Under the pieces are notes generated by a model. The model searched no databases, was not told the DNA's origin, and saw nothing but the letters and a program-made list of their open reading frames with translations. From positions 1,064,311 through 1,128,310 of the forward strand of contig CBDFFW010000001.1 in the NCBI GenBank assembly GCA_965246945.1: DNA of 64,000 bases. The letters are read 5' to 3'. Positions 1 through 64,000 of the stretch are shown here, in pieces; position 1 is the first letter of the stretch, and each line of letters begins with the position of its first letter. A program made the position numbers and the translations under genes. The stretch comes from Alphaproteobacteria bacterium. Its GTDB lineage: Bacteria > Pseudomonadota > Alphaproteobacteria > UBA11073.

Positions 1-1
1 G

Positions 2-277
2 TTTCTAGGTGTGGTTGCCTTGCCATTTGCCGGCGCTTCGCCAGCATCGGTGGCGGCACAATGGACTACCTCGGGTGCAATTGCTATTTTGGAAATTGCG
101 ATAGCGCTGGTGATGTATGTGATTATTTGGCTGTTCCAGGCCAATTTGATGGCTTTGGCTTATTATCATTTGGTGACAGCTAATGGCAGTACGGTTGATG
201 GCGAACCAGCCACTGCGCTAACCCCCATTCAGCGATTGGTAACAAAAAGCCAACGAATGGATAGTTTAGTGAATTAA
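2..277 (+). CDS. 3' end of a hypothetical membrane protein; the CDS is partial because it is open to the window start
   Basis: The ORF track gives 11..277, but the frame has no stop back to position 2, so the gene probably starts upstream of the window. There is a hydrophobic stretch (AIAILEIAIALVMYVIIWLF). I do not recognise the family. Confidence 0.3.
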   Translation, partial: FLGVVALPFAGASPASVAAQWTTSGAIAILEIAIALVMYVIIWLFQANLMALAYYHLVTANGSTVDGEPATALTPIQRLVTKSQRMDSLVN

Positions 278-325
278 ATATCCTTTCTCTTTGATCTTTG
301 CGGCCAATTTAGCTAATTAGGAGTC

Positions 326-805
326 GTGACTGAAGCTGCTTCTAATCAAACCGCAGGGATCAAGCGTCCGCTTTCCCCGCATTTACAGGTTTACCGTTGG
401 CAATGGTCCAATACCTTGTCGATTTTGCATCGGGCTACGGGCTGTGCTTTGGCGGTTGGGTTATTGGTGTTAACTGTGTGGCTGGTGATGGCGGCCATGG
501 GGCCAGCATCTTATACGGATTTTCAAAATTTCGCCGCGCAGCCGCTTAGCATTTTTTGCCTGGTCGGTTGGGGTTGGTGTCTTAGCTACCATTTGTTAAA
601 TGGTATTCGCCATTTGTTTTGGGATGCCGGTGCGGGTTATGAAATTAAAAATGCGGCGGCCAGTGGGTGGTCGGTGGTTTTTGGGTCATTTGTCTTAACC
701 GGTTTAATGTTGGCAGGTGCATATTATCAATACCAAATGGCACCTAAGCAGGTGAGTTATCAAAATGATACTGCACCTGTTGAACCCATGGGCGTGGAGG
801 AATAA
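326..805 (+). CDS. sdhC: Succinate dehydrogenase cytochrome b556 subunit SdhC
   Basis: GTG start preceded by AGGAG at 319-323. The N-terminus KRPLSPHLQVYRWQWSNTLSILHRATG is the conserved SdhC signature. Multiple TM helices. Directly upstream of sdhD and sdhA. Confidence 0.85.
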   Translation: MTEAASNQTAGIKRPLSPHLQVYRWQWSNTLSILHRATGCALAVGLLVLTVWLVMAAMGPASYTDFQNFAAQPLSIFCLVGWGWCLSYHLLNGIRHLFWDAGAGYEIKNAAASGWSVVFGSFVLTGLMLAGAYYQYQMAPKQVSYQNDTAPVEPMGVEE

Positions 806-807
806 TC

Positions 808-1194
808 ATGAAAACCGGTTCCCGCTTACAATCATCCCTTGGCCGTGTCCGTGGTTTAGGTAGTGCCAAATCTGGCGTACACCATTGGTGGGTGCAGCGT
901 TTAACTGCCATCGCTTTATTGCCGCTAAGCACTTGGTTAGTCAGTGCCATGATCATGCTAATCGGCCAACCTTATGACGTGTTTAAGTTGTGGATCAGCA
1001 CGCCCTGGTCGGCGGTGTTGCTGCTAGCGACCGTTTTTTTAATTTATTATCACACCTATTTGGGTTTGCAGGTAGTGCTGGAAGATTATTTAACCGGCCC
1101 GCGCTATTGGATTGTTTCGCTGGTGATTAAGGGCACCATTATGCTGTGCGGCGCACTCTCCCTTTTCTCTATTCTTAAAATTGCTCTAACTTAA
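808..1194 (+). CDS. sdhD: Succinate dehydrogenase hydrophobic membrane anchor SdhD
   Basis: 128 aa, three TM helices, the haem-ligand region HHWWVQRLTAIALLPL, and a start 3 nt after the sdhC stop. Confidence 0.8.
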   Translation: MKTGSRLQSSLGRVRGLGSAKSGVHHWWVQRLTAIALLPLSTWLVSAMIMLIGQPYDVFKLWISTPWSAVLLLATVFLIYYHTYLGLQVVLEDYLTGPRYWIVSLVIKGTIMLCGALSLFSILKIALT

Positions 1195-1196
1195 CC

Positions 1197-1649
1197 TTAA
1201 CCACCAATTTCAGGTGTTATAGTTTTGGGTGTTTTGGTAGTTTGCGTTGCGCGCGCCAAAGCTTGGGCAACATTATTTCTATTATCTTCATTGGAGGCAA
1301 CAATCACTTTTTGACCAGTTTTAGCAGCTTCTAAAACATTCTCTTCAATTCGCCAGCAAGCGTTGTTATTTATAACATTATAAGTTGCTGGTGTTGAAAT
1401 GGTTGCTAACCCTAAAAAATGGGTGATCGCTATAAATTTTAATCCTTTATTTCGATTTCCTAACCAGTCACCTATATCTCGATAATTATATTCAGCTCCA
1501 GAAAAAGGATCTAAACTTTTTTGAAAATAACCTTCGCGCGACTCTCTTACTAAACCTACCAGCTAAGCAGCAATTTCATCTTTGTCAGACTTTTCCGTAA
1601 AAGTACAACCATCAACATATTTTATTAATTCATTAATTTTAGAAGTCAT
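1197..1649 (-). pseudogene. Disrupted gene of unknown function in an AT-rich insert between sdhD and sdhA
   Basis: On the minus strand an ATG at 1649 opens a reading frame that hits an in-frame TAG at 1563-1565. The same frame then continues for 121 more codons to a TAA at 1197-1199. The product would be MTSKINELIKYVDGCTFTEKSDKDEIAA*LVGLVRESREGYFQKSLDPFSGAEYNYRDIGDWLGNRNKGLKFIAITHF...TPEIGG. Local GC is far below the flanking sdh genes. It is absent from the ORF track because of the internal stop. Confidence 0.45.
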
Positions 1650-1767
1650 TTATATGCCTTTGGTTAATTAAGCTCAATTTTTACATGTAACTATTATTAT
1701 ATCAAAATAAATTTCAAGCAATTCCTTTCTTGCTGTCTAAGCGACGCGCCGTTAATTAAGAGATAAT

Positions 1768-3558
1768 ATGGTTGTCGCATATCCCCTTACTTTTCACGAA
1801 TATGATGTCGTTGTGGTCGGCGCTGGCGGGGCCGGTTTGCGGGCAACATTTGGGATGGCCGAAAAAGGCTTGCGCACCGCGTGTTTAACCAAGGTTTTTC
1901 CGACCCGCTCGCATACGGTAGCCGCACAGGGCGGCATTTCTGCGGCGCTCGGCAATATGGGTGAAGATGATTGGCGCTTTCATATGTATGATACCGTCAA
2001 AGGGTCAGACTGGCTCGGCGACCAAGACGCAATTGAATATATGTGCCGCGAGGCCATTCCGGCGATTATCGAATTGGAACATTACGGCGTGCCGTTTTCA
2101 CGCACGGAAGATGGCAAAATTTACCAGCGCGCTTTCGGCGGGATGACCACGCATTATGGGCAGGGCACTGCTAAGCGCACCTGTGCGGCCGCCGACCGCA
2201 CCGGCCATGCGATGCTGCACACGCTGTATCAACAATCGCTCAAACACAAAGCCGAATTTTTTGTGGAATATTTCGCGCTTGATTTAATTATGGATGAGGA
2301 GGGTGCTTGTAAAGGTGTCCTTGCTTTGAATTTGGATGATGGCAGTTTACACGTTTTCCGCTCGCATCAAGTGGTGCTTGCTACTGGTGGTTATGGACGG
2401 GCTTATTTTTCCTGCACTTCGGCGCATACTTGTACGGGCGATGGCGGCGGTATGGTTGTGCGCGCTGGATTGCCATTGCAGGATATGGAATTCGTGCAAT
2501 TTCATCCAACCGGTATTTATGGCGCTGGCTGTTTGATTACCGAAGGCGTGCGTGGGGAAGGTGGTTATCTGACCAATTCTGAGGGCGAACGGTTTATGGA
2601 ACGTTATGCGCCATCGGCCAAAGATTTAGCCTCACGCGATGTGGTTTCCCGTGCGATGACGATTGAAATTCGCGAAGGGCGCGGTGTCGGCCCGCAGAAA
2701 GACCACATCTTTTTAAACTTACACCATTTGGATCCCGCCATTATTCACGAGCGTTTGCCAGGCATTGCGGAAAGTGCGCGGGTCTTTGCTGGTGTGGATG
2801 TGACCAAGGAGCCGATTCCAGTGCTGCCAACCGTGCATTATAATATGGGCGGAATTCCGACCAATGTGCATACGGAAGTATTAAACCCCACGGCGGAAAA
2901 TCCCCACCGGATAGTGCCAGGTTTGATGGCCATCGGCGAAGCGGCGTGTGTATCCGTGCATGGCGCGAACCGTTTGGGTTCAAATTCACTTTTAGATTTA
3001 GTGGTGTTTGGCCGCGCGGCGGCAATCCAGGCTGCGAAAACTGTAACGCCAGGCGCTACTCATAAATCTTTGCCGGCCACAGCTTATGATCATATTTTAG
3101 CACGTTTGGATAAAACGCGGAATGCGAATGGTCCGGTTAAAGTATCAGCCTTGCGCAATGATATGCAGCGCACCATGCAAAATAACTGTGCCGTTTTCCG
3201 CACAGGCGAGGTGTTGGAAAATGGTGTGCATGAAATTAATGCCATTTATGCCCGCCGGAACGACATCAAAATATCAGACCGTGGCTTAATCTGGAATTCA
3301 GATTTGGTTGAAGCATTAGAATTGGATAATTTATTAGCCAATGCCGTCACCACCTTGCATGCCGCCGTTAACCGCCAGGAATCACGCGGTGCCCATGCGC
3401 GCGAAGATTTTAGCGAGCGGGACGATAAACAATGGTTAAAACACACCATTATTTGGCTGGATGAAGCAGGCCAAAGCCGAATCGATTACCGGCCGGTTAT
3501 CCTGCATACGCTAACCAATGAGGTTGAGCCGGTGCCATTGAAGAAGCGGGTTTACTAG
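1768..3558 (+). CDS. sdhA: Succinate dehydrogenase flavoprotein subunit SdhA
   Basis: 596 aa. FAD motif [12 protein letters not shown], the covalent-FAD histidine context [10 protein letters not shown], and [15 protein letters not shown]. Full-length similarity to SdhA/FrdA. Confidence 0.95.
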
Positions 3559-3648
3559 TAAACATTTGAAATCAATACTTATGAGAAGCATACATATATT
3601 TGCAATTTGCTTCCTTGCATTTAAGCGAACGATATTTATAAGAGCCAA

Positions 3649-4881
3649 ATGTTCAAACGCACATTTGCGGCCATCGCTTTGGCTGCCACAGTTTTTCATG
3701 CATTACCTGCCAATGCGGGTGATCCATTTGATATCACCTTAACTGATACCACTTCGGGTGAGACGCGCAATTTTCATTTTAATAATGCTGAAGACGCGGT
3801 GAATACCTTTTCCAATACAAAATTGAGTCAATATCTCAGCACCTATAGCCCAACCCATGGGGTTACGGCTGCGGTAAGTTTACGGGGTTTGCCAGGCACT
3901 TTATCTTATGCGGCCGGTTCCAATACGCTGGTTTTAAATATTCCCAGCATCGGTCTCACCCAAAATTTCGTGGGCACTGGCGGGACGACAGCGGCCGCCC
4001 GTAATAATGCGCAAGACCAACTGGAAAATTTCTTTAAAGGGCAAAACGGCAGTGCGGTGCTGACCCAAATTTTAAGGGCACTGGCAGCCAAAACGCCGAT
4101 CGATCCAGTGGCAGGTAACCCCAATAGCCAATTATCATTGATGGGTGACCGTGATTTTAAATTGGGTACCAATTATTTGGAAGGTTTTAATTATAGCGCC
4201 AATAAAGATGATCGTAACCACTTTGAAACGGATGTCAGTGGCGGCCGGTTTAGCAATGATGTATCAGATCAAACCGTTATTACTGCCGCGCTGAACTATA
4301 ACCGCCGTTTGACCGATTCAAACGTGTCCCTGATTTTTGATCTGCCGTTTACTTATTCAGATAGTGAAGGGGCAAGCAGTTATGCGGCCTCATTTGGGAC
4401 AGGCGTGCGTGTGCCAATTATGCCAAACTGGGCGGTAACGCCATTGGTGCGGGTGGCCGGTGTTGGATCTGAAGATTTGGGCGCGGCAGCGGTTATTTAT
4501 TCAGGGTCGGTGACTAGTGATTTCCGCGTGCCGTTGGATAACAACAATGATTTCCAGTTAGGGAATATGATTGGTTATTATAAAACCAATGGTATTACCG
4601 TCGGCGATTACCATATTGATTACGATTTGGGCAATACCCGTTTGAAAAACGGCGTGGCCTTGGCCCACCGCTTTACGCCGGATAAAAATGCGTTAACGGG
4701 CCGGGTATTCTTTAACGATAGCCGTTTCTATGGTGATGATTTGTTTAATGATTATTACGAAGAAGTGGGCGTGTCTTTGTTGCAGCCATATACAGTAAGG
4801 ACGGGTCTAGAGCTAACCGGTTCTTATCTGTTTGCGGATAATTATAATGGTTGGCGCTTAAGCCTTGATTACAATTTCTGA
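3649..4881 (+). CDS. Outer-membrane beta-barrel protein, function unknown
   Basis: Signal peptide MFKRTFAAIALAATVFHALPANA. The composition is rich in Asn, Thr, Gly and Tyr with alternating hydrophobic residues. The C-terminus ...SLDYNF ends in Phe, the usual barrel signature. Confidence 0.5.
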   Translation: MFKRTFAAIALAATVFHALPANAGDPFDITLTDTTSGETRNFHFNNAEDAVNTFSNTKLSQYLSTYSPTHGVTAAVSLRGLPGTLSYAAGSNTLVLNIPSIGLTQNFVGTGGTTAAARNNAQDQLENFFKGQNGSAVLTQILRALAAKTPIDPVAGNPNSQLSLMGDRDFKLGTNYLEGFNYSANKDDRNHFETDVSGGRFSNDVSDQTVITAALNYNRRLTDSNVSLIFDLPFTYSDSEGASSYAASFGTGVRVPIMPNWAVTPLVRVAGVGSEDLGAAAVIYSGSVTSDFRVPLDNNNDFQLGNMIGYYKTNGITVGDYHIDYDLGNTRLKNGVALAHRFTPDKNALTGRVFFNDSRFYGDDLFNDYYEEVGVSLLQPYTVRTGLELTGSYLFADNYNGWRLSLDYNF

Positions 4882-4882
4882 T

Positions 4883-4910
4883 AAAAGCGGGCAATAGCCC
4901 GCTTTTTTAT
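4883..4910. terminator. Bidirectional rho-independent terminator
   Basis: aaaagcgggcaatagcccgcttttttat forms a GC stem with A-run and T-run flanks, between the convergent OMP gene and the glycosyltransferase gene. Confidence 0.7.
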
Positions 4911-6028
4911 TGGGTAATGCGGGTATAAAATTCGCCAATTTCACGGGCCACTTGCTCAGCTGAAAATGTATTCGCGACAAATGCCCGAGATTGTTGACCC
5001 ATTGCGGTGAGTATTTCGAGAGGCGTTGTAATCATCGTTTTAAGAGCGGCGATTAATTGCGCATGATTATCTAACCCCACGCGCCAACCTGTTTGGCCAG
5101 GTTGCACCACATCGCGGCAACCAGGGGCATCGGTGGTCAACACTGGCCGGCTGCAACTGGCAGCTTCCAGCAAACTTTTCGGCACGCCTTCACTGCGCGA
5201 AAGCAACACAGCAATATGCGCGCGCTGCCAAACCTGCCGCACATCACTAATTTTGCCCAGCCATTCAACACCTGGTAGTTTGGCCCAGGTTTGTAATTCA
5301 GCATCGGTGATGCTACTGGGGTTAGCAGGATCACTTTCGCCAGCTAGTATTAAATTTATATCGTGACCTTGTTCGCGGAGAATTTGTTGGGCTGCCACCA
5401 TTAAATGCGCACCTTTATGCCGCAGCATGCGGCCCGTATAGCCTAAAGTTAAGGGACCATTTGGCATTGGCAAAGCCGCGAAGTAATCGAGTTCAACGCC
5501 GGAGCCGCGAATAAGTGTCGCCGCGCCACGCTTTATCACACCGCGTTTTTCTAATTCGTGTTGATCGTCTTTATTTTGCAGCAACACATATGCGCCGTTT
5601 TGGCAGCAAAATAGTTTAAGGATAGGCACTAATGCCAAGCGAATGGTTTGCGCTTGCCAGCTATGGCCAAAGGCATAACCCAAACCCACAAATGCATAAA
5701 TGATATGGGGAATTTTAACAACTTGACGGGCCAACCCGCCCAGCATAATCGGTTTCAGGCCAACACAATGCAGGAGTATTGGTTCAATTTGCTGCACGAG
5801 TTGAATGAGTTGAGCGACCTCAGCACCCAAAGCAATCGGGCCAATTTTACACCGTTCCCAGTGCATGGGGTGCATATGAAATCCTTGGGCGCGAATGGCA
5901 TCACCATGTTGATCCACCTTGCAGGCCACATGCACTTCAAACCCAGCCGCGCGGGCAGCCTTGGCCATCGGCAAGCGATGGGACATAAACGACCAATCTT
6001 CGGCCACCACAAACAGCAAACGGCGCAT
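4907..6028 (-). CDS. Glycosyltransferase family 1 (GT4-like)
   Basis: 373 aa. The C-terminal GT-B motif region is ...LAGESD...SRSEGVPKSLLEAASCSRPVLTTDAPGCRDVV... Confidence 0.7.
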   Translation of the reverse strand: MRRLLFVVAEDWSFMSHRLPMAKAARAAGFEVHVACKVDQHGDAIRAQGFHMHPMHWERCKIGPIALGAEVAQLIQLVQQIEPILLHCVGLKPIMLGGLARQVVKIPHIIYAFVGLGYAFGHSWQAQTIRLALVPILKLFCCQNGAYVLLQNKDDQHELEKRGVIKRGAATLIRGSGVELDYFAALPMPNGPLTLGYTGRMLRHKGAHLMVAAQQILREQGHDINLILAGESDPANPSSITDAELQTWAKLPGVEWLGKISDVRQVWQRAHIAVLLSRSEGVPKSLLEAASCSRPVLTTDAPGCRDVVQPGQTGWRVGLDNHAQLIAALKTMITTPLEILTAMGQQSRAFVANTFSAEQVAREIGEFYTRITQ

Positions 6029-6343
6029 GGCATAACTATGCCAAGCCTGCGGCCAAGCTGCAAATTTAGTTATTAAGAATAAATTCCTTTACAATTATCA
6101 TGCGTTTTGTTATATAGACCAAGCGTGCAAACCGAAGACGCGGGTGCGTAGCGATGCTAGCTATGTTGCGCTTAATAACCTGCCGAGGGATGACGCCCAT
6201 CTGGCCCACACCGCCAGATGCACGCGCGCGTGAAATGTCTTCGCTCGTTTAAAGCGGTAACAGTGTTTCTTTTAACTTAAACAAATCCTGCTAAATTCTG
6301 CTTTTACAGCAATCATCGCCATGGCGATGTTAATATTACACAA

Positions 6344-6447
6344 CCTCATCTTGAGGAGCGCCATTGGCGCGTATCGAAGGATGTTTAATGAAGCCATATC
6401 GTTTAAGCAGCCTTCGATACGCAGCAAAACTGCTACTCAGGATGAGG
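6344..6447. repeat. Family A nested palindromic element, copy A1
   Basis: The outer inverted repeat is CCTCATCYTGAGKAG ... CTACTCAGGATGAGG and the inner one is GTATCGAAGGATG ... CAGCCTTCGATAC. The same architecture recurs five more times in the window. Confidence 0.85.
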
Positions 6448-6452
6448 TTTGG

Positions 6453-7586
6453 TTATAAAGGCAAAATATTGCTAGGCGGCTGTAATTGGCCTCGTACTTC
6501 TGCAAACGCTATTTGCTGCGTTGATTTATCCAGCTGATCAAGCGCGGCCAGAATTTTTTCTGCCGTGCAGTCCGCTTGCAGTAATTCGGGAATAACCAGT
6601 TTCCGCAAAACAATATTTACCAAATTGGCAAACGGCGTTTTGATTAAGTGTCGCGCCAGCCACACTGTTAAGGCATGCATTTGATAGGCAATCAGATGTG
6701 GGCAATTGGCCATTGCCAGTTCGAGTGTGACAGTACCCGAGGCCGCAATGGCCGCGCTGGCTGCGCGCATGGCTTGGTATTTTTCGGTGGGATTGCTAGT
6801 GATATAAATATTGGGCCGGTCGCCCATAATTTCACGCACATGGCTTTCCAGATGCGGCAGGGTGGGGATTAGTAGCCACGGCAAACTGCCATCGCGCTGG
6901 CATTGCTGCATGCGCCAGCTATCGGCGGCTTGTATAAAAATGGGCAGCAGTGCTGCTACCTCGCGTTGGCGGCTGCCAGGCAGTAAGCAAAGGGCATTCG
7001 CCGTGCCAATCACTAATTTCCGTTGCAGCGGGGCGGGATCGATTTTTTCGATATCCAATTGCGTGACGGGATGGCCGATAAAGCTCGCTAGCAAACTATA
7101 TTTTTCAAAATAGGGTGGCTCGAACGGAAATAAGCACCATAAATGATCGTATAATTGGGCAATTTTTTTGGCGCGGCCAGCCCGCCACGCCCAAACCGTG
7201 GGTGCCACTTCATGAATTAAGCGCAACCATTTTTTACGTAGCGGTTGTAACTTTTTGGCCAGGCGAAAGCTGAAATCCGGCACATCAATGGTAATCACAA
7301 TATCTGGCTGAAAAGCGGTGATTGCCGCCACGCAATCATTAATGCGCCGCAAGATAGCGGGAATACGCGGCACCACTTCTGCCAATCCCATTAGGGTTAG
7401 TTCACTATAATTAAACAGGCTGGTGGGCAAGCCAGCCGCCTGCATCTGCGGGCCGCCCACACCTTGCCAGGTAATATCCGGATATTGGGCATTCAGCTTG
7501 CGGATGGCATCTGCGCCCAAGGCATCGCCTGATGGTTCCCCAGCTAAAATAAAAATTTTCACGCTTTTTTGTAACACCAACCGCAA
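6453..7586 (-). CDS. lpxB: Lipid-A-disaccharide synthase
   Basis: 377 aa. IFILAGEPSGDALGADAIRKL, VGGPQMQAAG, TIDVPDFSFRLAKKL and VAPTVWAWRAGRAKKI align with the remembered E. coli LpxB motifs. Confidence 0.8.
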   Translation of the reverse strand: MRLVLQKSVKIFILAGEPSGDALGADAIRKLNAQYPDITWQGVGGPQMQAAGLPTSLFNYSELTLMGLAEVVPRIPAILRRINDCVAAITAFQPDIVITIDVPDFSFRLAKKLQPLRKKWLRLIHEVAPTVWAWRAGRAKKIAQLYDHLWCLFPFEPPYFEKYSLLASFIGHPVTQLDIEKIDPAPLQRKLVIGTANALCLLPGSRQREVAALLPIFIQAADSWRMQQCQRDGSLPWLLIPTLPHLESHVREIMGDRPNIYITSNPTEKYQAMRAASAAIAASGTVTLELAMANCPHLIAYQMHALTVWLARHLIKTPFANLVNIVLRKLVIPELLQADCTAEKILAALDQLDKSTQQIAFAEVRGQLQPPSNILPL

Positions 7587-7638
7587 ATTGCCACAGCAAT
7601 TATTTGAGCTTTCTGTCAGACAGGTTTAAGACAAAGTT

Positions 7639-9030
7639 ATGGCAAATGAATATGATGTAATTGTGATTGGGGCGGGGCCTGGCGGTTATGTCGCGGCAAT
7701 TCGCGCGGCGCAATTGGGCATGAAAACGGCTTGTGTGGAAATGGAGCCAAAACTGGGCGGCACTTGTCTGCGGATCGGTTGCATTCCATCGAAAGCATTA
7801 TTGCATGCTTCCGAGCGTTTTGATGAAACGCAGCATCATTTAGGGGCGCTTGGCATCGATGTGCCGAAGGCTATACTTAACTTGCCAATGATGATGAAAC
7901 ATAAATCTGATGTGGTGGAAGCCAATACCAAAGGTGTTGAGTTTTTGTTTAAGAAAAATAAAATTGATTGGCTAAAAGGCTTGGGCATTATCAAAGCGCC
8001 AGGCAAAGTAGATGTGGCGGGCACGGAATACAGCGCCAAACATATTATCATTGCGACCGGTTCCAGCGTGGTGCAATTGCCAGGTATTGAAGTTGATGAA
8101 CAACAGATTGTTTCTTCCACGGGTGCGCTAGCGCTGGGCGCTGTCCCAAAACATCTGGTGGTCATTGGCGGTGGTGTTATCGGTTTGGAACTTGGCACGG
8201 TTTGGCACCGCTTGGGTGCGGAAGTAACCGTAATTGAATATCTCGATCAAGTTCTGCCCGGTATGGATGGCGAAATACGTGTGGCAGCGAATAAAATGCT
8301 GACCAAACAGGGTTTAAAATTTATGCTGAGCACGAAAGTAACCGGCGCGAAGAAATCTGGCAAAAGCGTGGAACTTACCGTTGAAGCGGCGGCCGGTGGC
8401 AATGCCCAAAAAATAATGGCGGATGTGGTATTGGTGGCGATTGGCCGCAAACCGCATACCGGTGGTTTAGGTTTGGATAAAGCGGGCGTGAAAACGGATG
8501 AGCGTGGCCGCGTGGCCGTTGATGCGCATTACCAAACCAATATCCCAGGCATTTATGCCATTGGCGACGTTATCCATGGACCCATGCTGGCGCATAAGGC
8601 GGAAGAAGATGGCATGGCTTGCGTGGAAATGATTGCCGGCCAAAAACCGCATATTGATTATAATTTGGTACCAGGAGTGGTCTATACCATGCCGGAAATT
8701 GCCAGTATCGGCCAAACGGAAGAACAGCTGAAAGCCGCCGGTGTACAATATAAAGTGGGTAAATTCCCGTATCTAGCCAATGGCCGCGCCCGCGCAATGA
8801 ATGCCACTGAGGGTTTTGTCAAAATTCTGGCCGATGCGCAAACCGACCGGATTTTGGGCGGGCATATTTTGGGTGCCGAAGCGGGTAACTTGATCCACGA
8901 AATTGGCTTGGTAATGGAATTTGGCGGCTCTTCCGAAGATTTAGCGCGCACTTGTCATGCGCATCCAACCTTGGCTGAGGTGGTGAAGGAAGCGGCCTTG
9001 GCGGTTGAAGGCCGTCAGATTCATACCTAA
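7639..9030 (+). CDS. lpdA: Dihydrolipoyl dehydrogenase (E3 component)
   Basis: 463 aa. FAD motif VIVIGAGPGGY, redox-active disulfide GGTCLRIGCIPSKALL, NAD motif VVIGGGVIGLELG, and the C-terminal interface domain ending ...HAHPTLAE. Confidence 0.9.
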   Translation: MANEYDVIVIGAGPGGYVAAIRAAQLGMKTACVEMEPKLGGTCLRIGCIPSKALLHASERFDETQHHLGALGIDVPKAILNLPMMMKHKSDVVEANTKGVEFLFKKNKIDWLKGLGIIKAPGKVDVAGTEYSAKHIIIATGSSVVQLPGIEVDEQQIVSSTGALALGAVPKHLVVIGGGVIGLELGTVWHRLGAEVTVIEYLDQVLPGMDGEIRVAANKMLTKQGLKFMLSTKVTGAKKSGKSVELTVEAAAGGNAQKIMADVVLVAIGRKPHTGGLGLDKAGVKTDERGRVAVDAHYQTNIPGIYAIGDVIHGPMLAHKAEEDGMACVEMIAGQKPHIDYNLVPGVVYTMPEIASIGQTEEQLKAAGVQYKVGKFPYLANGRARAMNATEGFVKILADAQTDRILGGHILGAEAGNLIHEIGLVMEFGGSSEDLARTCHAHPTLAEVVKEAALAVEGRQIHT

Positions 9031-10175
9031 TGCAAAAATCCCTTCCCTTTGCTGCGCCGGAAGCTTATCCGCTGGCCAAGCCGGCCGAAATTATTGCCGA
9101 TTTAAAAGCAGGCAAGATGGTCATCATCACCGATGATGAAGACCGTGAAAACGAAGGCGATTTAATTATCGCCGCCGAGTTTGCCACTGCGGAAGCGGTT
9201 AATTTTATGGCCAAATTCGGCCGCGGGTTGATTTGTTTGGCCCTGGAATCGGCGCAGGTGCGCAAACTTGGCTTGCCCTTGGTTTTAAGCGAAACCGGCA
9301 GCGGGCGCAGCACCGCTTTCACAGTGTCGATTGAAGCGCGGGAAGGGATCACCACCGGCATTTCAGCCGCCGATCGTGCGACGACCATCGCGGCCGCCAT
9401 TCAGCCGGACGCGACCCCCAATCATATCAGCACGCCTGGCCATGTGTTTCCGTTAATGGCGCGGGATGGCGGCACGCTGGTACGGGCGGGGCATACCGAA
9501 GCTGCGGTCGATTTAGCGCGTGCGGCTGGGCTCATTCCAGCCGGTGTCATTTGTGAGATTATGAATGATGATGGGACCATGGCGCGCCTGCCGGATCTCA
9601 TCGGTTTTGCGCAATTCCATAATTTAAAAGTGGGCACCATTGCGGATTTAATCGCCTATCGCCGCCAGCATGAAAAGCAGATTGAATTGCTGTTAACCCA
9701 GCCATTGCAAAGCCAGTTTGGCGGGGATTGGACGCTTAAACTCTATGCTAACCGTGTCAGTTATGCCGAGCATGTGGTATTGATCAAGGGTGATATTAGT
9801 GGCGATGAGCCAGTGCATGTGCGCATGCATGCTTTGTCTATTTTAGGGGATATGCTGGGTGATATTCACAGTGCGGCTAGCGGTTCATTGCAAGCTGCCA
9901 TGGCGCAGATTGATGCCATCGGCCGTGGAGTGATTGTTTTGATTCGCGAATCAAATCCGCGTGCATTATCTGAAAGGCTAATCAACCGGCAAAATAATAC
10001 AGCCGGTCAAAATGAAACACAGCTGCGTGATTATGGCATCGGCGCGCAAATCCTGACGGATCTTGGCGTGCATGCAATGATTCTATTATCTAACCATCAC
10101 CGTCCTATTGCGGGATTGGAAGGCTATGGGTTAAAAGTATTAGGCTGGGAGTCGCTGCAAACATCAATTGCTTAA
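9030..10175 (+). CDS. ribB: 3,4-dihydroxy-2-butanone-4-phosphate synthase with a C-terminal GTP-cyclohydrolase-II-like domain that appears degenerate
   Basis: The N-terminal half carries the RibB signature (DDEDRENEGDLIIAAE..., HTEAAVDLARAAG). The C-terminal half has the RibA fold length but none of the zinc-ligand cysteines. The start overlaps the lpdA stop (TAATG). Confidence 0.8.
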   Translation: MQKSLPFAAPEAYPLAKPAEIIADLKAGKMVIITDDEDRENEGDLIIAAEFATAEAVNFMAKFGRGLICLALESAQVRKLGLPLVLSETGSGRSTAFTVSIEAREGITTGISAADRATTIAAAIQPDATPNHISTPGHVFPLMARDGGTLVRAGHTEAAVDLARAAGLIPAGVICEIMNDDGTMARLPDLIGFAQFHNLKVGTIADLIAYRRQHEKQIELLLTQPLQSQFGGDWTLKLYANRVSYAEHVVLIKGDISGDEPVHVRMHALSILGDMLGDIHSAASGSLQAAMAQIDAIGRGVIVLIRESNPRALSERLINRQNNTAGQNETQLRDYGIGAQILTDLGVHAMILLSNHHRPIAGLEGYGLKVLGWESLQTSIA

Positions 10176-10244
10176 GAATTTAGCAATCTGGTGCTGTTAG
10201 CTTAAATTGTTGATGCCAAGAACCGGCATAAGGGAGTTTAAAAT

Positions 10245-10709
10245 ATGTTACTTGATCTGCACTTAATGCTCATTCAGAGCAAGTTTAATCGCGATATTAC
10301 CGATCAGTTGGTCGATGGTGCGGTAAAGGTGCTGGAGCGCCATAAGGCCAGTTACGAGCATTACTTGGTGCCAGGTGCGTTTGAAACACCTGCCGCCATT
10401 CAATTTGCGATCAAAGGCATGGAATTTGCCAAAGCCCGCCGCCGTTTCAGCGGTTATATTCCGCTCGCTTGCATTATTAAAGGCGAAACCAAACATTTTG
10501 ACTTAGTCGCCGACGAAGTTTTCCGCGCGATTAGCGATCTTTCATTGCGTTACACTATTGCGATTGGCAATGGCATTTTAACAACTGATACTTATGACCA
10601 GGCGCTGGAGCGTGCGAATACCCAAGGCCGTAACTGGGGCGGTTTAGCCGCTGAAACCTGCATCGATATGATTGAGCTGAAAAGTAAATTTGCATTGCTG
10701 CGTGGTTAA
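10245..10709 (+). CDS. ribH: 6,7-dimethyl-8-ribityllumazine synthase, copy 1
   Basis: 154 aa lumazine-synthase fold (…GAFETPAAIQFAIKG…IPLACIIKGETKHFDLVADE…). Confidence 0.8.
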   Translation: MLLDLHLMLIQSKFNRDITDQLVDGAVKVLERHKASYEHYLVPGAFETPAAIQFAIKGMEFAKARRRFSGYIPLACIIKGETKHFDLVADEVFRAISDLSLRYTIAIGNGILTTDTYDQALERANTQGRNWGGLAAETCIDMIELKSKFALLRG

Positions 10710-10712
10710 TTA

Positions 10713-11177
10713 ATGTTGGGTGATTTGCATTTCATGATTATTCAAAGTGAAGCGAATCGTGAAATAACAGATAAACTAGCCGCTGGTGCGATTACCAAGA
10801 TTGAAGAAAATCACGGCAGCTATGAAATTTATTACGTTTCGCAATCACTAGAATTGGGTTTAGCCATCCAATATGCCATTAAAGGCTTGGAATTTACCAA
10901 AGCACGCCGCGCATTTTCCGGTTACATTCCACTGGCTTGCCTAGTTAAAGAGCAAACCACAAATTTTGATTTAATAGCGACTGAGGCGCTGCGTGGAATT
11001 ATTGATTTGGGCATGCGCTATACTATCGCGCTAGGTAATGGCTTATTGATTTGCGATACGGTTGAACAAGCACAAAAGCAAAGTAATTCTAATGCGCAAA
11101 ATTATGGGGCAATTGCCGCCAGCCAGTGTTTCCGAGCGATTGAATTAAAAAGCCAATTTTCACTGCTGCGTAAATAA
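10713..11177 (+). CDS. ribH: 6,7-dimethyl-8-ribityllumazine synthase, tandem paralogue (copy 2)
   Basis: Also 154 aa, roughly 50% identical to copy 1 over the full length, starting 3 nt after its stop. Confidence 0.8.
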   Translation: MLGDLHFMIIQSEANREITDKLAAGAITKIEENHGSYEIYYVSQSLELGLAIQYAIKGLEFTKARRAFSGYIPLACLVKEQTTNFDLIATEALRGIIDLGMRYTIALGNGLLICDTVEQAQKQSNSNAQNYGAIAASQCFRAIELKSQFSLLRK

Positions 11178-12476
11178 CCAAGTATTGGCATCGGCGGCGA
11201 TTTGTTCGCCGGTTTGCATATTTTTAACTTCATCACCAGCCCCATCAGCGCCCAAAAACCACACATACGGAATACTTTTTTTATCGGCATAACCCAATTG
11301 TTTCTGCACCTTTTGCGCTGCGTGATAGACTTCAACATTTAATCCGCGGGCACGAAAATCTTGGGCAAGTGCTTGGGCGCGCGGGCGGTCTTCCTCATTT
11401 AACAATGCGATTAAAATTTGGGTTGGAGAGGCAGGTATTGGTTGAATATGGCCTTCCTTAAGCAGCTTGCTGAATAGCCGCGTTAAACCGAAGGAAATGC
11501 CAACGCCTGGTAAATGCTTGTTGATATAAGAACCTGCCAAGTCATCATACCGGCCGCCGGCAATCACGGTGCCGAAATCGGGATAGCTGGTAAATTTTCC
11601 TTCATAGACGGTGCCGGTGTAATAATCCAAACCGCGCGCGATGCCGAGATTGGCGGCAACCGCACCGGCCGGTAAATCTTTCAAGTAAGACATCACAAAA
11701 CTAAGTTCTTCCATACCTTGCGCCAGCAATGCATGGGAAACGCCAAGGGCACTCACCTGTTGCGCAAAACCATTATCACTGGTTTTAATTTGCGCCAAGG
11801 CCAAGGCTTTGTTGGCAGCTTCAGCGTGCATACCCAAAGTTTGCAATTCCGCATGCACCATATCGGCGCTGGCTTTATCAAGTTTATCCAGCGCGCGAAT
11901 GGCGGCCATGGGTTCGGCCACATCCAAACCGCGCAAAAAGCCTTCGAGAATTTTGCGGTTGTTAAGATGGATTTGCACATCGCTAATTTTAAGCGCGGTT
12001 AGCAAATCAAACATGATCAACGGCATTTCCCCATCAAAATGCAGCGGTAGTTGATCAACTGCAATCACATCAATATCGCATTGGTAAAACTCACGGAAAC
12101 GCCCTTCTTGCGGGCGTTCACCGCGCCAAACGCGTTGAAGCTGATAACGTTTAAATGGAAAGCTGAGATTATTAAAATGCTGCGCCACATAACGCGCCAT
12201 CGGTACGGTTAAATCAAAATGCAGGGCCAGGCGCGCTTCCTTGGCTTCATCCGGATCGGTATGCAAGCGTTGCAAGACATATAATTCTTTGTCAGTTGCG
12301 CCTTTAGCATCAATCACTTCCAAAGCTTCCACACTTGGCGTTTCCAAGTTAATAAAGCCATAACTTTCAAACACGCGGCGAATGGTATCAAGCCATTGCA
12401 ATTCCACCCGCCGAATTTCCGGACTCCATTCAGGGAAACCACTGATTGGCTGGGGTTTGTGAATTACTTTGCTCAT
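11160..12476 (-). CDS. hisS: Histidine--tRNA ligase
   Basis: 438 aa. Class II motifs including RGLDYYTGTVYE, and a C-terminal anticodon-binding domain (...VKNMQTGEQ). Its 3' end overlaps the ribH copy 2 stop by 18 nt, convergently. Confidence 0.85.
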   Translation of the reverse strand: MSKVIHKPQPISGFPEWSPEIRRVELQWLDTIRRVFESYGFINLETPSVEALEVIDAKGATDKELYVLQRLHTDPDEAKEARLALHFDLTVPMARYVAQHFNNLSFPFKRYQLQRVWRGERPQEGRFREFYQCDIDVIAVDQLPLHFDGEMPLIMFDLLTALKISDVQIHLNNRKILEGFLRGLDVAEPMAAIRALDKLDKASADMVHAELQTLGMHAEAANKALALAQIKTSDNGFAQQVSALGVSHALLAQGMEELSFVMSYLKDLPAGAVAANLGIARGLDYYTGTVYEGKFTSYPDFGTVIAGGRYDDLAGSYINKHLPGVGISFGLTRLFSKLLKEGHIQPIPASPTQILIALLNEEDRPRAQALAQDFRARGLNVEVYHAAQKVQKQLGYADKKSIPYVWFLGADGAGDEVKNMQTGEQIAADANTWLFTQQ

Positions 12477-12508
12477 GGTTTTAGCATAATAAACAAAATT
12501 CCAGCTGA

Positions 12509-12766
12509 CTATTTTTCTAATAATTGTTGATTATATTTTGCCCAGCCTTGGCGGATAATTTCTAAATGTTCTTCCTTGATGTAACTTGGATAGCGGTAGT
12601 TGGGATAGGTGCCATTGCTATCGATAATTTTTTTTACTTCCGCATTCATTAAATTTTTTAAGATTTCAGGATCCGATAACAGATTGGATTTTGGCCCATT
12701 CATCTGGTTGGAAGATGGTGGTTGTGCCATCGCTTGATAATAAGGCAATTTGTTGAAAATTACCAT
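12509..12766 (-). CDS. Small hypothetical ORF overlapping the 3' end of the zeta-like gene
   Basis: The 85 aa ORF overlaps the upstream gene by 100 nt in another frame. An internal Met at 12649 would give a 46 aa product that does not overlap. No family recognised. Confidence 0.2.
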   Translation of the reverse strand: MVIFNKLPYYQAMAQPPSSNQMNGPKSNLLSDPEILKNLMNAEVKKIIDSNGTYPNYRYPSYIKEEHLEIIRQGWAKYNQQLLEK

Positions 12767-13250
12767 TATTCATATAAATGATCGTTTGGTTGCATAGCGG
12801 CATGAAAAGCTTGAATAAATAATGTAAGCCACGCTGATAACGGCGGCGGATATCTACTTCCGGCACATTATGGCCGCCTTTTAAAGCGCGGGTTTCAACG
12901 CGTTCAATCGCTAATTCGATATTTGGCACCCAAAGATAAATAAGTTGAATAATATATCCATTGGCTTTGGCTGTTTTTATTTTTTTAGCCAATGTCTGCG
13001 ATGATAAGGTTGTTTCGCTAACGAAACTTTGTTTCTGCGCAATCAACTCATCCATGCGTTTCAGCATGGTTTTGCCAGCGGTAATTGCGGCAGCCGCAGG
13101 GTCAAAAGGCGAAAGCCCTTTGGCGATTTCATCCGTATTTAAAAATAACGATGTGTTAAAAGCGGTTGGCAGTAAACCATAAGCTGCGGTTGTTTTACCC
13201 GCACCGTTGGGCCCAGCAATAATTGTCCAAACGGGTGATTGATCTATCAT
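12666..13250 (-). CDS. Zeta-toxin / AAA_33-like P-loop kinase
   Basis: Walker A IIAGPNGAGKTTAA at the N-terminus, Walker-B-like SFVSETTLS, and a size and layout typical of the zeta-toxin (UNAG kinase) family. No antitoxin-sized ORF lies upstream. Confidence 0.65.
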   Translation of the reverse strand: MIDQSPVWTIIAGPNGAGKTTAAYGLLPTAFNTSLFLNTDEIAKGLSPFDPAAAAITAGKTMLKRMDELIAQKQSFVSETTLSSQTLAKKIKTAKANGYIIQLIYLWVPNIELAIERVETRALKGGHNVPEVDIRRRYQRGLHYLFKLFMPLCNQTIIYMNNGNFQQIALLSSDGTTTIFQPDEWAKIQSVIGS

Positions 13251-13285
13251 TGGTCTTATTAACTAAAAAACCCGCATGGCGCAAA

Positions 13286-13451
13286 CTGACAGTGAAACTG
13301 TCATCCCGGACAAGAGAAGCGAAAGCGGAGCTTGAGTGGATCGCAGATCCGGGACCCAAAGAATATTACGTGCGCAGCAAAGCTGCACGCTTTATTTCTT
13401 TAGATCCCGGGTCAGCCGTTCGGCTATGCCTCACTGCCCGGGATGACAGTG
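13286..13451. repeat. Family B palindromic element, copy B1 (long-arm variant)
   Basis: The arms are GTCATCCCGG..N27..CCGGGATC on the left and its reverse complement on the right. It sits between the zeta-like gene and the rpsA 3' end. Confidence 0.8.
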
Positions 13452-13453
13452 TC

Positions 13454-15295
13454 TTATTCTTCGTCGGTTTCAGCCGTTTCACTGTCTTGGTTAGTTGTTT
13501 GGGCTTTGCGCAAGGCAGCACCTAAAATGCTACCTAAAGATGCGCCGGATTCGGATGAACCAAACTCGGCAATCGCCGCTTTTTCTTCGGCGAATTCATG
13601 CGCTTTGATTGATAGTTCGATGCGTTTGGCTGATTTCATCACTGCGATGATTTTGGCATCAACCTTATCGCCCACGGCAAAACGGTTGGTGCGCTGCTCT
13701 GCGCGGTCACGTGACAATTCAGCCCGTTTGATGATGCCGTAGATTTTGTCGTTCACCAACACTTCGATATTATCATCCCGCACGGCAGTTACCGTACCTG
13801 TTACCACATCACTTTTTTTCAGGGAGTTAATCGCGGTCATGGCCGGATCTTCACCCGTTAATTGCTTGATGCCAAGGGCAACACGTTCGCGGTCGGTATC
13901 GACATCCAAAACGCGGGCGGTGACTTGTGCACCTTTGGCGTAAGCTTTAACGGCTTCTTCACCCGTTTGATCCCATGACAAATCATTGATGTTGATCATG
14001 CCATCCACACCACCTGGCAGGGCGATGAACATCCCCAGTTCAGTAATGTTAACGAGCTCGCCGGTGTAATCCGAACCAGCAGGGTGGGTTTTGGCAAACT
14101 CAACCCATGGGTTATCGCTAAGTTGTTTGAGACCCAGGGAAATGCGGCGTTTTTCACGGTCGACTTCCAAAATTTGCGCTTCAATGGTTTGGCCTTCTTG
14201 CACAAATTTGGCTGGATCATTCTGCAATTTGCGATTCCAGGTCATTTCCGCGACATGGATCATACCTTCCATGCCATCGCCAAAAGTAACATAGGCGCCC
14301 AAATCGGTCACGCCGGTTACTTCACCTTTGATTTTTTGACCGACCTGTAATTGGTCATCTTTGCCTTCCCATGGATCGGCTTGCAATTGCTTCATGCCCA
14401 AGGAAATCCGTTGGCTTTCGCGGTTGAAACGAATCACCACGACTTCCACTTGCTGGCCAATGGTCAATGCATCGGATGGGTGGTTGAGACGCTGCCAAGA
14501 AATATCGGTCATATGCAATAAACCGTCAACGCCGCCCAGATCAATAAACGCGCCGTAATCGGTGATGTTTTTCACAGTACCGGTGAGTTGTTGGCCTTCA
14601 CGCAGGTCTGAAATCAATTCAGCCCGCGCATCCGCACGGGTTTCTTCAAGCACAGCGCGACGAGAGACAACGATATTGCCGCGCGCACGATCCATTTTCA
14701 AAAGCACGAAAGGCTGCGCTACATTCATCAATGGATTGGTATCTTTTAATGGACGGATATCTAATTGCGAGCCAGGCAAGAACGCAATCGCGCCGTTAAG
14801 ATCAACGGTAAAGCCGCCTTTGACTTTGCTGAAAATGGTGCCCATAACATGTTTGCCAGTAATATGGGCTTCTTCCAATTCCACCCAGATTTCTTCGCGG
14901 CGCGCCCGTTCGCGGGATAGCACCGCTTCGCCTTCTTTGCCTTCAATTTTGTCGACATAGACATCGACCAGGTCGCCAATCTGCACGGTAGTGGCATCGT
15001 CGCCCGCACCGAATTCACGGCGTGGTACGCGGCCTTCAGCTTTCATGCCAACATCGACCATTACGAAATCATGGGTGATATCGACAACAAGACCTTTAAC
15101 CACTGAGCCTTCAATCGAAGGGCCGCTGCCAAAATTTTCATTTAGCAGATTAGTAAATTTTTCTTTTTCTGCAGGAACGTAACCAGGTAATGGGAAATCC
15201 AAGCCATGGACATATTTACGGGTTTGGCCTTTGGCCACTTGAGATGCGCGCGGCATATTGGGGTGTCTTTCGTTTGGTTGTGTCATTCCGGACAA
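13454..15295 (-). CDS. rpsA: 30S ribosomal protein S1
   Basis: 613 aa with six S1 domains. Both ends of the ORF run into family B repeats, so the true start is probably the internal Met (MTQPNE..., near 15286) or later. Confidence 0.9.
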   Translation of the reverse strand: MSGMTQPNERHPNMPRASQVAKGQTRKYVHGLDFPLPGYVPAEKEKFTNLLNENFGSGPSIEGSVVKGLVVDITHDFVMVDVGMKAEGRVPRREFGAGDDATTVQIGDLVDVYVDKIEGKEGEAVLSRERARREEIWVELEEAHITGKHVMGTIFSKVKGGFTVDLNGAIAFLPGSQLDIRPLKDTNPLMNVAQPFVLLKMDRARGNIVVSRRAVLEETRADARAELISDLREGQQLTGTVKNITDYGAFIDLGGVDGLLHMTDISWQRLNHPSDALTIGQQVEVVVIRFNRESQRISLGMKQLQADPWEGKDDQLQVGQKIKGEVTGVTDLGAYVTFGDGMEGMIHVAEMTWNRKLQNDPAKFVQEGQTIEAQILEVDREKRRISLGLKQLSDNPWVEFAKTHPAGSDYTGELVNITELGMFIALPGGVDGMININDLSWDQTGEEAVKAYAKGAQVTARVLDVDTDRERVALGIKQLTGEDPAMTAINSLKKSDVVTGTVTAVRDDNIEVLVNDKIYGIIKRAELSRDRAEQRTNRFAVGDKVDAKIIAVMKSAKRIELSIKAHEFAEEKAAIAEFGSSESGASLGSILGAALRKAQTTNQDSETAETDEE

Positions 15296-15410
15296 GAGTA
15301 GCGAGGCGAAGGCCGAGCGGATCGCAGATCCGGAATCTAGGAGTTAATATGTGCGAAGCTTTGCTTCGCGCTTTGTTTAGTCACTAGATCCCGACTTTCG
15401 TCGGGATGAC
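15282..15410. repeat. Family B palindromic element, copy B2
   Basis: The left arm is the long variant (GTCATTCCGGACAAGAG...GATCCGGAATC). The right arm is the short variant (CACTAGATCCCGACTTTCGTCGGGATGAC). It sits between cmk and rpsA. Confidence 0.85.
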
Positions 15411-15436
15411 GGCCTTTGGCCGCCTGTGCAAAAACA

Positions 15437-16162
15437 TTAGCCAGCTGCTACCGCTGCCGGCAAAAGATGCGGATACACATGGCCGACCACACCGAGTGCT
15501 TGAGATAAGACCTCCTCAGCACTGAGATTGGTGGTGTCGATAACGACAGCGTCGGCCGCGGGGCGAAGCGGGGCGGTGGCGCGGGTTTGATCCCGTGTAT
15601 CCCGTTCCAGCAATTCAGCCAGCACCTGTTCTTGCGTAACGGCATGGCCCAGGTTTTGCAACTCTTGTGTGCGTCTTTGTGCGCGCGCGTTGATATCGGC
15701 CGTAATATACAGTTTGATCGGTGCATCTGGGCACACCACGGTGCCGATATCGCGGCCATCCAACACTGCGCCTTGGCCAACCGGCGGCTGGGCGGCGAAG
15801 TTGCGTTGCAGATCAAGCAGAGCAGCGCGCACGCCAGGAAAGGCGGAGATTTGCGAGGCGCGCTGGGCGACCTCATCAGCGCGCAAAGCTAGATTACGTA
15901 AATCATCTGCATTAAAATGTTCGGCCATATTTTGCGCGAGTACCTGAATGGCGGCCTCATCATCGGCAGTAATAAAATGACTGAGGGTTTGATAGGCTAC
16001 TGCGCGGTATAAAGCGCCGGTTTCCAGCCAGGCAAAGCCAAGGGTGCTGGCCAATTGCCGCGCCAGCGTGCCTTTACCACTGGCGGTTGGCCCATCAATT
16101 GCGATGACAAAAACTGGTTTATTCACCCTGACGCTTGTAGCTGGAAAACGAAGAATTGTCAT
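15437..16162 (-). CDS. cmk: Cytidylate kinase
   Basis: VIAIDGPTASGKGTLARQLA P-loop and the conserved cmk-rpsA gene order. The start was chosen at the internal Met (MTILRF...). The longest ORF would extend to 16213 and overlap the upstream gene. Confidence 0.85.
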   Translation of the reverse strand: MTILRFPATSVRVNKPVFVIAIDGPTASGKGTLARQLASTLGFAWLETGALYRAVAYQTLSHFITADDEAAIQVLAQNMAEHFNADDLRNLALRADEVAQRASQISAFPGVRAALLDLQRNFAAQPPVGQGAVLDGRDIGTVVCPDAPIKLYITADINARAQRRTQELQNLGHAVTQEQVLAELLERDTRDQTRATAPLRPAADAVVIDTTNLSAEEVLSQALGVVGHVYPHLLPAAVAAG

Positions 16163-16178
16163 CTTTCGCTTGCTTAGA

Positions 16179-18359
16179 TTAATTACCACCCATTGGTTGT
16201 AGTGTGGCTGCACTATTCCCTTTAGTGGCCAGTGGTGATGCTACAGGAGCTCCGACAGGCAGCTGGCCGCCAACTGTAGTTGCCGCATCACGAGAGTGCA
16301 TCTTATGAGGGCTTCCCATTGATGGATTGGTAACATTGGTACCGGCTGGCGATAAAGTTGGAGGTGCACCTTGTGCGGCCAGCCCAGCAAAGTCAAAACC
16401 TCCGGCAGCTTGAGCCGCACGCGCGCTAAGGAATGTTTTATCCGCGTCGGACAAGGCTGCCGGATCGATAGGAGGCGGATTGGCGAAAGTGATTGAAGGG
16501 TCAGTTGGATCGGTAGCAAAAGTATTATCAGTAGGTGCAACTGCAGCATTTGGATTGCTGGCCGTCGTTGCACCTAATGGTTGGCCTGTAAGTTGGGCGT
16601 AGGCTTGCTGAGTTTCAGCATCCAGGGTTTTACCATGGGCGTGCAATGTTTCAGCAAAGAATTTGAAGTCTTGGATTGATTTTGGACTGTTGTTTTGGGG
16701 CTTAACATTATAAACGTCTAAATCAAATGCCAATGCGGTTTGCACGGCCATCATACGCGTACGGTCATCTGCATTGCTGACGCTAACTTGCTGTTGGCCA
16801 ATGGTTAATTGAGAGGTCGCTGTCACATCGAAACGCACCGAACCATCAGCAAGCTGAGTGGCCGTGGTATAGTTATCTTGTAGAACAGCAGCGTAAAACG
16901 CGGGGGCATTTGGAATTTGTAAATTCGGAAGTGCAGCTATTACTGCGTTTTCATCTAATGCCGTGCCTGATCCAGTTGCTGGTGCAGCTGAGGCTGAACC
17001 GCCACCGCCAATAGTTACGCCTCCCGAAGGAGGCGCTGAGCCACCTCCTTGAACATTTGCACCGCCACTACCACCCAAATCATTGCCAGGAGCATTGCTG
17101 TTTATAAAATCATTTGGTTTAAAACGCGCAGTTGCACCAGCCCAATAGTCAACATCCAGTTTTGGATCAGTTAGATAGTTGAATTCATAGCCAAATTTAT
17201 CGGTTAATTCAGCGTTTAAAGCAGCAAGACGACGAAAAAATTCGGCTTTTTTAATTTCTCCAGCTTCTAATTCAGCATATAGATCAAGTACTTTAACATT
17301 ATGAGCATGCTGCGCTTTTAAATCTTGAATTATTTTTTCGCTCGCTATTTGGCCTGCAACACTGTGAAGAATTGCAAGCGTATCTTCATTTAAATTAAGC
17401 TCTTTAGCGATATCAGTGTAATTTAAATGGGTTTTTTCTAATTCATTTTCAGCAATATGATCTAAAAATTTCTGTAACTCTATTGAATAAGAAGATCCAC
17501 TATCAATTTCTTTTTGTATCAAACCGATAAAAGTTAGACCTTCATAATATGATAGCCAGTTATAACCACCTACATCATATGAAAGATCAATAAATGCTTT
17601 TAAATCTTCTGCAGTTGTATAAGTTTTTTCGCCAAAAACATTTGGACGTACCATCAACATTGCACTTTCATCGGGTACGCTATCGAATTGGCCACCTTTA
17701 ATTTTTAATACTTCTTCCCCTTCTTCATTCGGCCAACGCAACATAGTCCCCAAAATAGGTAATGCATCTGTTTGGTCAGCATAATAGCGCGCTAATCGGG
17801 CAGGAGCGCGATTTCCATCTTCAACAGGCGCACCTAAATCGCCAACTTCTAAGGCGTTACCTTTAATGTTTTCTGCCCCAACATCAGCTTCAATATTTTG
17901 ATGCGCGGTTTTAACTAAGTCTAAATATAAGCTACTGTTGCCATTTCTAAATTCTTCACCTACAGCCCCATAACTATTTAGGATAAAACCTGTTTCAGGA
18001 TGGTACATACGCAAGGCTGCACCAACGACTTCCGGTTCTTTAGCATTGATATCACCGCGAATAACAACATAAGCGTAATGCTTATTGTCGTAATCAGACT
18101 CGCCAACCAAATTGTTTTTGGTTAGTTGCCATTCAATATCAGCAGGCCAGGTCTCAAAATCAGGTTGAGCGATTAAAAAGTCACGTGCGCCACGTGCTAA
18201 GTTACCAAGCAAACTTGGATCTTCATCAAATTCAGCATCTTTTTTACCCTGCTTATTTTTGGGTAATTCATGTAAGCGAACTACGATTAATTTTTCACCG
18301 TTTGCTTCAACTTCTTGGGCGTAAGGCGGTAATTTTTTAAAAGGAATAGAAAAAGCCAT
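16179..18359 (-). CDS. Large hypothetical protein (726 aa) with a Gly/Ser linker and an Ala/Pro/Thr-rich tail
   Basis: No signal peptide and no recognisable catalytic motif. The N-terminal two thirds is encoded by strongly AT-rich DNA (about 17.2-18.36 kb). It contains GGSGGANVQGGGSAPPSGGVTIGGGGSASAAP. The tail is low-complexity (…NPNAAVAPTDNTFATDPTDPSITFANPPPIDPAAL…). Confidence 0.55.
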   Translation of the reverse strand: MAFSIPFKKLPPYAQEVEANGEKLIVVRLHELPKNKQGKKDAEFDEDPSLLGNLARGARDFLIAQPDFETWPADIEWQLTKNNLVGESDYDNKHYAYVVIRGDINAKEPEVVGAALRMYHPETGFILNSYGAVGEEFRNGNSSLYLDLVKTAHQNIEADVGAENIKGNALEVGDLGAPVEDGNRAPARLARYYADQTDALPILGTMLRWPNEEGEEVLKIKGGQFDSVPDESAMLMVRPNVFGEKTYTTAEDLKAFIDLSYDVGGYNWLSYYEGLTFIGLIQKEIDSGSSYSIELQKFLDHIAENELEKTHLNYTDIAKELNLNEDTLAILHSVAGQIASEKIIQDLKAQHAHNVKVLDLYAELEAGEIKKAEFFRRLAALNAELTDKFGYEFNYLTDPKLDVDYWAGATARFKPNDFINSNAPGNDLGGSGGANVQGGGSAPPSGGVTIGGGGSASAAPATGSGTALDENAVIAALPNLQIPNAPAFYAAVLQDNYTTATQLADGSVRFDVTATSQLTIGQQQVSVSNADDRTRMMAVQTALAFDLDVYNVKPQNNSPKSIQDFKFFAETLHAHGKTLDAETQQAYAQLTGQPLGATTASNPNAAVAPTDNTFATDPTDPSITFANPPPIDPAALSDADKTFLSARAAQAAGGFDFAGLAAQGAPPTLSPAGTNVTNPSMGSPHKMHSRDAATTVGGQLPVGAPVASPLATKGNSAATLQPMGGN

Positions 18360-18431
18360 ACCAATTTATGCCATAGAGAAGTTGCTGAAAGCTAGCGAAA
18401 ATAATAGTTGCATTAATATTTCATGGCATTG

Positions 18432-19484
<1,053 letters not shown>

Positions 19485-19498
19485 CTATACTGGCACAC

Positions 19499-19858
19499 AT
19501 GCTTAATGAACGTCGCTTTACATCTTACGACAAATCGCATGGTTACCATGCTTGGGTGCTGGCAATACAGCTTTTCTTTAGTATGCTGTTAGCGGCTTCA
19601 TTTTATTACTATTTATGGCTGTATAGCAGCACGGAAATCCCCAATGGGATGATTAGCTACTTCCATGCCATGCTGGGAATTTTTATCACGGCTTCATCTT
19701 TAATGGCGGCGATTTACTTTTACCAGTGGCGGCAGGTGGCTTTGCAAGGTGTGTTGTGCGTGTGTCTGCTGATGGAAGGTTTGCTGCTGGTTTCACCGAT
19801 TATTTGGAGCACAGTGTTCAAGCATCCGCTGGTTACCAGTTTTAACAGCTTTATTTAG
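19499..19858 (+). CDS. Hypothetical small membrane protein
   Basis: Three or four predicted TM helices. No known family. Confidence 0.3.
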   Translation: MLNERRFTSYDKSHGYHAWVLAIQLFFSMLLAASFYYYLWLYSSTEIPNGMISYFHAMLGIFITASSLMAAIYFYQWRQVALQGVLCVCLLMEGLLLVSPIIWSTVFKHPLVTSFNSFI

Positions 19859-19895
19859 ACTTTTCCTGCTGGTAGTTTTCGTATAGCACAAGAAA

Positions 19896-20567
19896 GTGCT
19901 TCTCGACGCGTTTGACATCATTATCCGGTACCATGAAGGCTTTTTAAAAGGCTTGTGGGTTACTTTGCAGCTGGCCAGTATTATTTGGACGGTTGGCTTG
20001 GCCGGTGGCACTTTAATCGGTTTATTGGCGGCGCGGCAGCCGACAAGTTATGGGCGCGGGCTGAGCGTTGCTGGATTTATCTTGGGCGGTCTGCCAACCC
20101 TGGTGCTGTTATTCTGGTTGCATTACCCGCTGCAAGCCATGTTGCATGTCGTGATTGATCCGTTTTTCACGGCGGCCTTTTGTTTTAGCATGTTAAACAT
20201 TTTGGCGGTGGCCGAAATTGTGCGCAGCGCGATTGGCGATTTTCCCAAACAATATGTACAGGCTGCCAAAGTTTGCGGGCTGTCGTCTAAACAAACTTTT
20301 TGGAAAATTGAATTGCCATTGATTTTAAGGCAATGCCTGCCAGCCTTACTGCTATCGCAAGTGGGCATGCTGCATTTAACCTTGTTTGCCAGCCTCATTT
20401 CGGTGGAAGAAATTTTTCGGGTGGCCCAGCGTATTAATGCCAGTATTTATAAGCCGATTGAAATTTATACCGCGCTCGGCATGTTCTTTTTACTGGTTTG
20501 CCTGCCGGTGAATGGTTTTGCTTATTTGTTAAAGAAAAAATACACGCGGAATATTTCGGAACAGTAA
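19896..20567 (+). CDS. Polar amino-acid ABC transporter permease (HisM/GlnP-like), orphan
   Basis: EAA-loop region EIVRSAIGDFPKQYVQAAKVCGLSSKQTFWKIELPL. No ATPase or binding-protein gene is adjacent. Confidence 0.65.
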   Translation: MLLDAFDIIIRYHEGFLKGLWVTLQLASIIWTVGLAGGTLIGLLAARQPTSYGRGLSVAGFILGGLPTLVLLFWLHYPLQAMLHVVIDPFFTAAFCFSMLNILAVAEIVRSAIGDFPKQYVQAAKVCGLSSKQTFWKIELPLILRQCLPALLLSQVGMLHLTLFASLISVEEIFRVAQRINASIYKPIEIYTALGMFFLLVCLPVNGFAYLLKKKYTRNISEQ

Positions 20568-20576
20568 TTGAATGGG

Positions 20577-20704
20577 TGATCCCGATAAAAATCGGGATCC
20601 AGTGATATAAATATGCGCGGTAGCGCTCAAGATAGTTTGTTTTGTGTCATGCTAATAAGCATGACGAGTTTGATCACTGGATTCCGGCTTTCGCCGGAAT
20701 GACG
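20577..20704. repeat. Family B palindromic element, copy B3
   Basis: GATCCCGATAAAAATCGGGATCCAGTG ... central GTCATGCTAATAAGCATGAC ... CACTGGATTCCGGCTTTCGCCGGAATGACG. Confidence 0.8.
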
Positions 20705-20707
20705 ATG

Positions 20708-21475
20708 CTACTTCAACCCAATCAAACTGATCTGGCGGCCATATTGCGTTTTTTTGTGGTGGGTGTTGTGGCGGTAGCTGAAATATTTATCGGGCTGGGT
20801 ATAAGTATCCGCTGCGCAATCATCAAACTGGATAATGCCCGCAGCAGTTAACTGTTGTTTAAGTATGGCGGGCACATCCAATAAATAGTGGTCAGCCCGC
20901 GTGGCCGGTTTAAACGCGGCCGCGTAGTTGGAATTTTTAGCGGTTGCTTGCGCATATACCTCCGCGCCAACTTCGTAACTGGCTTGGCGAATGCACGGGC
21001 CGATGGTTACGATAATATCGGCTAGTTGCGAACCGGCATATTCCATTGCTTGTAATGTCGCCGGCACAATGCCTGCGATCGCGCCGCGCCAACCGGCATG
21101 GGCGGCCCCCACAATTTCGGCGACCGGATCGGCAAACAGCACTGGCACGCAATCGGCGGTTAAGATACCCAATAATAATCCTGGGATACCGGTAATCATG
21201 GCATCCGCCTGTGGTGATTTGCCCATGCGCCAGGGTTCGGTCACCGGTATCACCTGATCGCCATGCACTTGGTGCAGCGTTAAAATATCTTTAGGGCTGC
21301 CGCCAAATTCAGCGGCGACCAAGGTCCGGTTTTCCCAAATATTTTCGGGGGCATCGCCAGATTTGCTGCCGCAATTTAAACTGGCAAAAATACCGGTGCT
21401 AACCCCGCCTTGGTTGCCGAAAAAACCATGTTGAATTCCCAGCTCCTCAGCTAAGCGTGGCGATTGAATAAACAT
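20708..21475 (-). CDS. pgeF: Peptidoglycan editing factor PgeF (YfiH/DUF152 family)
   Basis: TLHQVHGDQV, ADAMITG...LLGILTADCVPVLFAD and GAAHAGWRG are the signature motifs. Confidence 0.8.
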   Translation of the reverse strand: MFIQSPRLAEELGIQHGFFGNQGGVSTGIFASLNCGSKSGDAPENIWENRTLVAAEFGGSPKDILTLHQVHGDQVIPVTEPWRMGKSPQADAMITGIPGLLLGILTADCVPVLFADPVAEIVGAAHAGWRGAIAGIVPATLQAMEYAGSQLADIIVTIGPCIRQASYEVGAEVYAQATAKNSNYAAAFKPATRADHYLLDVPAILKQQLTAAGIIQFDDCAADTYTQPDKYFSYRHNTHHKKTQYGRQISLIGLK

Positions 21476-21491
21476 AATCGAATTTTAACAG

Positions 21492-22625
21492 CTATTTGCT
21501 GCATTCCGCAAGGCTTGGTGCGTGTAATTCTATGGCTTTAAATAAGGTGCCCATTTGGCTAGGCGCGGTTAGGCGTTGGTAACCATTTAATAATTCTAAA
21601 TTCGTTGGCATATCGGCCTTGGTTTGGAGCAATTTTAACCGTTCGGCGATGCCGAGCGCATGCAGCAAATCCGCTTGCGTGATAATTTTTGAAGGGCATA
21701 AATTTTGTGCAATGGCCCAAGTTTTTAAGGCGGCAAAGTTGACATGGCTGGTGAGATCGGCAGCGCCTGGATAAGCCAAAATATCGACCGGTTGATGATT
21801 TTTAACGGCTTGCAATGTGTTGCCAAAAGCATGTTCTGCAAAACCGTAATCAATGAACAAGGCGGCACCGCGTTGTTCTTTTAACTTGGCTGCCAATGGT
21901 GCCAAGGCTTGATGCCGTAAAGCGGAGGATTCGTAAATTGATGTAAACCCTCCCCTTGCGGGAGGGTCGATCCGTGTTAGCGGATCGGGGTGGGGTGGAA
22001 ACTTGTGATTTATTTTCCCCCACCCCGAAAACAGCTGCGCCGTTTTCGACCCTCCCGCCAGGGGAGGGTTAGCCTGTAAATGCAAAATACTATTTTTTTG
22101 CATAACATAAAGTTGCAGCCATTGCTGACCATCCCATTTATATTGTTCAACCGGCAGCGCATCCAAAAATTCATTGGCGAGCGTGATGCTGATGCCAGTT
22201 GGTATTGCCGCGATATTATCGGTCCATTGGGGCGATAAATGATAGGGGCTCCAAGCTTTTGCTTGCTGCCTGCGCAATTCTGGGCTGGTTTCGACGGCAA
22301 ATAGTTGGATACTTTCGCTTGGAATAAATTTTAAAATAACGCGCAAGGCATCAGCCATTAATGTGCCGCGGCCTGGGCCAAGCTCAATCAATTGCCATTG
22401 CGCAGGCTGACCTAAATTGTGCCATTGCTGTACGACCCAAATGCCGAGCATCTCACCGAATAGCTGGGAAATTTCTGGTGCAGTGATGAAATCACCTGTT
22501 TGGCCAATAACATTGCTTTGGGCATAATAATGCTGATTGCTCAGCGCCATATAGTGGCCGAAGGTTAATCGGCCATTATTATTGGCAAAGGCAGCGGCAA
22601 GCGGTTCAGGCAACAAGGGTAACAT
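21492..22625 (-). CDS. MidA/NDUFAF7-like class I SAM-dependent methyltransferase interrupted in-frame by a family C palindromic element
   Basis: FITAPEISQLFGEMLG and LIELGPGRGTLMADAL match the MidA family. A 41-42 aa low-complexity insert (…LAGGSKTAQLFSGWGKINHKFPPHPDPLTRIDPPARGGFTSI…) is encoded exactly by the palindromic element at 21946-22070. The start was set at an internal Met because the longest ORF overlaps lgt. Confidence 0.7.
   Translation of the reverse strand: MLPLLPEPLAAAFANNNGRLTFGHYMALSNQHYYAQSNVIGQTGDFITAPEISQLFGEMLGIWVVQQWHNLGQPAQWQLIELGPGRGTLMADALRVILKFIPSESIQLFAVETSPELRRQQAKAWSPYHLSPQWTDNIAAIPTGISITLANEFLDALPVEQYKWDGQQWLQLYVMQKNSILHLQANPPLAGGSKTAQLFSGWGKINHKFPPHPDPLTRIDPPARGGFTSIYESSALRHQALAPLAAKLKEQRGAALFIDYGFAEHAFGNTLQAVKNHQPVDILAYPGAADLTSHVNFAALKTWAIAQNLCPSKIITQADLLHALGIAERLKLLQTKADMPTNLELLNGYQRLTAPSQMGTLFKAIELHAPSLAECSK
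21946..22070. repeat. Family C palindromic element (three hairpins), in-frame inside a CDS
   Basis: AAACCCTCCCCTTGCGGGAGGGTCGA ... CGGGGTGGGG...CCCCACCCCG ... TCGACCCTCCCGCCAGGGGAGGGTT. It is about 125 bp and is more GC-rich than the surrounding gene. Confidence 0.8.
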
Positions 22626-23403
22626 GTTTACGGGGCCGCAAGATAAGCCATAAGCCAAATACAATCATGGGCGCTGATAGCAACTGGCCCATGGTGAGTG
22701 AGCCGAACATAAAACCGAGCTGTGCATCGGGTTCGCGGAATTGTTCCACGATAATACGGCATAGGGCATAGCCCACCAAAAATGCGCCGCCGATCATCCC
22801 TGGCTTGGCACGCATGCGTGGTTGGCGAATCATTAGCCATAGCACCGTAAATAAAACGAAACCTTCCAAACCCGTTTCATATAACTGGCTGGGATGGCGG
22901 GGCAAGGGACCACCATGCGGGAAGACCATGCCCCATGGCACATCCGTCACACGGCCAAACAACTCGCCATTAACAAAATTAGCCAAGCGGCCTAGCCCTA
23001 AACCGATTGGAGTGGCGGCCGCGAAATAATCCATCACGCTGAGAAAACGGATTTTTTGAAAATAGGTATATAAAGCGGCCGCGGTGATTACCCCCAGCAT
23101 CCCACCATGAAAAGACATGCCGCCTTGCCAGATATGCAAAATATCGGCCGGATGTTCCAGATACATCGGTAAATTATAAAACAGCACATAGCCTAAGCGG
23201 CCGCCCAAGATAGTCCCTAAAATCGCCCAGGTTACGGCATTTTGCAGATCGTCATAATTCGGGCGTTGCGGTGCAGGCGGCAGATACCTTTTGACGTAGG
23301 CAAGGCCAAGAATAAAACCGGCCACATAAGCCAGCGCATACCAGCGTATGGCCAGCGGGCCAATCTGTGCAGCGACAGGGTTGAATTCAGGTAAAATAAT
23401 CAC
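22606..23403 (-). CDS. lgt: Prolipoprotein diacylglyceryl transferase
   Basis: 265 aa polytopic membrane protein with the Lgt signature region (…YALAYVAGFILG…GGRLGYVLFYN…). Confidence 0.85.
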   Translation of the reverse strand: MIILPEFNPVAAQIGPLAIRWYALAYVAGFILGLAYVKRYLPPAPQRPNYDDLQNAVTWAILGTILGGRLGYVLFYNLPMYLEHPADILHIWQGGMSFHGGMLGVITAAALYTYFQKIRFLSVMDYFAAATPIGLGLGRLANFVNGELFGRVTDVPWGMVFPHGGPLPRHPSQLYETGLEGFVLFTVLWLMIRQPRMRAKPGMIGGAFLVGYALCRIIVEQFREPDAQLGFMFGSLTMGQLLSAPMIVFGLWLILRPRKHVTLVA

Positions 23404-23502
23404 AATTTCAAAACCTTGGGAATTTTGTCAGATTTTGTCAATGCCGGCCGCAAGTAAAGCATGGGCTATCTTTTGACCAGGCTTTCGGTTAAAAATTGAA
23501 TC

Positions 23503-24009
23503 ATGATGATGCAGAAATTAAGCCGCTTTATTGTGCCAGTGAATGATCCGCTGCTGGTGGCAGAAGAAGTAATTAACCGCCGCGGCTGGAGCCATGAGCG
23601 GCCTTCTAAGGCAGAAATAACCTTAACCCGCCAAGGTTCCTGGGGCAACTATCATTTGTATATGGCATGGCTGGAAGAAATGCAGATTATGCAATTCTGC
23701 TGCGTTTATGGTTTTTCGGTGCAAAATGCTAAACAGGCGCAATTACATGAATTGCTGAGCTTGTTGAATGAGCGCATGTGGCTCGGTCATTTTGAATATG
23801 ATAGTGCCGAACAATCGGTGTTATTCCGTCATAATATGCGGGTAATTGAACAAGAACAGAATATCGGCCAGCAAATTGATGATTTGATGCAAATTGCCAT
23901 TGAGCAATGCGAAAAATTCTATCCGGCTTTCCAATTTGTGTTATGGGGCGGCAAAAGTCCGGCGGAAGCGATTGAAGCATGCTTGCTGCCGGTGGCGGGT
24001 CATGCCTAA
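23503..24009 (+). CDS. YbjN-domain protein (putative sensory transduction regulator family)
   Basis: 168 aa, the size and hydrophobic pattern of PF10722-like proteins. Weak call. Confidence 0.45.
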   Translation: MMMQKLSRFIVPVNDPLLVAEEVINRRGWSHERPSKAEITLTRQGSWGNYHLYMAWLEEMQIMQFCCVYGFSVQNAKQAQLHELLSLLNERMWLGHFEYDSAEQSVLFRHNMRVIEQEQNIGQQIDDLMQIAIEQCEKFYPAFQFVLWGGKSPAEAIEACLLPVAGHA

Positions 24010-24018
24010 ATAAGGGCA

Positions 24019-25005
24019 ATGTCCTTTAATCATTTGTTACGACGTTTAACATATCGTCAAACCATCACCTTGCTAACCGCTGGCGTGCTGGCTGCCATTG
24101 TGTTTGTGGCCGCGGTTGCCTGGGTGCGCCATCCTGGTCCGCTTAACGCCTCGCAAACCGTGATTATTCCAGCGGGGCAGGGCCGCCAGCAAATTTCGGA
24201 AATCTTGAAAAACGAAGGGGTGATTAGCAGCGCCACTGCTTTTCAATGGCTTGTTTTACTTTATGGCCAGCATGGCAAATTAAAGGCGGGAGAATATTTA
24301 TTCCCGCCGCAAGCCAATATTGTACAGGTCATTATGCAAATGGCCCGCGGGGATGTGATTGTGCATCAGCTGACCATTCCTGAAGGTTTAACTGTGAAGC
24401 AGATTGTGGTATTGCTAAATAGCCATAATGACTTGATCGGCAATATTGAGAAATTACCGCCAGAGGGCAGCCTGTGGCCAGAAACCTATCAATATCGCTA
24501 TGGCGAAAGCCGCACAGCAATTTTGGCGCGGCTGCAACGCATGCAGCAAAAACAGATAGCGGCCTTGCAAGCAGTGGCGCCCATTTTGCCAGCTGAATTG
24601 CCGGATTGGCAGGCGGTCATTAATTTGGCGGCGTTGGTGGAACGTGAAACGGCGGTGGCCGCGGAACGGCCGCGCGTGGCCGGTGTTTATCTCAACCGCC
24701 TCCGCATCGGCATGCCGCTGCAGGCCGATCCCACTGTGATTTACGGAATTAGCGATGGCACGGCAACCATGTTGCATGGCCTAACCCACGCCGATTTGCA
24801 AACTCCTAATTCCTATAACACCTATTTAAATAAGGGGTTGCCGCCGACACCGATTGCCAATCCTGGCATGGCCTCAATCAAAGCGGTATTACAGCCAGAA
24901 GCGCATAATTATCTATACTTCGTCGCCGACGGCCATGGCGGCCATCGTTTCTCCGCGACTTACAGTGAACATCAGGCGAATATTAGGGAATGGCTGCGGC
25001 GTTAA
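24019..25005 (+). CDS. mltG: Endolytic murein transglycosylase MltG (YceG-like)
   Basis: N-terminal TM anchor, LKAGEY, ERETAVAAERPRVAGVYLNRL, DPTVIYG, YNTYLNKGLPPTPIANPG and YLYFVADGHGGHRFS. Confidence 0.85.
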   Translation: MSFNHLLRRLTYRQTITLLTAGVLAAIVFVAAVAWVRHPGPLNASQTVIIPAGQGRQQISEILKNEGVISSATAFQWLVLLYGQHGKLKAGEYLFPPQANIVQVIMQMARGDVIVHQLTIPEGLTVKQIVVLLNSHNDLIGNIEKLPPEGSLWPETYQYRYGESRTAILARLQRMQQKQIAALQAVAPILPAELPDWQAVINLAALVERETAVAAERPRVAGVYLNRLRIGMPLQADPTVIYGISDGTATMLHGLTHADLQTPNSYNTYLNKGLPPTPIANPGMASIKAVLQPEAHNYLYFVADGHGGHRFSATYSEHQANIREWLRR

Positions 25006-25012
25006 TCATGTC

Positions 25013-25099
25013 GTCATCCCAGCGCAAGCTGGCATCCAAACGCAACTAACAAATTCATTGTCGGTGCTGGACTAGATCCCGGCTTGCGCTGGGATGACG
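25013..25099. repeat. Family B palindromic element, short variant B4
   Basis: GTCATCCCAGCGCAAGCTGG ... CTAGATCCCGGCTTGCGCTGGGATGACG. It sits between convergent mltG and pyrF. Confidence 0.75.
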
Positions 25100-25107
25100 C
25101 TAGCATT

Positions 25108-25815
25108 TTAAATGCTTGCCAAAATTGCTTTAACCGCTGTTGCAGGATCAGCTGCCTGGCTGATCGGGCGGCCAATGACGAGGTGGGTGGCACCGGCTTT
25201 GATGGCTTCAACGGGTGTGAGCGTGCGGGCTTGGTCGTCGCCTTTAACTGCAGTATCAGCGGGGCGGATGCCAGGGGTGATGAAGATGGCTTCAGTTCCG
25301 AATTGTTCGCGCAGGCGGGCGACATCGGTGGCCGCACAAACAATCCCGTCGCAGCCGTTATTAAGCGCTAGGCCAGCCAACCGCTTTACCTGTGCTGAAA
25401 CATCATCGCTTTGCCCCACATCCATTAAGTCATTGCTGGCGAGGGAAGTAAGCACGGTCACGCCGAGCAATTGCGGGCGGGCGATGCCTAAGCGCGTGGC
25501 TTCGCTTGCCACGGCTTGGCGGGCGGCTTGCAGCATGGCCGCGCCGCCGCTGGCATGCAGTGTGATAAAATTGGGTTGCAGGGGCACCAAGGCTTTCAAT
25601 GCTTGGGCGACCGTATTGGGAATATCGTGTAACTTCAAATCCAGGAACAGGATCGAACCGGCTGGCCGCACCGCTTGAATACCGGCGGGGCCATGGGCGC
25701 AGAAGAATTCAAGGCCGAGTTTTAAAGTGCCGGTATGCGGTGTGGCGGCGGCGATTAGCTTTTCAGCTACTGTGCGGTCCGCCGTATCAATCGCACAAAA
25801 AATTAGGTTTTTCAT
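25108..25815 (-). CDS. pyrF: Orotidine 5'-phosphate decarboxylase
   Basis: LIFCAIDT, LKLGLEFF, FLDLKLHDIPNTV and GVTVLTSL motifs. The start is at the internal Met (MKNLIF...). The longer ORF would run through repeat A2. Confidence 0.85.
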   Translation of the reverse strand: MKNLIFCAIDTADRTVAEKLIAAATPHTGTLKLGLEFFCAHGPAGIQAVRPAGSILFLDLKLHDIPNTVAQALKALVPLQPNFITLHASGGAAMLQAARQAVASEATRLGIARPQLLGVTVLTSLASNDLMDVGQSDDVSAQVKRLAGLALNNGCDGIVCAATDVARLREQFGTEAIFITPGIRPADTAVKGDDQARTLTPVEAIKAGATHLVIGRPISQAADPATAVKAILASI

Positions 25816-25827
25816 CGCTCCCTCATA

Positions 25828-25934
25828 CCTCATCCTGAGTAGCCATGCAAAGTATGGCGTATCGAAGGATGCTTGACCAGAGTATAGCGTTGGAGCATCC
25901 CTCAATACGCGCTTTGCGCTACTCAGGATGAGGT
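25828..25934. repeat. Family A nested palindromic element, copy A2
   Basis: ACCTCATCCTGAGTAG...GTATCGAAGGATGC...GCATCCCTCAATAC...CTACTCAGGATGAGGT. Confidence 0.85.
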
Positions 25935-25940
25935 TGGTGC

Positions 25941-26669
25941 TTAATTCATTTTTGGCAATAATGCCAAAATGGTTTCGCCGCCTTGCACATTTTGATTTTC
26001 GTAAACGGACAAGGCAAAGCTCAGCGGAATATATAAGCGCATTAAGCCGCCAAAATGGCTGGCACCATAGCGCTGGCTTTGTAACAACAGATCGCCGGCT
26101 TGCGTGTCTAAATCAATTCGGGCAGGAATGATGCCGCCTACATGTTCAATAGCGATTTGCTGGCTGCCTTGGCTAATGATGAGCAGGCCGCGTTCTGTTA
26201 GCGGCGTTTCACCATCATCATTTTTTTGCCATTCGGCCAACCACTGACCCGTTTGGTAATCCAGGGCCGCAATGGTGCCAGAAATTGGACTGCGCAGGCT
26301 GTGGGGATGAAAGAGCCGCGAATAAATTTCAACACAGTGATATTCTTGCCAAGGTGCTTGGGCCAACCCACTGATGGTTGGCAAAGTACCTTTACTTACT
26401 TTTAGCACTTCGCCATCCACCGGACTAACCAATACACCTGGAATATTCGGTACCTGGCGTTTGGGTTCGCGGAATAGCCAAAAGCTGATCACGGCCAGCC
26501 AGCCAAACCAAAACGCCAGCGAGGATTGCAACAGTGAGAATAGCACCGTACCCGCGGCCGCAGCTAAAACATGAGGCAGACCAGCGGGGTGCAGGCGCTG
26601 TTGCCAGATAAAAGACAGATTGTGCTGAAGATAAGCACCCATCTGCCGGGCAATTTTTGACCACTGCAT
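25941..26669 (-). CDS. psd: Phosphatidylserine decarboxylase family proenzyme (short type), tentative
   Basis: N-terminal membrane segment, an SPVDGEV motif and a C-terminal Gly-rich region. The canonical GST cleavage motif is not obvious (the protein has ...YGASHFGG...), hence the moderate confidence. Confidence 0.5.
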   Translation of the reverse strand: MQWSKIARQMGAYLQHNLSFIWQQRLHPAGLPHVLAAAAGTVLFSLLQSSLAFWFGWLAVISFWLFREPKRQVPNIPGVLVSPVDGEVLKVSKGTLPTISGLAQAPWQEYHCVEIYSRLFHPHSLRSPISGTIAALDYQTGQWLAEWQKNDDGETPLTERGLLIISQGSQQIAIEHVGGIIPARIDLDTQAGDLLLQSQRYGASHFGGLMRLYIPLSFALSVYENQNVQGGETILALLPKMN

Positions 26670-26717
26670 TTGTGGGGATTATTAGTTATAATATACAAAT
26701 CTACAAGCTTCTCTTCA

Positions 26718-26823
26718 CCTCGTCCTGAGTAGGGCATCGCCCGTATCGAAGGATGCTCCAGCTATATACCTTGGTTAAGCATCCTTCGATACAAACGTTA
26801 AGGCGTTCTAATCAGAATGAGGT
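26718..26823. repeat. Family A nested palindromic element, copy A3 (right outer arm degenerate)
   Basis: CCTCGTCCTGAGTAG...GTATCGAAGGATGC...GCATCCTTCGATAC...CTAATCAGAATGAGG. Confidence 0.8.
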
Positions 26824-26874
26824 TTGTTGAATTTGTTGAAGCATGTTGCAGCGCATGGCACAAATAGTCGTTCA

Positions 26875-27471
26875 ATGTCTGAACTTCCTGCGCATATTAA
26901 GAATATTTGTGTTTATACCGGTTCTTCCATTCGGGTGGACCCGCTTTACCACCAGGTGGCCAAGGATATGGGCGCAGCGATTGCGGCGCGCGATTTGGGT
27001 TTGGTGTATGGCGGCGGGCGCGTTGGTTTAATGGGCTTATGCGCCGATGCCGCCCTGGCCGCCGGCGCACCGGTTACCGGCGTTATTCCCGCGCATTTGC
27101 AGCAATGGGAAGTGGAACATAAAGACCTGACCGAGCTTATCCTGGTGGATAGCATGCATAACCGGAAGCGCATGATGGTGGAACGGTCTGATGCGTTTGT
27201 GGTGCTGCCTGGCGGGTTTGGTACCTTGGATGAAACGTTTGAAATTATGACCTGGAAACAGGTGCATTTACACGATAAGCCGATTGTGATTTTGAATATC
27301 AACAATTATTGGGACCCATTATTGCAGTTAATCAAACATGTGGTCGATACCGGCTTTGCGCATGCCACGCATATTAATTTGTTTAAAGTTGCGTATAGTG
27401 TGGATGAAGTGTTTGAACTGCTGGCTGGTAATGAACCACCGGTAATTGGTCCAAGATTTAAATGGATGTAG
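26875..27471 (+). CDS. LOG family protein (TIGR00730 Rossmann fold, cytokinin riboside 5'-monophosphate phosphoribohydrolase-like)
   Basis: ICVYTGSS, VYGGGRVGLMG and PGGFGTLDE motifs. The longest ORF starts at 26824, the base after repeat A3, so the internal Met (MSELPAH...) was chosen. Confidence 0.75.
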   Translation: MSELPAHIKNICVYTGSSIRVDPLYHQVAKDMGAAIAARDLGLVYGGGRVGLMGLCADAALAAGAPVTGVIPAHLQQWEVEHKDLTELILVDSMHNRKRMMVERSDAFVVLPGGFGTLDETFEIMTWKQVHLHDKPIVILNINNYWDPLLQLIKHVVDTGFAHATHINLFKVAYSVDEVFELLAGNEPPVIGPRFKWM

Positions 27472-27474
27472 CAC

Positions 27475-28098
27475 ATGACAATTGCTGAAGTTCTGGTATT
27501 GACGACGATTTGTTTTTTGGGCATGGCCAGCCCAGGGCCAGATTTTATTTTGATTACGCGCAATGCGCTGACGCAAAAACGTGGGGCCGCATTGGCCACA
27601 GCGTTTGGCGTGATTGCCGGTTGTTTGGTGCACGCTACTTATTGCTTATTGGGTTTGGCCTTCATCATCACGCAAAGTATTTTGGTGTATAGCACGCTTA
27701 AATATCTGGGCGCTGGGTATCTAATTTATATTGGGATTAAAGGGTTGCTTAGTAAGAAACCGAAAGTAGATCAGTTACAGTTCAAAAGTGCAGCACCGCT
27801 GTCTTGGCGGGCGGCATTTATGCAGGGTTTTTTATGCAATGTATTGAACCCAAAATTGGCTGTGTTTTTACTAAGTTTGTTTACGCAATTCATTAAACCG
27901 GATGCGCCATTTGGGCAGAAAGCAATTTTAACCAGTATTTTTGTGCTAGAGTCAGCTATTTATTGGCCATTATTGGTGCTGGCATTTCAATTGCCCCTTA
28001 TCCGGCAGCGTCTGCAGATGCTTCAGCATCATATCGATAAAATTTGCGGTGTAATTTTGATTGGTTTGGGTGCGAAAGTGGCGTTGAGTAGAAACTAA
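27475..28098 (+). CDS. LysE/RhtB family amino-acid efflux translocator
   Basis: 207 aa, six TM helices, N-terminal ...GMASPGPDFILI... typical of LysE-type translocators. Confidence 0.75.
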   Translation: MTIAEVLVLTTICFLGMASPGPDFILITRNALTQKRGAALATAFGVIAGCLVHATYCLLGLAFIITQSILVYSTLKYLGAGYLIYIGIKGLLSKKPKVDQLQFKSAAPLSWRAAFMQGFLCNVLNPKLAVFLLSLFTQFIKPDAPFGQKAILTSIFVLESAIYWPLLVLAFQLPLIRQRLQMLQHHIDKICGVILIGLGAKVALSRN

Positions 28099-28195
28099 TT
28101 TCACTGTTATCCTCACTCGCTTTAAACCAAATTTAAATGGATATAAAATCATCGTTTCCATTGAAATATGGAAACGATGATTAAGAAATAATTAG

Positions 28196-28876
28196 TTATG
28201 GTGTTGCAACCGGAGCTGGGGTTAACACTGGCGCTTTGCCAACATCACGAGAATCAAATGCCGCTTCTGAAAAGCCTTCTTCGGTATATTCTTTTGCATA
28301 TTTGGTAGTAACAGCTGCAATCGCCTTTCTAACGGCTACTAAATTATCTGAATTGCCTAAAAACAAACCAATTCTATTCATCGTTGCATCGGCTTGTTCA
28401 ACTTTATCAGGCGATACATCATAATCATTTGTAAAATTAACATATGGTTCGACGTTTTTAAGTCCGTAGGTTAAATGACCGCTTTTAGTATCAACGTCGA
28501 CTGAAAAAGTTTTATTTCCAAATTCTACATTTGCAGTATTTCTTGAAGGTCTATAAATATTACCGCTAACTTCGACTTTAAAATTTTTACCACCAAGAAT
28601 TTTGACAATAACCTGCTTACCAAATGTTTTGCCTTTTATCAGCATAGTTTGCTGGCCTACTAGGCTGGCGACAGTTTGGACACATTTGTGATAACCCATT
28701 ACTGTTACCGGTGCGACGGTTATGGGTTGGCTTTTCTCTAACTGTTGTGTTTTACCACACCCGCTACCAAAAGCAGCAAATACAGTCATAGTAGCGGCAG
28801 CGCCAAATGCAGCTAAATATCTTGGAGTAAATTTTTTCATCATTTTTTCTGTGAGCAATTCGATTATTGCATGCAA
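28196..28876 (-). CDS. Hypothetical lipoprotein
   Basis: Signal peptide with a lipobox (…AAFGSGC GK). AT-rich coding sequence. No family recognised. Confidence 0.4.
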   Translation of the reverse strand: MHAIIELLTEKMMKKFTPRYLAAFGAAATMTVFAAFGSGCGKTQQLEKSQPITVAPVTVMGYHKCVQTVASLVGQQTMLIKGKTFGKQVIVKILGGKNFKVEVSGNIYRPSRNTANVEFGNKTFSVDVDTKSGHLTYGLKNVEPYVNFTNDYDVSPDKVEQADATMNRIGLFLGNSDNLVAVRKAIAAVTTKYAKEYTEEGFSEAAFDSRDVGKAPVLTPAPVATP

Positions 28877-28991
28877 TATAATGCAAGTATTGATATTTTA
28901 ACAATTAAATATGTTCTCACTAGGAATTCAGCTTATACAATTTCTGGCAGTACAGTTTGGCCAATATGGTCGATTTGCTAGCTGTAACTTA

Positions 28992-29252
28992 TCAAACAAA
29001 TGCATCTTCCATATCCAAACGGCGTTTGATGCGACCGACATCATCACCTAAGCGGTCTAAACGCAGTTGTATGCGGGCAATTGCGCCAGCCATGCTGTTT
29101 ATTTCTGATCGGGTACTGATAATATGCATATCCATATCGGCAATGCGTTCACGCTGTTCCCGCATTTCATCTTGCATACTGCCCAAAGTACTGCGTATTT
29201 GGCGTAAATGCTCCAGCACTAGATTGGTTGGCTCGTCGGTCATTATTAACAA
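28992..29252 (-). CDS. Small hypothetical coiled-coil protein
   Basis: 86 aa, charged heptad-like sequence (…MQDEMREQRERIADMDMHIISTRSEINSMAGAIARIQLRLDRLGDDVGRIKRRL…). Confidence 0.3.
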   Translation of the reverse strand: MLIMTDEPTNLVLEHLRQIRSTLGSMQDEMREQRERIADMDMHIISTRSEINSMAGAIARIQLRLDRLGDDVGRIKRRLDMEDAFV

Positions 29253-29296
29253 TTATATAGGTTTTTGGGGCATAAACCAATGAAATTTTGAATAAA

Positions 29297-30961
29297 TTAC
29301 TTGCGTTCGCGCCGGAAATACCAGCCCACAACAGTCTCGGGCGGGGCGGTTTGGCCGGTTAGCACAATTTGCCAGCTGCGGCGGGGTTGTTGTTCGTGGT
29401 TGAAGTAGATCGATTGTTCCAGGGATAACTGGCCGTGATAGGCGCGGAAGCGCCAGCCATTGCCGCTTGGCAGTTTTAATAATACGGTTTGGCCGTCCTG
29501 GGTCAGGCTGGCTTGTACGGTGGGGTGCAAATGAAAGCGCACGGTATAGGGCAGGGGTTTTGGCCCGCCCTTGATAAAATCCTCACCCACTAATTGGTCG
29601 CCCGCGGTATCCAGCACCAAACGGCGGCGATGGGTGATGCCGTAAGTTTCGCGGTAACCATCGTGGTGGCCTTCAAATAAAATGCGGTCTTGCGGATCAT
29701 CCCGCCAGCCATTGGCCACGCATTGGCGGCGTTTGCTGCGGCGCATCTTTTCAAAATAACTGAGCGGAAAAATATTGGTGTCATTCACCGTTAGTGTTGA
29801 ATGCGCGGCCGAACCGGCCAGCATCGGCGACCAGGCGCTTTCGGTTTTATGACTGCCGCAATTCACCACCAGGCGTTCACGGCCAATGCTTAGCTCAAAC
29901 GAAAAAGTGCTGGCATGCGTGCTGAAATCGGGTTGGGTGGGCGCGCCGCCGCAATCAATAATCACCAAAGTGCGGCCGAGCTGTAAACGCTCATAACCCG
30001 TTTGCGGCGCGGTTTTGACCATGCGGTTTTGCGCGTTGGATTTGGTGACCACCGCATCGATCAATAGCTGATCGCCCTCCACCGCATGGTAAAATTGCGC
30101 CAGGCCATGATCGCCATGGCGGAAGAATTTTAGCAATGGCACGCCGCGTTCAATCGCGCGGGTCACTTCTTCCGGCACCGGCAATTTGGCGTGATGCAGC
30201 GCCGAACGGAACTCAATTAATTGCTGGAGAATTTTGAGCAGATAAGCGGGGGAGCGCGAAATATGCCCACCATCGCTGAGCATCTGCGCCACCAATTCTT
30301 TGCGGTACAGCTTGATAATAAAATCTTGCTGTTCATTGGGCAGTTGCAGCGCCAGCGCGGCCAGGGTCGCGCCATGCACGGCTTGCAGCAATGGCAGGCC
30401 TTTCAACCCATCGGGTAAAATGCGCAGCAGGTGGCAGCTTTGCTGGGCGATGCTGTCATAAACGGCAAAGCGAAAGGCATCATCGGCACTGGCGCAGAAA
30501 AAATCATGCAGCAATAGCCAATGCGTTAGCCGTTGGCCCATGACAATCGGGTCCCAGGCCACCGCATCCCAATGTTTAAAATTTTCAATCCAATCGCTGA
30601 CCCATTTGCGGGCCTGGCGGCGGGCGTGGTCGCCGCCCAACACTTTTAAATCGCGCAACCACCCGAAGCTATGCATGTCATATTGCCAATTACGGCTGGC
30701 GGTGGGCGGCGCCCAATCCGGTTCAGCACATTGAATGGTTTGATTGGCGGCTTGAATATAACCGCGGCTGAAAGCCATGCCGCGCTCGGCATTGCCTGGC
30801 CAAATATCTTGCGGCGGAACGGCCAATTGTGCGGGCCGGTCATAAGACAGCGTGAGTTGATACAGCGGGTTGCTATATAACCACTGGCGCATTTGTTGGT
30901 GCACCGACTTGGTTGCAGACGGTGGAGTTTTCCCAATTTTGGCTTTACGGGCAGCCATCAA
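29297..30961 (-). CDS. Heparinase II/III-like family protein
   Basis: 554 aa. The central region (…HWLLLHDFF…, …SDGGHISRSPAYLLKILQQL…) resembles the PF07940-type proteins common in alphaproteobacteria. It lies immediately upstream of rpe. Confidence 0.55.
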   Translation of the reverse strand: MMAARKAKIGKTPPSATKSVHQQMRQWLYSNPLYQLTLSYDRPAQLAVPPQDIWPGNAERGMAFSRGYIQAANQTIQCAEPDWAPPTASRNWQYDMHSFGWLRDLKVLGGDHARRQARKWVSDWIENFKHWDAVAWDPIVMGQRLTHWLLLHDFFCASADDAFRFAVYDSIAQQSCHLLRILPDGLKGLPLLQAVHGATLAALALQLPNEQQDFIIKLYRKELVAQMLSDGGHISRSPAYLLKILQQLIEFRSALHHAKLPVPEEVTRAIERGVPLLKFFRHGDHGLAQFYHAVEGDQLLIDAVVTKSNAQNRMVKTAPQTGYERLQLGRTLVIIDCGGAPTQPDFSTHASTFSFELSIGRERLVVNCGSHKTESAWSPMLAGSAAHSTLTVNDTNIFPLSYFEKMRRSKRRQCVANGWRDDPQDRILFEGHHDGYRETYGITHRRRLVLDTAGDQLVGEDFIKGGPKPLPYTVRFHLHPTVQASLTQDGQTVLLKLPSGNGWRFRAYHGQLSLEQSIYFNHEQQPRRSWQIVLTGQTAPPETVVGWYFRRERK

Positions 30962-31618
30962 TTATTTGCCCCGCAATTGCTGAATGGTTTGCGCATAGGG
31001 TTGCGGCGCTTTGAATAGCGCAGTGCCGACCACCAAGCTATCTGCACCGGCAGCAATTAATTGTGCGGCGTTATCAGGATTCACACCGCCATCAATTTCC
31101 AGGCGGATCGGGCGGCCAGTGGCGGTGATGCGGCGGCGGACTTCTTTAATTTTATCGTATAATGGAATGAAACTTTGGCCGCCAAAACCAGGGTTGACGG
31201 TCATAATTAAAACCAAATCTGTGATATCTAGTAAATGATCAAGGACTTGCACCGGTGTGCCTGGGTTTAAAACCACGCCAGTCTGGCAGCCTAATTTTTT
31301 AATGGTTTGCAAGGTACGGTGCGGGTGGGGTTCGGCTTCCGGATGAATGGAAATTAAATTCGCGCCAGCATCCGCAACACTTTCCAGCAGATAATCCACC
31401 GGCGAGATCATTAAATGCACATCAAATGGCAGATTTGAATGTTGGCGCAGGACTTTGATAAGGCCAGCGCCAAAGGAAATATTGGGCACATAATGCCCAT
31501 CCATCACATCCCAATGCAGCCAATCGGCACCGGCTGCGGTTACTTGGCGAATATCTTCGCCTAAGGCAGCAAAATCGGCAGCCAAAATCGATGGCGCGAT
31601 GACGAGTGGTTGGGTCAT
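30962..31618 (-). CDS. rpe: Ribulose-phosphate 3-epimerase
   Basis: IAPSILAADFA, HWDVMDGHYVPNISFG, HLM and GGVNPDN motifs. Confidence 0.9.
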   Translation of the reverse strand: MTQPLVIAPSILAADFAALGEDIRQVTAAGADWLHWDVMDGHYVPNISFGAGLIKVLRQHSNLPFDVHLMISPVDYLLESVADAGANLISIHPEAEPHPHRTLQTIKKLGCQTGVVLNPGTPVQVLDHLLDITDLVLIMTVNPGFGGQSFIPLYDKIKEVRRRITATGRPIRLEIDGGVNPDNAAQLIAAGADSLVVGTALFKAPQPYAQTIQQLRGK

Positions 31619-31712
31619 TTACGAGAATCTTACCAAGCCGTTTGCCGCTTGTCATCGGGGATCATGATCGTATTTTTTGCCAAAATGCGACGAACTGTCT
31701 AATTTAAGCAAA

Positions 31713-32030
31713 ATGACAACGATTTATGTGATTGATCCACAGCATAAAAAGCATGCGCTGGCGGCAACCGATGGCTGGCGGGTGATGGAAGTGATCCGCG
31801 AAGCAGGTTTGCCGATGCGGGCGGATTGCGGCGGCTGTTGCGCCTGTGCCACTTGCCATGTGTTTATAGAAGCCGGTTCACCAGCCCTGCTGCCACCAGA
31901 ACTGGAAGAAGAAGGTATGCTGGAAGAAAGTTTCCATAAACAGGAAAATTCCCGCCTGTCTTGCCAATTAATTGTATCGCCGGAAATTGACGGCTTAACG
32001 GTTACATTAGCGCCTGATGCGGTGGAATAA
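31713..32030 (+). CDS. 2Fe-2S ferredoxin (adrenodoxin type)
   Basis: Cluster ligands in …ADCGGCCACATCHV… plus a later Cys (…SRLSCQLIV…). The start is at the internal Met (MTTIYV...). Confidence 0.7.
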   Translation: MTTIYVIDPQHKKHALAATDGWRVMEVIREAGLPMRADCGGCCACATCHVFIEAGSPALLPPELEEEGMLEESFHKQENSRLSCQLIVSPEIDGLTVTLAPDAVE

Positions 32031-32073
32031 TATACGCGTAACTTGAACTTTCACCGCCGAAGGTGCACCTTAG

Positions 32074-34569
32074 ATGAACATGTCTACTGAAGTTACTCAT
32101 TCCCTTGAAGATGGCCGCTTGCCGATTTTGCCGTTGCGCGATATTGTTGTTTTCCCGCAGATGATTGTGCCGTTATTTGTTGGCCGCGAAAAATCGGTGG
32201 CAGCACTGGCCGCGGCGTCGCAAGGCGGCAAGCAAATCATTATGCTAACCCAAAAAGATCCGCAGCAGGATGAGCCGGAAATTGATGGCTTATACGATGT
32301 TGGTGTGGTTGGCCGGTTAATCCAATTATTGAAATTACCGGATGGGACGGTCAAAGCGCTGGTGGAAGGGGAACGCCGTGTAAAAATCAGCAAGCCGCAA
32401 ACGGAAGGCGCGTTTTACACCGCGCAATTTGATTTGGTGTCTGATCAAGCGGTTAAGTCTGATGAAAAAAGCCAAAGCGGGGTGAAGGCGATGATCCGCG
32501 CCCTGCTGTCACGGTTCGAAGAATATGCCAAAACCTATAAACGCATCCCCAGCGATGCAGTGCAAAGCTTTGCCGATAGCGATGATGCCGGTAAATTGGC
32601 CGATCAAGTAACTGCCTTATTAAATGTTAAAATCGAAGAGAAACAAAAAGTGCTGGAAACGCGCCAGCCATTGAAACGCTTGGAATTGGTTTACCGATTA
32701 TTGGAAACCGAAATGGATGTGTTGAGTGTGGAGAAAAAAATCCGCACGCGTGTGAAAAAGCAAATGGATAAATCGCAACGCGATTATTATTTGAATGAGC
32801 AAATGAAAGCCATTCGCCGCGAAATGGGTGATACCATTGAAGAGCAGGAAGAAAACGAGCTTGGCGAGCTGCAAAAAAAAATTGAAAAAAGCCTAATGCC
32901 GAAAGAGGCCAAAGAGCGCGCAATGACCGAGCTGAAAAAGCTAAAGGCCATGCCGCCAATGTCTGGCGAAACCACAATTGTGCGCAATTATTTAGATGTA
33001 TTGCTGGAATTACCATGGGGTAAAAAAGGCAAACTGAATAAGGATATGCGTGTGGCGCAGGAAGTGCTGAATAAAGGGCATTATGGTTTGGAAAAAGTCA
33101 AAGATCGGATTATGGAACAACTCGCAGTGCAACAGCGGGTTGATATTATGAAGGGGCCGATTTTATGTTTGGTGGGGCCGCCTGGGGTGGGTAAAACGTC
33201 ATTGGCGAAATCGATTGCCGATGCCACTGGCCGGCAATTGGTAAAAGTGTCTTTGGGCGGCGTGCGCGATGAGGCAGAAATTCGCGGCCATCGCCGGACT
33301 TACTTAGGTGCTTTGCCAGGTAAAATTATTGCGGGCATGAAAAAAGCCAAGACGAATAATCCATTATTTCTGTTGGATGAGATTGAGAAAATTTCACAGG
33401 ATTGGCGCGGCGATCCGGCTTCGGCCTTGTTGGAAGTGTTAGACCCAGAACAAAATGCCAATTTCAACGATCATTATTTAGAATTGGATTATGACCTGTC
33501 TAAAGTGATGTTTGTCTGCACGGCGAATAGCTTGAAAATGCCGCAACCGCTGATCGACCGGTTGGAAATCATTCGCCTTTCTGGTTATACCGAAGATGAA
33601 AAGGTTGGTATCGCAGAAGAATATTTAATCCAAAAGCAAATGGATTTGGCAGGCTTGAAAGCAGGCGAATTGGAAATTCAGGAAAGCGCTATTCGGGATT
33701 TAATCCGCTATTACACACGTGAAGCAGGGGTGCGGAACCTCGAGCGGGAAATTGCGACGCTGTGCCGTAAAGTATTGAAAGAAATTTTATTGGCTGCGCC
33801 AAGTGATGATAAGCCGGCCGCTAAAAAGAAAGCTAAAAAAGCTGCGCCAGGATTAATTATTACGGCCGAAAACTTAGGCAAATATGCGGGCGTACGCCGC
33901 CACCGGTATGGTGAGATTGATGAAGAGGATCAGGTGGGTATGGTTACGGGCCTGGCCTGGACCGAGGTTGGCGGGGATATCCTGACCATTGAATCGGTGA
34001 TTTATCCGGGCAAGGGCAAAGTGACGATGACTGGCAAGCTCGGCGATGTAATGAAGGAATCTATCCAAGCTGCAGAAATGCTAGTCAAATCCCGCGCCGC
34101 CTCCCTTGGTATTCATCCAAAGATTTTCCGCGAGAAAGATATCCATTTGCATGTGCCGGAAGGGGCCACACCGAAAGACGGACCATCTGCGGGTATTGCG
34201 ATGGTAACATCCATGGTGTCGGTCCTCACCGGCATTCCCATTCGCCGCGATATTGGGATGACGGGTGAAATTACCTTGCGCGGCCGCGTGTTTCCGATTG
34301 GTGGCTTGAAAGAAAAACTGATTGCCGCGATGCGGGCTGGTATTAAAACGGTACTTATTCCAGCGGATAACGTAAAAGATTTGGAGGAAATTCCAGATAA
34401 TGTGAAAGCGGGTTTGGAAATCATTCCGGTTAAGGTAATTGATGAAGTATTGGGGCATGCGCTGGTGCGGCAACCACTACCTATTGTGTTTACCGAGGCC
34501 GAACAGCAGGCAGAAAATGCTGCCAATAAAGCCGATAATTTTAATTCCGCAGCGGTTGTAAGACATTAG
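32074..34569 (+). CDS. lon: ATP-dependent Lon protease
   Basis: N-terminal LON domain, Walker A GPPGVGKTS, Walker B LFLLDEIEK, catalytic DGPSAGIAM and the lysine in TGEITLRGRVFPIGGLKEKL. It carries a Lys/Ala-rich insert (DDKPAAKKKAKKAAPG) and a C-terminal extension. Confidence 0.95.
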   Translation: MNMSTEVTHSLEDGRLPILPLRDIVVFPQMIVPLFVGREKSVAALAAASQGGKQIIMLTQKDPQQDEPEIDGLYDVGVVGRLIQLLKLPDGTVKALVEGERRVKISKPQTEGAFYTAQFDLVSDQAVKSDEKSQSGVKAMIRALLSRFEEYAKTYKRIPSDAVQSFADSDDAGKLADQVTALLNVKIEEKQKVLETRQPLKRLELVYRLLETEMDVLSVEKKIRTRVKKQMDKSQRDYYLNEQMKAIRREMGDTIEEQEENELGELQKKIEKSLMPKEAKERAMTELKKLKAMPPMSGETTIVRNYLDVLLELPWGKKGKLNKDMRVAQEVLNKGHYGLEKVKDRIMEQLAVQQRVDIMKGPILCLVGPPGVGKTSLAKSIADATGRQLVKVSLGGVRDEAEIRGHRRTYLGALPGKIIAGMKKAKTNNPLFLLDEIEKISQDWRGDPASALLEVLDPEQNANFNDHYLELDYDLSKVMFVCTANSLKMPQPLIDRLEIIRLSGYTEDEKVGIAEEYLIQKQMDLAGLKAGELEIQESAIRDLIRYYTREAGVRNLEREIATLCRKVLKEILLAAPSDDKPAAKKKAKKAAPGLIITAENLGKYAGVRRHRYGEIDEEDQVGMVTGLAWTEVGGDILTIESVIYPGKGKVTMTGKLGDVMKESIQAAEMLVKSRAASLGIHPKIFREKDIHLHVPEGATPKDGPSAGIAMVTSMVSVLTGIPIRRDIGMTGEITLRGRVFPIGGLKEKLIAAMRAGIKTVLIPADNVKDLEEIPDNVKAGLEIIPVKVIDEVLGHALVRQPLPIVFTEAEQQAENAANKADNFNSAAVVRH

Positions 34570-34592
34570 CTGGATGTGTAAACGAGCACTCG

Positions 34593-34703
34593 CCTCATCC
34601 TGAGGAGCCAAGCATCGCTTGGTGTCTCGAAGGATGCTCTAGTGGAATTGCCAGCTTAAGCATCCTTCGAGACGCAGCTTATTAGCTGCTCCTCAGGATG
34701 AGG
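34593..34703. repeat. Family A nested palindromic element, copy A4
   Basis: CCTCATCCTGAGGAG...GTCTCGAAGGATGC...GCATCCTTCGAGAC...CTCCTCAGGATGAGG. Both arms carry compensatory changes, so the pairing is preserved. Confidence 0.85.
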
Positions 34704-34914
34704 TGGGGCGCTATATGTCTTGGTTTGCAAATCTTGGCAAGCACAATATCTTGTGTTTTTTTGTGATTAACCCATTGCAAGCCGCCTATTTCCCTGCTTA
34801 GAGTATTTTCAGCGTTAGCAGATCTAGCATTTAAGCGGGTTTGCGGCGTGGCAGAGATTGCAGGACCAGTAAACTGGCGGGTCTCTGGCTTAAACATCAT
34901 TGAAGGGGATTCCC

Positions 34915-35238
34915 ATGAATAAAGGCGAATTAATTGACTACATCGCGGAAGGCGCTGAGTTAAGCAAAGCAGATGCTGGCCGTGCATTAGATGCAGTGGT
35001 TGAAGGTATCACCGCTGGTTTAAAACAAAATGGCGAAGTACGCCTGGTTGGTTTCGGTACTTTCTTGGTCGCGAAATCTGAAGCGAAAACTGGCCGCAAC
35101 CCACAAACGGGCGAAGCGATCAAAATCAAAGCCAGCAAACGGCCTAAATTCAAAGCCGGTAAAGCATTGAAAGATGCCGTGAACGACAACAAAGCAGCGC
35201 CGAAAAAAGCAGCAGCCAAGAAAACCGCTTCTAAATAG
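34915..35238 (+). CDS. hupB: DNA-binding protein HU with a lysine/alanine-rich C-terminal tail
   Basis: [12 protein letters not shown]...GFGTF...RNPQTGE... is the HU fold. There is an extra tail [18 protein letters not shown]. Confidence 0.85.
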
Positions 35239-35260
35239 TTATTTTTAAAGCTGATAATGA

Positions 35261-35290
35261 ACCCGCCGAAGATAACTCGGCGGGTTTTTT
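35261..35290 (+). terminator. Rho-independent terminator of hupB
   Basis: acccgccgaagataactcggcgggtttttt. Confidence 0.8.
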
Positions 35291-35293
35291 GTT

Positions 35294-35418
35294 GTCATCC
35301 CGACGAAAGTCGGGATCTAGTGGTATAATCTGCGCGAAGCGCTCAAAATTATTATTTTGCATTACGCTAAAGCATAATACTTTTTAATCACTGGATTCCG
35401 ACTTTCGTTGGGATGACG
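35294..35418. repeat. Family B palindromic element, copy B5
   Basis: GTCATCCCGACGAAAGTCGGGATCTAGTG ... CACTGGATTCCGACTTTCGTTGGGATGACG. Confidence 0.85.
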
Positions 35419-35422
35419 ATAT

Positions 35423-36043
35423 CTAGAAAATCTGTTGCCACTTTTCTTGCAACACTGCATCTACCTCCGCCATGCCCACTTGTTTACCAAGCGCATGTAT
35501 GGAGGTCACACCGAATTCGCTGATGCCGCAGGGGATGATGCCGATATAATGGGATAGGTCTGGGTTTACATTTAAGGCGATGCCGTGAAAGCTAACGCCG
35601 CGGCGCACGCGCAGGCCGATGGCGGCAATCTTAGCTTCTTGCCCGCGGTTATCTATAGTCCAAATGCCAACGCGGCCAGACCGTCTTTCGCCCTTAATAT
35701 CAAATTCGGCCAGGGTTTGAATCAGCCATTCTTCCAACTGACAGACCAAGCGGCGCACATCAAGCTCGCGTTTGAATAAATCTAGCATGACATAGGCGAT
35801 GCGCTGACCTGGTCCGTGATAAGTATATTGCCCGCCGCGGCCAGTTTGATGCACAGGGAAGCGTGCTTGCAGTAAATCTGCGGCTTTGGCACTGCTGCCA
35901 GCGGTGTACAGGGCAGGGTGTTCTAATAGCCAAACCAGCTCATCGGCATCGGCAGCGCGGATTGTCGCCACGCGGGTTTCCATGGCCGCAACTGCCGCTG
36001 GATAATCCTGCAATTCCTTGCTTATTTGCCATTCGAGGGTCAT
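35423..36043 (-). CDS. lipB: Octanoyltransferase (lipoyl(octanoyl) transferase)
   Basis: 206 aa with the LipB catalytic region (…[12 protein letters not shown]…, …[19 protein letters not shown]…, cysteine in …IIPCGI…). Confidence 0.85.
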
Positions 36044-36108
36044 AGGCTTGCCATTATTTGAATTGCTTGCACTTCGAGATGCAAGCTTTTAGCTTGAAAT
36101 CTGAGTGT

Positions 36109-36194
36109 GCGCTCATGGCGGAATGGTAGACGCGCAGCGTTGAGGTCGCTGTGGGGGCAACCCCGTGGAAGTTCAAATCTTCTTGAGCGCACCA
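36109..36194 (+). tRNA. tRNA-Leu (anticodon GAG)
   Basis: The acceptor stem GCGCTCA pairs with TGAGCGC. The anticodon stem-loop is CAGCG-TTGAGGT-CGCTG. It has a long variable arm (type II), a T-arm GTTCAAATC and an encoded CCA. Confidence 0.85.
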
Positions 36195-36256
36195 GGTTTC
36201 GCTCTGCGAGCTACGTTTGGCGCAGCCAGGCCGGCTTTAACAACTTTAAGAAATAA

Positions 36257-36346
36257 CCTCGTCCTGAGTATTGAAGGATGCTTAACTGGGGTATATCGCT
36301 GGAGCATCCTTCGATACGAACGCGCTGCGTTCTACTCAGGATGAGG
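36257..36346. repeat. Family A nested palindromic element, copy A5 (left inner arm shortened)
   Basis: CCTCGTCCTGAGTA-TTGAAGGATGC...GCATCCTTCGATAC...CTACTCAGGATGAGG. Confidence 0.8.
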
Positions 36347-36401
36347 TTATGTATTAATAAGGGCATTTGCTAAAAAGCGTTTATGTGATTAATTTAATTG
36401 T

Positions 36402-37115
36402 ATGAATAAAAGCTACAGCGCAGCAGTTTTATTGATTGGTAATGAATTGCTATCGGGGCGGACGAAAGATGCCAATTTAAGTTTTATCGCGGAATTTTTA
36501 ACGCCGCATGGGATTCAATTGCGCGAAGCGCGGGTGGTGCAGGATGTGCAGGCGGAAATTGTGGCAGCGCTGAATGCGTTGCGCATGAAATACGATTTTG
36601 TATTTTGCACCGGCGGCATTGGCCCTACGCATGATGATATTACGGCTGAAGCGGTCGCGGTGGCGTTTGGCGCCGAATATGGTTTAAAGCCGGAAGCGCA
36701 TCAAATTTTGATTGAACATTATGGCACCACGGAAATTAATGAGGCGCGTTTGCGCATGGCCAAAATGCCATTAAATGCGACTTTGATTGATAATCCGGTG
36801 ACGCGTGCGCCAGGTTTTCAAATAGAAAATGTTTTTGTGATGGCGGGCGTGCCCAAAATTATGCAGGGCATGATGCATTCATTGGCGGTGCGTTTGCCGC
36901 AGGGCGCAATTATGCATAAAGCTGAAATTAAAACCGATAAAAAGGAAGGCGATATTGCGCAGTTGTTAAAAGATACCGAAGCTAAATTTCCAAACGTGCA
37001 AATCGGCAGCTATCCCCATTTCGCGGAGGGCAGTTTCAGCCTGACAATTGTATTGCGCAGTATTGATGAAACGCAGTTGCAAGCGGCAAGCACTTCTTTA
37101 TCTTGTAAATTATAA
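36402..37115 (+). CDS. CinA-like molybdopterin-binding (MoCF-biosynthesis) domain protein
   Basis: AAVLLIGNELLSGRTKDANLSFIAEFL and FCTGGIGPTHDDIT are typical of the CinA N-terminal / MogA-like domain. Confidence 0.65.
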   Translation: MNKSYSAAVLLIGNELLSGRTKDANLSFIAEFLTPHGIQLREARVVQDVQAEIVAALNALRMKYDFVFCTGGIGPTHDDITAEAVAVAFGAEYGLKPEAHQILIEHYGTTEINEARLRMAKMPLNATLIDNPVTRAPGFQIENVFVMAGVPKIMQGMMHSLAVRLPQGAIMHKAEIKTDKKEGDIAQLLKDTEAKFPNVQIGSYPHFAEGSFSLTIVLRSIDETQLQAASTSLSCKL

Positions 37116-37122
37116 TACTGAC

Positions 37123-37225
37123 CTCTTCCTGAGTAGCGCTGCAAGCGCGTATCGAAGGATGCCTATGGTTCCACCCTCATTAAGCATCCTTCGATACAAA
37201 TGCTGCGCGTTTTACTCAGGATGAG
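37123..37225. repeat. Family A nested palindromic element, copy A6
   Basis: CCTCTTCCTGAGTAG...GTATCGAAGGATGC...GCATCCTTCGATAC...TTACTCAGGATGAG. Confidence 0.85.
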
Positions 37226-37247
37226 ATTTGTTTAAGGTATAAAAATT

Positions 37248-38030
37248 CTATTTAATCGCTTTCCAGGCAGCCGTCATCTGGTCAAGTGTGGCAGCGGTTG
37301 GATCAATTTGCTGATTTTGTAGATGCTGCACCATGGCTTTGAAGCGCGCCGCATATTTCTGATTATTGGCGCGCATCACGGTTTCAGGGTCCATATCGAA
37401 ATGCCGAAATAGGTTGACCATCACGCATAACACATCGCCGAATTCATCCATGAGTTTATCACGATCGGGTGGGGTTTCCGCCAATACAGCTTTCACCTCA
37501 GCCACTTCTTCATCCAACTTGCTGATAATCTGTTCGATATTCTGCCAATTGAAGCCGATTTTTGCAGCGGATTTTTGTAGTTTCAAGGCGCGGCTGAGGG
37601 CGGGCATCGCGGGTGAAATGCTATCCAATAAATTGGCGGGATCAGTTGCTTGCTTAGTTTTAGCGGCATTTTCCTGTGCTTTCATTGCCTCCCAGGCATG
37701 GTTTTGGTCGGCCGTGGTTTTAATCGAAGTATCGTCGCCAAAAACATGCGGATGGCGGCGGATTAATTTATCGTTGAGAGTGGCAACCACATCGGTGAAA
37801 TTAAACGCGCCGGTTTCAGCGGCAATCTGGCTGTAGAAAACCACCTGTAATAATAAATCGCCCAGCTCTTCTTTTAAATGTTGCGCATCGCCGCGCTCCG
37901 CAGCCTCGGCCACTTCATAGGCTTCTTCAATGGTATGCTTGGCCAAACTCTGCCAATTTTGTTCGCGGTCCCATGGGCAGCCGCGGGTAGGGTCTCGCAG
38001 TTGCGCCATGATTTTTAATAATTCGTCCAT
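37248..38030 (-). CDS. mazG: Nucleoside triphosphate pyrophosphohydrolase MazG
   Basis: Two tandem MazG repeats (EEAYEVAEA..., EELGDLLLQVVF...; second EEVAEV..., DEFGDVLCVMVNL...). Confidence 0.85.
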   Translation of the reverse strand: MDELLKIMAQLRDPTRGCPWDREQNWQSLAKHTIEEAYEVAEAAERGDAQHLKEELGDLLLQVVFYSQIAAETGAFNFTDVVATLNDKLIRRHPHVFGDDTSIKTTADQNHAWEAMKAQENAAKTKQATDPANLLDSISPAMPALSRALKLQKSAAKIGFNWQNIEQIISKLDEEVAEVKAVLAETPPDRDKLMDEFGDVLCVMVNLFRHFDMDPETVMRANNQKYAARFKAMVQHLQNQQIDPTAATLDQMTAAWKAIK

Positions 38031-38088
38031 AGCGCCAATTATGCATTTTGTCTGGTGACAGCAAAGGGTTATTCGCTAAACTATTGAA

Positions 38089-39375
38089 ATGAGTTTGCTG
38101 ATCATCAGCATGATTTGTGCCGCGCTGATTATTGGCGCGGGCGTGGGTGTTTTGTTTTATCGCCATTACCGTAACCGCACGGTCAGCGAATTGGTGCATT
38201 ATTTGCAGGCCAATGCCGCATTGGCCGATACCAGTTATTCGCCGCCACTACCGATTGATCCAACCTTTCGGTCTTTGACCCAAGCGGTAGATTTATACAG
38301 CCGTCATCAGCAATTACGCCAGCAGCAATTGGGGGAATATCTCAACCAGGAACAGGCATTGGTTGAATCGCTGCATGAACCGGTGTTATTTTTAAATGCC
38401 GAGCGGCTTATTGTGCGGGCCAATCGGGCGGCCTTTCGGTTGTTGGGCGAGAAAATATTAAATACGGATATCGCGCAGTGGCTGAGCGCCAGCCAGATTG
38501 TGCCAGCCATCCAGCAGGCTTTGGAAGGTGAGAATGTGCCGGCCGTGCCGATTACGATTGAAAAGCCGGTTACGCATCATTTAATGGTACAACTGCATTT
38601 ATTGCCGCAAAATGAAGTGCGAACGAAACAGGCGGCCCTTTTATTAATTCTGCAAGATATCACCCCGCTTAAAAAAGCGGAGGAAAGCCGGTTAGATTTC
38701 ATTGCGCAAATTAGCCACGAATTGCGTACACCGCTGGTTTCACTGCTTGGGTTTATTGAAACCATTCGCGGACCAGCCAAAAATGATTCGGAAGCGGTGG
38801 ACCGATTTTTAGGAATTATGCATGAACAGGCTGGCCGGATGGCCAATCTGGTGACTGATTTGTTGGCCCTTTCCAAGGCCGAATTGCAGGAGCATGAAGC
38901 ACCGACCGAAGCGATTAATGTGATTAAGTTGTTAGGTAATCTGTTGGCGGCGACCGAGCTGCGGGCCCAGGAAAAAGAAATTACTTTGTTTGTGGATGCG
39001 CCGCGCGAATTGCCGGATGTGTTAGGCGATAGCGATCAATTGCAACGCTCGATCCAAAATCTGATTGAAAATGCCATGAAATACGGCCAATCCCCTGGGC
39101 AAATTGATATTACCGCTCGGCTAGAAGGCAATATGGTGGCCGTTAGCGTGCGGGATTATGGGGAAGGGTTAACACAAGAACAGGTCGCGCGGTTAAGTGA
39201 GCGTTTTTACCGGACCGAACAGGCCAAGGCCAAAAAAATTCCTGGCACCGGCCTGGGCTTGGCGATTGTCAAACATATTGTGAAGCGCCATCGCGGCCGT
39301 TTAATGGTCGCCAGTGAGCTGGGACAGGGCACCACCTTCACCATTTTATTACCAATTGCGATAAGCGAGGCATAA
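38089..39375 (+). CDS. Sensor histidine kinase, PhoR-like (TM anchor + PAS + HisKA + HATPase)
   Basis: H-box ISHELRTPL, N-box NLIENAMKY, G-boxes DYGEG and GTGLGLAIVK. No cognate regulator is adjacent. Confidence 0.7.
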   Translation: MSLLIISMICAALIIGAGVGVLFYRHYRNRTVSELVHYLQANAALADTSYSPPLPIDPTFRSLTQAVDLYSRHQQLRQQQLGEYLNQEQALVESLHEPVLFLNAERLIVRANRAAFRLLGEKILNTDIAQWLSASQIVPAIQQALEGENVPAVPITIEKPVTHHLMVQLHLLPQNEVRTKQAALLLILQDITPLKKAEESRLDFIAQISHELRTPLVSLLGFIETIRGPAKNDSEAVDRFLGIMHEQAGRMANLVTDLLALSKAELQEHEAPTEAINVIKLLGNLLAATELRAQEKEITLFVDAPRELPDVLGDSDQLQRSIQNLIENAMKYGQSPGQIDITARLEGNMVAVSVRDYGEGLTQEQVARLSERFYRTEQAKAKKIPGTGLGLAIVKHIVKRHRGRLMVASELGQGTTFTILLPIAISEA

Positions 39376-39415
39376 AGATTGGCAAACGGATTTGCCGCTG
39401 TTATGTTTTCCTTAT

Positions 39416-39489
39416 GCGGGTGTAGTTCAATGGTAGAACTCCAGCCTTCCAAGCTGATTGTGAGGGTTCGATTCCCTTCACCCGCTCCA
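39416..39489 (+). tRNA. tRNA-Gly (anticodon TCC)
   Basis: The GCGGGTG acceptor pairs with CACCCGC, the anticodon loop is CTTCCAA, the T-arm is GGTTCGATTCCC and CCA is encoded. Confidence 0.9.
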
Positions 39490-39497
39490 TTTTTCGC

Positions 39498-40313
39498 ATG
39501 AAAAAGACCGCCCTTATCACCGGCAGTGCCAAACGAATTGGTGCGGTAATTGCGCAGCATTTGGCGGCCGCTGGTTATGATATTGTTATTCATTATCACC
39601 GCAGTGTTGTTGAAGCTAAGCAGTTGGCAGACCAATTAACCACACAATATCGGGTTAAAGCTTCAACAGTTGCCGCTGACCTAGCCAATTTGGTGCAAGT
39701 TGAAAATTTATGGCAGCAGATAATTGCGCAAGCAGGCCAAATTGATTTGCTGATAAATAATGCGGCCTGGTTCGATCCTGCCAATGATCCAGTTGAACAT
39801 AGCGATCCGCAAATTACTAAAACAGTCTGGCAAATTAATACGCATACACCGCAGCGTTTAAGTGAATTATTTGCCGCGCAAAACGGTTTAACAAATGGCC
39901 ATATCATTAATATTTTGGATTATCGGGTCTTGAAACCCAGTGGGAGCTTTCCAATTTATACCGCTAGCAAAACTGCTTTATGGCAAGTTACTCAGCAGCT
40001 TGCATTGGATTACGCGCCAACTGTTCGCGTAAATGCGTTGGCATTAGGCATGGCGATGCGGGCCAATGACCAAACGCAAGAACATTTTGAAAAGCATATT
40101 ATGGCAGCACCTTTGCAACGCAGCGGCGATGCGGATGAAATTGCCTGTGCTGTTTTAGCGTTAGAAAATCTATCGAGTGTGACCGGACAAATTTTGGCTT
40201 TGGACGGCGGTATGCATTTAACCAACGTCATCCCGACGAAAGTCGGGATCCAGTGGCCAACAGTACAATGCGAAGCTTTGTTCAAAAAATTAATTTTATT
40301 TGCATCACGCTAA
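39498..40313 (+). CDS. SDR-family oxidoreductase (pteridine/monapterin reductase-like); the last ~30 codons come from repeat B6
   Basis: TGSAKRIGAVIA cofactor motif and catalytic Y..K in ...YTASKTAL.... The SDR fold ends near ...ALDGGMHL. The remaining tail (…TNVIPTKVGIQWPTVQCEALFKKLILFASR) is encoded by the repeat. Confidence 0.7.
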   Translation: MKKTALITGSAKRIGAVIAQHLAAAGYDIVIHYHRSVVEAKQLADQLTTQYRVKASTVAADLANLVQVENLWQQIIAQAGQIDLLINNAAWFDPANDPVEHSDPQITKTVWQINTHTPQRLSELFAAQNGLTNGHIINILDYRVLKPSGSFPIYTASKTALWQVTQQLALDYAPTVRVNALALGMAMRANDQTQEHFEKHIMAAPLQRSGDADEIACAVLALENLSSVTGQILALDGGMHLTNVIPTKVGIQWPTVQCEALFKKLILFASR

Positions 40314-40360
40314 AGCGTGACAATTATAATCACTGGATCCCGACTTTCGTCGGGATGACG
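40227..40360. repeat. Family B palindromic element, copy B6, overlapping the 3' ends of two convergent CDS
   Basis: GTCATCCCGACGAAAGTCGGGATCCAGTG ... CACTGGATCCCGACTTTCGTCGGGATGACG. Read on either strand the arm encodes VIPTKVGIQ. Confidence 0.85.
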
Positions 40361-41079
40361 AGGCCTAAAACATCCTGCATATCGTATTGACCAGGCGGTT
40401 TATTTAAAACCCAGCTGGCGGCATGCACTGCGCCGCGCGCAAAAATGGCGCGGTCCGTGGCGCGGTGGGTTAGCTCTAGCCGCTCTTGCTGGCCGAAGAA
40501 AAAGGCTGTGTGTTCACCGGCAACGTCACCGCCGCGGGCGACACTGAAGCCGATATGGCCAGTTGCGCGCACACCAGTATGGCCATCACGAGCCGCAACT
40601 TTATTTGTTGCTAAATCTATATTCCGGCCCTTCGCAGCAGCCTGACCGAGCATTAATGCCGTACCACTTGGCGCATCAACTTTTTGATTGTGGTGTGTTT
40701 CAAAAATTTCAATATCGAATAATTCGGGCGGCAAGGTTTGCGCAGCGCGTTCGATCAGCCAGTTGAGTACATTCACGCCCAAGGAATAATTGGCGGCATA
40801 AACCACGGCTTGATTTTGCGCATAGTTTTTGATCAGCAGTTCCTGATCTGGGGATAATCCCGTGGTGCCAATCACCAGGCGGGGCTTGGTCGATTGTTGG
40901 GCAGCCCAATTTAATAAGGCTGCCGTTGCTTCCGGCGTGCTGAAATCAATGATTACAGCGCTGCCGGCCAACGCCGCCAAATCATCACCGCGGTCGACAG
41001 CTTTGAATAAATGATTGCCTGCCAGCTGAACCAATTGCTGGCCCATACGCCCCTTGGCACCGTGAATACTGATTTTCAT
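40330..41079 (-). CDS. dapB: 4-hydroxy-tetrahydrodipicolinate reductase
   Basis: MKISIHGAKGRMGQ NAD(P) motif and the DapB catalytic region (…FETHHNQKVDAPSGTAL…). The last 9 codons (VIPTKVGIQ) come from repeat B6. Confidence 0.85.
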   Translation of the reverse strand: MKISIHGAKGRMGQQLVQLAGNHLFKAVDRGDDLAALAGSAVIIDFSTPEATAALLNWAAQQSTKPRLVIGTTGLSPDQELLIKNYAQNQAVVYAANYSLGVNVLNWLIERAAQTLPPELFDIEIFETHHNQKVDAPSGTALMLGQAAAKGRNIDLATNKVAARDGHTGVRATGHIGFSVARGGDVAGEHTAFFFGQQERLELTHRATDRAIFARGAVHAASWVLNKPPGQYDMQDVLGLVIPTKVGIQ

Positions 41080-41169
41080 AAGCTATTGATGTGCGCAAAA
41101 AGCTGGTGTTGCAAATGATTTTCACCTACATAGAAAGACAATTAAACCACTTTAAAAGGACGAAAAGAC

Positions 41170-41712
41170 ATGCTGACCATTGGCGATACATTCCCAAGTT
41201 TTAAACTAAAAGGTGTGGTTTCGAGCGATCCCAAAACCGCGTTTAAAGATTTTTCGGCCGATAGTCACAAAGGCAAATGGGCGGTTTATTTTGCCTGGCC
41301 GAAAGATTTTACCTTTGTATGCCCCACTGAAATTGCCGCTTTCAGCAAAATGGCCAAGGAATTCGCCGACCGTGATTGCGTGGTTTATGGGTTGAGCACT
41401 GATAATGAATTTGTGCATTTGGCCTGGCGCACCCATCACGACGATTTAAAAAATCTGGCCATTCCCATGCTGTCTGATTTGAAGCGTGAATTGTCCGAAC
41501 AATTAGGTATTTTGCACAAAGAAGACGGTGTGTGTTTGCGTGCGACTTACATTGTGGATCCGGAACAAGTGATCCGTTTTGTTTCGGTTTACGATATGTC
41601 GGTTGGCCGTAATCCGCAGGAAGTTTTGCGGACATTGGATGCGTTGCAAAGCGATGAGCTGTGCCCATGCAACTGGCAAAAGGGCGAAGAGCATTTAAAG
41701 AAAGCAGCGTAA
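41170..41712 (+). CDS. ahpC: Peroxiredoxin AhpC (2-Cys)
   Basis: Peroxidatic Cys in …DFTFVCPTEI…, resolving Cys near the C-terminus (…ELCPCNW…), and a good RBS (AAAAGGA). Confidence 0.85.
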   Translation: MLTIGDTFPSFKLKGVVSSDPKTAFKDFSADSHKGKWAVYFAWPKDFTFVCPTEIAAFSKMAKEFADRDCVVYGLSTDNEFVHLAWRTHHDDLKNLAIPMLSDLKRELSEQLGILHKEDGVCLRATYIVDPEQVIRFVSVYDMSVGRNPQEVLRTLDALQSDELCPCNWQKGEEHLKKAA

Positions 41713-41715
41713 CCT

Positions 41716-42273
41716 ATGAACTTTGAAGAGCTGAAAGACAGCATCCCGGATTATGCCAAGGATCTCCGCCTAAATCTGTCATCTTTGCGGACACCCATTC
41801 CGGGAATGACTGAAACACAAGTCCTGGGCTGCATGCTGGCCTGTGCGATTGCTGCAAAAAATCCATTATTGGTGCAAGCGGTTTATGATGAAGCGCAAAG
41901 CCAATTGCGGCCAGAAGATATTGCTGGTGCGCAAACGGCCGCCGTATTGATGGCGATGAATAATGTGTATTACCGTTTCCTGGATCAATCTGGCCATGAA
42001 GATTACGGTAAGGCACGGGTAAATCTGCGTATGAATGGTATGGTTAGCCAACCGGCCCATGCCGCCGATTTCGAGTTATGGTCGCTCGCGGTTTCTGCGA
42101 TGAATGGATGCAGCACTTGTGTGAAATCACACCGCGCAAAACTGGAAGAAGAAGGGGTTGACCCTGAGATTATTCGCCAGGGCGCGCGCATTGCAGCCGT
42201 TATTCAAGCAGTGGCCACTGTGCTGACATCGCAAGATATAATGATTGCGCCGCAAATTGCTGAAGCGGCATAA
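41716..42273 (+). CDS. ahpD: Alkyl hydroperoxidase AhpD (carboxymuconolactone decarboxylase family)
   Basis: Catalytic …NGCSTCVKSH… motif. It starts 4 nt after ahpC, in the mycobacterial-type ahpC-ahpD arrangement. Confidence 0.8.
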   Translation: MNFEELKDSIPDYAKDLRLNLSSLRTPIPGMTETQVLGCMLACAIAAKNPLLVQAVYDEAQSQLRPEDIAGAQTAAVLMAMNNVYYRFLDQSGHEDYGKARVNLRMNGMVSQPAHAADFELWSLAVSAMNGCSTCVKSHRAKLEEEGVDPEIIRQGARIAAVIQAVATVLTSQDIMIAPQIAEAA

Positions 42274-42279
42274 GTTATT

Positions 42280-43233
42280 ATGTCGCATTCCCTGCAGCCA
42301 TCGGATCAACCGGATAGTATTGCCGATACGCACAAGCTGTTCGGGTTTAAATTTGCGGCCGATGTACCCGCTTTTAAAGAACCGAATGATTGGGTGCCAC
42401 CGGCGGATAACGCTTATCAATTTGACCGGCTGACCACCGAGGCGATTTTAAGCGGTTTAGCGTTTAACCGGCGCGTGCTGATTCAAGGTTTTCACGGCAC
42501 CGGAAAATCCAGTCATATCGAACAGATTGCCGCGCGGCTAAACTGGCCGTGTGTGCGGATTAATCTGGATAGCCATGTCAGCCGGATTGATCTGCTGGGC
42601 AAAGATGCGATTGTGCTGCAGGACGGCAAACAAGTAACGACGTTTCAAGAAGGTTTGTTGCCCTGGGCTTATCAACGGCCGGTGATTTTCGTGTTGGATG
42701 AATATGATGCGGGCCGGCCGGATGTGCTATTTGTGATTCAGCGGATTTTGGAAAGTGAAGGGCGGTTAACGCTGCTGGAAAAAAATCAGGTGATTGATCC
42801 GCATCCGTATTTTCGGTTATTTGCAACCGCGAATACGGTTGGTTTGGGTGATGCCAGCGGTATGTATCATGGTACCAATCCGTTAAACCAAGGACAGTTG
42901 GATCGCTGGCAAATTATCACCACATTAAATTATCTGGAACCGGAACACGAAACGGCGATTATCTTAAAAAAGCAGCCGAAACTAGATACGACGATGGTGC
43001 GCCGGATGGTGGAACTGGCGAATATGACGCGGACGGGTTTTGCGGCCGGTGATATCTCCACATTAATGTCACCACGGACAGTGCTGACTTGGGCGGAAAA
43101 CTATACTATTTTTAACGATCTCGCGCGCAGTTTTCAGCTCACTTTTGTCAACCGCTGCGATGAACTGGAACGCACGATTATCGCCGAATATTACCAGCGC
43201 TGCTTCGCCGAAGAATTGGCGCTTGCTGCTTAG
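42280..43233 (+). CDS. cobS: Aerobic cobaltochelatase subunit CobS (MoxR-like AAA ATPase)
   Basis: Walker A GFHGTGKSS, Walker B VIFVLDEYD and a CobS-typical length and C-terminal region. No cobT is adjacent. Confidence 0.8.
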   Translation: MSHSLQPSDQPDSIADTHKLFGFKFAADVPAFKEPNDWVPPADNAYQFDRLTTEAILSGLAFNRRVLIQGFHGTGKSSHIEQIAARLNWPCVRINLDSHVSRIDLLGKDAIVLQDGKQVTTFQEGLLPWAYQRPVIFVLDEYDAGRPDVLFVIQRILESEGRLTLLEKNQVIDPHPYFRLFATANTVGLGDASGMYHGTNPLNQGQLDRWQIITTLNYLEPEHETAIILKKQPKLDTTMVRRMVELANMTRTGFAAGDISTLMSPRTVLTWAENYTIFNDLARSFQLTFVNRCDELERTIIAEYYQRCFAEELALAA

Positions 43234-43242
43234 TTAGCGCCG

Positions 43243-43372
43243 TCATTCCGACGAAAGTCGGAATCCAGTGGTTGATAAGTGCAATGCATCGCATTGCTCA
43301 AACAATAATTATTTTGTGTCATGCTGCGCATGACGAGTCTGGGTCACTGGATCCCGATTTGCATCGGGATGA
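43243..43372. repeat. Family B palindromic element, copy B7
   Basis: GTCATTCCGACGAAAGTCGGAATCCAGTG ... central GTCATGCTGCGCATGAC ... CACTGGATCCCGATTTGCATCGGGATGACG. Confidence 0.85.
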
Positions 43373-45739
43373 CGATTCTGTTTCAATCAAATGTGCTAGG
43401 AAATCAGCAGGACGTTTGTTGGAATCTTGCGCCATCCATTGGTGATAGATAACGGTGGATGGCGTGAGACCTGGCAAAGTATTGGCTTCGATCAGCAGCG
43501 CTTGATCGGTTTTGATGTTAAAGAAAATATCGAGACGGGCGTAGTTTTGGATGCCGAGTGTCGCAGCCGCCTTTTCGATTTTGCTTTCAATTATTGTCCG
43601 TTGCGCGGCGCTGATGATACTGACCGGCGGCGGCGTTAAATTCACGCCTGTCCCACCTTGGAATTTTTCTTCCAAGCTTAAGACCGCATTGGCCGCCACC
43701 GTGATACTTGGCGGCAGGGATTGATATATACCGTTTTGCTCCAGAACACCAACGGTCAATTCAATCCAGCCAGTGTGGGCTTCATGTTTTAATTCTGTAC
43801 CGACAATTTGCAGGTGATCGGTTTCAATGTAAGGTTCTAAAATATACTTACTGCTGTGTGCGCTGGCGAGTTCGACAATTTCTGGTTGTTCGGCAAAACT
43901 ATGCGGCGGAAAAAAGCTGGCACCTGCACGCAGGAATTTGCCGTAAATGGCAAGTTGGACAGCATCGCTGAGTTTAATCACGCCAGCCGAACAGCCTTCA
44001 TCTTGTGGTTTTAGGATCAATTTTTGGGACTGCCAATTGGTGGTTAATTCCTGCCACAAGTCAACCCAATCGGTGCTGGCATTTTCCAGATCCGCTTGGC
44101 TTAGATGATGTTTGGGGCAGGCAGTTAACTGTTTATCGCGCAGGGCATCAATCGCAGCGCCGGTTGCGAGTTTATCCATGCATAATGCCGAAGCCGCTGA
44201 ACCCGAACCGTTATAATGCAGACCGCGCCCATCAAGCTCTGCCTGCAACCGGCCATCTTCACCCATGCCGCCATGCAAGCCTAAAAAGACAAAGGCATTT
44301 TGTGCTGCCGCTTTCTGTAAGAAGTTTTCTAATGATAAAGATTGCGGTTCGGCTAATGCGGCTTGCTGTTCGATTTCACTATAGCCAAGCGCCGGTAAAA
44401 TTTGTGGTAGATACGGCTTCAAACTGGCCGTGATACTGGCGCTATCGGCACAGCTGTGCATAATTTCTTCAACCGTGTGTTGCAGGGCATAAGCATAGGG
44501 CAATTGCCAGATGGTTTGCGCATCGGTGCCAAGTAGAAATAGCTGCGGTGAACAATTTGCCGTCTGTTGCAATTTCAGCCAAACATTGGTCCCGCTCATC
44601 AATGAAACTTGCCGCTCGGCCGTGCTGCCGCCACAAATTACGGCGACCAGCTCTGTGCCATTACGCGGTTGGGCCGGCGGTAAGACAACGCCATGCCGCT
44701 GGGCCGCACTGTTTAGAACATGGCGTAAAACCTGGCGGTGGGTGAGGCCGATGCGGGCGGCTTGTTGGAATAAAAAGCTGTTCTGTTCCATTCCGCTAAT
44801 CGGGTTTAAATCAGAAAATAAAACGGTGCCGTCTTTTAACCACCAGCCATCCAAGCGCGCAAAATCCTGCATGCCGAATAATTTAAAAATCTGCGCTGCC
44901 TGCTGGCGGATGGTGTTAATCACATTGGTAGGAAAACGCGGCGGGCAGAAATAAGCGGCTTGGTTGGTGGGTAGATATTTGCGGCGAAAATCGAAGATTT
45001 GATTGTCTTGGTAACTAACTGCGATTTCGCTGGGTAGCAATGCAACGGGTTCGCCGTCTGTGCCGGTTAGCACAACAATAGTAAATTCCTGGCCATCACA
45101 AAATGGTTCAATCATCACACGGCTATCATGCGTCTGGGCGAGCAGTTTATCGGCCGCAGCAGTGGCGGCTTCAGCGCTAGCCACCGAATGCACGCCAATG
45201 CTGCTGCCACCGGCCACGGGTTTAACGACAGCGCGCTGCAAATTATGTGTGCGCCAAAAAACGGGAATGGCCGTGCTTTCTTCCGCTTGGCTGACGGTGA
45301 GACTGGGCAGCGTGGCCAGGCCATTGGCCCGCAATATACTGGCCGCAACATCTTTGAAAAACATTTGGCGGCAGGCGGCGGCTGGGCTGGCAACATATGG
45401 AATATCATGCTGCTCTAAAAAATTCTGGAGCTGACCATCTTCGCCGTAAGCGCCATGAATGGCGGGGAAAACCAGATGGCAAGCTTGCAGTGCTTCAACC
45501 ACCTGTTTTTCATTCAAAACCTGTGCGGTTTCGGCGAGTTTGAAATCGAAATCAGAAGGCGTGTTTGAATAAAGTTGGGTGGTGGAAAGCCGATAAAATT
45601 TCAGTTTCTCATCCACATAAAATGGCACAATTTCGATATTGCTATCGGCGATATGATCAAGCAGGGAACGAGCAGAATTAAGGGAAATACCCCGCTCGGC
45701 CGATGGCCCGCCACAAATCACTGCAAGTTGAAATGACAT
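43319..45739 (-). CDS. Tandem fusion of two D-alanine--D-alanine ligase-like ATP-grasp modules (806 aa)
   Basis: Two N-terminal Ddl-type motifs (LAVICGGPSAERGISLNSA and VAVICGGSTAERQVSLMSG), each followed by an ATP-grasp region. The last ~17 codons (…ESSSRCKSGSSDPDSSCAA) lie inside repeat B7. Confidence 0.65.
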   Translation of the reverse strand: MSFQLAVICGGPSAERGISLNSARSLLDHIADSNIEIVPFYVDEKLKFYRLSTTQLYSNTPSDFDFKLAETAQVLNEKQVVEALQACHLVFPAIHGAYGEDGQLQNFLEQHDIPYVASPAAACRQMFFKDVAASILRANGLATLPSLTVSQAEESTAIPVFWRTHNLQRAVVKPVAGGSSIGVHSVASAEAATAAADKLLAQTHDSRVMIEPFCDGQEFTIVVLTGTDGEPVALLPSEIAVSYQDNQIFDFRRKYLPTNQAAYFCPPRFPTNVINTIRQQAAQIFKLFGMQDFARLDGWWLKDGTVLFSDLNPISGMEQNSFLFQQAARIGLTHRQVLRHVLNSAAQRHGVVLPPAQPRNGTELVAVICGGSTAERQVSLMSGTNVWLKLQQTANCSPQLFLLGTDAQTIWQLPYAYALQHTVEEIMHSCADSASITASLKPYLPQILPALGYSEIEQQAALAEPQSLSLENFLQKAAAQNAFVFLGLHGGMGEDGRLQAELDGRGLHYNGSGSAASALCMDKLATGAAIDALRDKQLTACPKHHLSQADLENASTDWVDLWQELTTNWQSQKLILKPQDEGCSAGVIKLSDAVQLAIYGKFLRAGASFFPPHSFAEQPEIVELASAHSSKYILEPYIETDHLQIVGTELKHEAHTGWIELTVGVLEQNGIYQSLPPSITVAANAVLSLEEKFQGGTGVNLTPPPVSIISAAQRTIIESKIEKAAATLGIQNYARLDIFFNIKTDQALLIEANTLPGLTPSTVIYHQWMAQDSNKRPADFLAHLIETESSSRCKSGSSDPDSSCAA

Positions 45740-45783
45740 GCGTTAATGCTAATAATGTTAAAGGCTTTTGCCTAGCAAAAGCC

Positions 45784-45910
45784 GTCATCCCGACGGAAGT
45801 CGGGATCTAGTGATAAATTAATGAATCATGCTGGCATGATACAAAATTATTCTTTTTTGAGCGCTACGCGCAGTTTTAGTCACTGGATCCCGACTTTCGT
45901 CGGGATGACG
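45784..45910. repeat. Family B palindromic element, copy B8
   Basis: GTCATCCCGACGGAAGTCGGGATCTAGTG ... central ATCATGCTGGCATGAT ... CACTGGATCCCGACTTTCGTCGGGATGACG. Confidence 0.85.
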
Positions 45911-45911
45911 A

Positions 45912-46592
45912 TTATAACAATCCCAACTGGCGGAAACTGGCATGGGCGGTTTTGGCGATGATGATGTGGTCGTGCAGTAAAATGCCGACGGCGGCGGTGG
46001 CTTGGTTGATTTGTTGGGTGAGCAGAATATCGGCCTGGCTGGGGGTCGGGTCACCGCCTGGGTGGTTGTGGACCATGATTAACGCAGAAGCGCCATGATT
46101 TAACGCGCGTTTGATAATTTCACGCGGATAGGCGGGCGTATGATCAATCGTGCCTTCCTGTTGCACTTCATCGGCGATTAGCCGGTTTTTCTTGTCTAAA
46201 AATAACAGGCGCAATTGTTCGCGGTTCACATGCGCCATGGCCATATGGCAATATTCAATTAGCTGCTGCCAATTGCTTAGCACCGTTTTGTTGTGCACCT
46301 GCTGCTGCGCCATCACCAGGGCGGCGGCCTGCACGGCTTTGAACAGCGCAATGGCACCATAACCCAAACCTTTGAACTGTTGCAGTTCATCCACATTGGC
46401 GGCGAGCAAGCGGTTGAATGAACCAAATTGTTTTAACAAATCCTTGGCCAGCGGTTTTACATCGCGCCGCGGAATGGCATAGCATAACAGCAATTCCAGT
46501 AATTCATATTCCGCCACGCCCGCCACACCGGCGGTTAAAAATCGGGCCTTTAGCCTGGCGCGGTGGCCGCTGTGATCTGGTACATCACCCAT
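45912..46592 (-). CDS. radC: RadC-like JAB-domain protein
   Basis: N-terminal HhH-like region and the C-terminal JAMM motif (…MVHNHPGGDPTPSQADILLT…). Confidence 0.8.
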   Translation of the reverse strand: MGDVPDHSGHRARLKARFLTAGVAGVAEYELLELLLCYAIPRRDVKPLAKDLLKQFGSFNRLLAANVDELQQFKGLGYGAIALFKAVQAAALVMAQQQVHNKTVLSNWQQLIEYCHMAMAHVNREQLRLLFLDKKNRLIADEVQQEGTIDHTPAYPREIIKRALNHGASALIMVHNHPGGDPTPSQADILLTQQINQATAAVGILLHDHIIIAKTAHASFRQLGLL

Positions 46593-46651
46593 CTATAAAT
46601 AACTTAACCAAATCGCTTGTCCGCATCTAGTATAAATGCTTAGACAGCCAG

Positions 46652-47683
46652 ATGAGTTTCATTCGCCTATTGGCATTTCTGTTGGTGATTGCATTGGGGA
46701 CACAGGCCCAGGCCCATGACACATTGCAACCAATTGCAGCCCAACCGGATGACCATGCCCCCATCGGCGTGATGGGCGACCATACCCATGCCAAAGGCAG
46801 TTGGATGCTATCCTATAGTTACGATTGGCAGCATATAACTGGGCTGCGTGCTGGCACTAGCCGTGAGAGTACCGATGATGTGTTTGCGCAAGGGTATATG
46901 ATGGCCCCCACTAAAATGGATATGCAAATGCATATGCTGGGTTTGATGTATGGCGTAACCAAGCGGACAAGCTTAATGTTAATGGCCCCCTATAATATCA
47001 ATGATATGGATGAGGTCGATAATATGGGCACCCGCAGCAGCATGCATAGCGAAGGCTGGGGCGATCTGCAGCTGACCAGTTTGACCAATATCTGGATGCG
47101 GCATAATCCCAGTACCGGCCGCAGCGATCATATAAATGTTAATTTGGGTCTCAGCATACCCACCGGTTCGATTGATAAGCGGGATACGATGATGGGTTTG
47201 CCCAACCAAAAACTGCCATATATGATGCAATTGGGTTCCGGCACTTGGGACCCGAAATTTGGGATTACTTATTCTCGCCAATACCAAAAATGGTCGCTGG
47301 GGTTGCAAGGTAATGCGACCATGCGGGTGGGGCAGAATGATCAGGGATACCGGCGCGGCAATGAATATGATGCCAGTTTCTGGCTGGCCCGTAATTTAAA
47401 CCGTTATTTTTCCGGTTCACTGCGTTTGAATGGTAAGCGGTGGGATAATATTCATGGGTCAGATAATGAATTAATGCCAATGATGGATCCCACCAATCAG
47501 GCTAATTTGCAGGCAGGTGAACGGGTTGATGCTTTAATCGGGATTAATCTTTTAAAACCAAATGGGTGGGGGGCGCGCAATCGTTTAGGCGTTGAATTTG
47601 GCGTGCCGGTTTATCAACGGCTGGATGGCCCGCAATTGGAAACCGATTACCGATTAACGGCCGGTTGGCAATATAGCTTTTAA
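46652..47683 (+). CDS. Met/His-rich outer-membrane beta-barrel protein (CopB-like or MetA-pathway transporter-like), tentative
   Basis: Signal peptide MSFIRLLAFLLVIALGTQAQA. Met/His-rich segments (DHAPIGVMGDHTHAKG, MDMQMHMLGLMYG). C-terminal ...WQYSF. Confidence 0.45.
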   Translation: MSFIRLLAFLLVIALGTQAQAHDTLQPIAAQPDDHAPIGVMGDHTHAKGSWMLSYSYDWQHITGLRAGTSRESTDDVFAQGYMMAPTKMDMQMHMLGLMYGVTKRTSLMLMAPYNINDMDEVDNMGTRSSMHSEGWGDLQLTSLTNIWMRHNPSTGRSDHINVNLGLSIPTGSIDKRDTMMGLPNQKLPYMMQLGSGTWDPKFGITYSRQYQKWSLGLQGNATMRVGQNDQGYRRGNEYDASFWLARNLNRYFSGSLRLNGKRWDNIHGSDNELMPMMDPTNQANLQAGERVDALIGINLLKPNGWGARNRLGVEFGVPVYQRLDGPQLETDYRLTAGWQYSF

Positions 47684-47722
47684 AGTTTTGGCTATAATGC
47701 CTGACATGCCGTAAATAGCCTT

Positions 47723-49624
47723 ATGCCCGCTGACCAAACAGCAGAACAACCACCTAATGACAGCGATACTGGCGCTGTACAATTGCCACGTGAAAAGGCG
47801 ATTAATCTTAATGTAAAAGATGTGGTGAAAGCGGGTTTAATGAACCGCTTCATCATGGATCCGGCCATGGCTGCGGCGGGTATTATAGTGCCTGGTGGCT
47901 GGATTGCGATGACTTTGTTGGATTTATTTTTAATCCATCCGCTAACCGGCCGTTCGCATCACAGTTTAAACTATATCAAAGCCAGTTTACCGCGTGAATG
48001 TGCCACATTTATGCGGGCGGTGTTGATCCGTGATGATCACGACGCTTTGCGCAGTGCCATTGATACACAGCAAGTAGCCGCTGGTCCCGAGCAAGGGAAT
48101 TTAAATATTTTAAACGCCAAAGGCTATGCCCTGTTGCAGTTAGAAAATCAAGAATTGAAAGACCCACAAACGGGGCCGATGCATTGCATTTTGGCAGAAA
48201 TGCTACGCTTTCAGACCGAAAGCAAAATGACACTGAATGATGCCAGCTTGGAAGATAGCCGTAATCCTTTAAGCGTGAATGGCAAGGTTTCACGGGCGCA
48301 GCAAGTTGCCGCTGACGCAATTGAGGCGTTAACCAAAACCCAGGAAGGCAAAAGTTTTTTATGGCAGGCCGACCGTATTGCCGGTGCCAAAGTATTGCCG
48401 GAAGAATTGATGCAAGCGCTTAATAATTATGCCGTAACAACAGCGGCTAAACGGCACAGCCAAGTTGCGATATTTGACCAGCCAGATGGCACTGACATGA
48501 TTATGCCGCAAACCCAAGGTATTGGCTCGCCATATAAAACGGATGTTTATACAATCCATACATTACCTGATGGCCAGCGAATTGGTTACCGCGTTAGAAA
48601 CGGGGAATATGAAATCAAATCTCTCACGGCATTATATGATCAGTTGCGCCAGGAAACAGCTGGGCGTGAACCGGTTATATTCAGACCAAACCGGTTTTAT
48701 ACCGCGCTTTTAAATCCCAATGACAATGGTTGGCGAACTGCGTTAAAAGCTGCCGGAATAGTGGGGGGAGAAGTGATACCAACTGCAATTACGCCTAAAA
48801 ACATTGTGCCTGCATCATCCAATATTTCTCTCGCAACACTTTTTGGCGTACCAGCCGATAAAGTAGTGCCGGCCAATATTTTTGGCATTGTATCGTCAAA
48901 GAATGTAGCTAGTGAGCCAGCGGTTGAAATACCGAAAGTTAATGTAGTTGTAAAACCCATAACCGTAACGGTTTTTGCCACGCCTGGCTGCCCGTTTATC
49001 GAAAATATTGTGGGGCCAATTCTGCGCTTGCTCAATCAAAAATTAAGTGAACAGCAGTCTCCTAATAAAATTCAAGTAACCGTAATTGGCACCGATGCCG
49101 ATGCCAGTAAATTACGCAAAACAATTGCCGGCAATGTGATGGTTAATGCGGGTAGTGCCAGTTTGCTAAAGCCATATAATATCCGTTATTCATGTGATTA
49201 TGTTATCGCTAGTCCAAATCAAGCGCCGCAGGTTAGAAAAGGCTGGTCGCAAGGTTATGTCTTAGAATTAGCCGATAAAATGGGTTTATACGCTGATGTT
49301 AAAGATAAAGACGAACGCATCAAATTGTTTAAAAACGACATCCGCAAAAATAAAGACGCGTATGATGCCTATATTGCACTTCCTAAAATTGGCGAACATT
49401 CTATTGAGGGCTGCGAGTTTATGCTGCACCGCACAACACAAATTGTGCCGCCTGCAGCCTCAATTAATGGTAACCCTATCGTATTCTTAAACGCCCAATC
49501 GCTAATTCGCTATCAACTTGCCGGCCGCACCAATAATTTTGCAGTAGCCACAAATTTGAAAACCGAAAATTTAGCCAATAGCTTGCTAGCTGATAATATA
49601 GCAAATGTTGTATTTAAATCGTGA
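47723..49624 (+). CDS. Large hypothetical protein (633 aa), no recognisable domains
   Basis: No signal peptide, one hydrophobic segment near the N-terminus and no enzymatic motifs. Coding DNA is moderately AT-rich. Confidence 0.5.
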   Translation: MPADQTAEQPPNDSDTGAVQLPREKAINLNVKDVVKAGLMNRFIMDPAMAAAGIIVPGGWIAMTLLDLFLIHPLTGRSHHSLNYIKASLPRECATFMRAVLIRDDHDALRSAIDTQQVAAGPEQGNLNILNAKGYALLQLENQELKDPQTGPMHCILAEMLRFQTESKMTLNDASLEDSRNPLSVNGKVSRAQQVAADAIEALTKTQEGKSFLWQADRIAGAKVLPEELMQALNNYAVTTAAKRHSQVAIFDQPDGTDMIMPQTQGIGSPYKTDVYTIHTLPDGQRIGYRVRNGEYEIKSLTALYDQLRQETAGREPVIFRPNRFYTALLNPNDNGWRTALKAAGIVGGEVIPTAITPKNIVPASSNISLATLFGVPADKVVPANIFGIVSSKNVASEPAVEIPKVNVVVKPITVTVFATPGCPFIENIVGPILRLLNQKLSEQQSPNKIQVTVIGTDADASKLRKTIAGNVMVNAGSASLLKPYNIRYSCDYVIASPNQAPQVRKGWSQGYVLELADKMGLYADVKDKDERIKLFKNDIRKNKDAYDAYIALPKIGEHSIEGCEFMLHRTTQIVPPAASINGNPIVFLNAQSLIRYQLAGRTNNFAVATNLKTENLANSLLADNIANVVFKS

Positions 49625-49744
49625 TCCTAATATAGCTTTAAACATTATTCATTTTTACTGGTTTAATTTAAAATATAACAGATGTTTCATGTGCCGCCGA
49701 TAATTTTACTTTATGTTATTGTAATGTCATTATAATGGTGACTG

Positions 49745-50404
49745 ATGCGCCTATTACTGGTTGAAGACGATGCTATGTTGGGCAAATCGCTGAAGCGTGG
49801 TTTAGTGCAGGCTGGGCATGCCGTTGAATGGGTGCAAGATGGTGAAAATGCTTTGGCTGCCATTATTGCCAATGATTTTGATTTAATTATCTTGGATATG
49901 AATTTACCAAAAATTTCTGGGATTGAAGTTCTGACGCAGCTTAGAAGTGGTGATAAAACCAATCAGCCAGTGTTGATGCTTACTGCCATGGATAGCACAG
50001 AATATAAAATTAAAGGTTTAGATGCTGGCGCTGATGATTATTTAACCAAGCCATTTGACTTTGAAGAATTGCTGGCCCGCATTCGGGCACTGACCCGCCG
50101 TGTACAGGACCGGCAGGATGCTGTATTACGCTGTCAGGATATTGAGCTAAACCCGCAGGCCAAAACGCTGACCAAGGCCGGCGAAGTAATCATTTTAACC
50201 GCTAAAGAACTTACGGTTTGCAATCTATTGATGGAGCGGCGCAATCGCATCGTCAGCAAAACGCAGATTGAAGAAGCCCTATATGGCTGGGATGATGATG
50301 TGGATAGCAATACGGTAGAAGTTGCTGTTTACAATTTACGCAAAAAACTGGGTAAGGATTTCATTCAAACCTTACGCGGTATTGGTTATATGGTGCGGGC
50401 ATGA
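49745..50404 (+). CDS. OmpR-family response regulator
   Basis: Receiver domain (LLVEDD..., DLIILDMNLP, phospho-acceptor Asp) plus a winged-helix C-terminus (…VEVAVYNLRKKLG…LRGIGYMV). Confidence 0.85.
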   Translation: MRLLLVEDDAMLGKSLKRGLVQAGHAVEWVQDGENALAAIIANDFDLIILDMNLPKISGIEVLTQLRSGDKTNQPVLMLTAMDSTEYKIKGLDAGADDYLTKPFDFEELLARIRALTRRVQDRQDAVLRCQDIELNPQAKTLTKAGEVIILTAKELTVCNLLMERRNRIVSKTQIEEALYGWDDDVDSNTVEVAVYNLRKKLGKDFIQTLRGIGYMVRA

Positions 50405-51762
50405 AACCATTATCACTTACTCTGAGATTATTTTTTAGCCTAACCTTTTTAATTCTCATTACTTTATTGTTGGTTGCCTTGCTTGGGCTGCGCAGTGCCA
50501 ATAAAGAAATCACCGAAGATTATGACGCGCAGTTGATTACCGAAAGCCAGGTTTTATGGCAAATTACCCAAGAAGATTTGGGCGAAGGTGTTTTTAAAGA
50601 ATATAATATTGAAGACAGCCTGGTCGCATTAGATCCAAGTTATCAACAAGAATTATCGCAATATGCCCAGTGGCGCGGTTTCCGCATTTGGAAGAATGGT
50701 AAGGTTATTCTGCAGTCTGATAATACCGATGATATGCTTTCAGAACCGGCGACTGTTGGCTTTCATAATTTTACAGTAAACAATGATCGCTGGCGCGTAT
50801 TTGCCCTGCATGCACCGGATGATGTGATTGTTGAAAGTTTTGAAAATCTGAAAAATCGTGAAATTTTGCAGCATGATATTCTGTTAGGTATCGTTGATCC
50901 ATCTTTATGGATGTTACCTATTTTGGGTTTATTATTATTTTTCGGTATTCGCTATGGCCTACGTAAATTACGTGATTTAGCCAGCACCTTGGATGGTCGC
51001 TCGCCAACCGATTTATCGCGCCTACCGGTGCAAAAGATTGCCACTGAATTAATGCCATTGGTCAATGCAGTGAATGGTTTACTCAATAAACTAGAAGCAT
51101 CATTGGCGCGGGAGCGTGAATTTACCGATCATGCGGCGCACGAATTACGGACACCGTTAACGACTTTAAAACTACAAACCCAGCTGATTACGAAAAATTT
51201 TAAAGCAGCAGACCGTACGCCAGTTGATGAATTATTAGCCAGTGTCGACCGCACCACGCGCCTGGTTGATCAATTATTATTACTGGCACGCTTATCTCAA
51301 CAACCCACTAACCTTGCCCCGGTTAATTTATTTGAAGAAGTTCACTTGGTAATTGCGCTTTATGCAACCCGCGCTTTGGATAAAAAAATTACATTTTCCT
51401 TAACAGGTGATGACAATTTGTATATTAATACGCAAGTAGAATTGCTCCACATTATGATTGGGACATTGTTGGACAATGCCATTAAATATACGCCTATCTC
51501 TGGCGAAATTAATATTCGCATAGAAAATCAAAATACCAAACCCAGTTTAATTATTCAGGATACTGGCCCCGGTATTGCTGAAATTGACCAAGCGCAAGTT
51601 TTTAACCGCTTTTACCGCGGCAATGGATTGGCCGAACCAGGTAGCGGTTTGGGTTTAGCGATTGCCCAGCAAATTGCTGAATTGCATCAAGCCAGCATTC
51701 ATTTAACCAATATGGTTAACGCAACCGGTTTGATGGTAAGGGTTATCTTTCAAAACAAATGA
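50401..51762 (+). CDS. Sensor histidine kinase (PmrB/QseC-like), cognate to the preceding regulator
   Basis: Overlaps the regulator by 4 nt. Two TM segments, then HAMP, H-box AAHELRTPL, N-box LLDNAIKYT and G-boxes DTGPGI and GSGLGLAIA. Confidence 0.8.
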   Translation: MKPLSLTLRLFFSLTFLILITLLLVALLGLRSANKEITEDYDAQLITESQVLWQITQEDLGEGVFKEYNIEDSLVALDPSYQQELSQYAQWRGFRIWKNGKVILQSDNTDDMLSEPATVGFHNFTVNNDRWRVFALHAPDDVIVESFENLKNREILQHDILLGIVDPSLWMLPILGLLLFFGIRYGLRKLRDLASTLDGRSPTDLSRLPVQKIATELMPLVNAVNGLLNKLEASLAREREFTDHAAHELRTPLTTLKLQTQLITKNFKAADRTPVDELLASVDRTTRLVDQLLLLARLSQQPTNLAPVNLFEEVHLVIALYATRALDKKITFSLTGDDNLYINTQVELLHIMIGTLLDNAIKYTPISGEINIRIENQNTKPSLIIQDTGPGIAEIDQAQVFNRFYRGNGLAEPGSGLGLAIAQQIAELHQASIHLTNMVNATGLMVRVIFQNK

Positions 51763-51806
51763 TCATACCATCATTTTCGCATCAGATAACGCTCAGTTTT
51801 CCATCA

Positions 51807-51851
51807 GCCAGGCCCATTAGTACTTCAGCCAGATGGCCTGGCACATTTTTT
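51807..51851 (+). promoter_or_regulatory. GC-rich stem-loop with a T-run that overlaps the start codon of the next gene
   Basis: GCCAGGCC-(20 nt loop)-GGCCTGGC followed by ACATTTTTTG. The ATG of the HAD gene (51833) lies inside the 3' arm. It could be the histidine-kinase terminator or a structure that occludes the start codon. Confidence 0.4.
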
Positions 51852-52537
51852 GTGATTTTGATAATACGATAAGTCTAGCTGATTGTACGGATGTTATTCT
51901 AGAAGCTTATGCCGCTTCTGAATGGCATGATATTGAGACAGAATGGGAAGCCGGTAAGATTGGCTCACGCGAATGTATGCAGCAACAGATTGCTTTGCTG
52001 CAGGCCACACCTTTTCAAATGGATCAGTTAATCGATCAAATCGAAATTGATCCGTATTTCATTCGCTTTGTCGAATATTGTGAAGCCAAGAAATTACCGC
52101 TAACCATTGTCAGCGATGGTTTGGATTATGTGATCCAGCGAATTCTCGCACGCTATCAGCTCGGTCATTTACCGGTTATTGCAGGCAATTTTAGTCAACG
52201 AAACAACCAATGGCAGCTCGCCACCCCTTATGCAGTGCCAACTTGTGCAGCACGGGCAGTGACGTGTAAATGTCAGGTAGTGCAACAATGTCAGCGTGCG
52301 CAGCAAATTATTTATATTGGTGACGGTCGTTCTGATTTTTGTGTGAGCAGCCAAAAAGCGGATGTTGTGTTGGCTAAAAGATCGTTACTGACCCATTGCC
52401 AAACCAATCAATTACGGCATTTTGCCTTCGAAAATTTTGCCGATGTGCAAGCCATTATTACCCAACTCACCGCGCAGTCACCGATGCGTGTTGTTATCCC
52501 CCCATCTATGGAGAAATCACATGCAAACTGTGCTTAA
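51833..52537 (+). CDS. HAD-IB family hydrolase (PSPase/MtnX-like phosphatase)
   Basis: Motif I FCDFDNTIS at the N-terminus. Motif III/IV region (…IYIGDGRSDF…). Confidence 0.65.
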   Translation: MAWHIFCDFDNTISLADCTDVILEAYAASEWHDIETEWEAGKIGSRECMQQQIALLQATPFQMDQLIDQIEIDPYFIRFVEYCEAKKLPLTIVSDGLDYVIQRILARYQLGHLPVIAGNFSQRNNQWQLATPYAVPTCAARAVTCKCQVVQQCQRAQQIIYIGDGRSDFCVSSQKADVVLAKRSLLTHCQTNQLRHFAFENFADVQAIITQLTAQSPMRVVIPPSMEKSHANCA

Positions 52538-53945
52538 TAAAGTTATCTCACTGCCATCTCGGACCAATGACGCGTATTCCGAAACAGAATTACGGGCAAT
52601 GGAAGCACAATATTGTTCGTTCGGCGATACCGTTCATTATTTGCCAGAACCTAAAATTTTTACCAATTGTGAAGGTTCATTTTTATATGATGCCCAGCAA
52701 ACACCATTTCTCGATCTGCAAATGTGGTATTCAGCCGTTAATTTCGGTTACCGCAATCCGCGCTTAAATAATATTGTGCATGATCAATTAGAAACGCTGC
52801 CCCAGGTAGCATCACAATATTTGCACCGGCAGAAGATTGAACTTGCGGCGATGATTGCGCGCGATGCCGAAACCAAATTTGGCGCTAAAGGCCGTGTACA
52901 TTTCAACGTGGGTGGTTCGCAGGCAATCGAAGATTCTTTAAAATTGGTACGAAATTATAGCGGTGGTAAAAGCCTTATGTTTGCCTTTGAAGGCGGCTAT
53001 CACGGCCGCACGCTGGGTGCCTCGGCGATCACTTCCAGCTATCGTTACCGCCGCCGTTATGGGCATTTTGGTGACCGTGCCCATTTTATCCCATTTCCCT
53101 ATAGCTTCCGCGCCCCGCGCCATATGAGCAAAGAAGAATATGGCGAAGAATGCGTAAAGAATTTCGCGCGTTTATTCGAAACCGAGTATCATGGGGTTTG
53201 GGATCCAAAAGCCGGTAAATGCGAATATGCCGCATTTTATGTGGAACCATTACAAGGCACGGGTGGCTATATCGTGCCGCCGATGAATTTCTTCAAAGGC
53301 CTTAAAAAGGTTCTGGATCAATATGGTATCTTAATGGTGGTTGATGAAATTCAAATGGGTGTTTACCGTACCGGCAAATTATGGTCGATCGAACATTTTG
53401 GGGTCACCCCGGATGTGCTGGTTTTTGGGAAAGCCATCACCAACGGCCTTAATCCGCTATCTGGTGTGTGGGCGAAAGAAGAAATAATTAATCCAACCAT
53501 TTTCCCGCCAGGTTCAACCCATTCCACCTTCGCCAGCAACCCCATGGGCACCAGCGTGGCCTTGGAAGTGCTGAAGATGGTAAGCGAAGATGATTATGAA
53601 ACCATGGTCATGGCCAAAGGTGCTTACTTTTTACAAGGCCTGCAGGAATTACAGCGTGAGTTCAAAATTATTGGTGATGTGGATGGTCTAGGCTTGGCCT
53701 TACGCCTGGAAATCTGCGCCGAAGATGGTTTCACGCCCGATAAAGCGATGATGGATAAAATTAATGAAGAAGCGATGCTGGGTAATTTAATGGTCGGCCA
53801 GCAAAATTATGGTTTGGTTTTGGATGTTGGCGGTTACTACAAAAACGTGATTACCTTCGCGCCATCCTTGCATATCAGCTATGCGGAAATTGATTTATCG
53901 ATCGAATTATTAAGGCAGTTGCTGGTCCGTGCCACTCGGAAATAA
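52521..53945 (+). CDS. Class III (omega-type) PLP-dependent aminotransferase
   Basis: GGSQAIEDSLKL, AFEGGYHGRTLGA, VDEIQMGVYRTGK and the PLP lysine in VFGKAITNGL. The start was chosen at the Met preceded by GGAGAA (52510-52515). The longest ORF begins at 52422. Confidence 0.8.
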   Translation: MQTVLNKVISLPSRTNDAYSETELRAMEAQYCSFGDTVHYLPEPKIFTNCEGSFLYDAQQTPFLDLQMWYSAVNFGYRNPRLNNIVHDQLETLPQVASQYLHRQKIELAAMIARDAETKFGAKGRVHFNVGGSQAIEDSLKLVRNYSGGKSLMFAFEGGYHGRTLGASAITSSYRYRRRYGHFGDRAHFIPFPYSFRAPRHMSKEEYGEECVKNFARLFETEYHGVWDPKAGKCEYAAFYVEPLQGTGGYIVPPMNFFKGLKKVLDQYGILMVVDEIQMGVYRTGKLWSIEHFGVTPDVLVFGKAITNGLNPLSGVWAKEEIINPTIFPPGSTHSTFASNPMGTSVALEVLKMVSEDDYETMVMAKGAYFLQGLQELQREFKIIGDVDGLGLALRLEICAEDGFTPDKAMMDKINEEAMLGNLMVGQQNYGLVLDVGGYYKNVITFAPSLHISYAEIDLSIELLRQLLVRATRK

Positions 53946-53956
53946 GAGATATCGTT

Positions 53957-54466
53957 ATGGAAGAAATTGATGTGCCAGTTGAGCATTTAAGTGAAGAGAT
54001 CCATCATAAGGCCGCGCACGCCAAAATTGGCTGGATGACTTTGGCGGCCTTGTTATCAACTTTGCTAGCCGTATTGGCCGCAATTACGGGTTTGCAATCC
54101 GGGCATTATGCCAATCAAGCGATGCGCCTGCAAATTGCCGCTTCTGATGATTGGGGCTATTACCAGGCAAAAGGCATTAAAGCAGCGATTGCAGAACTAG
54201 CCCCAAAATCTGCCATTCAGGAAACAAAGCTAAAAAAATATGAGGATGAACAAGCGGCCATTAAAGCGGACGCCGAAAGCAAAAACCGGCAGTCTGAACA
54301 GTATTTAGAGCGCCATGAAATTGTCGCCCGGGCGGTTACGATGGCGCAAATAGCCATCGCCATGATTGCCATTGCAGTGCTGATGAAACGACCATATTTT
54401 TTATGGCTATCGGCAATTTTGGGATTAATCGGTTTATACTTTTTTGTACAAAGTGCGCTTGGTTAA
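53957..54466 (+). CDS. DUF4337-like membrane protein
   Basis: 169 aa. A TM segment, a charged coiled region and a C-terminal TM pair. The family call is tentative. Confidence 0.4.
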   Translation: MEEIDVPVEHLSEEIHHKAAHAKIGWMTLAALLSTLLAVLAAITGLQSGHYANQAMRLQIAASDDWGYYQAKGIKAAIAELAPKSAIQETKLKKYEDEQAAIKADAESKNRQSEQYLERHEIVARAVTMAQIAIAMIAIAVLMKRPYFLWLSAILGLIGLYFFVQSALG

Positions 54467-54469
54467 TAG

Positions 54470-55420
54470 ATGCAGCCGTATTTACTCCACCTCGATGATG
54501 CGTTTGAAAAGCAAAACCTGTTTGTGCAGCAGATTGCTCGGCTGGCTGGGCAGCAGATCAATGCACGGAAGCAAGCCAGACTAATACGTTTATGGGGCAA
54601 TGCGAATGCCTTACAAAAATTAAAAGCATATCTGCGTGAACAACTATATAACCCAGCCAATCAGCAGCCCAAATTAATATTTATGGGTTCTGGCGATTTT
54701 CACCATGTCAGTGCTTTGCTGATCGAGTTATTAGCAGAAACAACCACTGAACCTTTTACCATTATTCATTTTGATCGTCATCCAGATTGGGTAAAATTCA
54801 ACAATGGTATGCATTGCGGTTCATGGGCGCAGCATATCCTTAAACACAAACAGGTTACCCGGGTAATCACCATCGGGGCTGGGGGAAAAGACTTTTCTCA
54901 ACCTGAAAAAGCAGGGGCAGCACTTGATTTTATCGCCGACGAAAAGCTAATCGTGCTACCATGGGAGCCAACCATCAGCCTGGTGAAAAAGCAATATAAC
55001 TGGGGGGCAGGGCACAAGCAATTTGGGAGACAAATAATTTGGGAAGCAGTTAACATGATGGCACCCAATGTGCTGGCTGATTTTTTAATCAGGCAAATAC
55101 CCACTCGGCATATTTATATGACAATTGATAAGGATGTCTTGCCAGCCGCCGATGCTGCGACCAATTGGGACCAAGGCGGTATGCCACTTGCACATTTAAT
55201 CCAAGTTGTTCAGTCTTTGCAGAAAAATAGTATTTTAATTGGTGTGGATGTTATCGGCGATTACAGCAAGCCACGTTACGGCGGTAGTTGGTTTAGCCAA
55301 ATCGCCAAATGGTTTGAAGCGCGTTTGGATCAATCTTGGCAACCGCCAAAAAAAATCAGCGATATTAATACGGCCAGCAATTTGCGCCTGTTGGAATGTT
55401 TCATGGAAGCAGCGACATGA
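54470..55420 (+). CDS. Arginase/deacetylase-fold metallohydrolase (ureohydrolase-like), divergent
   Basis: Metal-ligand-like motifs in the expected order: GSGDFHHVS, HFDRHPDW, TIDKDVLPAADAATNWDQGGM and DVIGDYS. Confidence 0.55.
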   Translation: MQPYLLHLDDAFEKQNLFVQQIARLAGQQINARKQARLIRLWGNANALQKLKAYLREQLYNPANQQPKLIFMGSGDFHHVSALLIELLAETTTEPFTIIHFDRHPDWVKFNNGMHCGSWAQHILKHKQVTRVITIGAGGKDFSQPEKAGAALDFIADEKLIVLPWEPTISLVKKQYNWGAGHKQFGRQIIWEAVNMMAPNVLADFLIRQIPTRHIYMTIDKDVLPAADAATNWDQGGMPLAHLIQVVQSLQKNSILIGVDVIGDYSKPRYGGSWFSQIAKWFEARLDQSWQPPKKISDINTASNLRLLECFMEAAT

Positions 55421-55737
55421 CTTATACGCTTATCTTCCTTTGCGTTCTGCTCGTCATCATGCGGGAGCTTTGTTTCAAACAAGGTGCTAGCCAGTCGCGT
55501 TATCAATGGCTTGTTGGTTGCGGTATAACATTATGGATCATTGAAATTTTGCTCTGGGCACGCGTTTTGCAACTGATACCACTATCTATCGCTTTCCCAT
55601 TTATGAGTTTGTGCTATGTGGGTATTCCCTTATGCAGCAATTGGCTGTTATGTGAACCAATTGGTAAAAAGCAGTGGTATGGCATTGGCCTAATCAGTTT
55701 TGGTGTCACATGTATTGGCCTAAGTGGTCTAGGTTAA
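55417..55737 (+). CDS. Small EamA/DMT half-transporter (ArnE/ArnF-like), copy 1
   Basis: About 106 aa with four TM segments. C-terminal …PLSIAFPFMSLCYVGIPLCSNWLLCEPI…WYGIGLISFGV… matches the EamA/SMR-like pattern. Its ATGA overlaps the upstream gene. Confidence 0.45.
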   Translation: MTYTLIFLCVLLVIMRELCFKQGASQSRYQWLVGCGITLWIIEILLWARVLQLIPLSIAFPFMSLCYVGIPLCSNWLLCEPIGKKQWYGIGLISFGVTCIGLSGLG

Positions 55738-55748
55738 GGAGAAATAAC

Positions 55749-56645
55749 ATGAGTAAAAGTAAACCAACTAAAATTTTCGCTTATTCAGCATGGGACATTG
55801 TACCTGTGCTGGCTGGCATCGTTCATTTGGCTTTTGTCGTGGGTCTATATTTTGTGTATCCAATTGCGCCATGGTGGTTACTGATCATTTGGGGTGCGCT
55901 TTATGCGGTTAGTATTTCTTGGAGTATTAACAGCGTTTCGCATAATTTTTTGCATAATCCCTATTTCACTTCCAAAATGCTGAACCGTATTTTCAGTTTG
56001 ATTTTGTCACTCGCCAACGGTTTCTCGCAATGTTTTTACACCTGGGTGCATTTACGGCATCACCGCGGTAACAGCGATAAACCCAATGAAAATGGCGAAA
56101 CGATTGATTGGTTATCCATTTACCGGCACGGCAAAAATGGCAAGGCCGAACATGTTTTAAGCTACACATTCTTGGGGTTTTTTCGTGAAATGTTCAGCAA
56201 TGAAGGCGCAGAATTATATGCCAAATTGAAAAAGCGCAATCCAGCCGATGCCCGTTTTGGCAGTTTTGAATATGGCACTTTTATTGGGCTGGTTTTAATT
56301 GCGGCAGTCTTCAATTGGCATGCGGTGCTATTCATGGTGCCATGGTATTATTTGGGTAATTGCCTATCTTCCCTCAACGGTTACTACCGGCATTATGGCG
56401 CTGATCCGGATACGCCCATTGCCTGGGGGGTAAGCACCTATGCTAAATTTTATAACTGGTTATGGTTCAATAATGGTTACCACGCTGAACATCATTACCG
56501 CCCACGCACGCATTGGACCAAAATCCAAGAATTGCATGAACAAATTAAAGAAAAACAAGCCGCCGCCGGTGTGCGGGTTATTAAAAACTGCCATGCCTTA
56601 GGATTTTTGGAAGCCGATAAAGGAATTATCCATGAAGGATCTTAG
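55749..56645 (+). CDS. Membrane fatty-acid desaturase family protein
   Basis: Three histidine boxes, HNFLHN, HLRHHRGN and HAEHHYRP, on a polytopic membrane protein. RBS AAGGAG at 55736-55741. Confidence 0.65.
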   Translation: MSKSKPTKIFAYSAWDIVPVLAGIVHLAFVVGLYFVYPIAPWWLLIIWGALYAVSISWSINSVSHNFLHNPYFTSKMLNRIFSLILSLANGFSQCFYTWVHLRHHRGNSDKPNENGETIDWLSIYRHGKNGKAEHVLSYTFLGFFREMFSNEGAELYAKLKKRNPADARFGSFEYGTFIGLVLIAAVFNWHAVLFMVPWYYLGNCLSSLNGYYRHYGADPDTPIAWGVSTYAKFYNWLWFNNGYHAEHHYRPRTHWTKIQELHEQIKEKQAAAGVRVIKNCHALGFLEADKGIIHEGS

Positions 56646-57432
56646 TTTTTATTTGCCAGGCACCAATGGCAAAGCAGTTTTACTGATCCATGGTTTAACT
56701 GGTGCGCCAGCTGAAATGCGGCCAGTGGGCCGTATTTTAAACCGCAAAGGTTATACGGTATACGCACCACTATTGGCTGGCCATGGGTTGGATGAAAAAA
56801 CGCTGGTTAAAACGTGCTGGGAAGATTGGCTTGCTGGGTTGGTGCCCGCGATAGATCGCCTAACTGCTGAAACCGACCACGTTTATGCTGCAGGTATTTG
56901 CGTGGGCGGCAAATTGGCCATGATGCTAGCACATACTCGGCCCCGCAGTTTGCGTGCAACGGCCATCTATTCCGCGTGCTTTAACTATGATGGTTGGGAT
57001 ACGCCAAGTTACTATAAATTGGCACCTTTCGTGCCTTTATGGGTCACAAAATTACCGCTTATTCGAAATTTAAGCTTTGCAGAAACGGGTAGTATGGGTA
57101 TTAAAAGCGAACGTTTGCGCCGTTGGATGTCTATGCAATCAAGTGAAGGGGTGTTGGATAAGTTTCCGGCTTTGGCATTGGCAGAAATGTTTCGGCTCGG
57201 CCATGCATTAAAAAAGGCACTACCAAACATGCAAACGCCCAACCTTATTCTGCATGCGCGCGAGGACGATCTTAGTAATATTCGCAATGCAGAATATATT
57301 AATCAGCATATCGCTGCGCCGCACGAAATGCATGTGCTAGAAAATAGCTATCACATGATTCATGTTGATCAGGAATATGGTAAAACTGCTGATTTAACCG
57401 ATCAATTTTTCAGTCGCTATGCTAATGCCTGA
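56632..57432 (+). CDS. Alpha/beta-hydrolase with a Cys nucleophile elbow (dienelactone-hydrolase-like)
   Basis: HGLTGAP and HG boxes. The nucleophile elbow is G-I-C-V-G-G (Cys in place of Ser). Candidate acid (REDD) and His (SYHMIHVD) follow. Confidence 0.6.
   Translation: MKDLSFYLPGTNGKAVLLIHGLTGAPAEMRPVGRILNRKGYTVYAPLLAGHGLDEKTLVKTCWEDWLAGLVPAIDRLTAETDHVYAAGICVGGKLAMMLAHTRPRSLRATAIYSACFNYDGWDTPSYYKLAPFVPLWVTKLPLIRNLSFAETGSMGIKSERLRRWMSMQSSEGVLDKFPALALAEMFRLGHALKKALPNMQTPNLILHAREDDLSNIRNAEYINQHIAAPHEMHVLENSYHMIHVDQEYGKTADLTDQFFSRYANA

Positions 57433-64000: not shown

Follow-up and report, generated by a model that had tools for sequence, protein, structure and literature searches.

A probable pseudogene of a phage-associated protein family between sdhD and sdhA

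In the 64-kb stretch of DNA analyzed here (the window), the succinate dehydrogenase genes sdhD and sdhA are separated by AT-rich DNA that probably carries a phage accessory gene, acquired by horizontal transfer and inactivated recently (Table 1). The original prediction of a decaying horizontally acquired gene in the sdh cluster is supported by the foreign composition of this DNA, by an empty site at the same junction in the nearest sampled relative (locus L184), and by a score of 49.9 bits for the read-through protein against the HMM of a protein family found in phage-like contigs. Pseudogenes from failed horizontal transfers are a general phenomenon in bacterial genomes. The present case resembles them in its foreign composition, the lack of orthologs in relatives, the phage-related family, and the single early disabling mutation. 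It differs from them in nothing essential, and only the location inside sdhCDA is unusual. Such events are well known, and no new mechanism or system is involved. The locus offers a clean, datable transfer of a single gene into a core respiratory cluster, together with an empty-site comparator, and illustrates that, in a small (~1.8 Mb) genome, an additional 573 untranslated bases can be accommodated at the sdhD-sdhA junction. The family itself is a more interesting by-product than the insertion. What appeared to be an ORFan pseudogene is now placed in a family of at least 504 clusters, and this family, which is common in uncultured phages, merits definition.

Table 1. Features of the sdh locus and the inserted DNA (positions in the window).
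Feature	Position	Strand	Basis
sdhC, succinate dehydrogenase cytochrome b subunit	326..805	+	ORF; Pfam Sdh_cyt, E 4e-31
sdhD, membrane anchor	808..1194	+	Pfam Sdh_cyt, E 8e-16
AT-rich sdhD-sdhA spacer, taken as insert, 573 nt	1195..1767	.	GC 33.9%; 13-nt spacer in nearest relative L184
Stop-disrupted gene, 150 codons, ATG 1649-1647, TAA 1199-1197	1197..1649	-	translation; phmmer; family HMM
C-terminal tail, 27 codons, outside family envelope, host-like GC (about 45-53%)	1200..1280	-	40-nt GC profile
Family signature motif, here DPFSGAEYNYRDIGDWLGNRN (consensus DPFDGxEHxYxELGGWIGDQG)	1449..1511	-	two alignments
In-frame TAG, codon 29 (plus strand CTA)	1563..1565	-	alignment; Glu column in most family members
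AAGG, Shine-Dalgarno-like, 7 nt upstream of ATG 1649	1657..1660	-	read from sequence
GTTAATTAAG, exact 10-nt direct repeat, first copy	1663..1672	+	
TGATATAAT, perfect extended -10 consensus, ~47 nt upstream of ATG; candidate promoter of inserted gene	1696..1704	-	
GTTAATTAAG, second copy, directly before sdhA ribosome-binding region	1751..1760	+	
sdhA, flavoprotein subunit, intact	1768..3558	+	Pfam FAD_binding_2, E 8e-123; Succ_DH_flav_C, E 7e-47

The sdhD-sdhA junction

The end of sdhD and the start of sdhA were placed correctly in the original prediction, as judged by the ORF listing and the Pfam matches. The window does not contain a contiguous sdhCDAB cluster with short spacers; only sdhC, sdhD, and sdhA are present, and the gap between the latter two is 573 nt as compared to a median of 9 nt in related loci. 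Comparison loci were collected with SdhD as the query, 80 from species-representative genomes and 80 from metagenomes; 151 of them contain both genes and were used to measure the gap. The earlier statement that only a few bases normally lie between the two genes is roughly right for the median locus, and the full range among these 151 loci extends from -7 to 193 nt. Scans of the species-representative genomes and metagenomes yielded no SdhD of more than 61% identity. The nearest sampled relative, L184 (SdhD 63% identical; GC 49.8%), was found by a later protein search. In L184, the TAA of sdhD is followed by 13 nt and the ATG of sdhA, and 57 of the first 60 SdhA residues are identical to those in the window. 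Because this junction is an empty site, the insert is lineage-specific; neither L184 nor the 151 loci has a counterpart of it, and no relic of the inserted gene was found in any of the 151. No relative from the same genus was found in the genome, metagenome, or protein searches, and a search of the literature on sdhD-sdhA insertions found nothing relevant.

The insert is placed precisely. The C-terminus of SdhD (...FSILKIALT*) is native, as it aligns end to end with those of 44 relatives and matches that of L184 exactly. With the N-terminus of SdhA being native as well, no coding sequence has been damaged by the insert.

Several other observations were made at this locus. No sdhB homolog was found anywhere in the 64-kb window, which suggests that complex II was already expressed from separated loci in this lineage. 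In relatives, sdhB directly follows sdhA; an example is locus L185, which has an sdhD-sdhA gap of 48 nt followed by sdhA and sdhB. The ORF after sdhA in the window (3649-4881, plus strand) encodes 410 aa with a signal-peptide-like N-terminus and has no Pfam match. Residues ~86-94 of SdhD (1062-1090) read EDYLTGPRY in the window and EDYLSKGRQ in L184 (sdhD at 6001-6387), and EDY(V/I)H is found at the same site in nearly all other relatives in the alignment. According to this alignment, a conserved SdhD His has been lost in a lineage-specific manner in the window genome and L184. Finally, a second long gap (460 nt) with a minus-strand ORF, seen in L186, was rejected as a parallel case, as the apparent gap corresponds to the N-terminal part of sdhA in a shifted frame, in an assembly of 70% GC. 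At 3406-6175 of this 1.46-Mb contig, sdhA is called as two pieces (349 and 40 aa) and sdhB likewise (122 and 150 aa), and the sdhA start was missed through a frame problem. This fragmentation likely results from assembly indels, or alternatively from real decay.

Composition of the spacer

The claim that the spacer is much lower in GC than its surroundings was confirmed. Its GC content is 33.9%, whereas the 573-nt windows across the 64 kb have a mean of 47.2% (sd 4.6%), and only six of 1269 such windows are as low. In 200-nt windows, the values are 29-38% in the spacer and 47-58% in the flanks. The difference is also apparent in GC3, which is 20.7% in the inserted ORF and 47-53% in sdhC, sdhD, and sdhA. 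These patterns support a foreign origin of the inserted DNA. Moreover, the GC3 value indicates no amelioration toward the host, which suggests a short residence and provides no sign of long-term maintenance.

The interrupted reading frame

As had been predicted, translation of the minus strand from 1649 to 1197 gives a frame of 150 codons with a single internal stop. The remaining two minus-strand frames of the spacer contain many stops. Frames of at least 150 codons with at most one stop arose in 31 of 5000 dinucleotide shuffles of the spacer (0.6%), and stop-free runs of at least 121 codons in 46 of 5000 (0.9%). The TAG is an ordinary stop in this genome and terminates nine of the 47 long ORFs in the window. 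The next in-frame start downstream of it is a GTG at 1307, such that 85 codons lack a start and the conserved core cannot be made. In the HMM alignment, the TAG aligns without gaps to a family consensus 'e', and the simplest history of codon 29 would be a mutation of GAG (Glu) to TAG, with this direction being putative.

The frame is open up to ATG 1649. The choice of this codon as the start is based on the open frame, the ribosome-binding site, the absence of a later start codon, and the architecture of the family, and not on sequence homology. The alignment of the 28 codons before the TAG is compatible with the family, although their gain in HMM score was matched by 62 of 200 shuffled N-termini. 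In addition, the N-terminus is ~15 residues shorter than in any aligned family member. The upstream TGATATAAT has three matches in the window as compared to 3.6 expected by chance, and at this chance rate it can only suggest a promoter. At the other end of the gene, the HMM envelope stops at residue 123 of the read-through protein. The 27-codon tail that follows could be former spacer DNA that is now read through, and AF2 predicts a helix and then a disordered end for it.

An unannotated protein family

The original prediction held that the product matches nothing recognizable, but sensitive searches indicated otherwise. By its profile score, the inserted gene belongs, as a divergent member, to an unannotated family seen in phage-like contigs. 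Comparison of the read-through protein with Pfam, NCBIfam, and PHROGs gave no match, and neither did a word-indexed homolog search with the single sequence. A partial PADLOC match to a type III methyltransferase model (13.5 bits, E 0.005) was judged spurious and does not place the protein among defense proteins. The family was found only by an exhaustive phmmer search of 1.84 billion representatives, for which the query was the 121 codons after the TAG. Among the 18 proteins with E values of 1e-3 or lower, 16 are family members (E 8e-6 to 1e-3; about 100-360 residues), and these share the core DPFDGxEHxYxELGGWIGDQ..A..FM.L....L.TP. The other two were discarded. The best match, P0001 (E 1e-16), is a protein of 3544 aa in which 34 identical coiled-coil repeats score 5 bits each, and P0009 (1190 aa) is a long multi-stretch repeat protein.

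A profile search extended the family to at least 504 clusters, none of which has a Pfam domain or a name beyond 'hypothetical protein'. The family has a size class of ~140 residues (135-150) and is without a Pfam, PHROG, or NCBIfam model. The family HMM, which was built from 113 members with the window sequence left out, gave 49.9 bits (E 1.5e-17, one target) for the read-through protein and 45.1 bits for its C-terminal 121 aa. The tblastn matches of one member, P0007, in many sdh loci were attributed to chance; these fall on an SdhA motif resembling GDWLGDQGRALQFM and have E values of 0.013 or higher.

The window copy shares its length class and core motif with family members such as gp238 of Microbacterium phage Magritte (WNN95189.1) and the metagenomic members P0003-P0134. 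The order of elements also appears to be the same, namely an N-terminal helix, strands, DPFDGxEHxYxELGGWIGDQ, two helices, and TP. In contrast to these members, it is found within a core operon of a bacterium, has a stop in its frame, and differs at 11 of 25 conserved positions. The 14 strongly conserved positions that it keeps compare with at least 19 of 25 in each of the 113 others, a comparison set that consists of the best-scoring members and is biased accordingly. All four invariant residues of the core motif (G, G, W, and P) are kept. Among the near-invariant residues of DPFDGxEH...GDQG, the changes are D to S, H to Y, D to N, Q to R, and G to N, and the replaced D, H, and Q are 99-100% conserved in the other members. 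The CxCGxC...H loop is also missing, as in 10 of the 114 aligned sequences with the window copy included. Overall, the identity of the window copy to any family member does not exceed about 35%.

The predicted fold of the family is of high confidence (pLDDT 95) and has no convincing structural match, and Foldseek found nothing in PDB or BFVD. The helix-plus-strand region N-terminal to the motif is present in every family member. The C-terminal 121 residues of the window protein are predicted to adopt the family core fold with a pLDDT of 80. The model resembles winged-helix DNA-binding domains (ArsR, MarR, and the N-terminal domain of O-methyltransferases), but membership among these was rejected, given Z scores below 6, identities of 5-10%, coverage of half of the model, and no sequence match.

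Phage context of the family

All contexts of family members examined are phage-like. In contig L083, the member is near genes for a tail tube, a tail terminator, a tape measure, and a portal-type DUF4055 protein. Contigs L081 and L082 (34-35 kb) have RNA ligase, Sequestin, and Lar with the member, and contigs L085 and L086 have DNA ligase and RNA ligase among arrays of small ORFs. In two larger contigs, the accompanying genes are HNH and Pam3_gp59 (L181, 210 kb) or Ku, RecT, and PD-(D/E)XK (L182, 134 kb). In addition, 14 viral contigs in IMG/VR contain a family member. The gene for Magritte gp238, annotated as a 'hypothetical protein', is located between genes that encode an RNA ligase and a DNA-binding protein. 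Across the contexts examined, no conserved partner gene was found beside the family members; apparent conserved neighbors were antisense ORFs that overlap the family gene itself and were rejected. In three unrelated phage contexts, which include Microbacterium phage Magritte, an RNA ligase gene is only a few genes away from the family member (L081, 705-1259; L085, 14924-15595; L183, 2912-3487). The family may be linked to RNA repair modules, or this association may be a coincidence.

The window copy itself has no phage or prophage context, and the closest gene of a phage type encodes an integrase at a distance of 60 kb. Searches of phage and plasmid collections found no DNA-level match of the insert, and tblastn with the window protein found no match in cultured phages. 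We infer a phage donor solely from the context of the family, in which case the gene would derive from the set of small early or accessory genes carried by a tailed phage.

Route of insertion

The observations above are consistent with a horizontal acquisition of a single gene, on the strand opposite to sdh, that would have inserted precisely between the stop codon of sdhD and the start codon of sdhA once this lineage had diverged from the nearest sampled relative. Illegitimate recombination would be the default route. Alternatively, the insert may be a MITE or IS remnant with a passenger ORF and terminal inverted repeats at 1177-1196 and 1662-1681, but the chance of this is very remote. The 20-nt inverted pair in question (I1, 16 of 20 positions complementary) closely brackets the ORF, and the exact 10-nt direct repeat is present on the right side. 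However, the left arm of I1 lies within conserved sdhD codons (KIALT*), and since the same residues are found in the insert-free L184, this arm is host sequence and I1 was rejected as a terminal inverted repeat. Moreover, I1 is among 15 inverted pairs of like quality in the same 1 kb, there is no transposase ORF, and the lack of DNA-level matches in the phage and plasmid collections is accompanied by the lack of a second copy of the inserted ORF in the 64-kb window. The direct repeats also do not span the whole insert, and no target duplication flanks it. The two copies of GTTAATTAAG are the only ones in the 64 kb; they are 88 nt apart and bracket 78 nt between the ribosome-binding regions of the inserted gene and sdhA.

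The gene would have brought along a ribosome-binding site and probably a promoter, and would be moron-like in that sense. Hendrix and colleagues reportedly described morons as extra single genes with their own promoters and deviant GC between conserved genes of lambdoid prophages. By definition, morons are found within phage genomes and have a promoter and a terminator around one gene. The window gene shares with them the single-gene content, the independent or opposite transcription with a candidate promoter and ribosome-binding site, the sharp GC drop relative to the flanks, and the precise seat between two intact genes. Unlike morons, it is located in a chromosomal operon with no surrounding prophage, has no terminator after it, and is apparently dead.

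Present state of the inserted gene

The mutation of GAG to TAG at codon 29 would halt translation after 28 residues. With this stop and no later start, the gene is best regarded as a young pseudogene without a protein function of its own, and its loss of function is putative to this extent. The inactivation appears recent because the other 121 codons are still open. Taken together, the single lesion, the otherwise open frame, and the unameliorated composition suggest that both the arrival and the inactivation were recent.

A lone stop may also be explained by a sequencing error or a strain polymorphism, either of which would look the same. Under this explanation, the TAG is an artifact of base calling or assembly, or a polymorphism in the sequenced clone, and the organism has kept an intact, domesticated phage gene, with a putative role in superinfection exclusion or another phage-related process and its own promoter between sdhD and sdhA. 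Such a scenario is unlikely but deserves consideration. There is one lesion in 150 codons, a run of 121 open codons is seen in only 0.9% of the shuffles, the promoter and ribosome-binding site are plausible, the predicted fold of the core is still that of the family, and all four invariant residues (G, G, W, and P) are present. However, the replacement of 11 of 25 strongly conserved positions, including the D, H, and Q, fits relaxed constraint, and GC3 remains unameliorated. Furthermore, the source is a 1.79-Mb contig from an apparently finished-quality assembly, and in most sequencing technologies substitution errors are less likely than indel errors. There is a slim chance that a captured phage accessory gene is intact in the population, or that it is kept for an outward promoter that modulates respiratory complex II. 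If so, the locus would be a handle on the function of the phage family.

Transcription of sdhA

If the inserted gene is a pseudogene, its only lasting effect on the host would be that sdhD and sdhA are now 573 nt apart, with untranslated AT-rich DNA between them. Expression of sdhA may then depend on read-through, or a fortuitous promoter within this DNA may drive it. The original prediction that the insert forces sdhA to use its own promoter is not supported as stated, although it describes a possible outcome. No intrinsic terminator was predicted on the plus strand of 1195-1767, and thus nothing was found that would block read-through by intrinsic termination. The plus strand of the spacer has more C than G (C/G 1.34; 1.6 in the core). 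Untranslated RNA with C above G has rut-type features that favor Rho-dependent termination, and Rho-dependent polarity over the 573 untranslated nt is a plausible, putative consequence of the insert.

These features also bear on the hypothesis that the insert serves as regulatory DNA or RNA, in which its AT-rich 5' region would provide a new promoter for sdhA and its outward-facing extended -10 promoter would drive an antisense transcript into sdhD and sdhC, and both would thereby uncouple and modulate the expression of the membrane and flavoprotein subunits. This hypothesis may coexist with the pseudogene interpretation, and we consider it quite improbable. In its favor, the TGATATAAT site at 1704-1696 is oriented toward the inserted gene and, farther on, toward sdhD, and the minus strand has no terminator-like site between 1197 and sdhD. 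A promoter-like site (TTTACA-17-CAAAAT) is present at 1680-1708, which is 60 nt upstream of sdhA, and Rho polarity on the untranslated plus strand would create a need for such a local promoter. However, promoter-like sites in 1-4000 occur at the chance rate (seven found as compared to 7.2 expected), TGNTATAAT is no more common in the window than expected by chance, and none of the relatives examined carries the insert. At the RNA level, neither strand of the spacer has a structure that is stable or unusual relative to shuffles (z -0.8 to +1.9). A search of 1100-1900 against Rfam 15 found no family, with one sub-threshold match to a eukaryotic lncRNA (E 0.14) that was attributed to chance.

Other features of the window

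Other low-GC regions are present in the window. The region at 60959-63049 (minus strand; 34-38% GC) contains a DNA methylase gene (N6_N4_Mtase; 60959-62146) beside a tyrosine recombinase gene of the phage integrase family (62237-63049) and probably represents a further mobile element that has integrated. The other strongest low-GC island (17100-17800; 31-34%) is inside an ORF of 726 aa at 16179-18359 (minus strand), which has no Pfam match. An ORF of 226 aa at 28196-28876 (minus strand; 35-38% GC) likewise has no Pfam match. In addition, a zeta-toxin/AAA_33-type kinase gene (12666-13250, minus strand) is located between hisS (11160-12476) and rpsA (13454-15295). Finally, two DMRL synthase (ribH) paralogs at 10245-10709 and 10713-11177 (plus strand) are arranged in tandem directly after ribBA.

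Follow-up and report, generated by a model that had tools for sequence, protein, structure and literature searches.

Dense palindromic elements in a small alphaproteobacterial genome are probably head-to-head dimers of CGTC-tagged REP hairpins

Elements in the window and their position relative to genes

The window, the whole 64-kb stretch of a genome of about 1.8 Mb that was analysed here, carries 14 palindromic intergenic elements of 90-165 bp, which are real and unusually dense for a small alphaproteobacterial genome. Searches of the 64 kb by nhmmer with profiles of both element families returned six family-A and eight family-B copies and nothing further, with scores per copy of 100-125 bits in one orientation but of 50-80 bits in reverse. 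A sequence-only reading of the same DNA had already placed all 14 copies, and its boundaries needed shifts of 1-13 nt. The 15-nt outer repeat of family A has 12 matches against 0.43 expected, and the 24-nt family-B arm is matched nine times at up to three mismatches against an expectation of 0.00. The family-B copies lie within 33 kb, a high density, and for each of the 14 copies a strong nested hairpin is predicted (-48 to -77 kcal/mol). The copies are located as follows.

6344..6447, minus strand: A1, head-to-head dimer in a unidirectional gap, 6 nt 3' of the lpxB stop codon
13298..13448, no strand assigned: B1, head-to-head dimer flanked by a zeta-toxin-like kinase gene and the 3' end of rpsA
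15281..15411, minus strand: B2, heterodimer upstream of rpsA
20575..20704, plus strand: B3, CGTC-1-type head-to-head dimer with central module in a convergent gap
25012..25099, no strand assigned: B4, short CGTC-1-type head-to-head dimer in a convergent gap adjoining pyrF
25828..25933, plus strand: A2, dimer, reference orientation for family A, 8 nt 3' of the psd stop codon
26718..26822, minus strand: A3, dimer in the gap between psd and a LOG-family gene, sole copy in a divergent gap
34593..34703, plus strand: A4, dimer, 24 nt 3' of the lon stop codon
35293..35418, plus strand: B5, CGTC-1-type head-to-head dimer with central module, reference orientation for family B
36257..36346, plus strand: A5, dimer 3' of a tRNA gene
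37122..37226, minus strand: A6, dimer in a convergent gap between a cinA-like gene and a 260-aa ORF
40226..40360, plus strand: B6, CGTC-1-type head-to-head dimer overlapping two ORF 3' ends
43241..43374, plus strand: B7, CGTC-1-type head-to-head dimer overlapping the 3' end of an 806-aa Ddl-like ORF
45783..45910, minus strand: B8, CGTC-1-type head-to-head dimer with central module in a unidirectional gap, last copy before a packed gene cluster

It had been claimed that hardly any intergenic gap between 6 and 46 kb is free of an element, which is roughly correct: an element is present in 14 of about 19 gaps of at least 80 bp, and the element-free gaps of this size are mostly divergent promoter gaps. 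Of the 14 copies, 13 occupy convergent or unidirectional gaps, mostly no more than about 25 nt from a stop codon or overlapping it, and both orientations relative to the upstream gene are represented. The abrupt stop near 46 kb, described in the same reading, is real but does not mark a boundary of element activity. The region from 46.6 to 60.8 kb is a single packed, nearly gapless plus-strand gene cluster of 42-45% GC, and the elements stop because this lower-GC cluster offers little intergenic space.

Three ORFs take their C-terminal codons and their stop codon from B6 or B7. B6 encodes the final 29 codons of an SDR ORF (39498-40313) and the final 10 of dapB (40330-41079); the arm-encoded peptide VIPTKVGIQ forms the C-terminal end of DapB and is followed by 20 more residues in the SDR. 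B7 encodes the last 18 codons of the Ddl-like ORF. The mechanical ORF start of pyrF extends into A2.

Architecture of the arms

The family-B arm is composed of CGTC, ATCCCGAC, GAAA, GTCGGGAT and CCAG, with an 8-bp stem that begins with AT. The stem variants are ATTCCGGC, ATTCCGAC and ATCCCGAT, the 4-nt loop is GAAA, GCAA, GGAA or AAAA, and the tail is CCAG, CTAG or CCAA. The tags of the 13 canonical short-loop arms are CGTC (11), TGTC (1) and GGTG (1). TGTC is also the tag of all three long-loop arms, a third arm type that comprises both arms of B1, where ATCCCGG...CCGGGA stems surround inner hairpins, and the left arm of B2 (15281-15336), which is joined to a canonical CGTC-1 arm (15388-15411). 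Tags point outward in all eight dimers, and the spacers measure 40-75 nt. The central module of about 70 nt, made up of two mini-hairpins and an AT-rich palindrome, is oriented and conserved within this genome, and is absent from B4, which has a 40-nt spacer. It was not found in other genomes (best outside score, 56 bits).

The family-A arm, 44-50 nt in length, is composed of CCTC, ATCCT, GAGKAG, a variable hairpin, GTMTCGA, AGGAT and GC. Its 5-bp basal stem, again with AT first, carries a conserved asymmetric 3x4 internal loop (GAG/TCGA), beyond which lie another two pairs, a bulged G and an apical helix that is free in sequence (4-7 pairs); the tail is GC(T). Eleven of the window's family-A arms are tagged CCTC and one TCTC, and the head-to-head dimer layout is found in all six copies. 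A1 combines a left arm of the GAGGAG type with a right arm of the GAGTAG type. The two arms of A4 both belong to the GAGGAG/GTCTCGA subtype, the majority subtype in metagenomes, and A5 lacks its left apical hairpin owing to a deletion between GTA direct repeats.

Which structure is constrained

Compensatory changes in both arms, exemplified by A4, had been taken to imply selection on secondary structure. Those of A4 are present but not significant, since they affect, in a single copy, 2 of the 29 pairs between arms and are equalled in 65 of 500 shuffles of the six sequences. Covariation was also assessed in 89 related family-A arms not forced by the search pattern. Basal pairs of these arms alternate between CG and GC (49/37 and 54/31), neither of the mixed combinations ATCC/ACCAT and ATGG/AGGAT occurs, and the N-N' pair is seen as GC, CG and TA. 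Apical positions are 91-98% paired, using all four Watson-Crick types, compared with 20-26% in a shifted register.

Partner arms were found for 92 of 128 pattern-matching arms, and about 35 of the 92 represent a different stem type (ATGG, ACCC or ATGC). A partner of a different type breaks the pairing between arms and keeps that within each arm; because such partners make up about 40% of the total, the long inter-arm stem is not conserved. In the window, five stem substitutions of family-B arms are compensated while the partner arm is unlike. B3 has unlike arms, ATCCCGAT and ATTCCGGC, each of them self-complementary, and B7 has compensated stem variants in both arms (ATTCCGAC/GTCGGAAT and ATCCCGAT/ATCGGGAT). 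The folding unit is the single arm, each pairing with itself, and not the long dimer stem. Of the earlier claim, constraint on pairing within arms stands; selection on long nested inter-arm stems does not, given the covariation in the 89 arms and the mixed partners. This covariation is compatible with DNA or RNA structure alike. What was copied in this genome, by contrast, is the entire dimer with its asymmetric centre, as the unequal profile scores in the two orientations indicate.

Relationship to CGTC-tagged REPs

A superfamily of CGTC-tagged REPs with four families is described in the text of Di Nocera, De Gregorio and Rocco (2013, BMC Genomics 14:522); stems in these families measure 8-9 bp and loops 4-5 nt, and the tail is CCA. 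CGTC-1 is defined there by an unpaired CGTC (variants TGTC and CCTC), a 4-nt loop on an 8-bp stem that opens with AT, and a tail resembling CCA, some arms having loops of other lengths. Its arms are predominantly arranged as head-to-head dimers with outward tags 20-100 bp apart, and Neisseria dRS3, Rickettsia conorii RPE-6 and a Micavibrio family belong to it. The 13 canonical family-B arms fit this tag, stem, loop and tail. Judged by this text description, every arm feature of which is present, and not by the consensus sequences in the figures of that paper, family B appears to consist of canonical CGTC-1 REP arms. Like the CGTC-1 REPs of that description, family B sits past gene 3' ends and sometimes reads into ORFs, and its long-loop arms (B1, B2 left) match the published remark on loop length. 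CGTC-1 REPs have no linked transposase according to that text, and none was seen with family B among the scanned ORFs of the window. Unlike them, it carries the oriented central module and is present here at high density.

Family A shares with CGTC-2, -3 and -4, as these are described in the same text, the tag (CCTC is a listed variant, and relatives carry CGTC), the two AT-first pairs, head-to-head dimers, frequent heterodimers and an alphaproteobacterial host range. It differs from them in its 5-bp basal stem with internal loop, free apical helix and GC tail. Because the arm fails the published stem (8-9 bp), loop (4-5 nt) and tail (CCA) dimensions, placing family A in the superfamily extends the published scheme; on present sequence comparisons it seems to be a longer relative of the CGTC arm, outside the four published families by their text description. 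It is possible, though doubtful, that the family-A arm represents an undescribed fifth CGTC architecture, widespread in alphaproteobacteria, in which tag, basal stem and asymmetric internal loop are invariant while the apical helix varies freely in sequence yet is nearly always paired, and that together with the widespread CGTC-1 it would point to one conserved trans-acting enzyme reading only the tag and the hairpin base.

The earlier comparison with REP/RPE-style colonisation of intergenic DNA is upheld, the superfamily being that of RPE-4, RPE-6 and dRS3. Since Rickettsia RPE-4 and RPE-6 are themselves CGTC REPs according to the text of Di Nocera et al. (2013), the window elements and these RPEs would constitute one superfamily rather than parallel cases. 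As outlined there after Ogata et al., the Rickettsia palindromic elements are likewise palindromic repeats of a small alphaproteobacterial genome that can become coding; the overlaps in the window, however, occur at ORF 3' ends only and are not internal and in-frame. Rfam covariance models at gathering score identified only two tRNAs in the window and only a TPP riboswitch in 15 related loci, and a permissive scan yielded noise only.

Distribution of related arms

A degenerate family-B arm pattern occurs in more than 119 genome stretches from many phyla, against about 0.3 expected by our own estimate, and near-identical CGTC-1 hairpins are also present in candidate-phyla-radiation bacteria, Chloroflexi, Bacteroidota and others. 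Matches to the family-A arm came from at least 120 metagenome contigs as well as from replicons of Methylobacterium and Roseibium. The sequence-only reading had matched neither consensus to a known element, a statement that must be given up in view of the published CGTC-1 and of these metagenome contigs. The heads of 213 related family-A arms are mainly CCTC (182) and CGTC (21); their basal stems, mostly ATCCT/AGGAT, show the AT...AT start, and their layout is that of head-to-head dimers. In over 90% of related arms, GAGGAG stands in place of GAGTAG. Single arms and heterotypic pairs are common at related loci. In about 100 kb of relatives with 84-86% identical SdhA, neither a family-A nor a family-B dimer was found, and one single CGTC-1 hairpin was. 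Because these relatives are nearly element-free, the dimer expansion is best regarded as a lineage-specific burst.

Mobility and alternative explanations

Both families are probably head-to-head, tag-outward dimers of CGTC-tagged REP hairpins and would be non-autonomous mobile elements, their mobility being suggested by copy number, patchy distribution and analogy. Bertels and Rainey reportedly described REPINs in 2011 as GTAG-tagged REP doublets mobilised by RAYT. REPINs resemble the present elements in that two inverted REP hairpins and a spacer are copied as one unit, without target-site duplications, and in their compensatory hairpin changes, intergenic location and lineage-specific expansion. 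In contrast to REPINs, the tag here is CGTC or CCTC rather than GTAG, family-B arms contain no GTAG, and the GTAG within the GAGTAG of the window's family A is internal and replaced by GGAG in most relatives. Nor was a RAYT or other Y1 transposase found in the window or near related loci. Pfam and NCBIfam identified no transposase among the scanned window ORFs, including all those of about 150-195 aa, and Y1_Tnp had no match among them. No transposase recurs among about 2,900 ORFs around 239 related loci or near the 119 loci considered for family B; the genes that do recur around the 239 loci encode ABC ATPases, SDRs, permeases and TctC. According to the text of Di Nocera et al. (2013), CGTC REPs have no known mobilising enzyme. 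By analogy with GTAG REPs and RAYT, the elements may move as single-stranded hairpin DNA in a REPIN-like manner, mobilised in trans by an enzyme that would read the conserved tag and basal stem and would be encoded elsewhere or since lost. Copies would persist where insertion is harmless, and if they influence mRNA 3' ends at all, this would be a secondary effect.

It is very improbable that the elements are classical MITEs, i.e., IS deletion derivatives moved by a DDE transposase via terminal inverted repeats with target-site duplications. The inverted arms at either end of an element resemble terminal inverted repeats, and the size of the elements falls within the MITE range; they are like Correia and ERIC in their length of about 100-150 bp and inverted ends, in lying between genes and in their strong predicted hairpins. 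However, none of the 14 copies is flanked by target-site duplications, the best direct repeats measuring 0-5 nt and being inconsistent in sequence and offset, so that the IS or MITE named beforehand as the finding that would overturn the interpretation did not appear. Each supposed terminal repeat is an autonomous hairpin with its own covariation, found elsewhere singly or in mixed pairs, no parent IS with the same ends was seen in the window or related loci, and the transposase searches speak against this reading as well.

Somewhat less remote, yet still unlikely, is a role as host-selected RNA, in which 3' UTR hairpins terminate transcription or shield mRNA from 3' exonucleases. The position of 13 copies in convergent or unidirectional gaps, mostly close to or over stop codons, and the strong covariation of the pairing agree with it, and REPs of other bacteria have been proposed to form such terminating or mRNA-protecting structures (Di Nocera et al. 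2013, in its background text). Against it, the element stems are not followed by a U-tract and a terminator scan calls none of them, while hupB has its own intrinsic-terminator-like hairpin (35259-35287), which ends 5 nt before B5; on these predictions the elements do not seem to be the terminators. Both orientations relative to the upstream gene occur, a divergent gap contains one copy and another precedes rpsA, close relatives do without elements, and no Rfam family matches. REP family size, moreover, differs widely between species in the account of Di Nocera et al. (2013).

The conservation of tag and basal stem over very distant taxa suggests a protein partner, which would also suit DNA sites for another system, such as attachment or target sites of integrating elements or binding sites of a nucleoid or topology protein. 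In Neisseria, dRS3 is reported to be an attachment or target site for integrating elements. According to the text of Di Nocera et al. (2013), REPs are IS targets in several genera. None of the 14 copies has anything inserted in it or beside it, though, the arm patterns were found in only 2 and 5 viral contigs, and this reading alone, to which very little probability is given, would not explain 14 copies in 40 kb.

Implications

For annotation, the elements account for inflated intergenic gaps, for false N-terminal ORF extensions (pyrF, rpsA) and for REP-encoded protein tails, namely VIPTKVGIQ in the C-terminal tails of SDR and DapB. Covariation settles which structure is constrained, namely the single arm and not the long dimer stem. 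The window offers a compact example of CGTC REPs, which multiply and remain conserved over very distant bacteria although no transposase is known for them. Since a small, element-dense genome is found here alongside nearly element-free close relatives, this lineage would be a good place for a comparative hunt for the mobilising gene.

Two families of palindromic elements

Direct-repeat finding, folding and alignment recovered six family-A and eight family-B copies in the window, at the places where the sequence-only reading had put two families of nested palindromes and far above chance: the 24-nt arm of family B occurs 9 times at up to three mismatches (0.00 expected), and the 15-nt outer repeat of family A 12 times (0.43 expected). 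A strong nested hairpin (-48 to -77 kcal/mol) is predicted by folding for every copy. Searching the 64 kb by nhmmer with profiles of both families gave no copies beyond these 14, and a loose generic scan for NNTC-tagged hairpins whose stem begins with AT returned mostly noise and no further copies. The finding is real and was well described in the sequence-only reading; the elements belong to a known kind. An arm denotes here one REP hairpin with its tag, and a dimer two arms placed head-to-head with their tags outward. The following details concern individual copies, numbered A1-A6 and B1-B8.

A5, 36257-36346: left apical hairpin absent exactly between two GTA trinucleotides (GAGTA/TTGA)
B4: dimer with a short spacer
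B1 and the left arm of B2: third arm type, long-loop

The loss in A5 looks like a slippage deletion inside the element, between the GTA repeats.

Family B is a CGTC-1 REP

The family-B arm reads CGTC-ATCCCGAC-GAAA-GTCGGGAT-CCAG. In the text of the 2013 paper by Di Nocera, De Gregorio and Rocco (PMC3733652), CGTC-tagged REPs are characterized by a terminal unpaired CGTC, often replaced by TGTC or CCTC, a stem of 8-9 bp that nearly always begins with A-T and then T-A, a loop of 4-5 nt (an 8-bp stem and a 4-nt loop in family 1) and a tail of about CCA. They occur chiefly as head-to-head dimers, the tags pointing outward and the arms 20-100 bp apart, mainly past the 3′ ends of genes and at times within ORFs, and they favour alphaproteobacteria; hosts include Rickettsia (RPE-4, RPE-6), Wolbachia, Micavibrio and Neisseria (dRS3). 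According to the same text, no transposase is associated with them and no mobilising enzyme is known for the whole superfamily. By this description, family B has every testable published feature and represents a textbook CGTC-1 REP dimer whose centre is local; the earlier statement that it matches no known element does not hold. What distinguishes this genome is the centre, an oriented module of about 70 nt that combines two mini-hairpins with an AT-rich palindrome; with the family-B profile, the best score outside the window is 56 bits, versus 100-125 bits inside. A full-text search for the literal repeat sequences yielded no paper describing either element; the one on-target match was a Neisseria gonorrhoeae paper containing a CGTC-1-like string.

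A degenerate B-arm pattern, for which about 0.3 chance matches are estimated, matched more than 119 stretches in species-representative genomes. Among the matches listed, carriers include Sphingomonas, Methylotenera and Micavibrio, plus MAGs whose labels name candidate-phyla-radiation and other groups: Microgenomates, Daviesbacteria, Magasanikbacteria, Peribacteria, Saccharibacteria, Zixiibacteriota, Vampirovibrionales, Synergistaceae, Ignavibacteria and Bacteroidales; the arm pattern also occurs there under the label Dehalococcoidia, including two chromosome-level assemblies. Possible contamination aside, the range given by these MAG labels exceeds the five phyla reported in 2013.

Family A is related to the CGTC superfamily

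The family-A arm (CCTC-ATCCT-GAGKAG-variable hairpin-GTMTCGA-AGGAT-GC) is built on a 5-bp basal stem, above which lie an internal loop, two more pairs and an apical helix free in sequence; its tail is GC. A one-arm pattern matched at least 120 metagenome contigs, mostly GC-rich and soil-like among the matches listed, and similar dimers were found by blastn in Methylobacterium bullatum (at least 40 places), M. aquaticum and Roseibium replicons. Of 213 related arms, 182 have CCTC and 21 have CGTC at the head. In tag, AT-first stem and head-to-head layout, family A thus agrees with the CGTC superfamily, whereas the dimensions of the arm are unlike those in the text descriptions of the four published families. 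Full-text search found no paper giving its consensus, no matching string is present in the supplements of the 2013 paper, and a literature search for Rhizobium mosaic elements (RIME) provided no usable consensus. Family A thus appears to be a widespread, unnamed relative of the CGTC superfamily with a composite stem. Assignment of family A to the GTAG-type REPs on the basis of its GAGTAG was dropped because relatives have GAGGAG. Among the matches listed, GC-rich family-A dimers have in common a conserved central loop, GCTCCAG...TCCGGAGCC...CTGGAGC, as well as an extended outer palindrome, CTCAGCCCTC...GAGGGCTGAG; at least four compensated basal-stem types (ATCC, ATGG, ACCC and ATGC) are seen in arms of the metagenome loci.

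The single hairpin is under constraint

Compensatory changes had been taken as a sign of selection on long nested stems formed between the arms. These inter-arm stems are 92% paired in the six family-A copies of the window, but two-sided changes amount to two pairs, both in A4, which 65 of 500 shuffles equal, and the same four substitutions are equally compatible with an intra-arm pair. Covariation was evaluated in 89 distinct arms not forced by the search pattern. In the basal stem, CC and GG are swapped together with their partners (CG 49/GC 37 and CG 54/GC 31), and none of the 89 arms carries a mixed ATCC/ACCAT or ATGG/AGGAT combination. The N-N′ pair is seen as G-C, C-G and T-A, and the four apical pairs occur in all Watson-Crick types, being 91-98% paired versus 20-26% in shifted registers. 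A partner arm is present for 92 of 128 pattern-matching arms, and roughly 35 of these 92 partners belong to another stem type (ATGG, ACCC, ACGG or ATGC), so that inter-arm pairing is broken at four positions and each arm is still self-complementary. In the window, the two arms of B3 and of B7 are likewise unlike each other and each internally compensated. This is clear evidence that the structural constraint is real and acts on the single REP hairpin; the long nested inter-arm stems are not conserved. A tRNA-like or cloverleaf functional RNA was rejected, since the junction stems are disrupted in heterotypic dimers and the elements match no RNA family.

Genomic setting

The neighbouring genes are alphaproteobacterial housekeeping genes (sdhA, lpxB, lpdA, ribH, hisS, rpsA, pyrF, psd, lon, hupB, lipB, phoR, dapB and ahpC). 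Six copies lie in convergent, seven in unidirectional and one in divergent gaps. As had been noted, the elements largely fill the intergenic space between 6 and 46 kb, where 14 of about 19 gaps of at least 80 bp hold one and the elements make up most of the length of the occupied gaps. Their abrupt stop past 46 kb is also real, but its simplest cause is a packed plus-strand cluster beyond 46.6 kb (42-45% GC) with almost no gaps. This cluster (46652-60797; 47-53% GC upstream) contains about 15 tightly packed or overlapping genes, among them a two-component system, a class-III aminotransferase, an arginase-family protein, a fatty-acid desaturase and a FemAB-like protein; the cluster is possibly an acquired island, behind which lies a DNA methylase ORF (60959-62146).

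Three ORFs read into family-B arms:

39498-40313: SDR ORF, last 29 codons and stop codon from B6
40330-41079: dapB ORF, last 10 codons and stop codon from B6
43319-45739: Ddl-like ORF, last 18 codons and stop codon from B7

The arm-encoded peptide VIPTKVGIQ lies in the C-terminal tails of both SDR and DapB, forming the terminus of DapB and being followed by 20 further residues in SDR. Pfam domains stop short of the element-derived tails in all three ORFs. The 806-aa Ddl-like ORF is D-Ala-D-Ala-ligase-like in its N-terminal 350 residues, matched in several stretches, and its long C-terminal remainder is unassigned.

Other features of the window are:

1195-1767: 573-bp AT-rich insert between sdhD and sdhA, where relatives have about 10 nt
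1649 down to 1201, minus strand: 149-codon ORF containing one in-frame TAG, at codon 29, which may be a pseudogene of an inserted gene
10245-11177: two tandem lumazine synthase (ribH) paralogues, 154 aa each, 3 nt apart
28147-28182: perfect palindrome AATCATCGTTTCC-ATTGAAATAT-GGAAACGATGATT in a convergent gap, unrelated to families A and B

Spread and function

For SdhA, identity is 84-86% with proteins of metagenomic relatives and about 80% with those of Micavibrio and Azospirillaceae. About 100 kb from the former relatives, in which synteny with the window is lost downstream of sdhA, contain no dimer and one single CGTC-1 hairpin, a near-absence that indicates lineage-specific expansion. Each arm is a hairpin in its own right, conserved in tag and base, and whole dimers with their asymmetric centres were copied here as units, one orientation being favoured by 30-50 bits in the profiles. 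Classical MITEs are disfavoured, since the arms are modular and mixable and no target-site duplications were found at the copies. No transposase was found among the window ORFs scanned, and none recurs in about 2,900 clustered ORFs around 239 related loci, where the recurrent neighbours belong to common housekeeping families (ABC ATPases, SDRs, permeases and TctC).

Placement and covariation would also fit a primary RNA function as a 3′ UTR stabiliser or terminator. This reading is weakened by the mixed orientations, by the lack of dimers in about 100 kb from close relatives and by the Rfam search, in which no family matched the elements at either the gathering or a permissive threshold. Nor are the elements intrinsic terminators: a T-tract is lacking, and an intrinsic-terminator scan calls none of them. 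Moreover, hupB has a terminator-like hairpin of its own. Located at 35259-35287, directly after hupB and 5 nt before B5, it comprises 11 pairs followed by a T-run and is the strongest of its kind in 25-45 kb; the REP dimer must therefore have arrived behind a terminator that was already there. The elements could possibly be target or binding sites for other systems, a reading without support here, and the two arm patterns are rare in viral contigs (2 and 5), which also makes a phage origin unlikely.

The most likely reading, drawn from the analogy to GTAG REPs, REPINs and RAYT, is that the dimers are non-autonomous mobile DNA moving as single-stranded hairpins. A trans-acting enzyme would read the tag and basal stem and be indifferent to the apex, and copies would survive at harmless insertion sites immediately beyond stop codons. 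Four points bear on what mobilises CGTC REPs: how densely the elements occur in a small genome with element-poor relatives, the constraint on the arm rather than the dimer stem, an apex always paired yet free in sequence, and the wide range of taxa with the CGTC-1 hairpin.

Follow-up and report, generated by a model that had tools for sequence, protein, structure and literature searches.

The midA gene and the palindrome within it

The locus described here lies in a window of 64 kb, which is the whole stretch of DNA analysed. It carries on its minus strand an operon whose middle gene, midA, contains a GC-rich palindromic element. The genes, the element and its five hairpins (H1–H5) are the following.

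20708–21475, minus strand: Cu-oxidase_4 (PgeF/YfiH-type) gene, downstream operon partner of midA
21492–22625, minus strand: midA, which hosts the element and codes for a class I SAM methyltransferase of the NDUFAF7 type (377 aa plus stop, intact)
22606–23403, minus strand: lgt (prolipoprotein diacylglyceryl transferase), upstream operon partner, overlapping midA by 20 nt
21946–22070, strand not applicable: the palindromic element, 125 bp
21945–22070, minus strand: element codons in the midA frame, 42 codons, N186–F227 of the 377-aa product, NPPLAGGSKTAQLFSGWGKINHKFPPHPDPLTRIDPPARGGF
21948–21966: H1, terminal hairpin, CCCTCCCcttgcGGGAGGG, conserved across the family alignment
21969–21986: H2, arm hairpin, GATCCGtgttagCGGATC, different in sequence among copies, with pairing kept
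21987–22026: H3, central hairpin, GGGGTGGGG followed by a 22-nt AT-rich loop and CCCCACCCC
22027–22047: H4, arm hairpin of the "long-loop" type, GAAAACagctgcgccGTTTTC
22050–22068: H5, terminal hairpin, CCCTCCCgccagGGGAGGG

The element is enclosed by the minus-strand ORF 21492–22664. P0001, an entry of a public protein collection that is 100% identical to the midA product, starts from the ATG at 22625 and is 377 aa long. The original prediction placed the element in a conserved MidA/NDUFAF7-like gene, a location borne out by the match of the ORF to Pfam PF02636, Methyltransf_28 (E 3e-54, model positions 1–240 of 249), by the PDB matches 1zkd (E 3e-50, full-length) and 5ztz (E 9e-46), and by fold matches of the predicted structure (see the next section). 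A check for signs of decay shows that the gene is intact. No stop, frameshift or other lesion is found in midA, whose product keeps the residues of all 41 invariant and all 41 near-invariant columns of a 120-sequence family alignment. The order lgt-midA-pgeF is conserved in orthologous loci, including the 20-nt overlap of lgt and midA. The MidA protein is presumably made and active.

The opposite reading, that midA is a decaying pseudogene or was inactivated by the insert and remains open by luck, draws on two features of the element. Three of the six reading frames through it are open, so that an open frame is not very improbable, and its very stable structure could hinder translation. Against it stand the retained invariant residues, the full-length PF02636 and 1zkd matches, a structural model that is confident outside the insert, the conserved operon context, and the intact state of those orthologues that also carry inserts there. 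This reading is therefore very improbable.

The element has 61% GC against 47% for the window. The 125-bp GC-rich palindrome announced by the original prediction is confirmed, with the sequence as described, whereas its count of three hairpins is corrected to five. They form a nested palindrome in which 36 of 36 stem pairs are perfect. H1 and H5 with their flanks are terminal inverted repeats that agree at 24 of 25 nt (AACCCTCCCCTkGCGGGAGGGTCGA). The motif CCCTCCC-N5-GGGAGGG has only these two matches in the 64-kb window (21948–21966 and 22050–22068) and none in 100 shuffles. H3 departs from the usual GGGGAGGGG/CCCCTCCCC pair by compensated changes, and the H4 loop is similar to the family motif GCGCAGC. 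The DNA fold of the element reaches -49.8 kcal/mol (z -10.0 versus shuffles) and its sense-strand RNA fold -89.6 kcal/mol (z -12.4). The element has no ORF of its own.

The translated insert and the MidA loop

The midA frame reads through the element without a stop. The claimed passage without frameshift or stop is borne out over 42 open codons, and the 41–42 aa insert stands as far as read-through is concerned. It does not stand as a net gain: the element codons replace about 19 native loop residues, which is not a pure insertion, and the net gain relative to typical homologues is about 23 residues. The spacing between W169 and E232 is 62 residues, versus a median of 39 and a range of 23–70 among 117 homologues outside the clade. 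The homologue alignment that had been proposed as a check of lineage specificity gives the expected outcome. Of 120 MidA homologues, 117 lack the insert, and most of its columns are filled in 0–2 other sequences.

The AlphaFold2 model of P0001 (pLDDT 89, pTM 0.89) is similar in Foldseek to the MidA structures 5zu0/5ztz (TM 0.81) and 1zkd (TM 0.77). Its sole predicted disordered stretch, residues ~190–229, is the insert, which lies between the strands 180–185 and 230–233. The structure check proposed with the prediction thus agrees with it as far as a model can tell. The 42 residues are probably a disordered Pro/Gly-rich loop; their low pLDDT suggests disorder and is no proof of surface exposure. 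Note that the DPLTRIDPP stretch resembles the native PPLARLSPP of 1zkd. Since each module of the DNA has its counterpart in the element family, this likeness is put down to low complexity and chance. When the element's three open-frame translations were joined and searched against a protein database, no scorable match came up, and no other in-frame copies emerged by this route.

In at least two distant lineages the same MidA loop is occupied, again in frame, by other palindromic elements. P0011 (L207, 2050–2193) has an element of three hairpins, H1-H3-H5 (z -12.4), and P0047 (L209, 2044–2211) a different long palindrome (z -7.0). The window copy lies in a length-variable loop between two beta-strands, in one of its three open frames and with a length that preserves the frame downstream. 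An open frame and a frame-keeping length explain why midA still encodes a complete methyltransferase. The copy probably persists because this loop tolerates insertions, as suggested by the other palindromes found there in unrelated MidA lineages.

Family C and its nuclease-coding relatives

The element belongs to a dispersed family, named family C here. A scan for TCGACCCTCCC-N5-GGGAGGG with one genome per species yields at least 120 loci. Those among the matches listed are mostly from Alphaproteobacteria (Rhizomicrobium, Micropepsaceae, Parvibaculum, Bauldia and Rickettsiales-labelled MAGs). At least 57 full copies of 84–176 bp are present in other alphaproteobacterial genomes with the same five modules, laid out as terminal hairpin, variable arm, conserved central hairpin, variable arm and terminal hairpin. 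The host genomes span 31–65% GC and the GC-rich stems are kept even at 31–33% GC. The sequences of H1, H3 and H5 are conserved, the H3 arm occurring as GGGGAGGGG, GGGAAGGGG, GGGGTGAGGG or GGGAGAGGGG. The 52 arm hairpins (H2 and H4) examined have 50 distinct sequences; their perfect stems average 7.1 bp and their z averages -4. Pairing holds in 98.8% of the structure cells of a 19-sequence alignment, with a covariation score of 0.087 versus 0.022 in shuffles, and compensatory changes occur in H2, H4 and H3. These values come from pair counting on conserved columns and from a hairpin census, not from a covariance model: MAFFT gives no structural alignment of the variable arms.

The window holds one family-C copy, whereas copies are numerous in other genomes, with up to three within 8 kb at locus L054. 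The ~20-kb sdhA loci of relatives with 84–86% SdhA identity lack the three repeat families of the window. Among the matches listed, the 57 copies in other genomes include no convincing case within a real gene, which makes in-frame survival a rare event for family C. In GC-rich genomes some long ORFs run across elements; these were rejected as arginine-rich artefacts or as real genes that start just past the element. The window copy is flanked by gtaAA...TTagc and copies in other genomes by xA...Tx, which are often complementary. The left-hand A and right-hand T may be an extension of the inverted repeat rather than a TA duplication. Neither a target-site duplication nor a closely related empty site is definable from the flanks of the window copy and of those in other genomes. 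Rfam gave nothing above the gathering score at the element and seven related loci, with sub-threshold matches to miRNA-like hairpins only, and a full-text literature search for the hairpin sequences returned only unrelated cancer papers.

Family membership bears on whether the palindrome could be a native lineage-specific expansion of the loop, or an assembly artefact, with no mobility involved. The loop does vary in length from 23 to 70 residues across MidA homologues. However, the five modules and the H1, H3 and H5 sequences are common to dozens of unrelated loci elsewhere, and L001, an independent assembly, has a portion of the element at this very site. An explanation by native expansion or artefact is effectively refuted already.

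Relatives of the element with a length of ~430–510 bp carry, exactly in the H3 loop, a gene for a DUF559 nuclease (Vsr-like PD-(D/E)XK). The ORF lies between the H3 arms at loci L044, L076, L101, L004 and L126, while L021 is a rearranged copy. The 5' H3 arm provides a Shine-Dalgarno-like GGAGG 1–8 nt ahead of the start codon, and the 3' arm follows directly on the stop codon. The products of ~110–130 aa conserve the catalytic residues D...E-x-D...H. Their profile matches PDB 3hrl (E 2e-37) and the Vsr-like domain of homing endonuclease I-Bth0305I (3r3p, E 2e-4). The association extends beyond these cassettes. Over 908 kb, seven of eight DUF559 matches lie at most 153 bp from a terminal hairpin. 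Of 62 DUF559 genes in a metagenome sample drawn protein-first, 21 (34%) have flanks that share an exact inverted repeat of 13 nt or more, versus 0 of 62 (0%) in a mismatched-locus control. The flank repeats are of the same CCCTCCC/GGGGAGGGG types as in the element. No DUF559 gene is found in the 64-kb window.

DUF559 is a very common domain to which no function is assigned, and we know of no DUF559 protein with demonstrated transposase or homing activity. The nuclease coded by the longer relatives is the most likely source of mobility, by a route that we infer from this nested arrangement. The 125-bp form is probably a miniature derivative of the cassette or its target, that is, the empty site. 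A broader proposal is tentative and rather less than even in our judgement: the cassettes would be an undescribed class of selfish element, widespread in Alphaproteobacteria, with DUF559 in the H3 loop and with the ~125-bp copies as trans-mobilised miniatures or homing targets. The DUF559 gene could also be cargo or an invader of the element and not its mobiliser. The link between DUF559 and the element appears to be new to the literature. If the broader proposal holds, DUF559 would drive a repeat system akin to REPtrons or to homing elements; should the nuclease act on the hairpins, this would account at once for a large orphan protein family and for a large class of alphaproteobacterial repeats.

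Site history and relation to known repeat systems

The orthologue P0003 (locus L001; 64% identity) carries a partial family-C copy with both junctions and the frame the same as in the window. The left junction reads AAC CCT CC... and the right one GGGAGGGTT, followed by three codons and TAC GAA. The right terminal hairpins of the two copies are identical at 25 of 25 nt, while the third codon positions of the genes are 48% identical. The interiors differ: for H4 the window has GATCCGCtaacaCGGATC and L001 has GAAAGTCGCgttGCGCCTTTC, and an H3 arm is CCCCACCCC versus CCCTCCC. In the L001 copy H2 and half of H3 are missing and H1 has decayed, with H4 and H5 pristine; the 10-nt direct repeat CTAACCCTCC is found twice in this comparison. 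The relative closest by identity, L002, shows no trace of the element. A decayed copy considered in its orthologue was rejected (local alignment P = 0.97, fold z -0.65).

Identical junctions and an identical terminal hairpin around a different interior point to a site history of reinvasion, conversion or constraint. One of two courses is on balance probable. The first is an ancient insertion in the ancestor of the window and L001 lineages, followed by gene conversion and by loss in L002; the second is recurrent invasion of the same site, either as a hotspot or by homing into a remnant. Both fit the shared junctions and frame with completely different interiors, as well as the decayed H1 beside pristine H4-H5 and the repeated CTAACCCTCC of L001, and a precedent exists in different REPs at approximately the same recB site of two Xanthomonas species (PMC3733652). 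However, the clade comprises only three genomes in the databases searched, and the bulk of the family sits at intergenic sites unrelated to one another, so that strict target specificity is not apparent. Repeated invasion of one midA site could be explained by the DUF559 cassettes, if their proposed role is true.

Alternatively, the insert may have been exapted, with its hairpins, as mRNA or DNA structure in the lgt-midA-pgeF operon, or its peptide under selection. Possible roles are RNase III/E processing, a translational pause, a transcription roadblock tuning midA/pgeF, or a new interaction loop of MidA. Perfect stems at a site common to a diverged orthologue count against a merely tolerated old insert, which should have decayed. 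Here all five are perfect, their sense RNA is exceptionally stable (values above), the terminal hairpin is unchanged between window and L001 despite 64% protein identity and the divergent third positions, and H3 shows a compensated A:T to T:A change. RNase III/E sites are known to arise from MITEs (PMC10969869). Exaptation is nonetheless unlikely: L002 lacks the element, the L001 copy is eroded, recent reinvasion or gene conversion explains the conserved terminal hairpin equally well, and the 117 homologues outside the clade work without the insert.

The best explanation, to which we give a probability of about 0.8, is that midA carries in a tolerant loop a complete, ORF-less copy of the mobile family C, that the gene is intact, and that DUF559 is the likeliest source of mobility. 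The original prediction had read the locus in the manner of the Rickettsia palindromic elements, as selfish DNA that survives within a gene as a tolerated loop. Its support comes from the family, the lineage specificity, the intact gene and the model. In-frame palindromic insertion itself is a known phenomenon; such inserts outside Rickettsia are already documented (PMC3733652, PMC10969869), which makes the behaviour less exotic than was claimed. Bacteria have few routes to new peptide segments in conserved enzymes, and palindromic selfish DNA that survives in frame is one of them. The midA case offers a clean example outside Rickettsia, with a solved host fold and natural controls with and without the insert. 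Together with evidence for repeated colonisation of one MidA loop by different elements, this makes the idea of filtering by tolerated loops directly testable. The wider value lies in family C, with its fixed five-hairpin layout in genomes of 31% to 65% GC and DUF559 nested in its longer relatives.

RPE-1 to RPE-10 of Rickettsia are in-frame palindromic repeats (Ogata et al. 2000, 2002; PMC10969869, PMC3733652). The midA element agrees with them in being a palindromic repeat of ~100–150 bp, in frame in a conserved and seemingly functional housekeeping gene, with an extra peptide that is tolerated and compatible with the fold. Its host is also an alphaproteobacterium with a small genome (1.79-Mb contig). 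This host is very unlikely to be a Rickettsia, given its 47% GC and the best named matches of SdhA, which are of the Rhodospirillales type (Oleisolibacter, Azospirillum and Rhodospirillum, ~80%), closer ones at 84–86% being Alphaproteobacteria MAGs. The likeness to RPEs described here is one of behaviour. RPE-4 and RPE-6 carry a CGTC tag that family C lacks, in-gene copies of family C look rare (0 of 57 among the matches listed) and the DUF559 gene of its longer relatives is unreported for RPEs.

MITEs with in-frame fusions include Correia/NEMIS, intragenic ERIC and Coxiella QMITE1 (PMC10969869, PMC5896051). The element shares with MITEs its terminal inverted repeats, its small size with no coding for a transposase, the dispersal of its family in multiple copies over other genomes and occasional translational fusions. 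It differs in that the longer partner encodes a PD-(D/E)XK DUF559 nuclease and not a recognised transposase, and in that the internal hairpins of family C are conserved in structure, not in sequence.

A REPtron is a RAYT gene flanked by its own REPs, RAYT being a HUH Y1 (IS200/IS605-like) enzyme. I-Bth0305I represents a free-standing or intron-borne type of homing endonuclease gene (PMC3239194). The cassettes resemble both in the nesting of a small nuclease gene within the repeats or site on which it would act, and their H3 arms form a split pseudo-palindrome, a kind of site that suits a dimeric nuclease. The DUF559 fold is, however, unlike that of RAYT. Compared with I-Bth0305I, the cassettes have no intron or intein, the activity of DUF559 is a predicted one and the window copy has no nuclease gene.

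Intragenic REPs occur in several phyla and include GTAG- and CGTC-tagged types (Di Nocera et al. 2013, PMC3733652). Family C shares with REPs and REPINs short GC-rich stem-loops, inverted dimers or groups that fold into larger hairpins, and a mostly intergenic location with occasional in-frame copies, which add 20–82 residues to real proteins in the case of REPs (PMC3733652). It is distinguished by a fixed-order unit of five modules and by DUF559, not RAYT, genes adjoining the elements at the loci examined. Tagged REPs are stem-loops of 20–40 bp with an unpaired GTAG or CGTC, whereas H1 and H5 of the midA element are flanked by AA and TCGA and have neither tag. Note that another repeat of the window, family A, has terminal hairpins of the form CGTC-AT-CCCGAC-GAAA-GTCGGG-AT-CCA, which fits the description of CGTC-1 REPs (PMC3733652).

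A five-hairpin element inside the midA reading frame

The element at window positions 21946-22070 has the sequence AACCCTCCCCTTGCGGGAGGGTCGATCCGTGTTAGCGGATCGGGGTGGGGTGGAAACTTGTGATTTATTTTCCCCCACCCCGAAAACAGCTGCGCCGTTTTCGACCCTCCCGCCAGGGGAGGGTT. The motif CCCTCCC-N5-GGGAGGG is found twice within it (0 in shuffles), while a motif search of the rest of the 64-kb window retrieved no further occurrence. The folding energy is -49.8 kcal/mol for the DNA (z -10.0) and -89.6 kcal/mol for the sense-strand RNA (z -12.4). GC content is 61%, compared with 47% for the window. Motif and fold scores show that the palindromic GC-rich element of the original prediction is real, but the number of hairpins is five rather than three:

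21948-21966, H1, terminal hairpin
21969-21986, H2, arm hairpin
21987-22026, H3, central hairpin
22027-22047, H4, arm hairpin
22050-22068, H5, terminal hairpin

Together with their flanks, H1 and H5 form 24/25-nt inverted repeats, so the whole element can also fold into one long hairpin.

The host gene, minus-strand ORF 21492-22664, matches Pfam Methyltransf_28 (MidA/NDUFAF7; E 3e-54). Its product, P0001, is on record in a public protein collection (377 aa, from a 1,794,760-bp contig) with the start ATG at 22625. The gene order of the operon, lgt-midA-Cu_oxidase_4, is conserved, and lgt and midA overlap by 20 nt as in the orthologous loci. Three of the six frames are open across the element. 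As had been proposed, the reading frame continues through it without a stop, as 42 codons (21945-22070; N186-F227, NPPLAGGSKTAQLFSGWGKINHKFPPHPDPLTRIDPPARGGF).

In an alignment of 120 MidA homologues, 117 of them from outside the window's clade, the insert columns are mostly unoccupied in the other proteins: the insert is lineage-specific. The W169-E232 column spacing is 62 residues in the window protein versus a median of 39 (range 23-70) in the 117 out-of-clade homologues. The net gain is ~23 residues and not 42. The window protein has no native residues between the conserved proline (P187) and GxIxE, a P-to-E stretch that is typically ~24 long; the element therefore takes the place of ~19 native residues and is not a pure addition. 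The announced insert of 41-42 amino acids holds for the codons in frame but not for the length gained. All 41 invariant family columns are retained and PDB 1zkd aligns to residues 30-372 (E 3e-50), showing that the gene is not a pseudogene.

An AlphaFold2 model built from the 120-sequence alignment (pLDDT 89, pTM 0.89) resembles known MidA structures (5zu0/5ztz, TM 0.81; 1zkd, TM 0.77). Its pLDDT falls below 50 only at residues 200-218 and 224-226, inside a low-confidence block (~190-229) that corresponds to the insert and sits between strands 180-185 and 230-233. The prediction is compatible with an intact MidA fold bearing a disordered loop.

Family C and its DUF559 cassettes

One genome per species was scanned with the pattern TCGACCCTCCC-N5-GGGAGGG. 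At least 120 loci matched; among the matches listed nearly all are from Alphaproteobacteria, and these loci hold 57 full family-C copies of 84-176 bp. The 26 parseable copies have the common plan CCCTCCCCttgaGGGAGGG - TC - GAAA[stem-loop]TTTC - GGGGAGGGG[loop]CCCCTCCCC - GAAA[stem-loop]TTTC - GA - CCCTCCCtcaaGGGGAGGG. The window copy matches it in every module and is a member of this dispersed repeat family. Pairing of the H2/H4 arms is conserved while their sequence is not (50 distinct sequences in 52 arms; mean perfect stem 7.1 bp, mean z -4), and H3 occurs in the compensated variants GGGGAGGGG/CCCCTCCCC and GGGAAGGGG/CCCCTTCCC, the window form being GGGGTGGGG/CCCCACCCC. In a 19-copy alignment 98.8% of the structure cells pair, and the covariation score of 0.087 exceeds those of shuffles (0.022) and of slid partners (at most 0.033); the copies were chosen for intact H1 and H5, so that covariation is informative for H2, H3 and H4 only. 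MAGs of 31-33% GC keep the same GC-rich stems with AT-rich loops. Five-hairpin elements lie at L039 1579-2300 and L053 896-1026, loci of such MAGs labelled Rickettsia typhi and Rickettsiales; the species label of the former is doubtful. No Rfam family matches the element or seven related loci, and the hairpin sequences were not found in the searchable literature.

None of the 57 copies listed from other genomes has a convincing in-gene position. ORFs that appeared to span copies as in-frame insertions were GC-rich artefacts or genes starting just downstream. Family-C copies inside genes appear to be rare.

Longer relatives of the element hold a gene for DUF559, a Vsr-like PD-(D/E)XK nuclease domain. 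Searching the pattern-derived loci (908 kb) by tblastn gave 8 DUF559 matches, 7 of them at most 153 bp from a terminal hairpin. At L044, L076, L101 and L004 the ORF lies exactly within the H3 loop, in the order H1 - H2 - GGGGAGGGG - (1-8 nt) - start ... stop - CCCCTCCCC - H4 - H5, and the cassettes total ~430-510 bp. In the rearranged cassette at L021 the 5' arm is present, an H3 3' arm and an H4 of its own are lacking, and the ORF extends into the terminal hairpin of a neighbouring element. At L039 the DUF559 ORF stands between two full direct element copies and one long ORF spans all three. A further cassette, with CCCTCTCCC-type stems, is located between lgt and midA of another alphaproteobacterium (L126 2540-3030). 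There the frame runs continuously from nuclease through hairpins to MidA and is called as a single 493-aa DUF559-MidA fusion (P0005); this example was reached as a MidA homologue, independently of the hairpin-pattern scan.

A protein-first sample, free of pattern bias, comprised 62 DUF559 genes on metagenome contigs with enough flank. An exact flank-to-flank inverted repeat of at least 13 nt was found for 21 of them (34%) and for 0/62 in a mismatched-locus control (maximum 12 nt). The repeats consist of the terminal hairpins already known from the family (CCCTCCC...GGGAGGG) and of central arms of the GGGG[A/T]GGGG type. Exact family-C cassettes are present at L169 and L127, three-hairpin versions at L164, L156 and L139. 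The cassette nucleases retain D...E-x-D...H and give a sub-cutoff match to NCBIfam 'DUF559 domain-containing protein'. Their profile finds 3hrl (E 2e-37) and I-Bth0305I (3r3p, E 2e-4) in the PDB, the latter a Vsr-like homing endonuclease (PMC3239194; PMC3424549). In the searchable literature naming DUF559, represented mainly by titles and abstracts, palindromic cassettes are not evident. A DUF559 gene was absent from the 64-kb window by tblastn. The 125-bp element is probably a miniature derivative of the DUF559 cassette, or its empty target.

The MidA loop as a recurrent landing site

Inspection covered the three MidA homologues whose loops are longest. In P0011, a distant homologue with 40% identity, a three-hairpin relative, CCCTCTCCCCttcgGGGAGAGGG - GGGGTGAGGGGGG...CCCCCTCACCC - CCCTCTCCCCggagGGGAGAGGG (z -12.4), lies at L207 2050-2193; in P0047, likewise distant, L209 2044-2211 is an unrelated long palindrome (z -7.0). 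Both are in frame and in the same loop as the window insert, with the gene intact and the operon the same. Taking the window, P0003 (the orthologue at L001), P0011 and P0047 together, at least three different elements settled in one MidA loop, a recurrence expected from a filter for tolerated positions.

The window's clade has three members, whose protein identities are 0.64 (window-L001), 0.69 (window-L002) and 0.62 (L001-L002), with third-codon-position identities of 0.48, 0.46 and 0.40, respectively. L001 has a partial family-C copy with junctions and frame identical to the window's. Its right terminal module, TCGACCCTCCCGCAAGGGGAGGGTT, is the same at 25/25 positions (chance ~3e-5 at flanking-gene divergence). 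Its H4 (GAAAGTCGCgttGCGCCTTTC) and H3 arm type are wholly unlike the window's, H2 and the H3 5' arm are absent, and H1 has decayed to AACCCTCCTCTTAAAGAGATA. Simple vertical decay does not account for the pristine module beside a decayed one or for arms that are wholly different yet paired. The site may have been reinvaded at the same position, other copies may have overwritten it by gene conversion, or the hairpins may be under selection. Different REPs occupy about the same site in recB of two Xanthomonas species (Di Nocera et al., PMC3733652). No family-C trace is detectable in L002 (alignment P = 0.97; fold z -0.65), whose loop is rearranged with one beta-strand missing. In this closest orthologue (L002 10001-11065, 69% identity), a deletion of 11 residues, coinciding exactly with the left junction of the window element, removes the second strand of the beta-hairpin before the loop, and the loop has ~15 unrelated extra residues.

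Known systems and other repeats of the window

In-frame palindromic insertion is an already known phenomenon, and the reading of the midA copy as such an insert in a tolerated loop is supported. In behaviour the copy resembles both the Rickettsia palindromic elements (RPE) and the REPs that Di Nocera et al. listed inside genes (PMC10969869, PMC3733652). It is not classed as an RPE, since its host is not Rickettsia and the likeness is one of behaviour, nor as a tagged REP, since it has no GTAG or CGTC tag. It fits the descriptive criteria of a MITE apart from a target duplication, which could not be made out from the flanks. The DUF559 cassette, with its different nuclease fold, is otherwise comparable to REPtrons or free-standing homing endonuclease genes. 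Two features go beyond anything found described: the repeated colonisation of a single MidA loop, and the cassette with DUF559 inside a hairpin.

Two further repeat families are present in the window:

15382-15410, family A, half copy
20576-20703, 25013-25098, 35294-35417, 40227-40359, 43242-43373, 45784-45909, family A, nested palindromes of ~125-133 bp
6344-6447, 25828-25933, 26718-26822, 34593-34703, 36257-36346, 37122-37226, family B, ~90-111 bp

Family-A copies are tightly packed between genes, and their terminal hairpins (CGTC-AT-CCCGAC-GAAA-GTCGGG-AT-CCA) fit CGTC-1 REP head-to-head dimers (PMC3733652). Family B shares the nested layout of five parts, with CCTCATCCTGAGTAG as the outer motif at both ends, GTATCGAAGGATGC...GCATCCTTCGATAC in the centre and a variable hairpin on either side of it; fold z-scores are -8.7 to -10.9. 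Loci of ~14-22 kb around sdhA in three relatives (L123, L124, L125; 84-86% SdhA identity) contain none of the window's three repeat families, and the window's lineage seems to have acquired its repeat load recently.

Genes 39498-40313 (+; A4 at 40227-40359), 43319-45739 (-; A5) and 40330-41079 (-) overlap family-A elements at their 3' ends. In the SDR-family ORF with A4 the Pfam domain stops at residue 240/271, and the final ~28 residues and the stop codon are element-derived; dapB-like and Ddl-like ORFs likewise terminate inside family-A elements. The longest ORF for OMP decarboxylase, 25108-25905 (-), begins within family-B element B2 (25828-25933); the Pfam match does not begin until residue 35, and translation probably initiates downstream of B2. 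The 806-aa Ddl-like ORF, 43319-45739 (-), carries two full D-Ala-D-Ala ligase modules (two matches each to the N-terminal and C-terminal Pfam domains) and looks like a tandem fusion.

Follow-up and report, generated by a model that had tools for sequence, protein, structure and literature searches.

A predicted CGTC-1 REP dimer encodes the C-terminal tails of DapB and a convergent SDR-family oxidoreductase

Genes and repeat at the SDR/dapB junction

The genome is compact, with about 90% coding sequence, and its convergent genes abut or overlap. At one such junction in the stretch of DNA analysed here (the 64-kb window), a gene for an SDR-family oxidoreductase (39498-40313, + strand, 271 aa) converges with dapB (40330-41079, - strand, 249 aa). 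As the earlier note had observed, both reading frames run into a repeat, here called B6, which overlaps the two 3' ends. The inverted-repeat element is indeed present, but it occupies 133 bp from 40227 to 40359 (no strand assigned), so that the right end given previously, 40360, lies one base too far.

B6 is built as two predicted REP hairpins of the CGTC-1 type arranged head to head around an AT-rich spacer of ~75 bp. Its arms (GTCATCCCGACGAAAGTCGGGATCCAGTG), of 29 nt each, are inverted copies that are complementary at 29 of 29 positions. Both the left arm (40226-40256, + strand) and the right arm (40330-40360, - strand) carry the tag (C)GTC, a GAAA loop and the tail CCA, after which the left arm continues with GTGG and the right arm with GTGA. 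The 8-bp stem of the left arm pairs 40230-40237 with 40242-40249 and is supported by covariation; that of the right arm pairs 40349-40356 with 40337-40344 on the - strand. The left arm has TGG at 40254-40256 in place of the consensus TGA, and the TGA of the right arm (40330-40332) is the stop codon of dapB. When folded as RNA, B6 is predicted to form a 31-bp stem (-74 and -80 kcal/mol; z scores of -12.5 and -10), and the dapB stop codon sits within it. A promoter and terminator scan around B6 found no intrinsic terminator, and since the element is without a U-tract it is not called one here.

Repeat-encoded tails

In DapB the final nine codons, VIPTKVGIQ (40333-40359), and the stop codon are element DNA, and the protein ends DVLGL+VIPTKVGIQ. 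In the SDR the element contributes the final 28 codons (40227-40310) and the TAA at 40311-40313, that is, VIPTKVGIQ followed by 19 further codons (WPTVQCEALFKKLILFASR). Since the two frames share one codon register although they lie on opposite strands, and since each arm is the inverted copy of the other, both genes read the arm in the same phase and obtain a common nonapeptide. DapB stops after it because the consensus arm has TAG or TGA next in that phase, and the SDR reads past it because of the TGG in the left arm. The previous statement that both proteins end in VIPTKVGIQ is thus accurate for DapB, but not for the SDR.

The Ddl-Ddl protein is affected as well. B7 (43241-43374, no strand assigned), a REP heterodimer whose arms have different, internally compensated stems, provides the last 17 full codons and 2 nt of the 18th of the 806-aa Ddl-Ddl reading frame, in agreement with the ~17 codons estimated before. 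The repeat-derived tail and its stop occupy 43319-43375 on the - strand; the protein runs through ...SGSSDPDSSCAA into the tail and ends ...SSSRCKSGSSDPDSSCAA.

Homologues do not carry these tails. The comparison of C-termini that the earlier note had proposed was run for DapB, the SDR and Ddl-Ddl, and no repeat tail was found among 120 homologues per gene; likewise, a motif search for the repeat peptides found no carrier among the 360 proteins from the three homologue searches, 357 of which are homologues. DapB alignments end by residue 246 of 249 in all 120 listed homologues, mostly at 240, and the 60 DapB C-termini that were examined have, as a rule, 0-3 residues after DVLGL, with a few having up to ~13. 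The closest relatives of the SDR end GGMHLNGFQG and GGMHLSGKTL, five residues past GGMHL, and the closest relative of Ddl-Ddl (P0242, 82% identity) ends AHLIETATSK. Because the Pfam profiles are fully covered upstream of B6 (DapB_C at DapB residue 238, adh_short_C2 by SDR residue 240), the tails lie outside the protein folds. There are no in-frame stops between the ends of the conserved domains and the element.

Family B and the CGTC-1 REPs

B6 and B7 belong to family B, for which nhmmer finds eight copies in the window; the 20-nt core of the arm occurs 10 times there, against 0 expected from shuffles. Di Nocera, De Gregorio and Rocco 2013 (PMC3733652) define CGTC-1 REPs by an unpaired CGTC tag (TGTC and CCTC being allowed), an 8-bp stem starting A-T, T-A, a 4-nt loop and an unpaired 3-nt CCA tail. 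Most form head-to-head dimers, in which small stem-loops occupy a spacer of 20-100 bp, and they are found near 3' ends, at a distance of up to 20 bp, where ORFs are convergent or co-directional; long-loop variants are also noted.

The arms of family B (28-30 nt) follow this plan, with CGTC, an 8-bp stem opening AT, a 4-nt loop and a CCA or CTA tail, then GTGA. Across 14 aligned arms, 13 have GTC and 12 the complete CGTC (the left arm of B5 has TGTC, that of B3 GGTG), the first two stem pairs are A-U and U-A in all 14, and the tail is CCA in 10 and CTA in 4. Eight arms have the loop GAAA, and the rest have GCAA, AAAA, GGAA or TCAT. Of the cells in the aligned 8-bp stems, 96.4% are paired, four of the eight pairs show compensatory changes, and no shuffle reaches the observed score. 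The tags are outermost in all eight copies, the spacers (~26-75 bp) are structured and AT-rich, and the copies lie close to 3' ends at convergent or co-directional junctions. Long-loop variants occur in both arms of B1 and in the left arm of B2.

Judged by primary sequence and predicted folding, family B consists of CGTC-1 REPs paired head to head. It shares with the repeats published in PMC3733652 the tag, stem, loop, tail, dimer layout, alphaproteobacterial host, 3'-end position, occasional overlap with ORF ends and VIPxxxGI-type peptides; Rickettsia RPE-6 and Neisseria dRS3 belong to this class. Family B differs in its specific stem sequence (ATCCCGAC) and in a tail extended to CCAGTGA, stop codon included. 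The previous reading as generic insertion elements missed the identity of the repeat as a CGTC-tagged REP hairpin dimer. Since Rfam at gathering thresholds matched only two tRNAs, repeat families A and B are not described RNA families.

The remaining copies, to none of which a strand was assigned, are found in comparable positions. B1 (13300-13447), a variant dimer with arm loops of 25-30 nt, is 6 nt downstream of the rpsA stop and does not overlap the gene, and B2 (15282-15410), a hybrid that combines a long-loop arm on the left with a standard one on the right, separates the rpsA start from the cmk stop, which is 26 nt away. Three copies occupy junctions of convergent genes: B3 (20576-20703), with the two stops at distances of 8 nt and 4 nt; B4 (25013-25098), a short dimer of 86 bp between mltG and pyrF, whose stops are 7 nt and 9 nt away; and B5 (35294-35417), between HU and lipB, the stop of the latter being 5 nt away. 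B8 (45784-45909) follows the radC stop by 2 nt and precedes the Ddl-Ddl start. Seven of the eight copies overlap a stop codon or sit at most 9 nt from one. Five are at convergent junctions, three at co-directional and none at divergent ones, so that five of 10 convergent junctions are occupied as compared with three of 52 others (Fisher p = 0.0017). REPs at convergent junctions with both ORF ends under 20 bp away are reported in PMC3733652. When the arm is read in the GTC phase, 11 of 16 readings stop after 7-9 codons.

The exact 29-nt arm is also present in 26 metagenome contigs with a GC content of 33-67%. On one of these contigs (L041) an ABC ATPase reads through REPs at its C-terminus. Other metagenome ORFs that overlap REPs were discarded, many being Arg-rich wrong-frame ORFs of high-GC DNA, and the ATPase alone is credible.

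Insertion into the overlap of two convergent genes

A search of genome contigs with DapB returned distant relatives only (at most 57% identity), none of them usefully syntenic, and usable relatives were found through the contigs that encode the homologues. The sole syntenic relative (L031) is distant, with 66% identity in DapB and 74% in the SDR, and the name of its contig record carries '2x', which we read as low coverage. Here B6 is absent, the dapB and SDR genes overlap by 21 nt, and the site of B5 is empty too. With the family A and B profiles, no family A copy was detected in this contig or a second one (L032), and the only hits were a REP whose partner arm is truncated and another that has collapsed.

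Relics of two stop codons flank B6. On the left, TTA at 40218-40220 (TAA on the - strand) has the position of the dapB stop in the relative and is now only a Leu codon of the SDR gene; on the right, TAA at 40366-40368 (+ strand) aligns with the SDR stop TAG of the relative and is now only a Leu codon of dapB on the - strand. Removal of exactly 40227-40359 brings back both ancestral frames, with their stops at orthologous positions and nothing duplicated. The reconstructed overlap is 18 nt long, TTA ACC AAC / GAG GCC TAA (TTAACCAACGAGGCCTAA). Given that the relic stops lie beyond the element from each gene, are in frame after its removal and match the positions in the relative, only an insertion inside the overlap fits. 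We infer this insertion from one outgroup and the relic stops.

B6 would have entered between codons 3 and 4 of the 18-nt overlap without target-site duplication, and the SDR gene and dapB would each have lost their final two codons and stop. Both genes now read the nearest arm of B6 up to the first in-frame stop, which for the SDR, with TGG in its arm, is the TAA in the spacer. The case also shows that an insertion where convergent genes overlap is survivable, given that the repeat carries stop codons in every phase. B7 probably did likewise to the last few codons of Ddl-Ddl, in a different phase (SSRxKSGSS...). Reconstruction of the empty site does not discriminate for B7: a nearby stop is regained in two of the three possible excision phases, so that the exact boundaries are not fixed.

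We consider it highly probable that family B is a non-coding REP dimer, selfish or semi-domesticated, that the insertion of B6 gave both tails, and that these are tolerated by-products. Tolerance would rest on the naturally variable C-termini of the proteins concerned, and the tails, presumably translated and neutral, would not be designed peptides. REP-encoded C-terminal peptides are known, for example VIPAKAGI, residues 232-240 of a 242-aa protein (PMC3733652), and B6 is a clean case of this documented side effect and not a new mechanism; the current understanding is unchanged by it. In the accessible part of Di Nocera et al. 2013 (PMC3733652), we met no case of one dimer inside the overlap of two convergent genes supplying both C-termini. 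From the flanking relic stops, the place where this CGTC-type REP dimer went in can be given to the nucleotide, with no target duplication, and insertion data of this precision are scarce for CGTC-type REPs.

Alternative origins of the tails

Alternatively, the repeats might first have been intergenic, the genes having grown into them by stop loss or frameshift instead of receiving them in coding sequence. For B6 this account conflicts with the two relic stops, which occupy the stop positions of the relative and come into frame when the element is excised. It fits B7 better: in the syntenic relative, the same cobS/ddl junction holds a REP that has collapsed, 5 nt past the Ddl-Ddl stop, and the length of the Ddl-Ddl tail differs among close relatives. 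A loss of the stop with read-through into an older REP is therefore possible at B7; as an account of the tails we consider this origin unlikely.

A classical MITE, i.e. a deletion derivative of an IS moved in trans by a DDE transposase and making target-site duplications, would resemble family B in its size (~130 bp), its terminal inverted repeats, its AT-rich centre and its multiple copies. MITEs that overlap ORF ends have moreover been described in Coxiella and enterobacteria. QMITE1 and QMITE2 of Coxiella burnetii (Wachter et al. 2018, PMC5896051) and the enterobacterial RU-1/2/3 repeats (Delihas 2007, PMC2759123) are small, non-autonomous elements that overlap annotated ORFs and can add peptide; their sizes and sequences are, however, unlike those of family B, and the QMITEs end in direct repeats and, in QMITE2, include a GTAG REP. 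We regard a MITE origin as very improbable here, for no direct repeats flank any of the eight copies, and exact excision of B6 restores both frames without a duplication. No parent IS is present in the window, which covers 64 kb of the 1.79-Mb genome. The conserved unit, in addition, is the single arm hairpin and not the pairing of arm with arm: the arm stems of B3 and of B7 differ, each being compensated, and the syntenic relative has arms that are alone or collapsed. The arm itself agrees with the CGTC-1 definition on every point.

It could also be argued that the tails are functional and selected, either as C-terminal degrons or tags, or through a stem that stalls ribosomes and so tunes dapB, ddl and the SDR gene. 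The 31-bp stem does enclose the dapB stop codon, the Ddl-Ddl tail ends AA like many distant Ddl-Ddl homologues, and REPs of E. coli serve as 3'-UTR terminators and stabilisers. According to work attributed to Liang, Rudd and Deutscher in 2015, REPs up to ~15 nt from a stop reportedly lower translation via ribosome stalling and tmRNA. Against selection, the peptides are merely three reading phases of one DNA repeat, they are absent in all homologues including the closest, and in neither of the two closest Ddl-Ddl relatives is AA the C-terminus. Because the C-termini of these families naturally differ in length, neutral tolerance suffices, and we strongly doubt that the tails have been selected. 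It seems just as doubtful that REP dimers form a transferable module of post-transcriptional control, in which the stop codon in the 31-bp stem couples translation termination of dapB and ddl, essential genes of the lysine pathway and cell wall, to RNA cleavage or ribosome rescue. Were this true, a mobile hairpin would also turn convergent overlaps into a shared bidirectional 3' structure, and the conservation of the 29-nt arm across 33-67% GC would reflect a conserved protein partner.

An artefact is scarcely credible: although palindromes are error-prone and three other genes (rpsA, pyrF and LOG, see below) proved to be cases of over-long ORFs, the source is a 1.79-Mb contig, the 249-, 271- and 806-aa products are recorded gene models, the frames are uninterrupted from the conserved domain ends to the element, and eight independent copies have one common structure.

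Relation to other repeat systems

With family B taken as a REP dimer, its possible means of spread can be compared with those of similar hairpins. The NTS of Neisseria has the same 28-nt layout of CGTC, 8-bp stem, loop GMAV, 8-bp stem and CYRG (PMC11893778), and the family B arm is identical to the NTS consensus at 22 of 28 positions. NTS/dRS3 hairpins are recognised by Ssn, a GIY-YIG single-strand nuclease that cuts ssDNA near the motif and modulates transformation; movement of the repeats by Ssn is not shown in that study (PMC11893778). The ssn gene encodes a small single-domain GIY-YIG protein (cd10448) and is typically flanked by the motif, and an Ssn-related motif has been reported in Rickettsia, Wolbachia and Sphingomonas-type alphaproteobacteria (Nat Commun 2025, PMC11893778).

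Family B differs from this system in that most arms miss the SRM pattern, HGTCWYN(0-2)YYVSBRHN(0-5)WNVSBRGN(0-2)RNCYNB. Because just two of 16 arms, the right ones of B3 and B4, fit it, strict SRM membership is not claimed; the others deviate at a single paired position of the stem, with A in place of B. A further difference is that no ssn gene was found in the window, where crude motif scans detected neither a GIY-YIG nor a transposase ORF. On one metagenome contig with the exact arm (L039), a GIY-YIG-like ORF lies directly beside a dimer. We suggest that hairpins of single-stranded DNA may be the means by which family B spreads, perhaps helped by a GIY-YIG nuclease of the Ssn type whose gene would lie outside the window.

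Rickettsia palindromic elements, which Ogata et al. reportedly found in 2000 to be inserted in frame in protein genes, are similar to family B in that palindromic repeats are translated within otherwise normal proteins and are tolerated. Classic RPE-1, however, keeps the frame into native sequence, whereas family B replaces the extreme 3' end and supplies the stop: all three affected genes end inside the element, and their native codons are lost.

GTAG REPs, REPINs (a term said to come from Bertels and Rainey in 2011) and BIMEs have in common with family B the short, tagged, inverted hairpin pairs, the 3'-end location, the lack of target duplication and the proposed roles in stabilising or terminating RNA 3' ends; GTAG termini sometimes supply stops as well. 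By analogy with such REPs, the 31-bp RNA stem of B6 might serve as a 3'-end stabiliser or terminator. The tag differs (GTAG vs CGTC), and RAYT tyrosine transposases go with the GTAG type. An association of CGTC repeats with RAYTs was not known as of 2013, and a non-exhaustive scan of the window saw no RAYT gene.

Consequences for annotation

Tails of 9-28 residues, encoded in frame by repeat DNA, are carried by three housekeeping proteins of this genome, and such tails are not to be read as lineage-specific motifs. The proposal that the insertions had remodelled gene termini holds for dapB, the SDR gene and Ddl-Ddl, but does not extend to rpsA, pyrF and LOG, where the gene models and homology indicate artefacts of taking the longest ORF, with upstream extensions that should be trimmed in annotation as repeat-derived N-termini. 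The rpsA ORF had been said to begin and end inside B2 and B1; only the longest ORF starts in B2 (TTG 15295), the recorded model of 600 aa starting outside it at ATG 15256, and the stop (13454-13456) is 6 nt outside B1. Nor do pyrF and LOG run into the family A copies A2 and A3, as had been supposed from their long ORFs. The recorded pyrF model (235 aa) starts at ATG 25815, outside A2, and in LOG family homology begins at residue 26, with the likely start, ATG 26875, lying outside A3.

Repeat-encoded ends of the SDR protein and DapB

The convergent genes for an SDR-family oxidoreductase (SDR, 271 aa; 39498-40313, plus strand) and DapB (249 aa; 40330-41079, minus strand) both extend into B6, a 133-bp inverted-repeat element of family B at 40227-40359, one base shorter than the end at 40360 given in the earlier note. 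Its left arm is GTCATCCCGACGAAAGTCGGGATCCAGTG, its right arm is the exact reverse complement across 29 nt, and each arm is a hairpin by itself (ATCCCGAC-GAAA-GTCGGGAT). Both proteins had been said to end in VIPTKVGIQ. The nonapeptide is present in both, but is terminal only in DapB (...DVLGL-VIPTKVGIQ), where the right arm provides the stop: its CCA tail is followed by GTGA, which contains the TGA codon (40330-40332). In the left arm this TGA is replaced by TGG (40254-40256), and the SDR protein (...GGMHLTN-VIPTKVGIQ) reads on through WPTVQCEALFKKLILFASR to a TAA stop at 40311-40313. The Pfam profiles end ahead of B6 in both proteins, DapB_C (1-121 of 121 covered) at residue 238 and adh_short_C2 (236 of 236 reached) at residue 240.

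When the C-termini of DapB, SDR and the 806-aa Ddl-Ddl protein were compared with those of homologues, as the earlier note had proposed, repeat-type peptides were confined to the window proteins; a motif search of 360 proteins from three homologue searches returned these three only. Among the best 120 DapB homologues none aligned beyond residue 246 of 249, and most end at 240; in 60 C-termini inspected, DVLGL is usually followed by 0-3 residues, in a few by up to about 13. The closest SDR homologues end in GGMHLNGFQG (74% identity) and GGMHLSGKTL (61% identity), and the closest Ddl-Ddl homologue (82% identity) ends in AHLIETATSK, where the window protein has AHLIETE-SSSRCKSGSSDPDSSCAA. Since C-terminal length is naturally variable in all three families, the added residues are plausibly tolerated.

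Insertion point and reading phase

A 25-kb ENA contig from a relative (L031) is syntenic with this region (lipB, HU, cinA, mazG, a kinase gene, the SDR gene, dapB, ahpC). Here, the SDR gene and dapB are convergent and overlap by 21 nt without the element (...ATGCATTTAAACGGTTTTCAGGGCTAGCACATCCTGCAT...). With 40227-40359 removed, the window reads ...ATGCATTTAACCAAC joined to GAGGCCTAAAACATCCTGCAT..., SDR ends in MHLTNEA, DapB ends in DVLGLVG, and the overlap is 18 nt. The relic stops (TTA, 40218-40220; TAA, 40366-40368) occupy the same positions as the two stops of the relative. Because a shift of either B6 boundary by one base loses both restored stops, the comparison indicates that exactly the 133-bp segment GTCA...TGAC was inserted, without target-site duplication. 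Elsewhere in the window, another convergent pair (10713-11177, plus; 11160-12476, minus) overlaps by 18 nt at 11160-11177 and has no repeat, an arrangement that matches the SDR gene and dapB as reconstructed before insertion.

The ancestral overlap had the SDR and dapB codons aligned in register across the two strands (TTA ACC AAC GAG GCC TAA). Because of this register, and with B6 inserted at a codon boundary of both genes, the two genes read into identical inverted arms in one common phase, GTC ATC CCG ..., giving the shared nonapeptide. Of the 16 arm readings that the window offers in this phase, 11 end at TAG or TGA after 7-9 codons. The remaining phases (SSRRKSGSS... and HPDESRDPV...) mostly stop in 10-30 codons, a few at 53-118.

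The Ddl-Ddl tail is in the second of these phases, SSRRKSGSS.... The gene (43319-45739, minus strand) encodes a tandem fusion of two D-Ala-D-Ala ligase units. Metagenome bins of alphaproteobacteria and chlamydiae contain thousands of proteins of this family, ~800 aa long, and many of those more distantly related end in ...AA. The proposal that B7 (about 43242-43373) supplies its last codons held, the tail being repeat-derived and absent from the closest homologue. Its repeat origin is certain, but the case is less clean than that of B6. Two of three possible excision phases give back a nearby stop, one of them yielding ...IETECAN, equal in length to the 82% homologue. In the relative, a collapsed REP (TGTCATCCCGGC-ACAAG-GCCGGGATGACA) with tags on both sides lies 5 nt beyond the Ddl-Ddl stop at the same cobS/ddl junction. 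The tail may thus reflect insertion into the C-terminus or read-through into an older REP. The relative's contig has two REP-like sites (470-500 and 2048-2112), the collapsed single palindrome at cobS/ddl and, near ahpC, a REP whose partner arm is truncated; both may be decay products of dimers.

Family B and known repeat classes

When at most 3 mismatches are allowed, the window has 10 matches to the 20-nt arm core and 100 shuffles have none. Using a profile made from the copies, eight elements were found: B1 (13300-13447, a long-loop variant), B2 (15282-15410, a hybrid of a long-loop and a standard arm), B3 (20576-20703), B4 (25013-25098, short at 86 bp), B5 (35294-35417), B6, B7 and B8 (45784-45909). 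Across 14 arms compared, 96% of stem positions are paired, with compensatory changes at 4 of 8 stem pairs; in B3 and B7 the two arms have unlike stems, each compensated internally. Judged by this pairing, the conserved unit is the single hairpin. Since GAT directly follows 4 of the 8 copies, the right end of the element, or a target preference, may reach 2-3 nt beyond TGAC. The B5 site (HU/lipB) is also empty in the relative. B5 and the lipB stop are separated by 8 nt (35418-35425, GATATCTA) that are unlike the relative's sequence, and LipB ends in WQQIF in the window versus WQQIFEK in the relative.

Family B arms agree with all criteria given for CGTC-1 REPs in the published description (PMC3733652). 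These are a CGTC tag that is unpaired, an 8-bp stem whose first two pairs are A-T and T-A, a loop of 4 nt and a CCA tail, with dimers arranged head-to-head, tags outermost, around 20-100 bp spacers that contain small stem-loops. Hosts are mostly alphaproteobacteria, as are the sources of homologues of the window DapB. According to that paper, REPs at convergent junctions lie <20 bp from both ORF ends, their termini may overlap coding regions, and they can encode C-terminal residues (VIPAKAGI, residues 232-240 of 242 in R. conorii RC0483). The finding at B6 is real, and more precise than the earlier note could have made it; it exemplifies known behaviour of a known repeat class. What it adds is modest: double donation to overlapping convergent genes, the register argument, and nucleotide-exact insertion without duplication.

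The Neisseria NTS (CGTCATTCCCGCGMAVGCGGGAATCYRG) has the same 4+8+4+8+4 layout and 22 of 28 bases in common with the family B arm. A 2025 paper (PMC11893778) shows that small GIY-YIG nucleases (Ssn) bind this motif in single-stranded DNA and cut it, and that it often flanks their genes. The link to Ssn would be a lead rather than membership, because the published degenerate motif pattern (PMC11893778) is matched by 2 of 16 arms and motif scans of the 64-kb window found no GIY-YIG ORF.

Distribution and possible effects

Of the 10 convergent junctions in the window, 5 contain a family B copy, compared with 3 of the 52 remaining junctions (Fisher p = 0.0017); no divergent junction has one. Seven of the eight copies overlap a stop codon or lie within 9 nt of one, in a window of ~90% coding density. 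The six standard copies of full length all have their best score in the same orientation, and GC skew is positive over nearly all of the window. This is compatible with strand-specific insertion via single-stranded DNA, although with so few copies it is only suggestive.

The exact 29-nt arm (GTCATCCCGACGRAAGTCGGGATCYAGTG) is found in 26 JGI metagenome contigs (L033-L058) of 33%-67% GC. Retention of an unchanged hairpin across such different genomes points to horizontal spread, to a protein partner that recognises the sequence, or to both. In one contig (L041), REPs are read through at the C-terminus of an ABC-type ATPase. In another (L039), a GIY-YIG-like ORF (666-1097, minus strand; ...YVYLLASAR...AITREKQIKEWKRAWKIELIEKSNPYWNDLY) that looks internally shortened lies directly downstream of a REP dimer, which agrees with the NTS-ssn arrangement reported for Ssn (PMC11893778).

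Both transcripts across B6 are predicted to form a 31-bp perfect stem (-74.3 and -79.7 kcal/mol; z = -12.5 and -10). A scan around B6 gave no match to an intrinsic terminator, and B6 has no U-tract. E. coli REPs suggest, by analogy, that both convergent transcripts may be stabilised or terminated by B6.

Other gene termini and family A

Four further termini had been described as lying inside repeats or running into them, but these cases do not stand up. For rpsA, a start within B2 applies only to the longest ORF (TTG 15295); the recorded 600-aa product starts at ATG 15256, outside B2, and the S1 family model aligns from residue 42 of the longest ORF. Its stop (13454-13456) is 6 nt outside B1. 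The pyrF product, recorded as 235 aa, has its start codon (ATG 25815, with GAGGGAG ahead of it) outside the family A copy A2; the end of A2 is 11 nt upstream and adjoins the Shine-Dalgarno sequence. The long LOG ORF aligns with its family only from residue 26 onwards, and A3 does not include the likely start, ATG 26875.

A second repeat, family A, is a nested palindrome of ~110 bp that is present six times, in both orientations (6343-6447, 25828-25934, 26717-26826, 34593-34704, 36257-36347 and 37121-37227). The outer arms have the sequence CCTCATCCTGAG.AGC...GCT.CTCAGGATGAGG, with inner arms of CGTATCGAAGGATGC...GCATCCTTCGATACG. Although its very large filled loop sets it apart, the outer arm is similar to CGTC repeats of the CCTC-tag variant. 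No copies were found in the relatives' contigs L031 and L032.

A ~570-nt gap (1195-1767) between sdhD (808-1194) and sdhA (1768-3558) is unusually long for a genome with a coding density of ~90%. It contains no start-codon-bounded ORF of at least 40 aa and no notable repeats; on the minus strand, a stop-to-stop frame of 121 codons crosses it.
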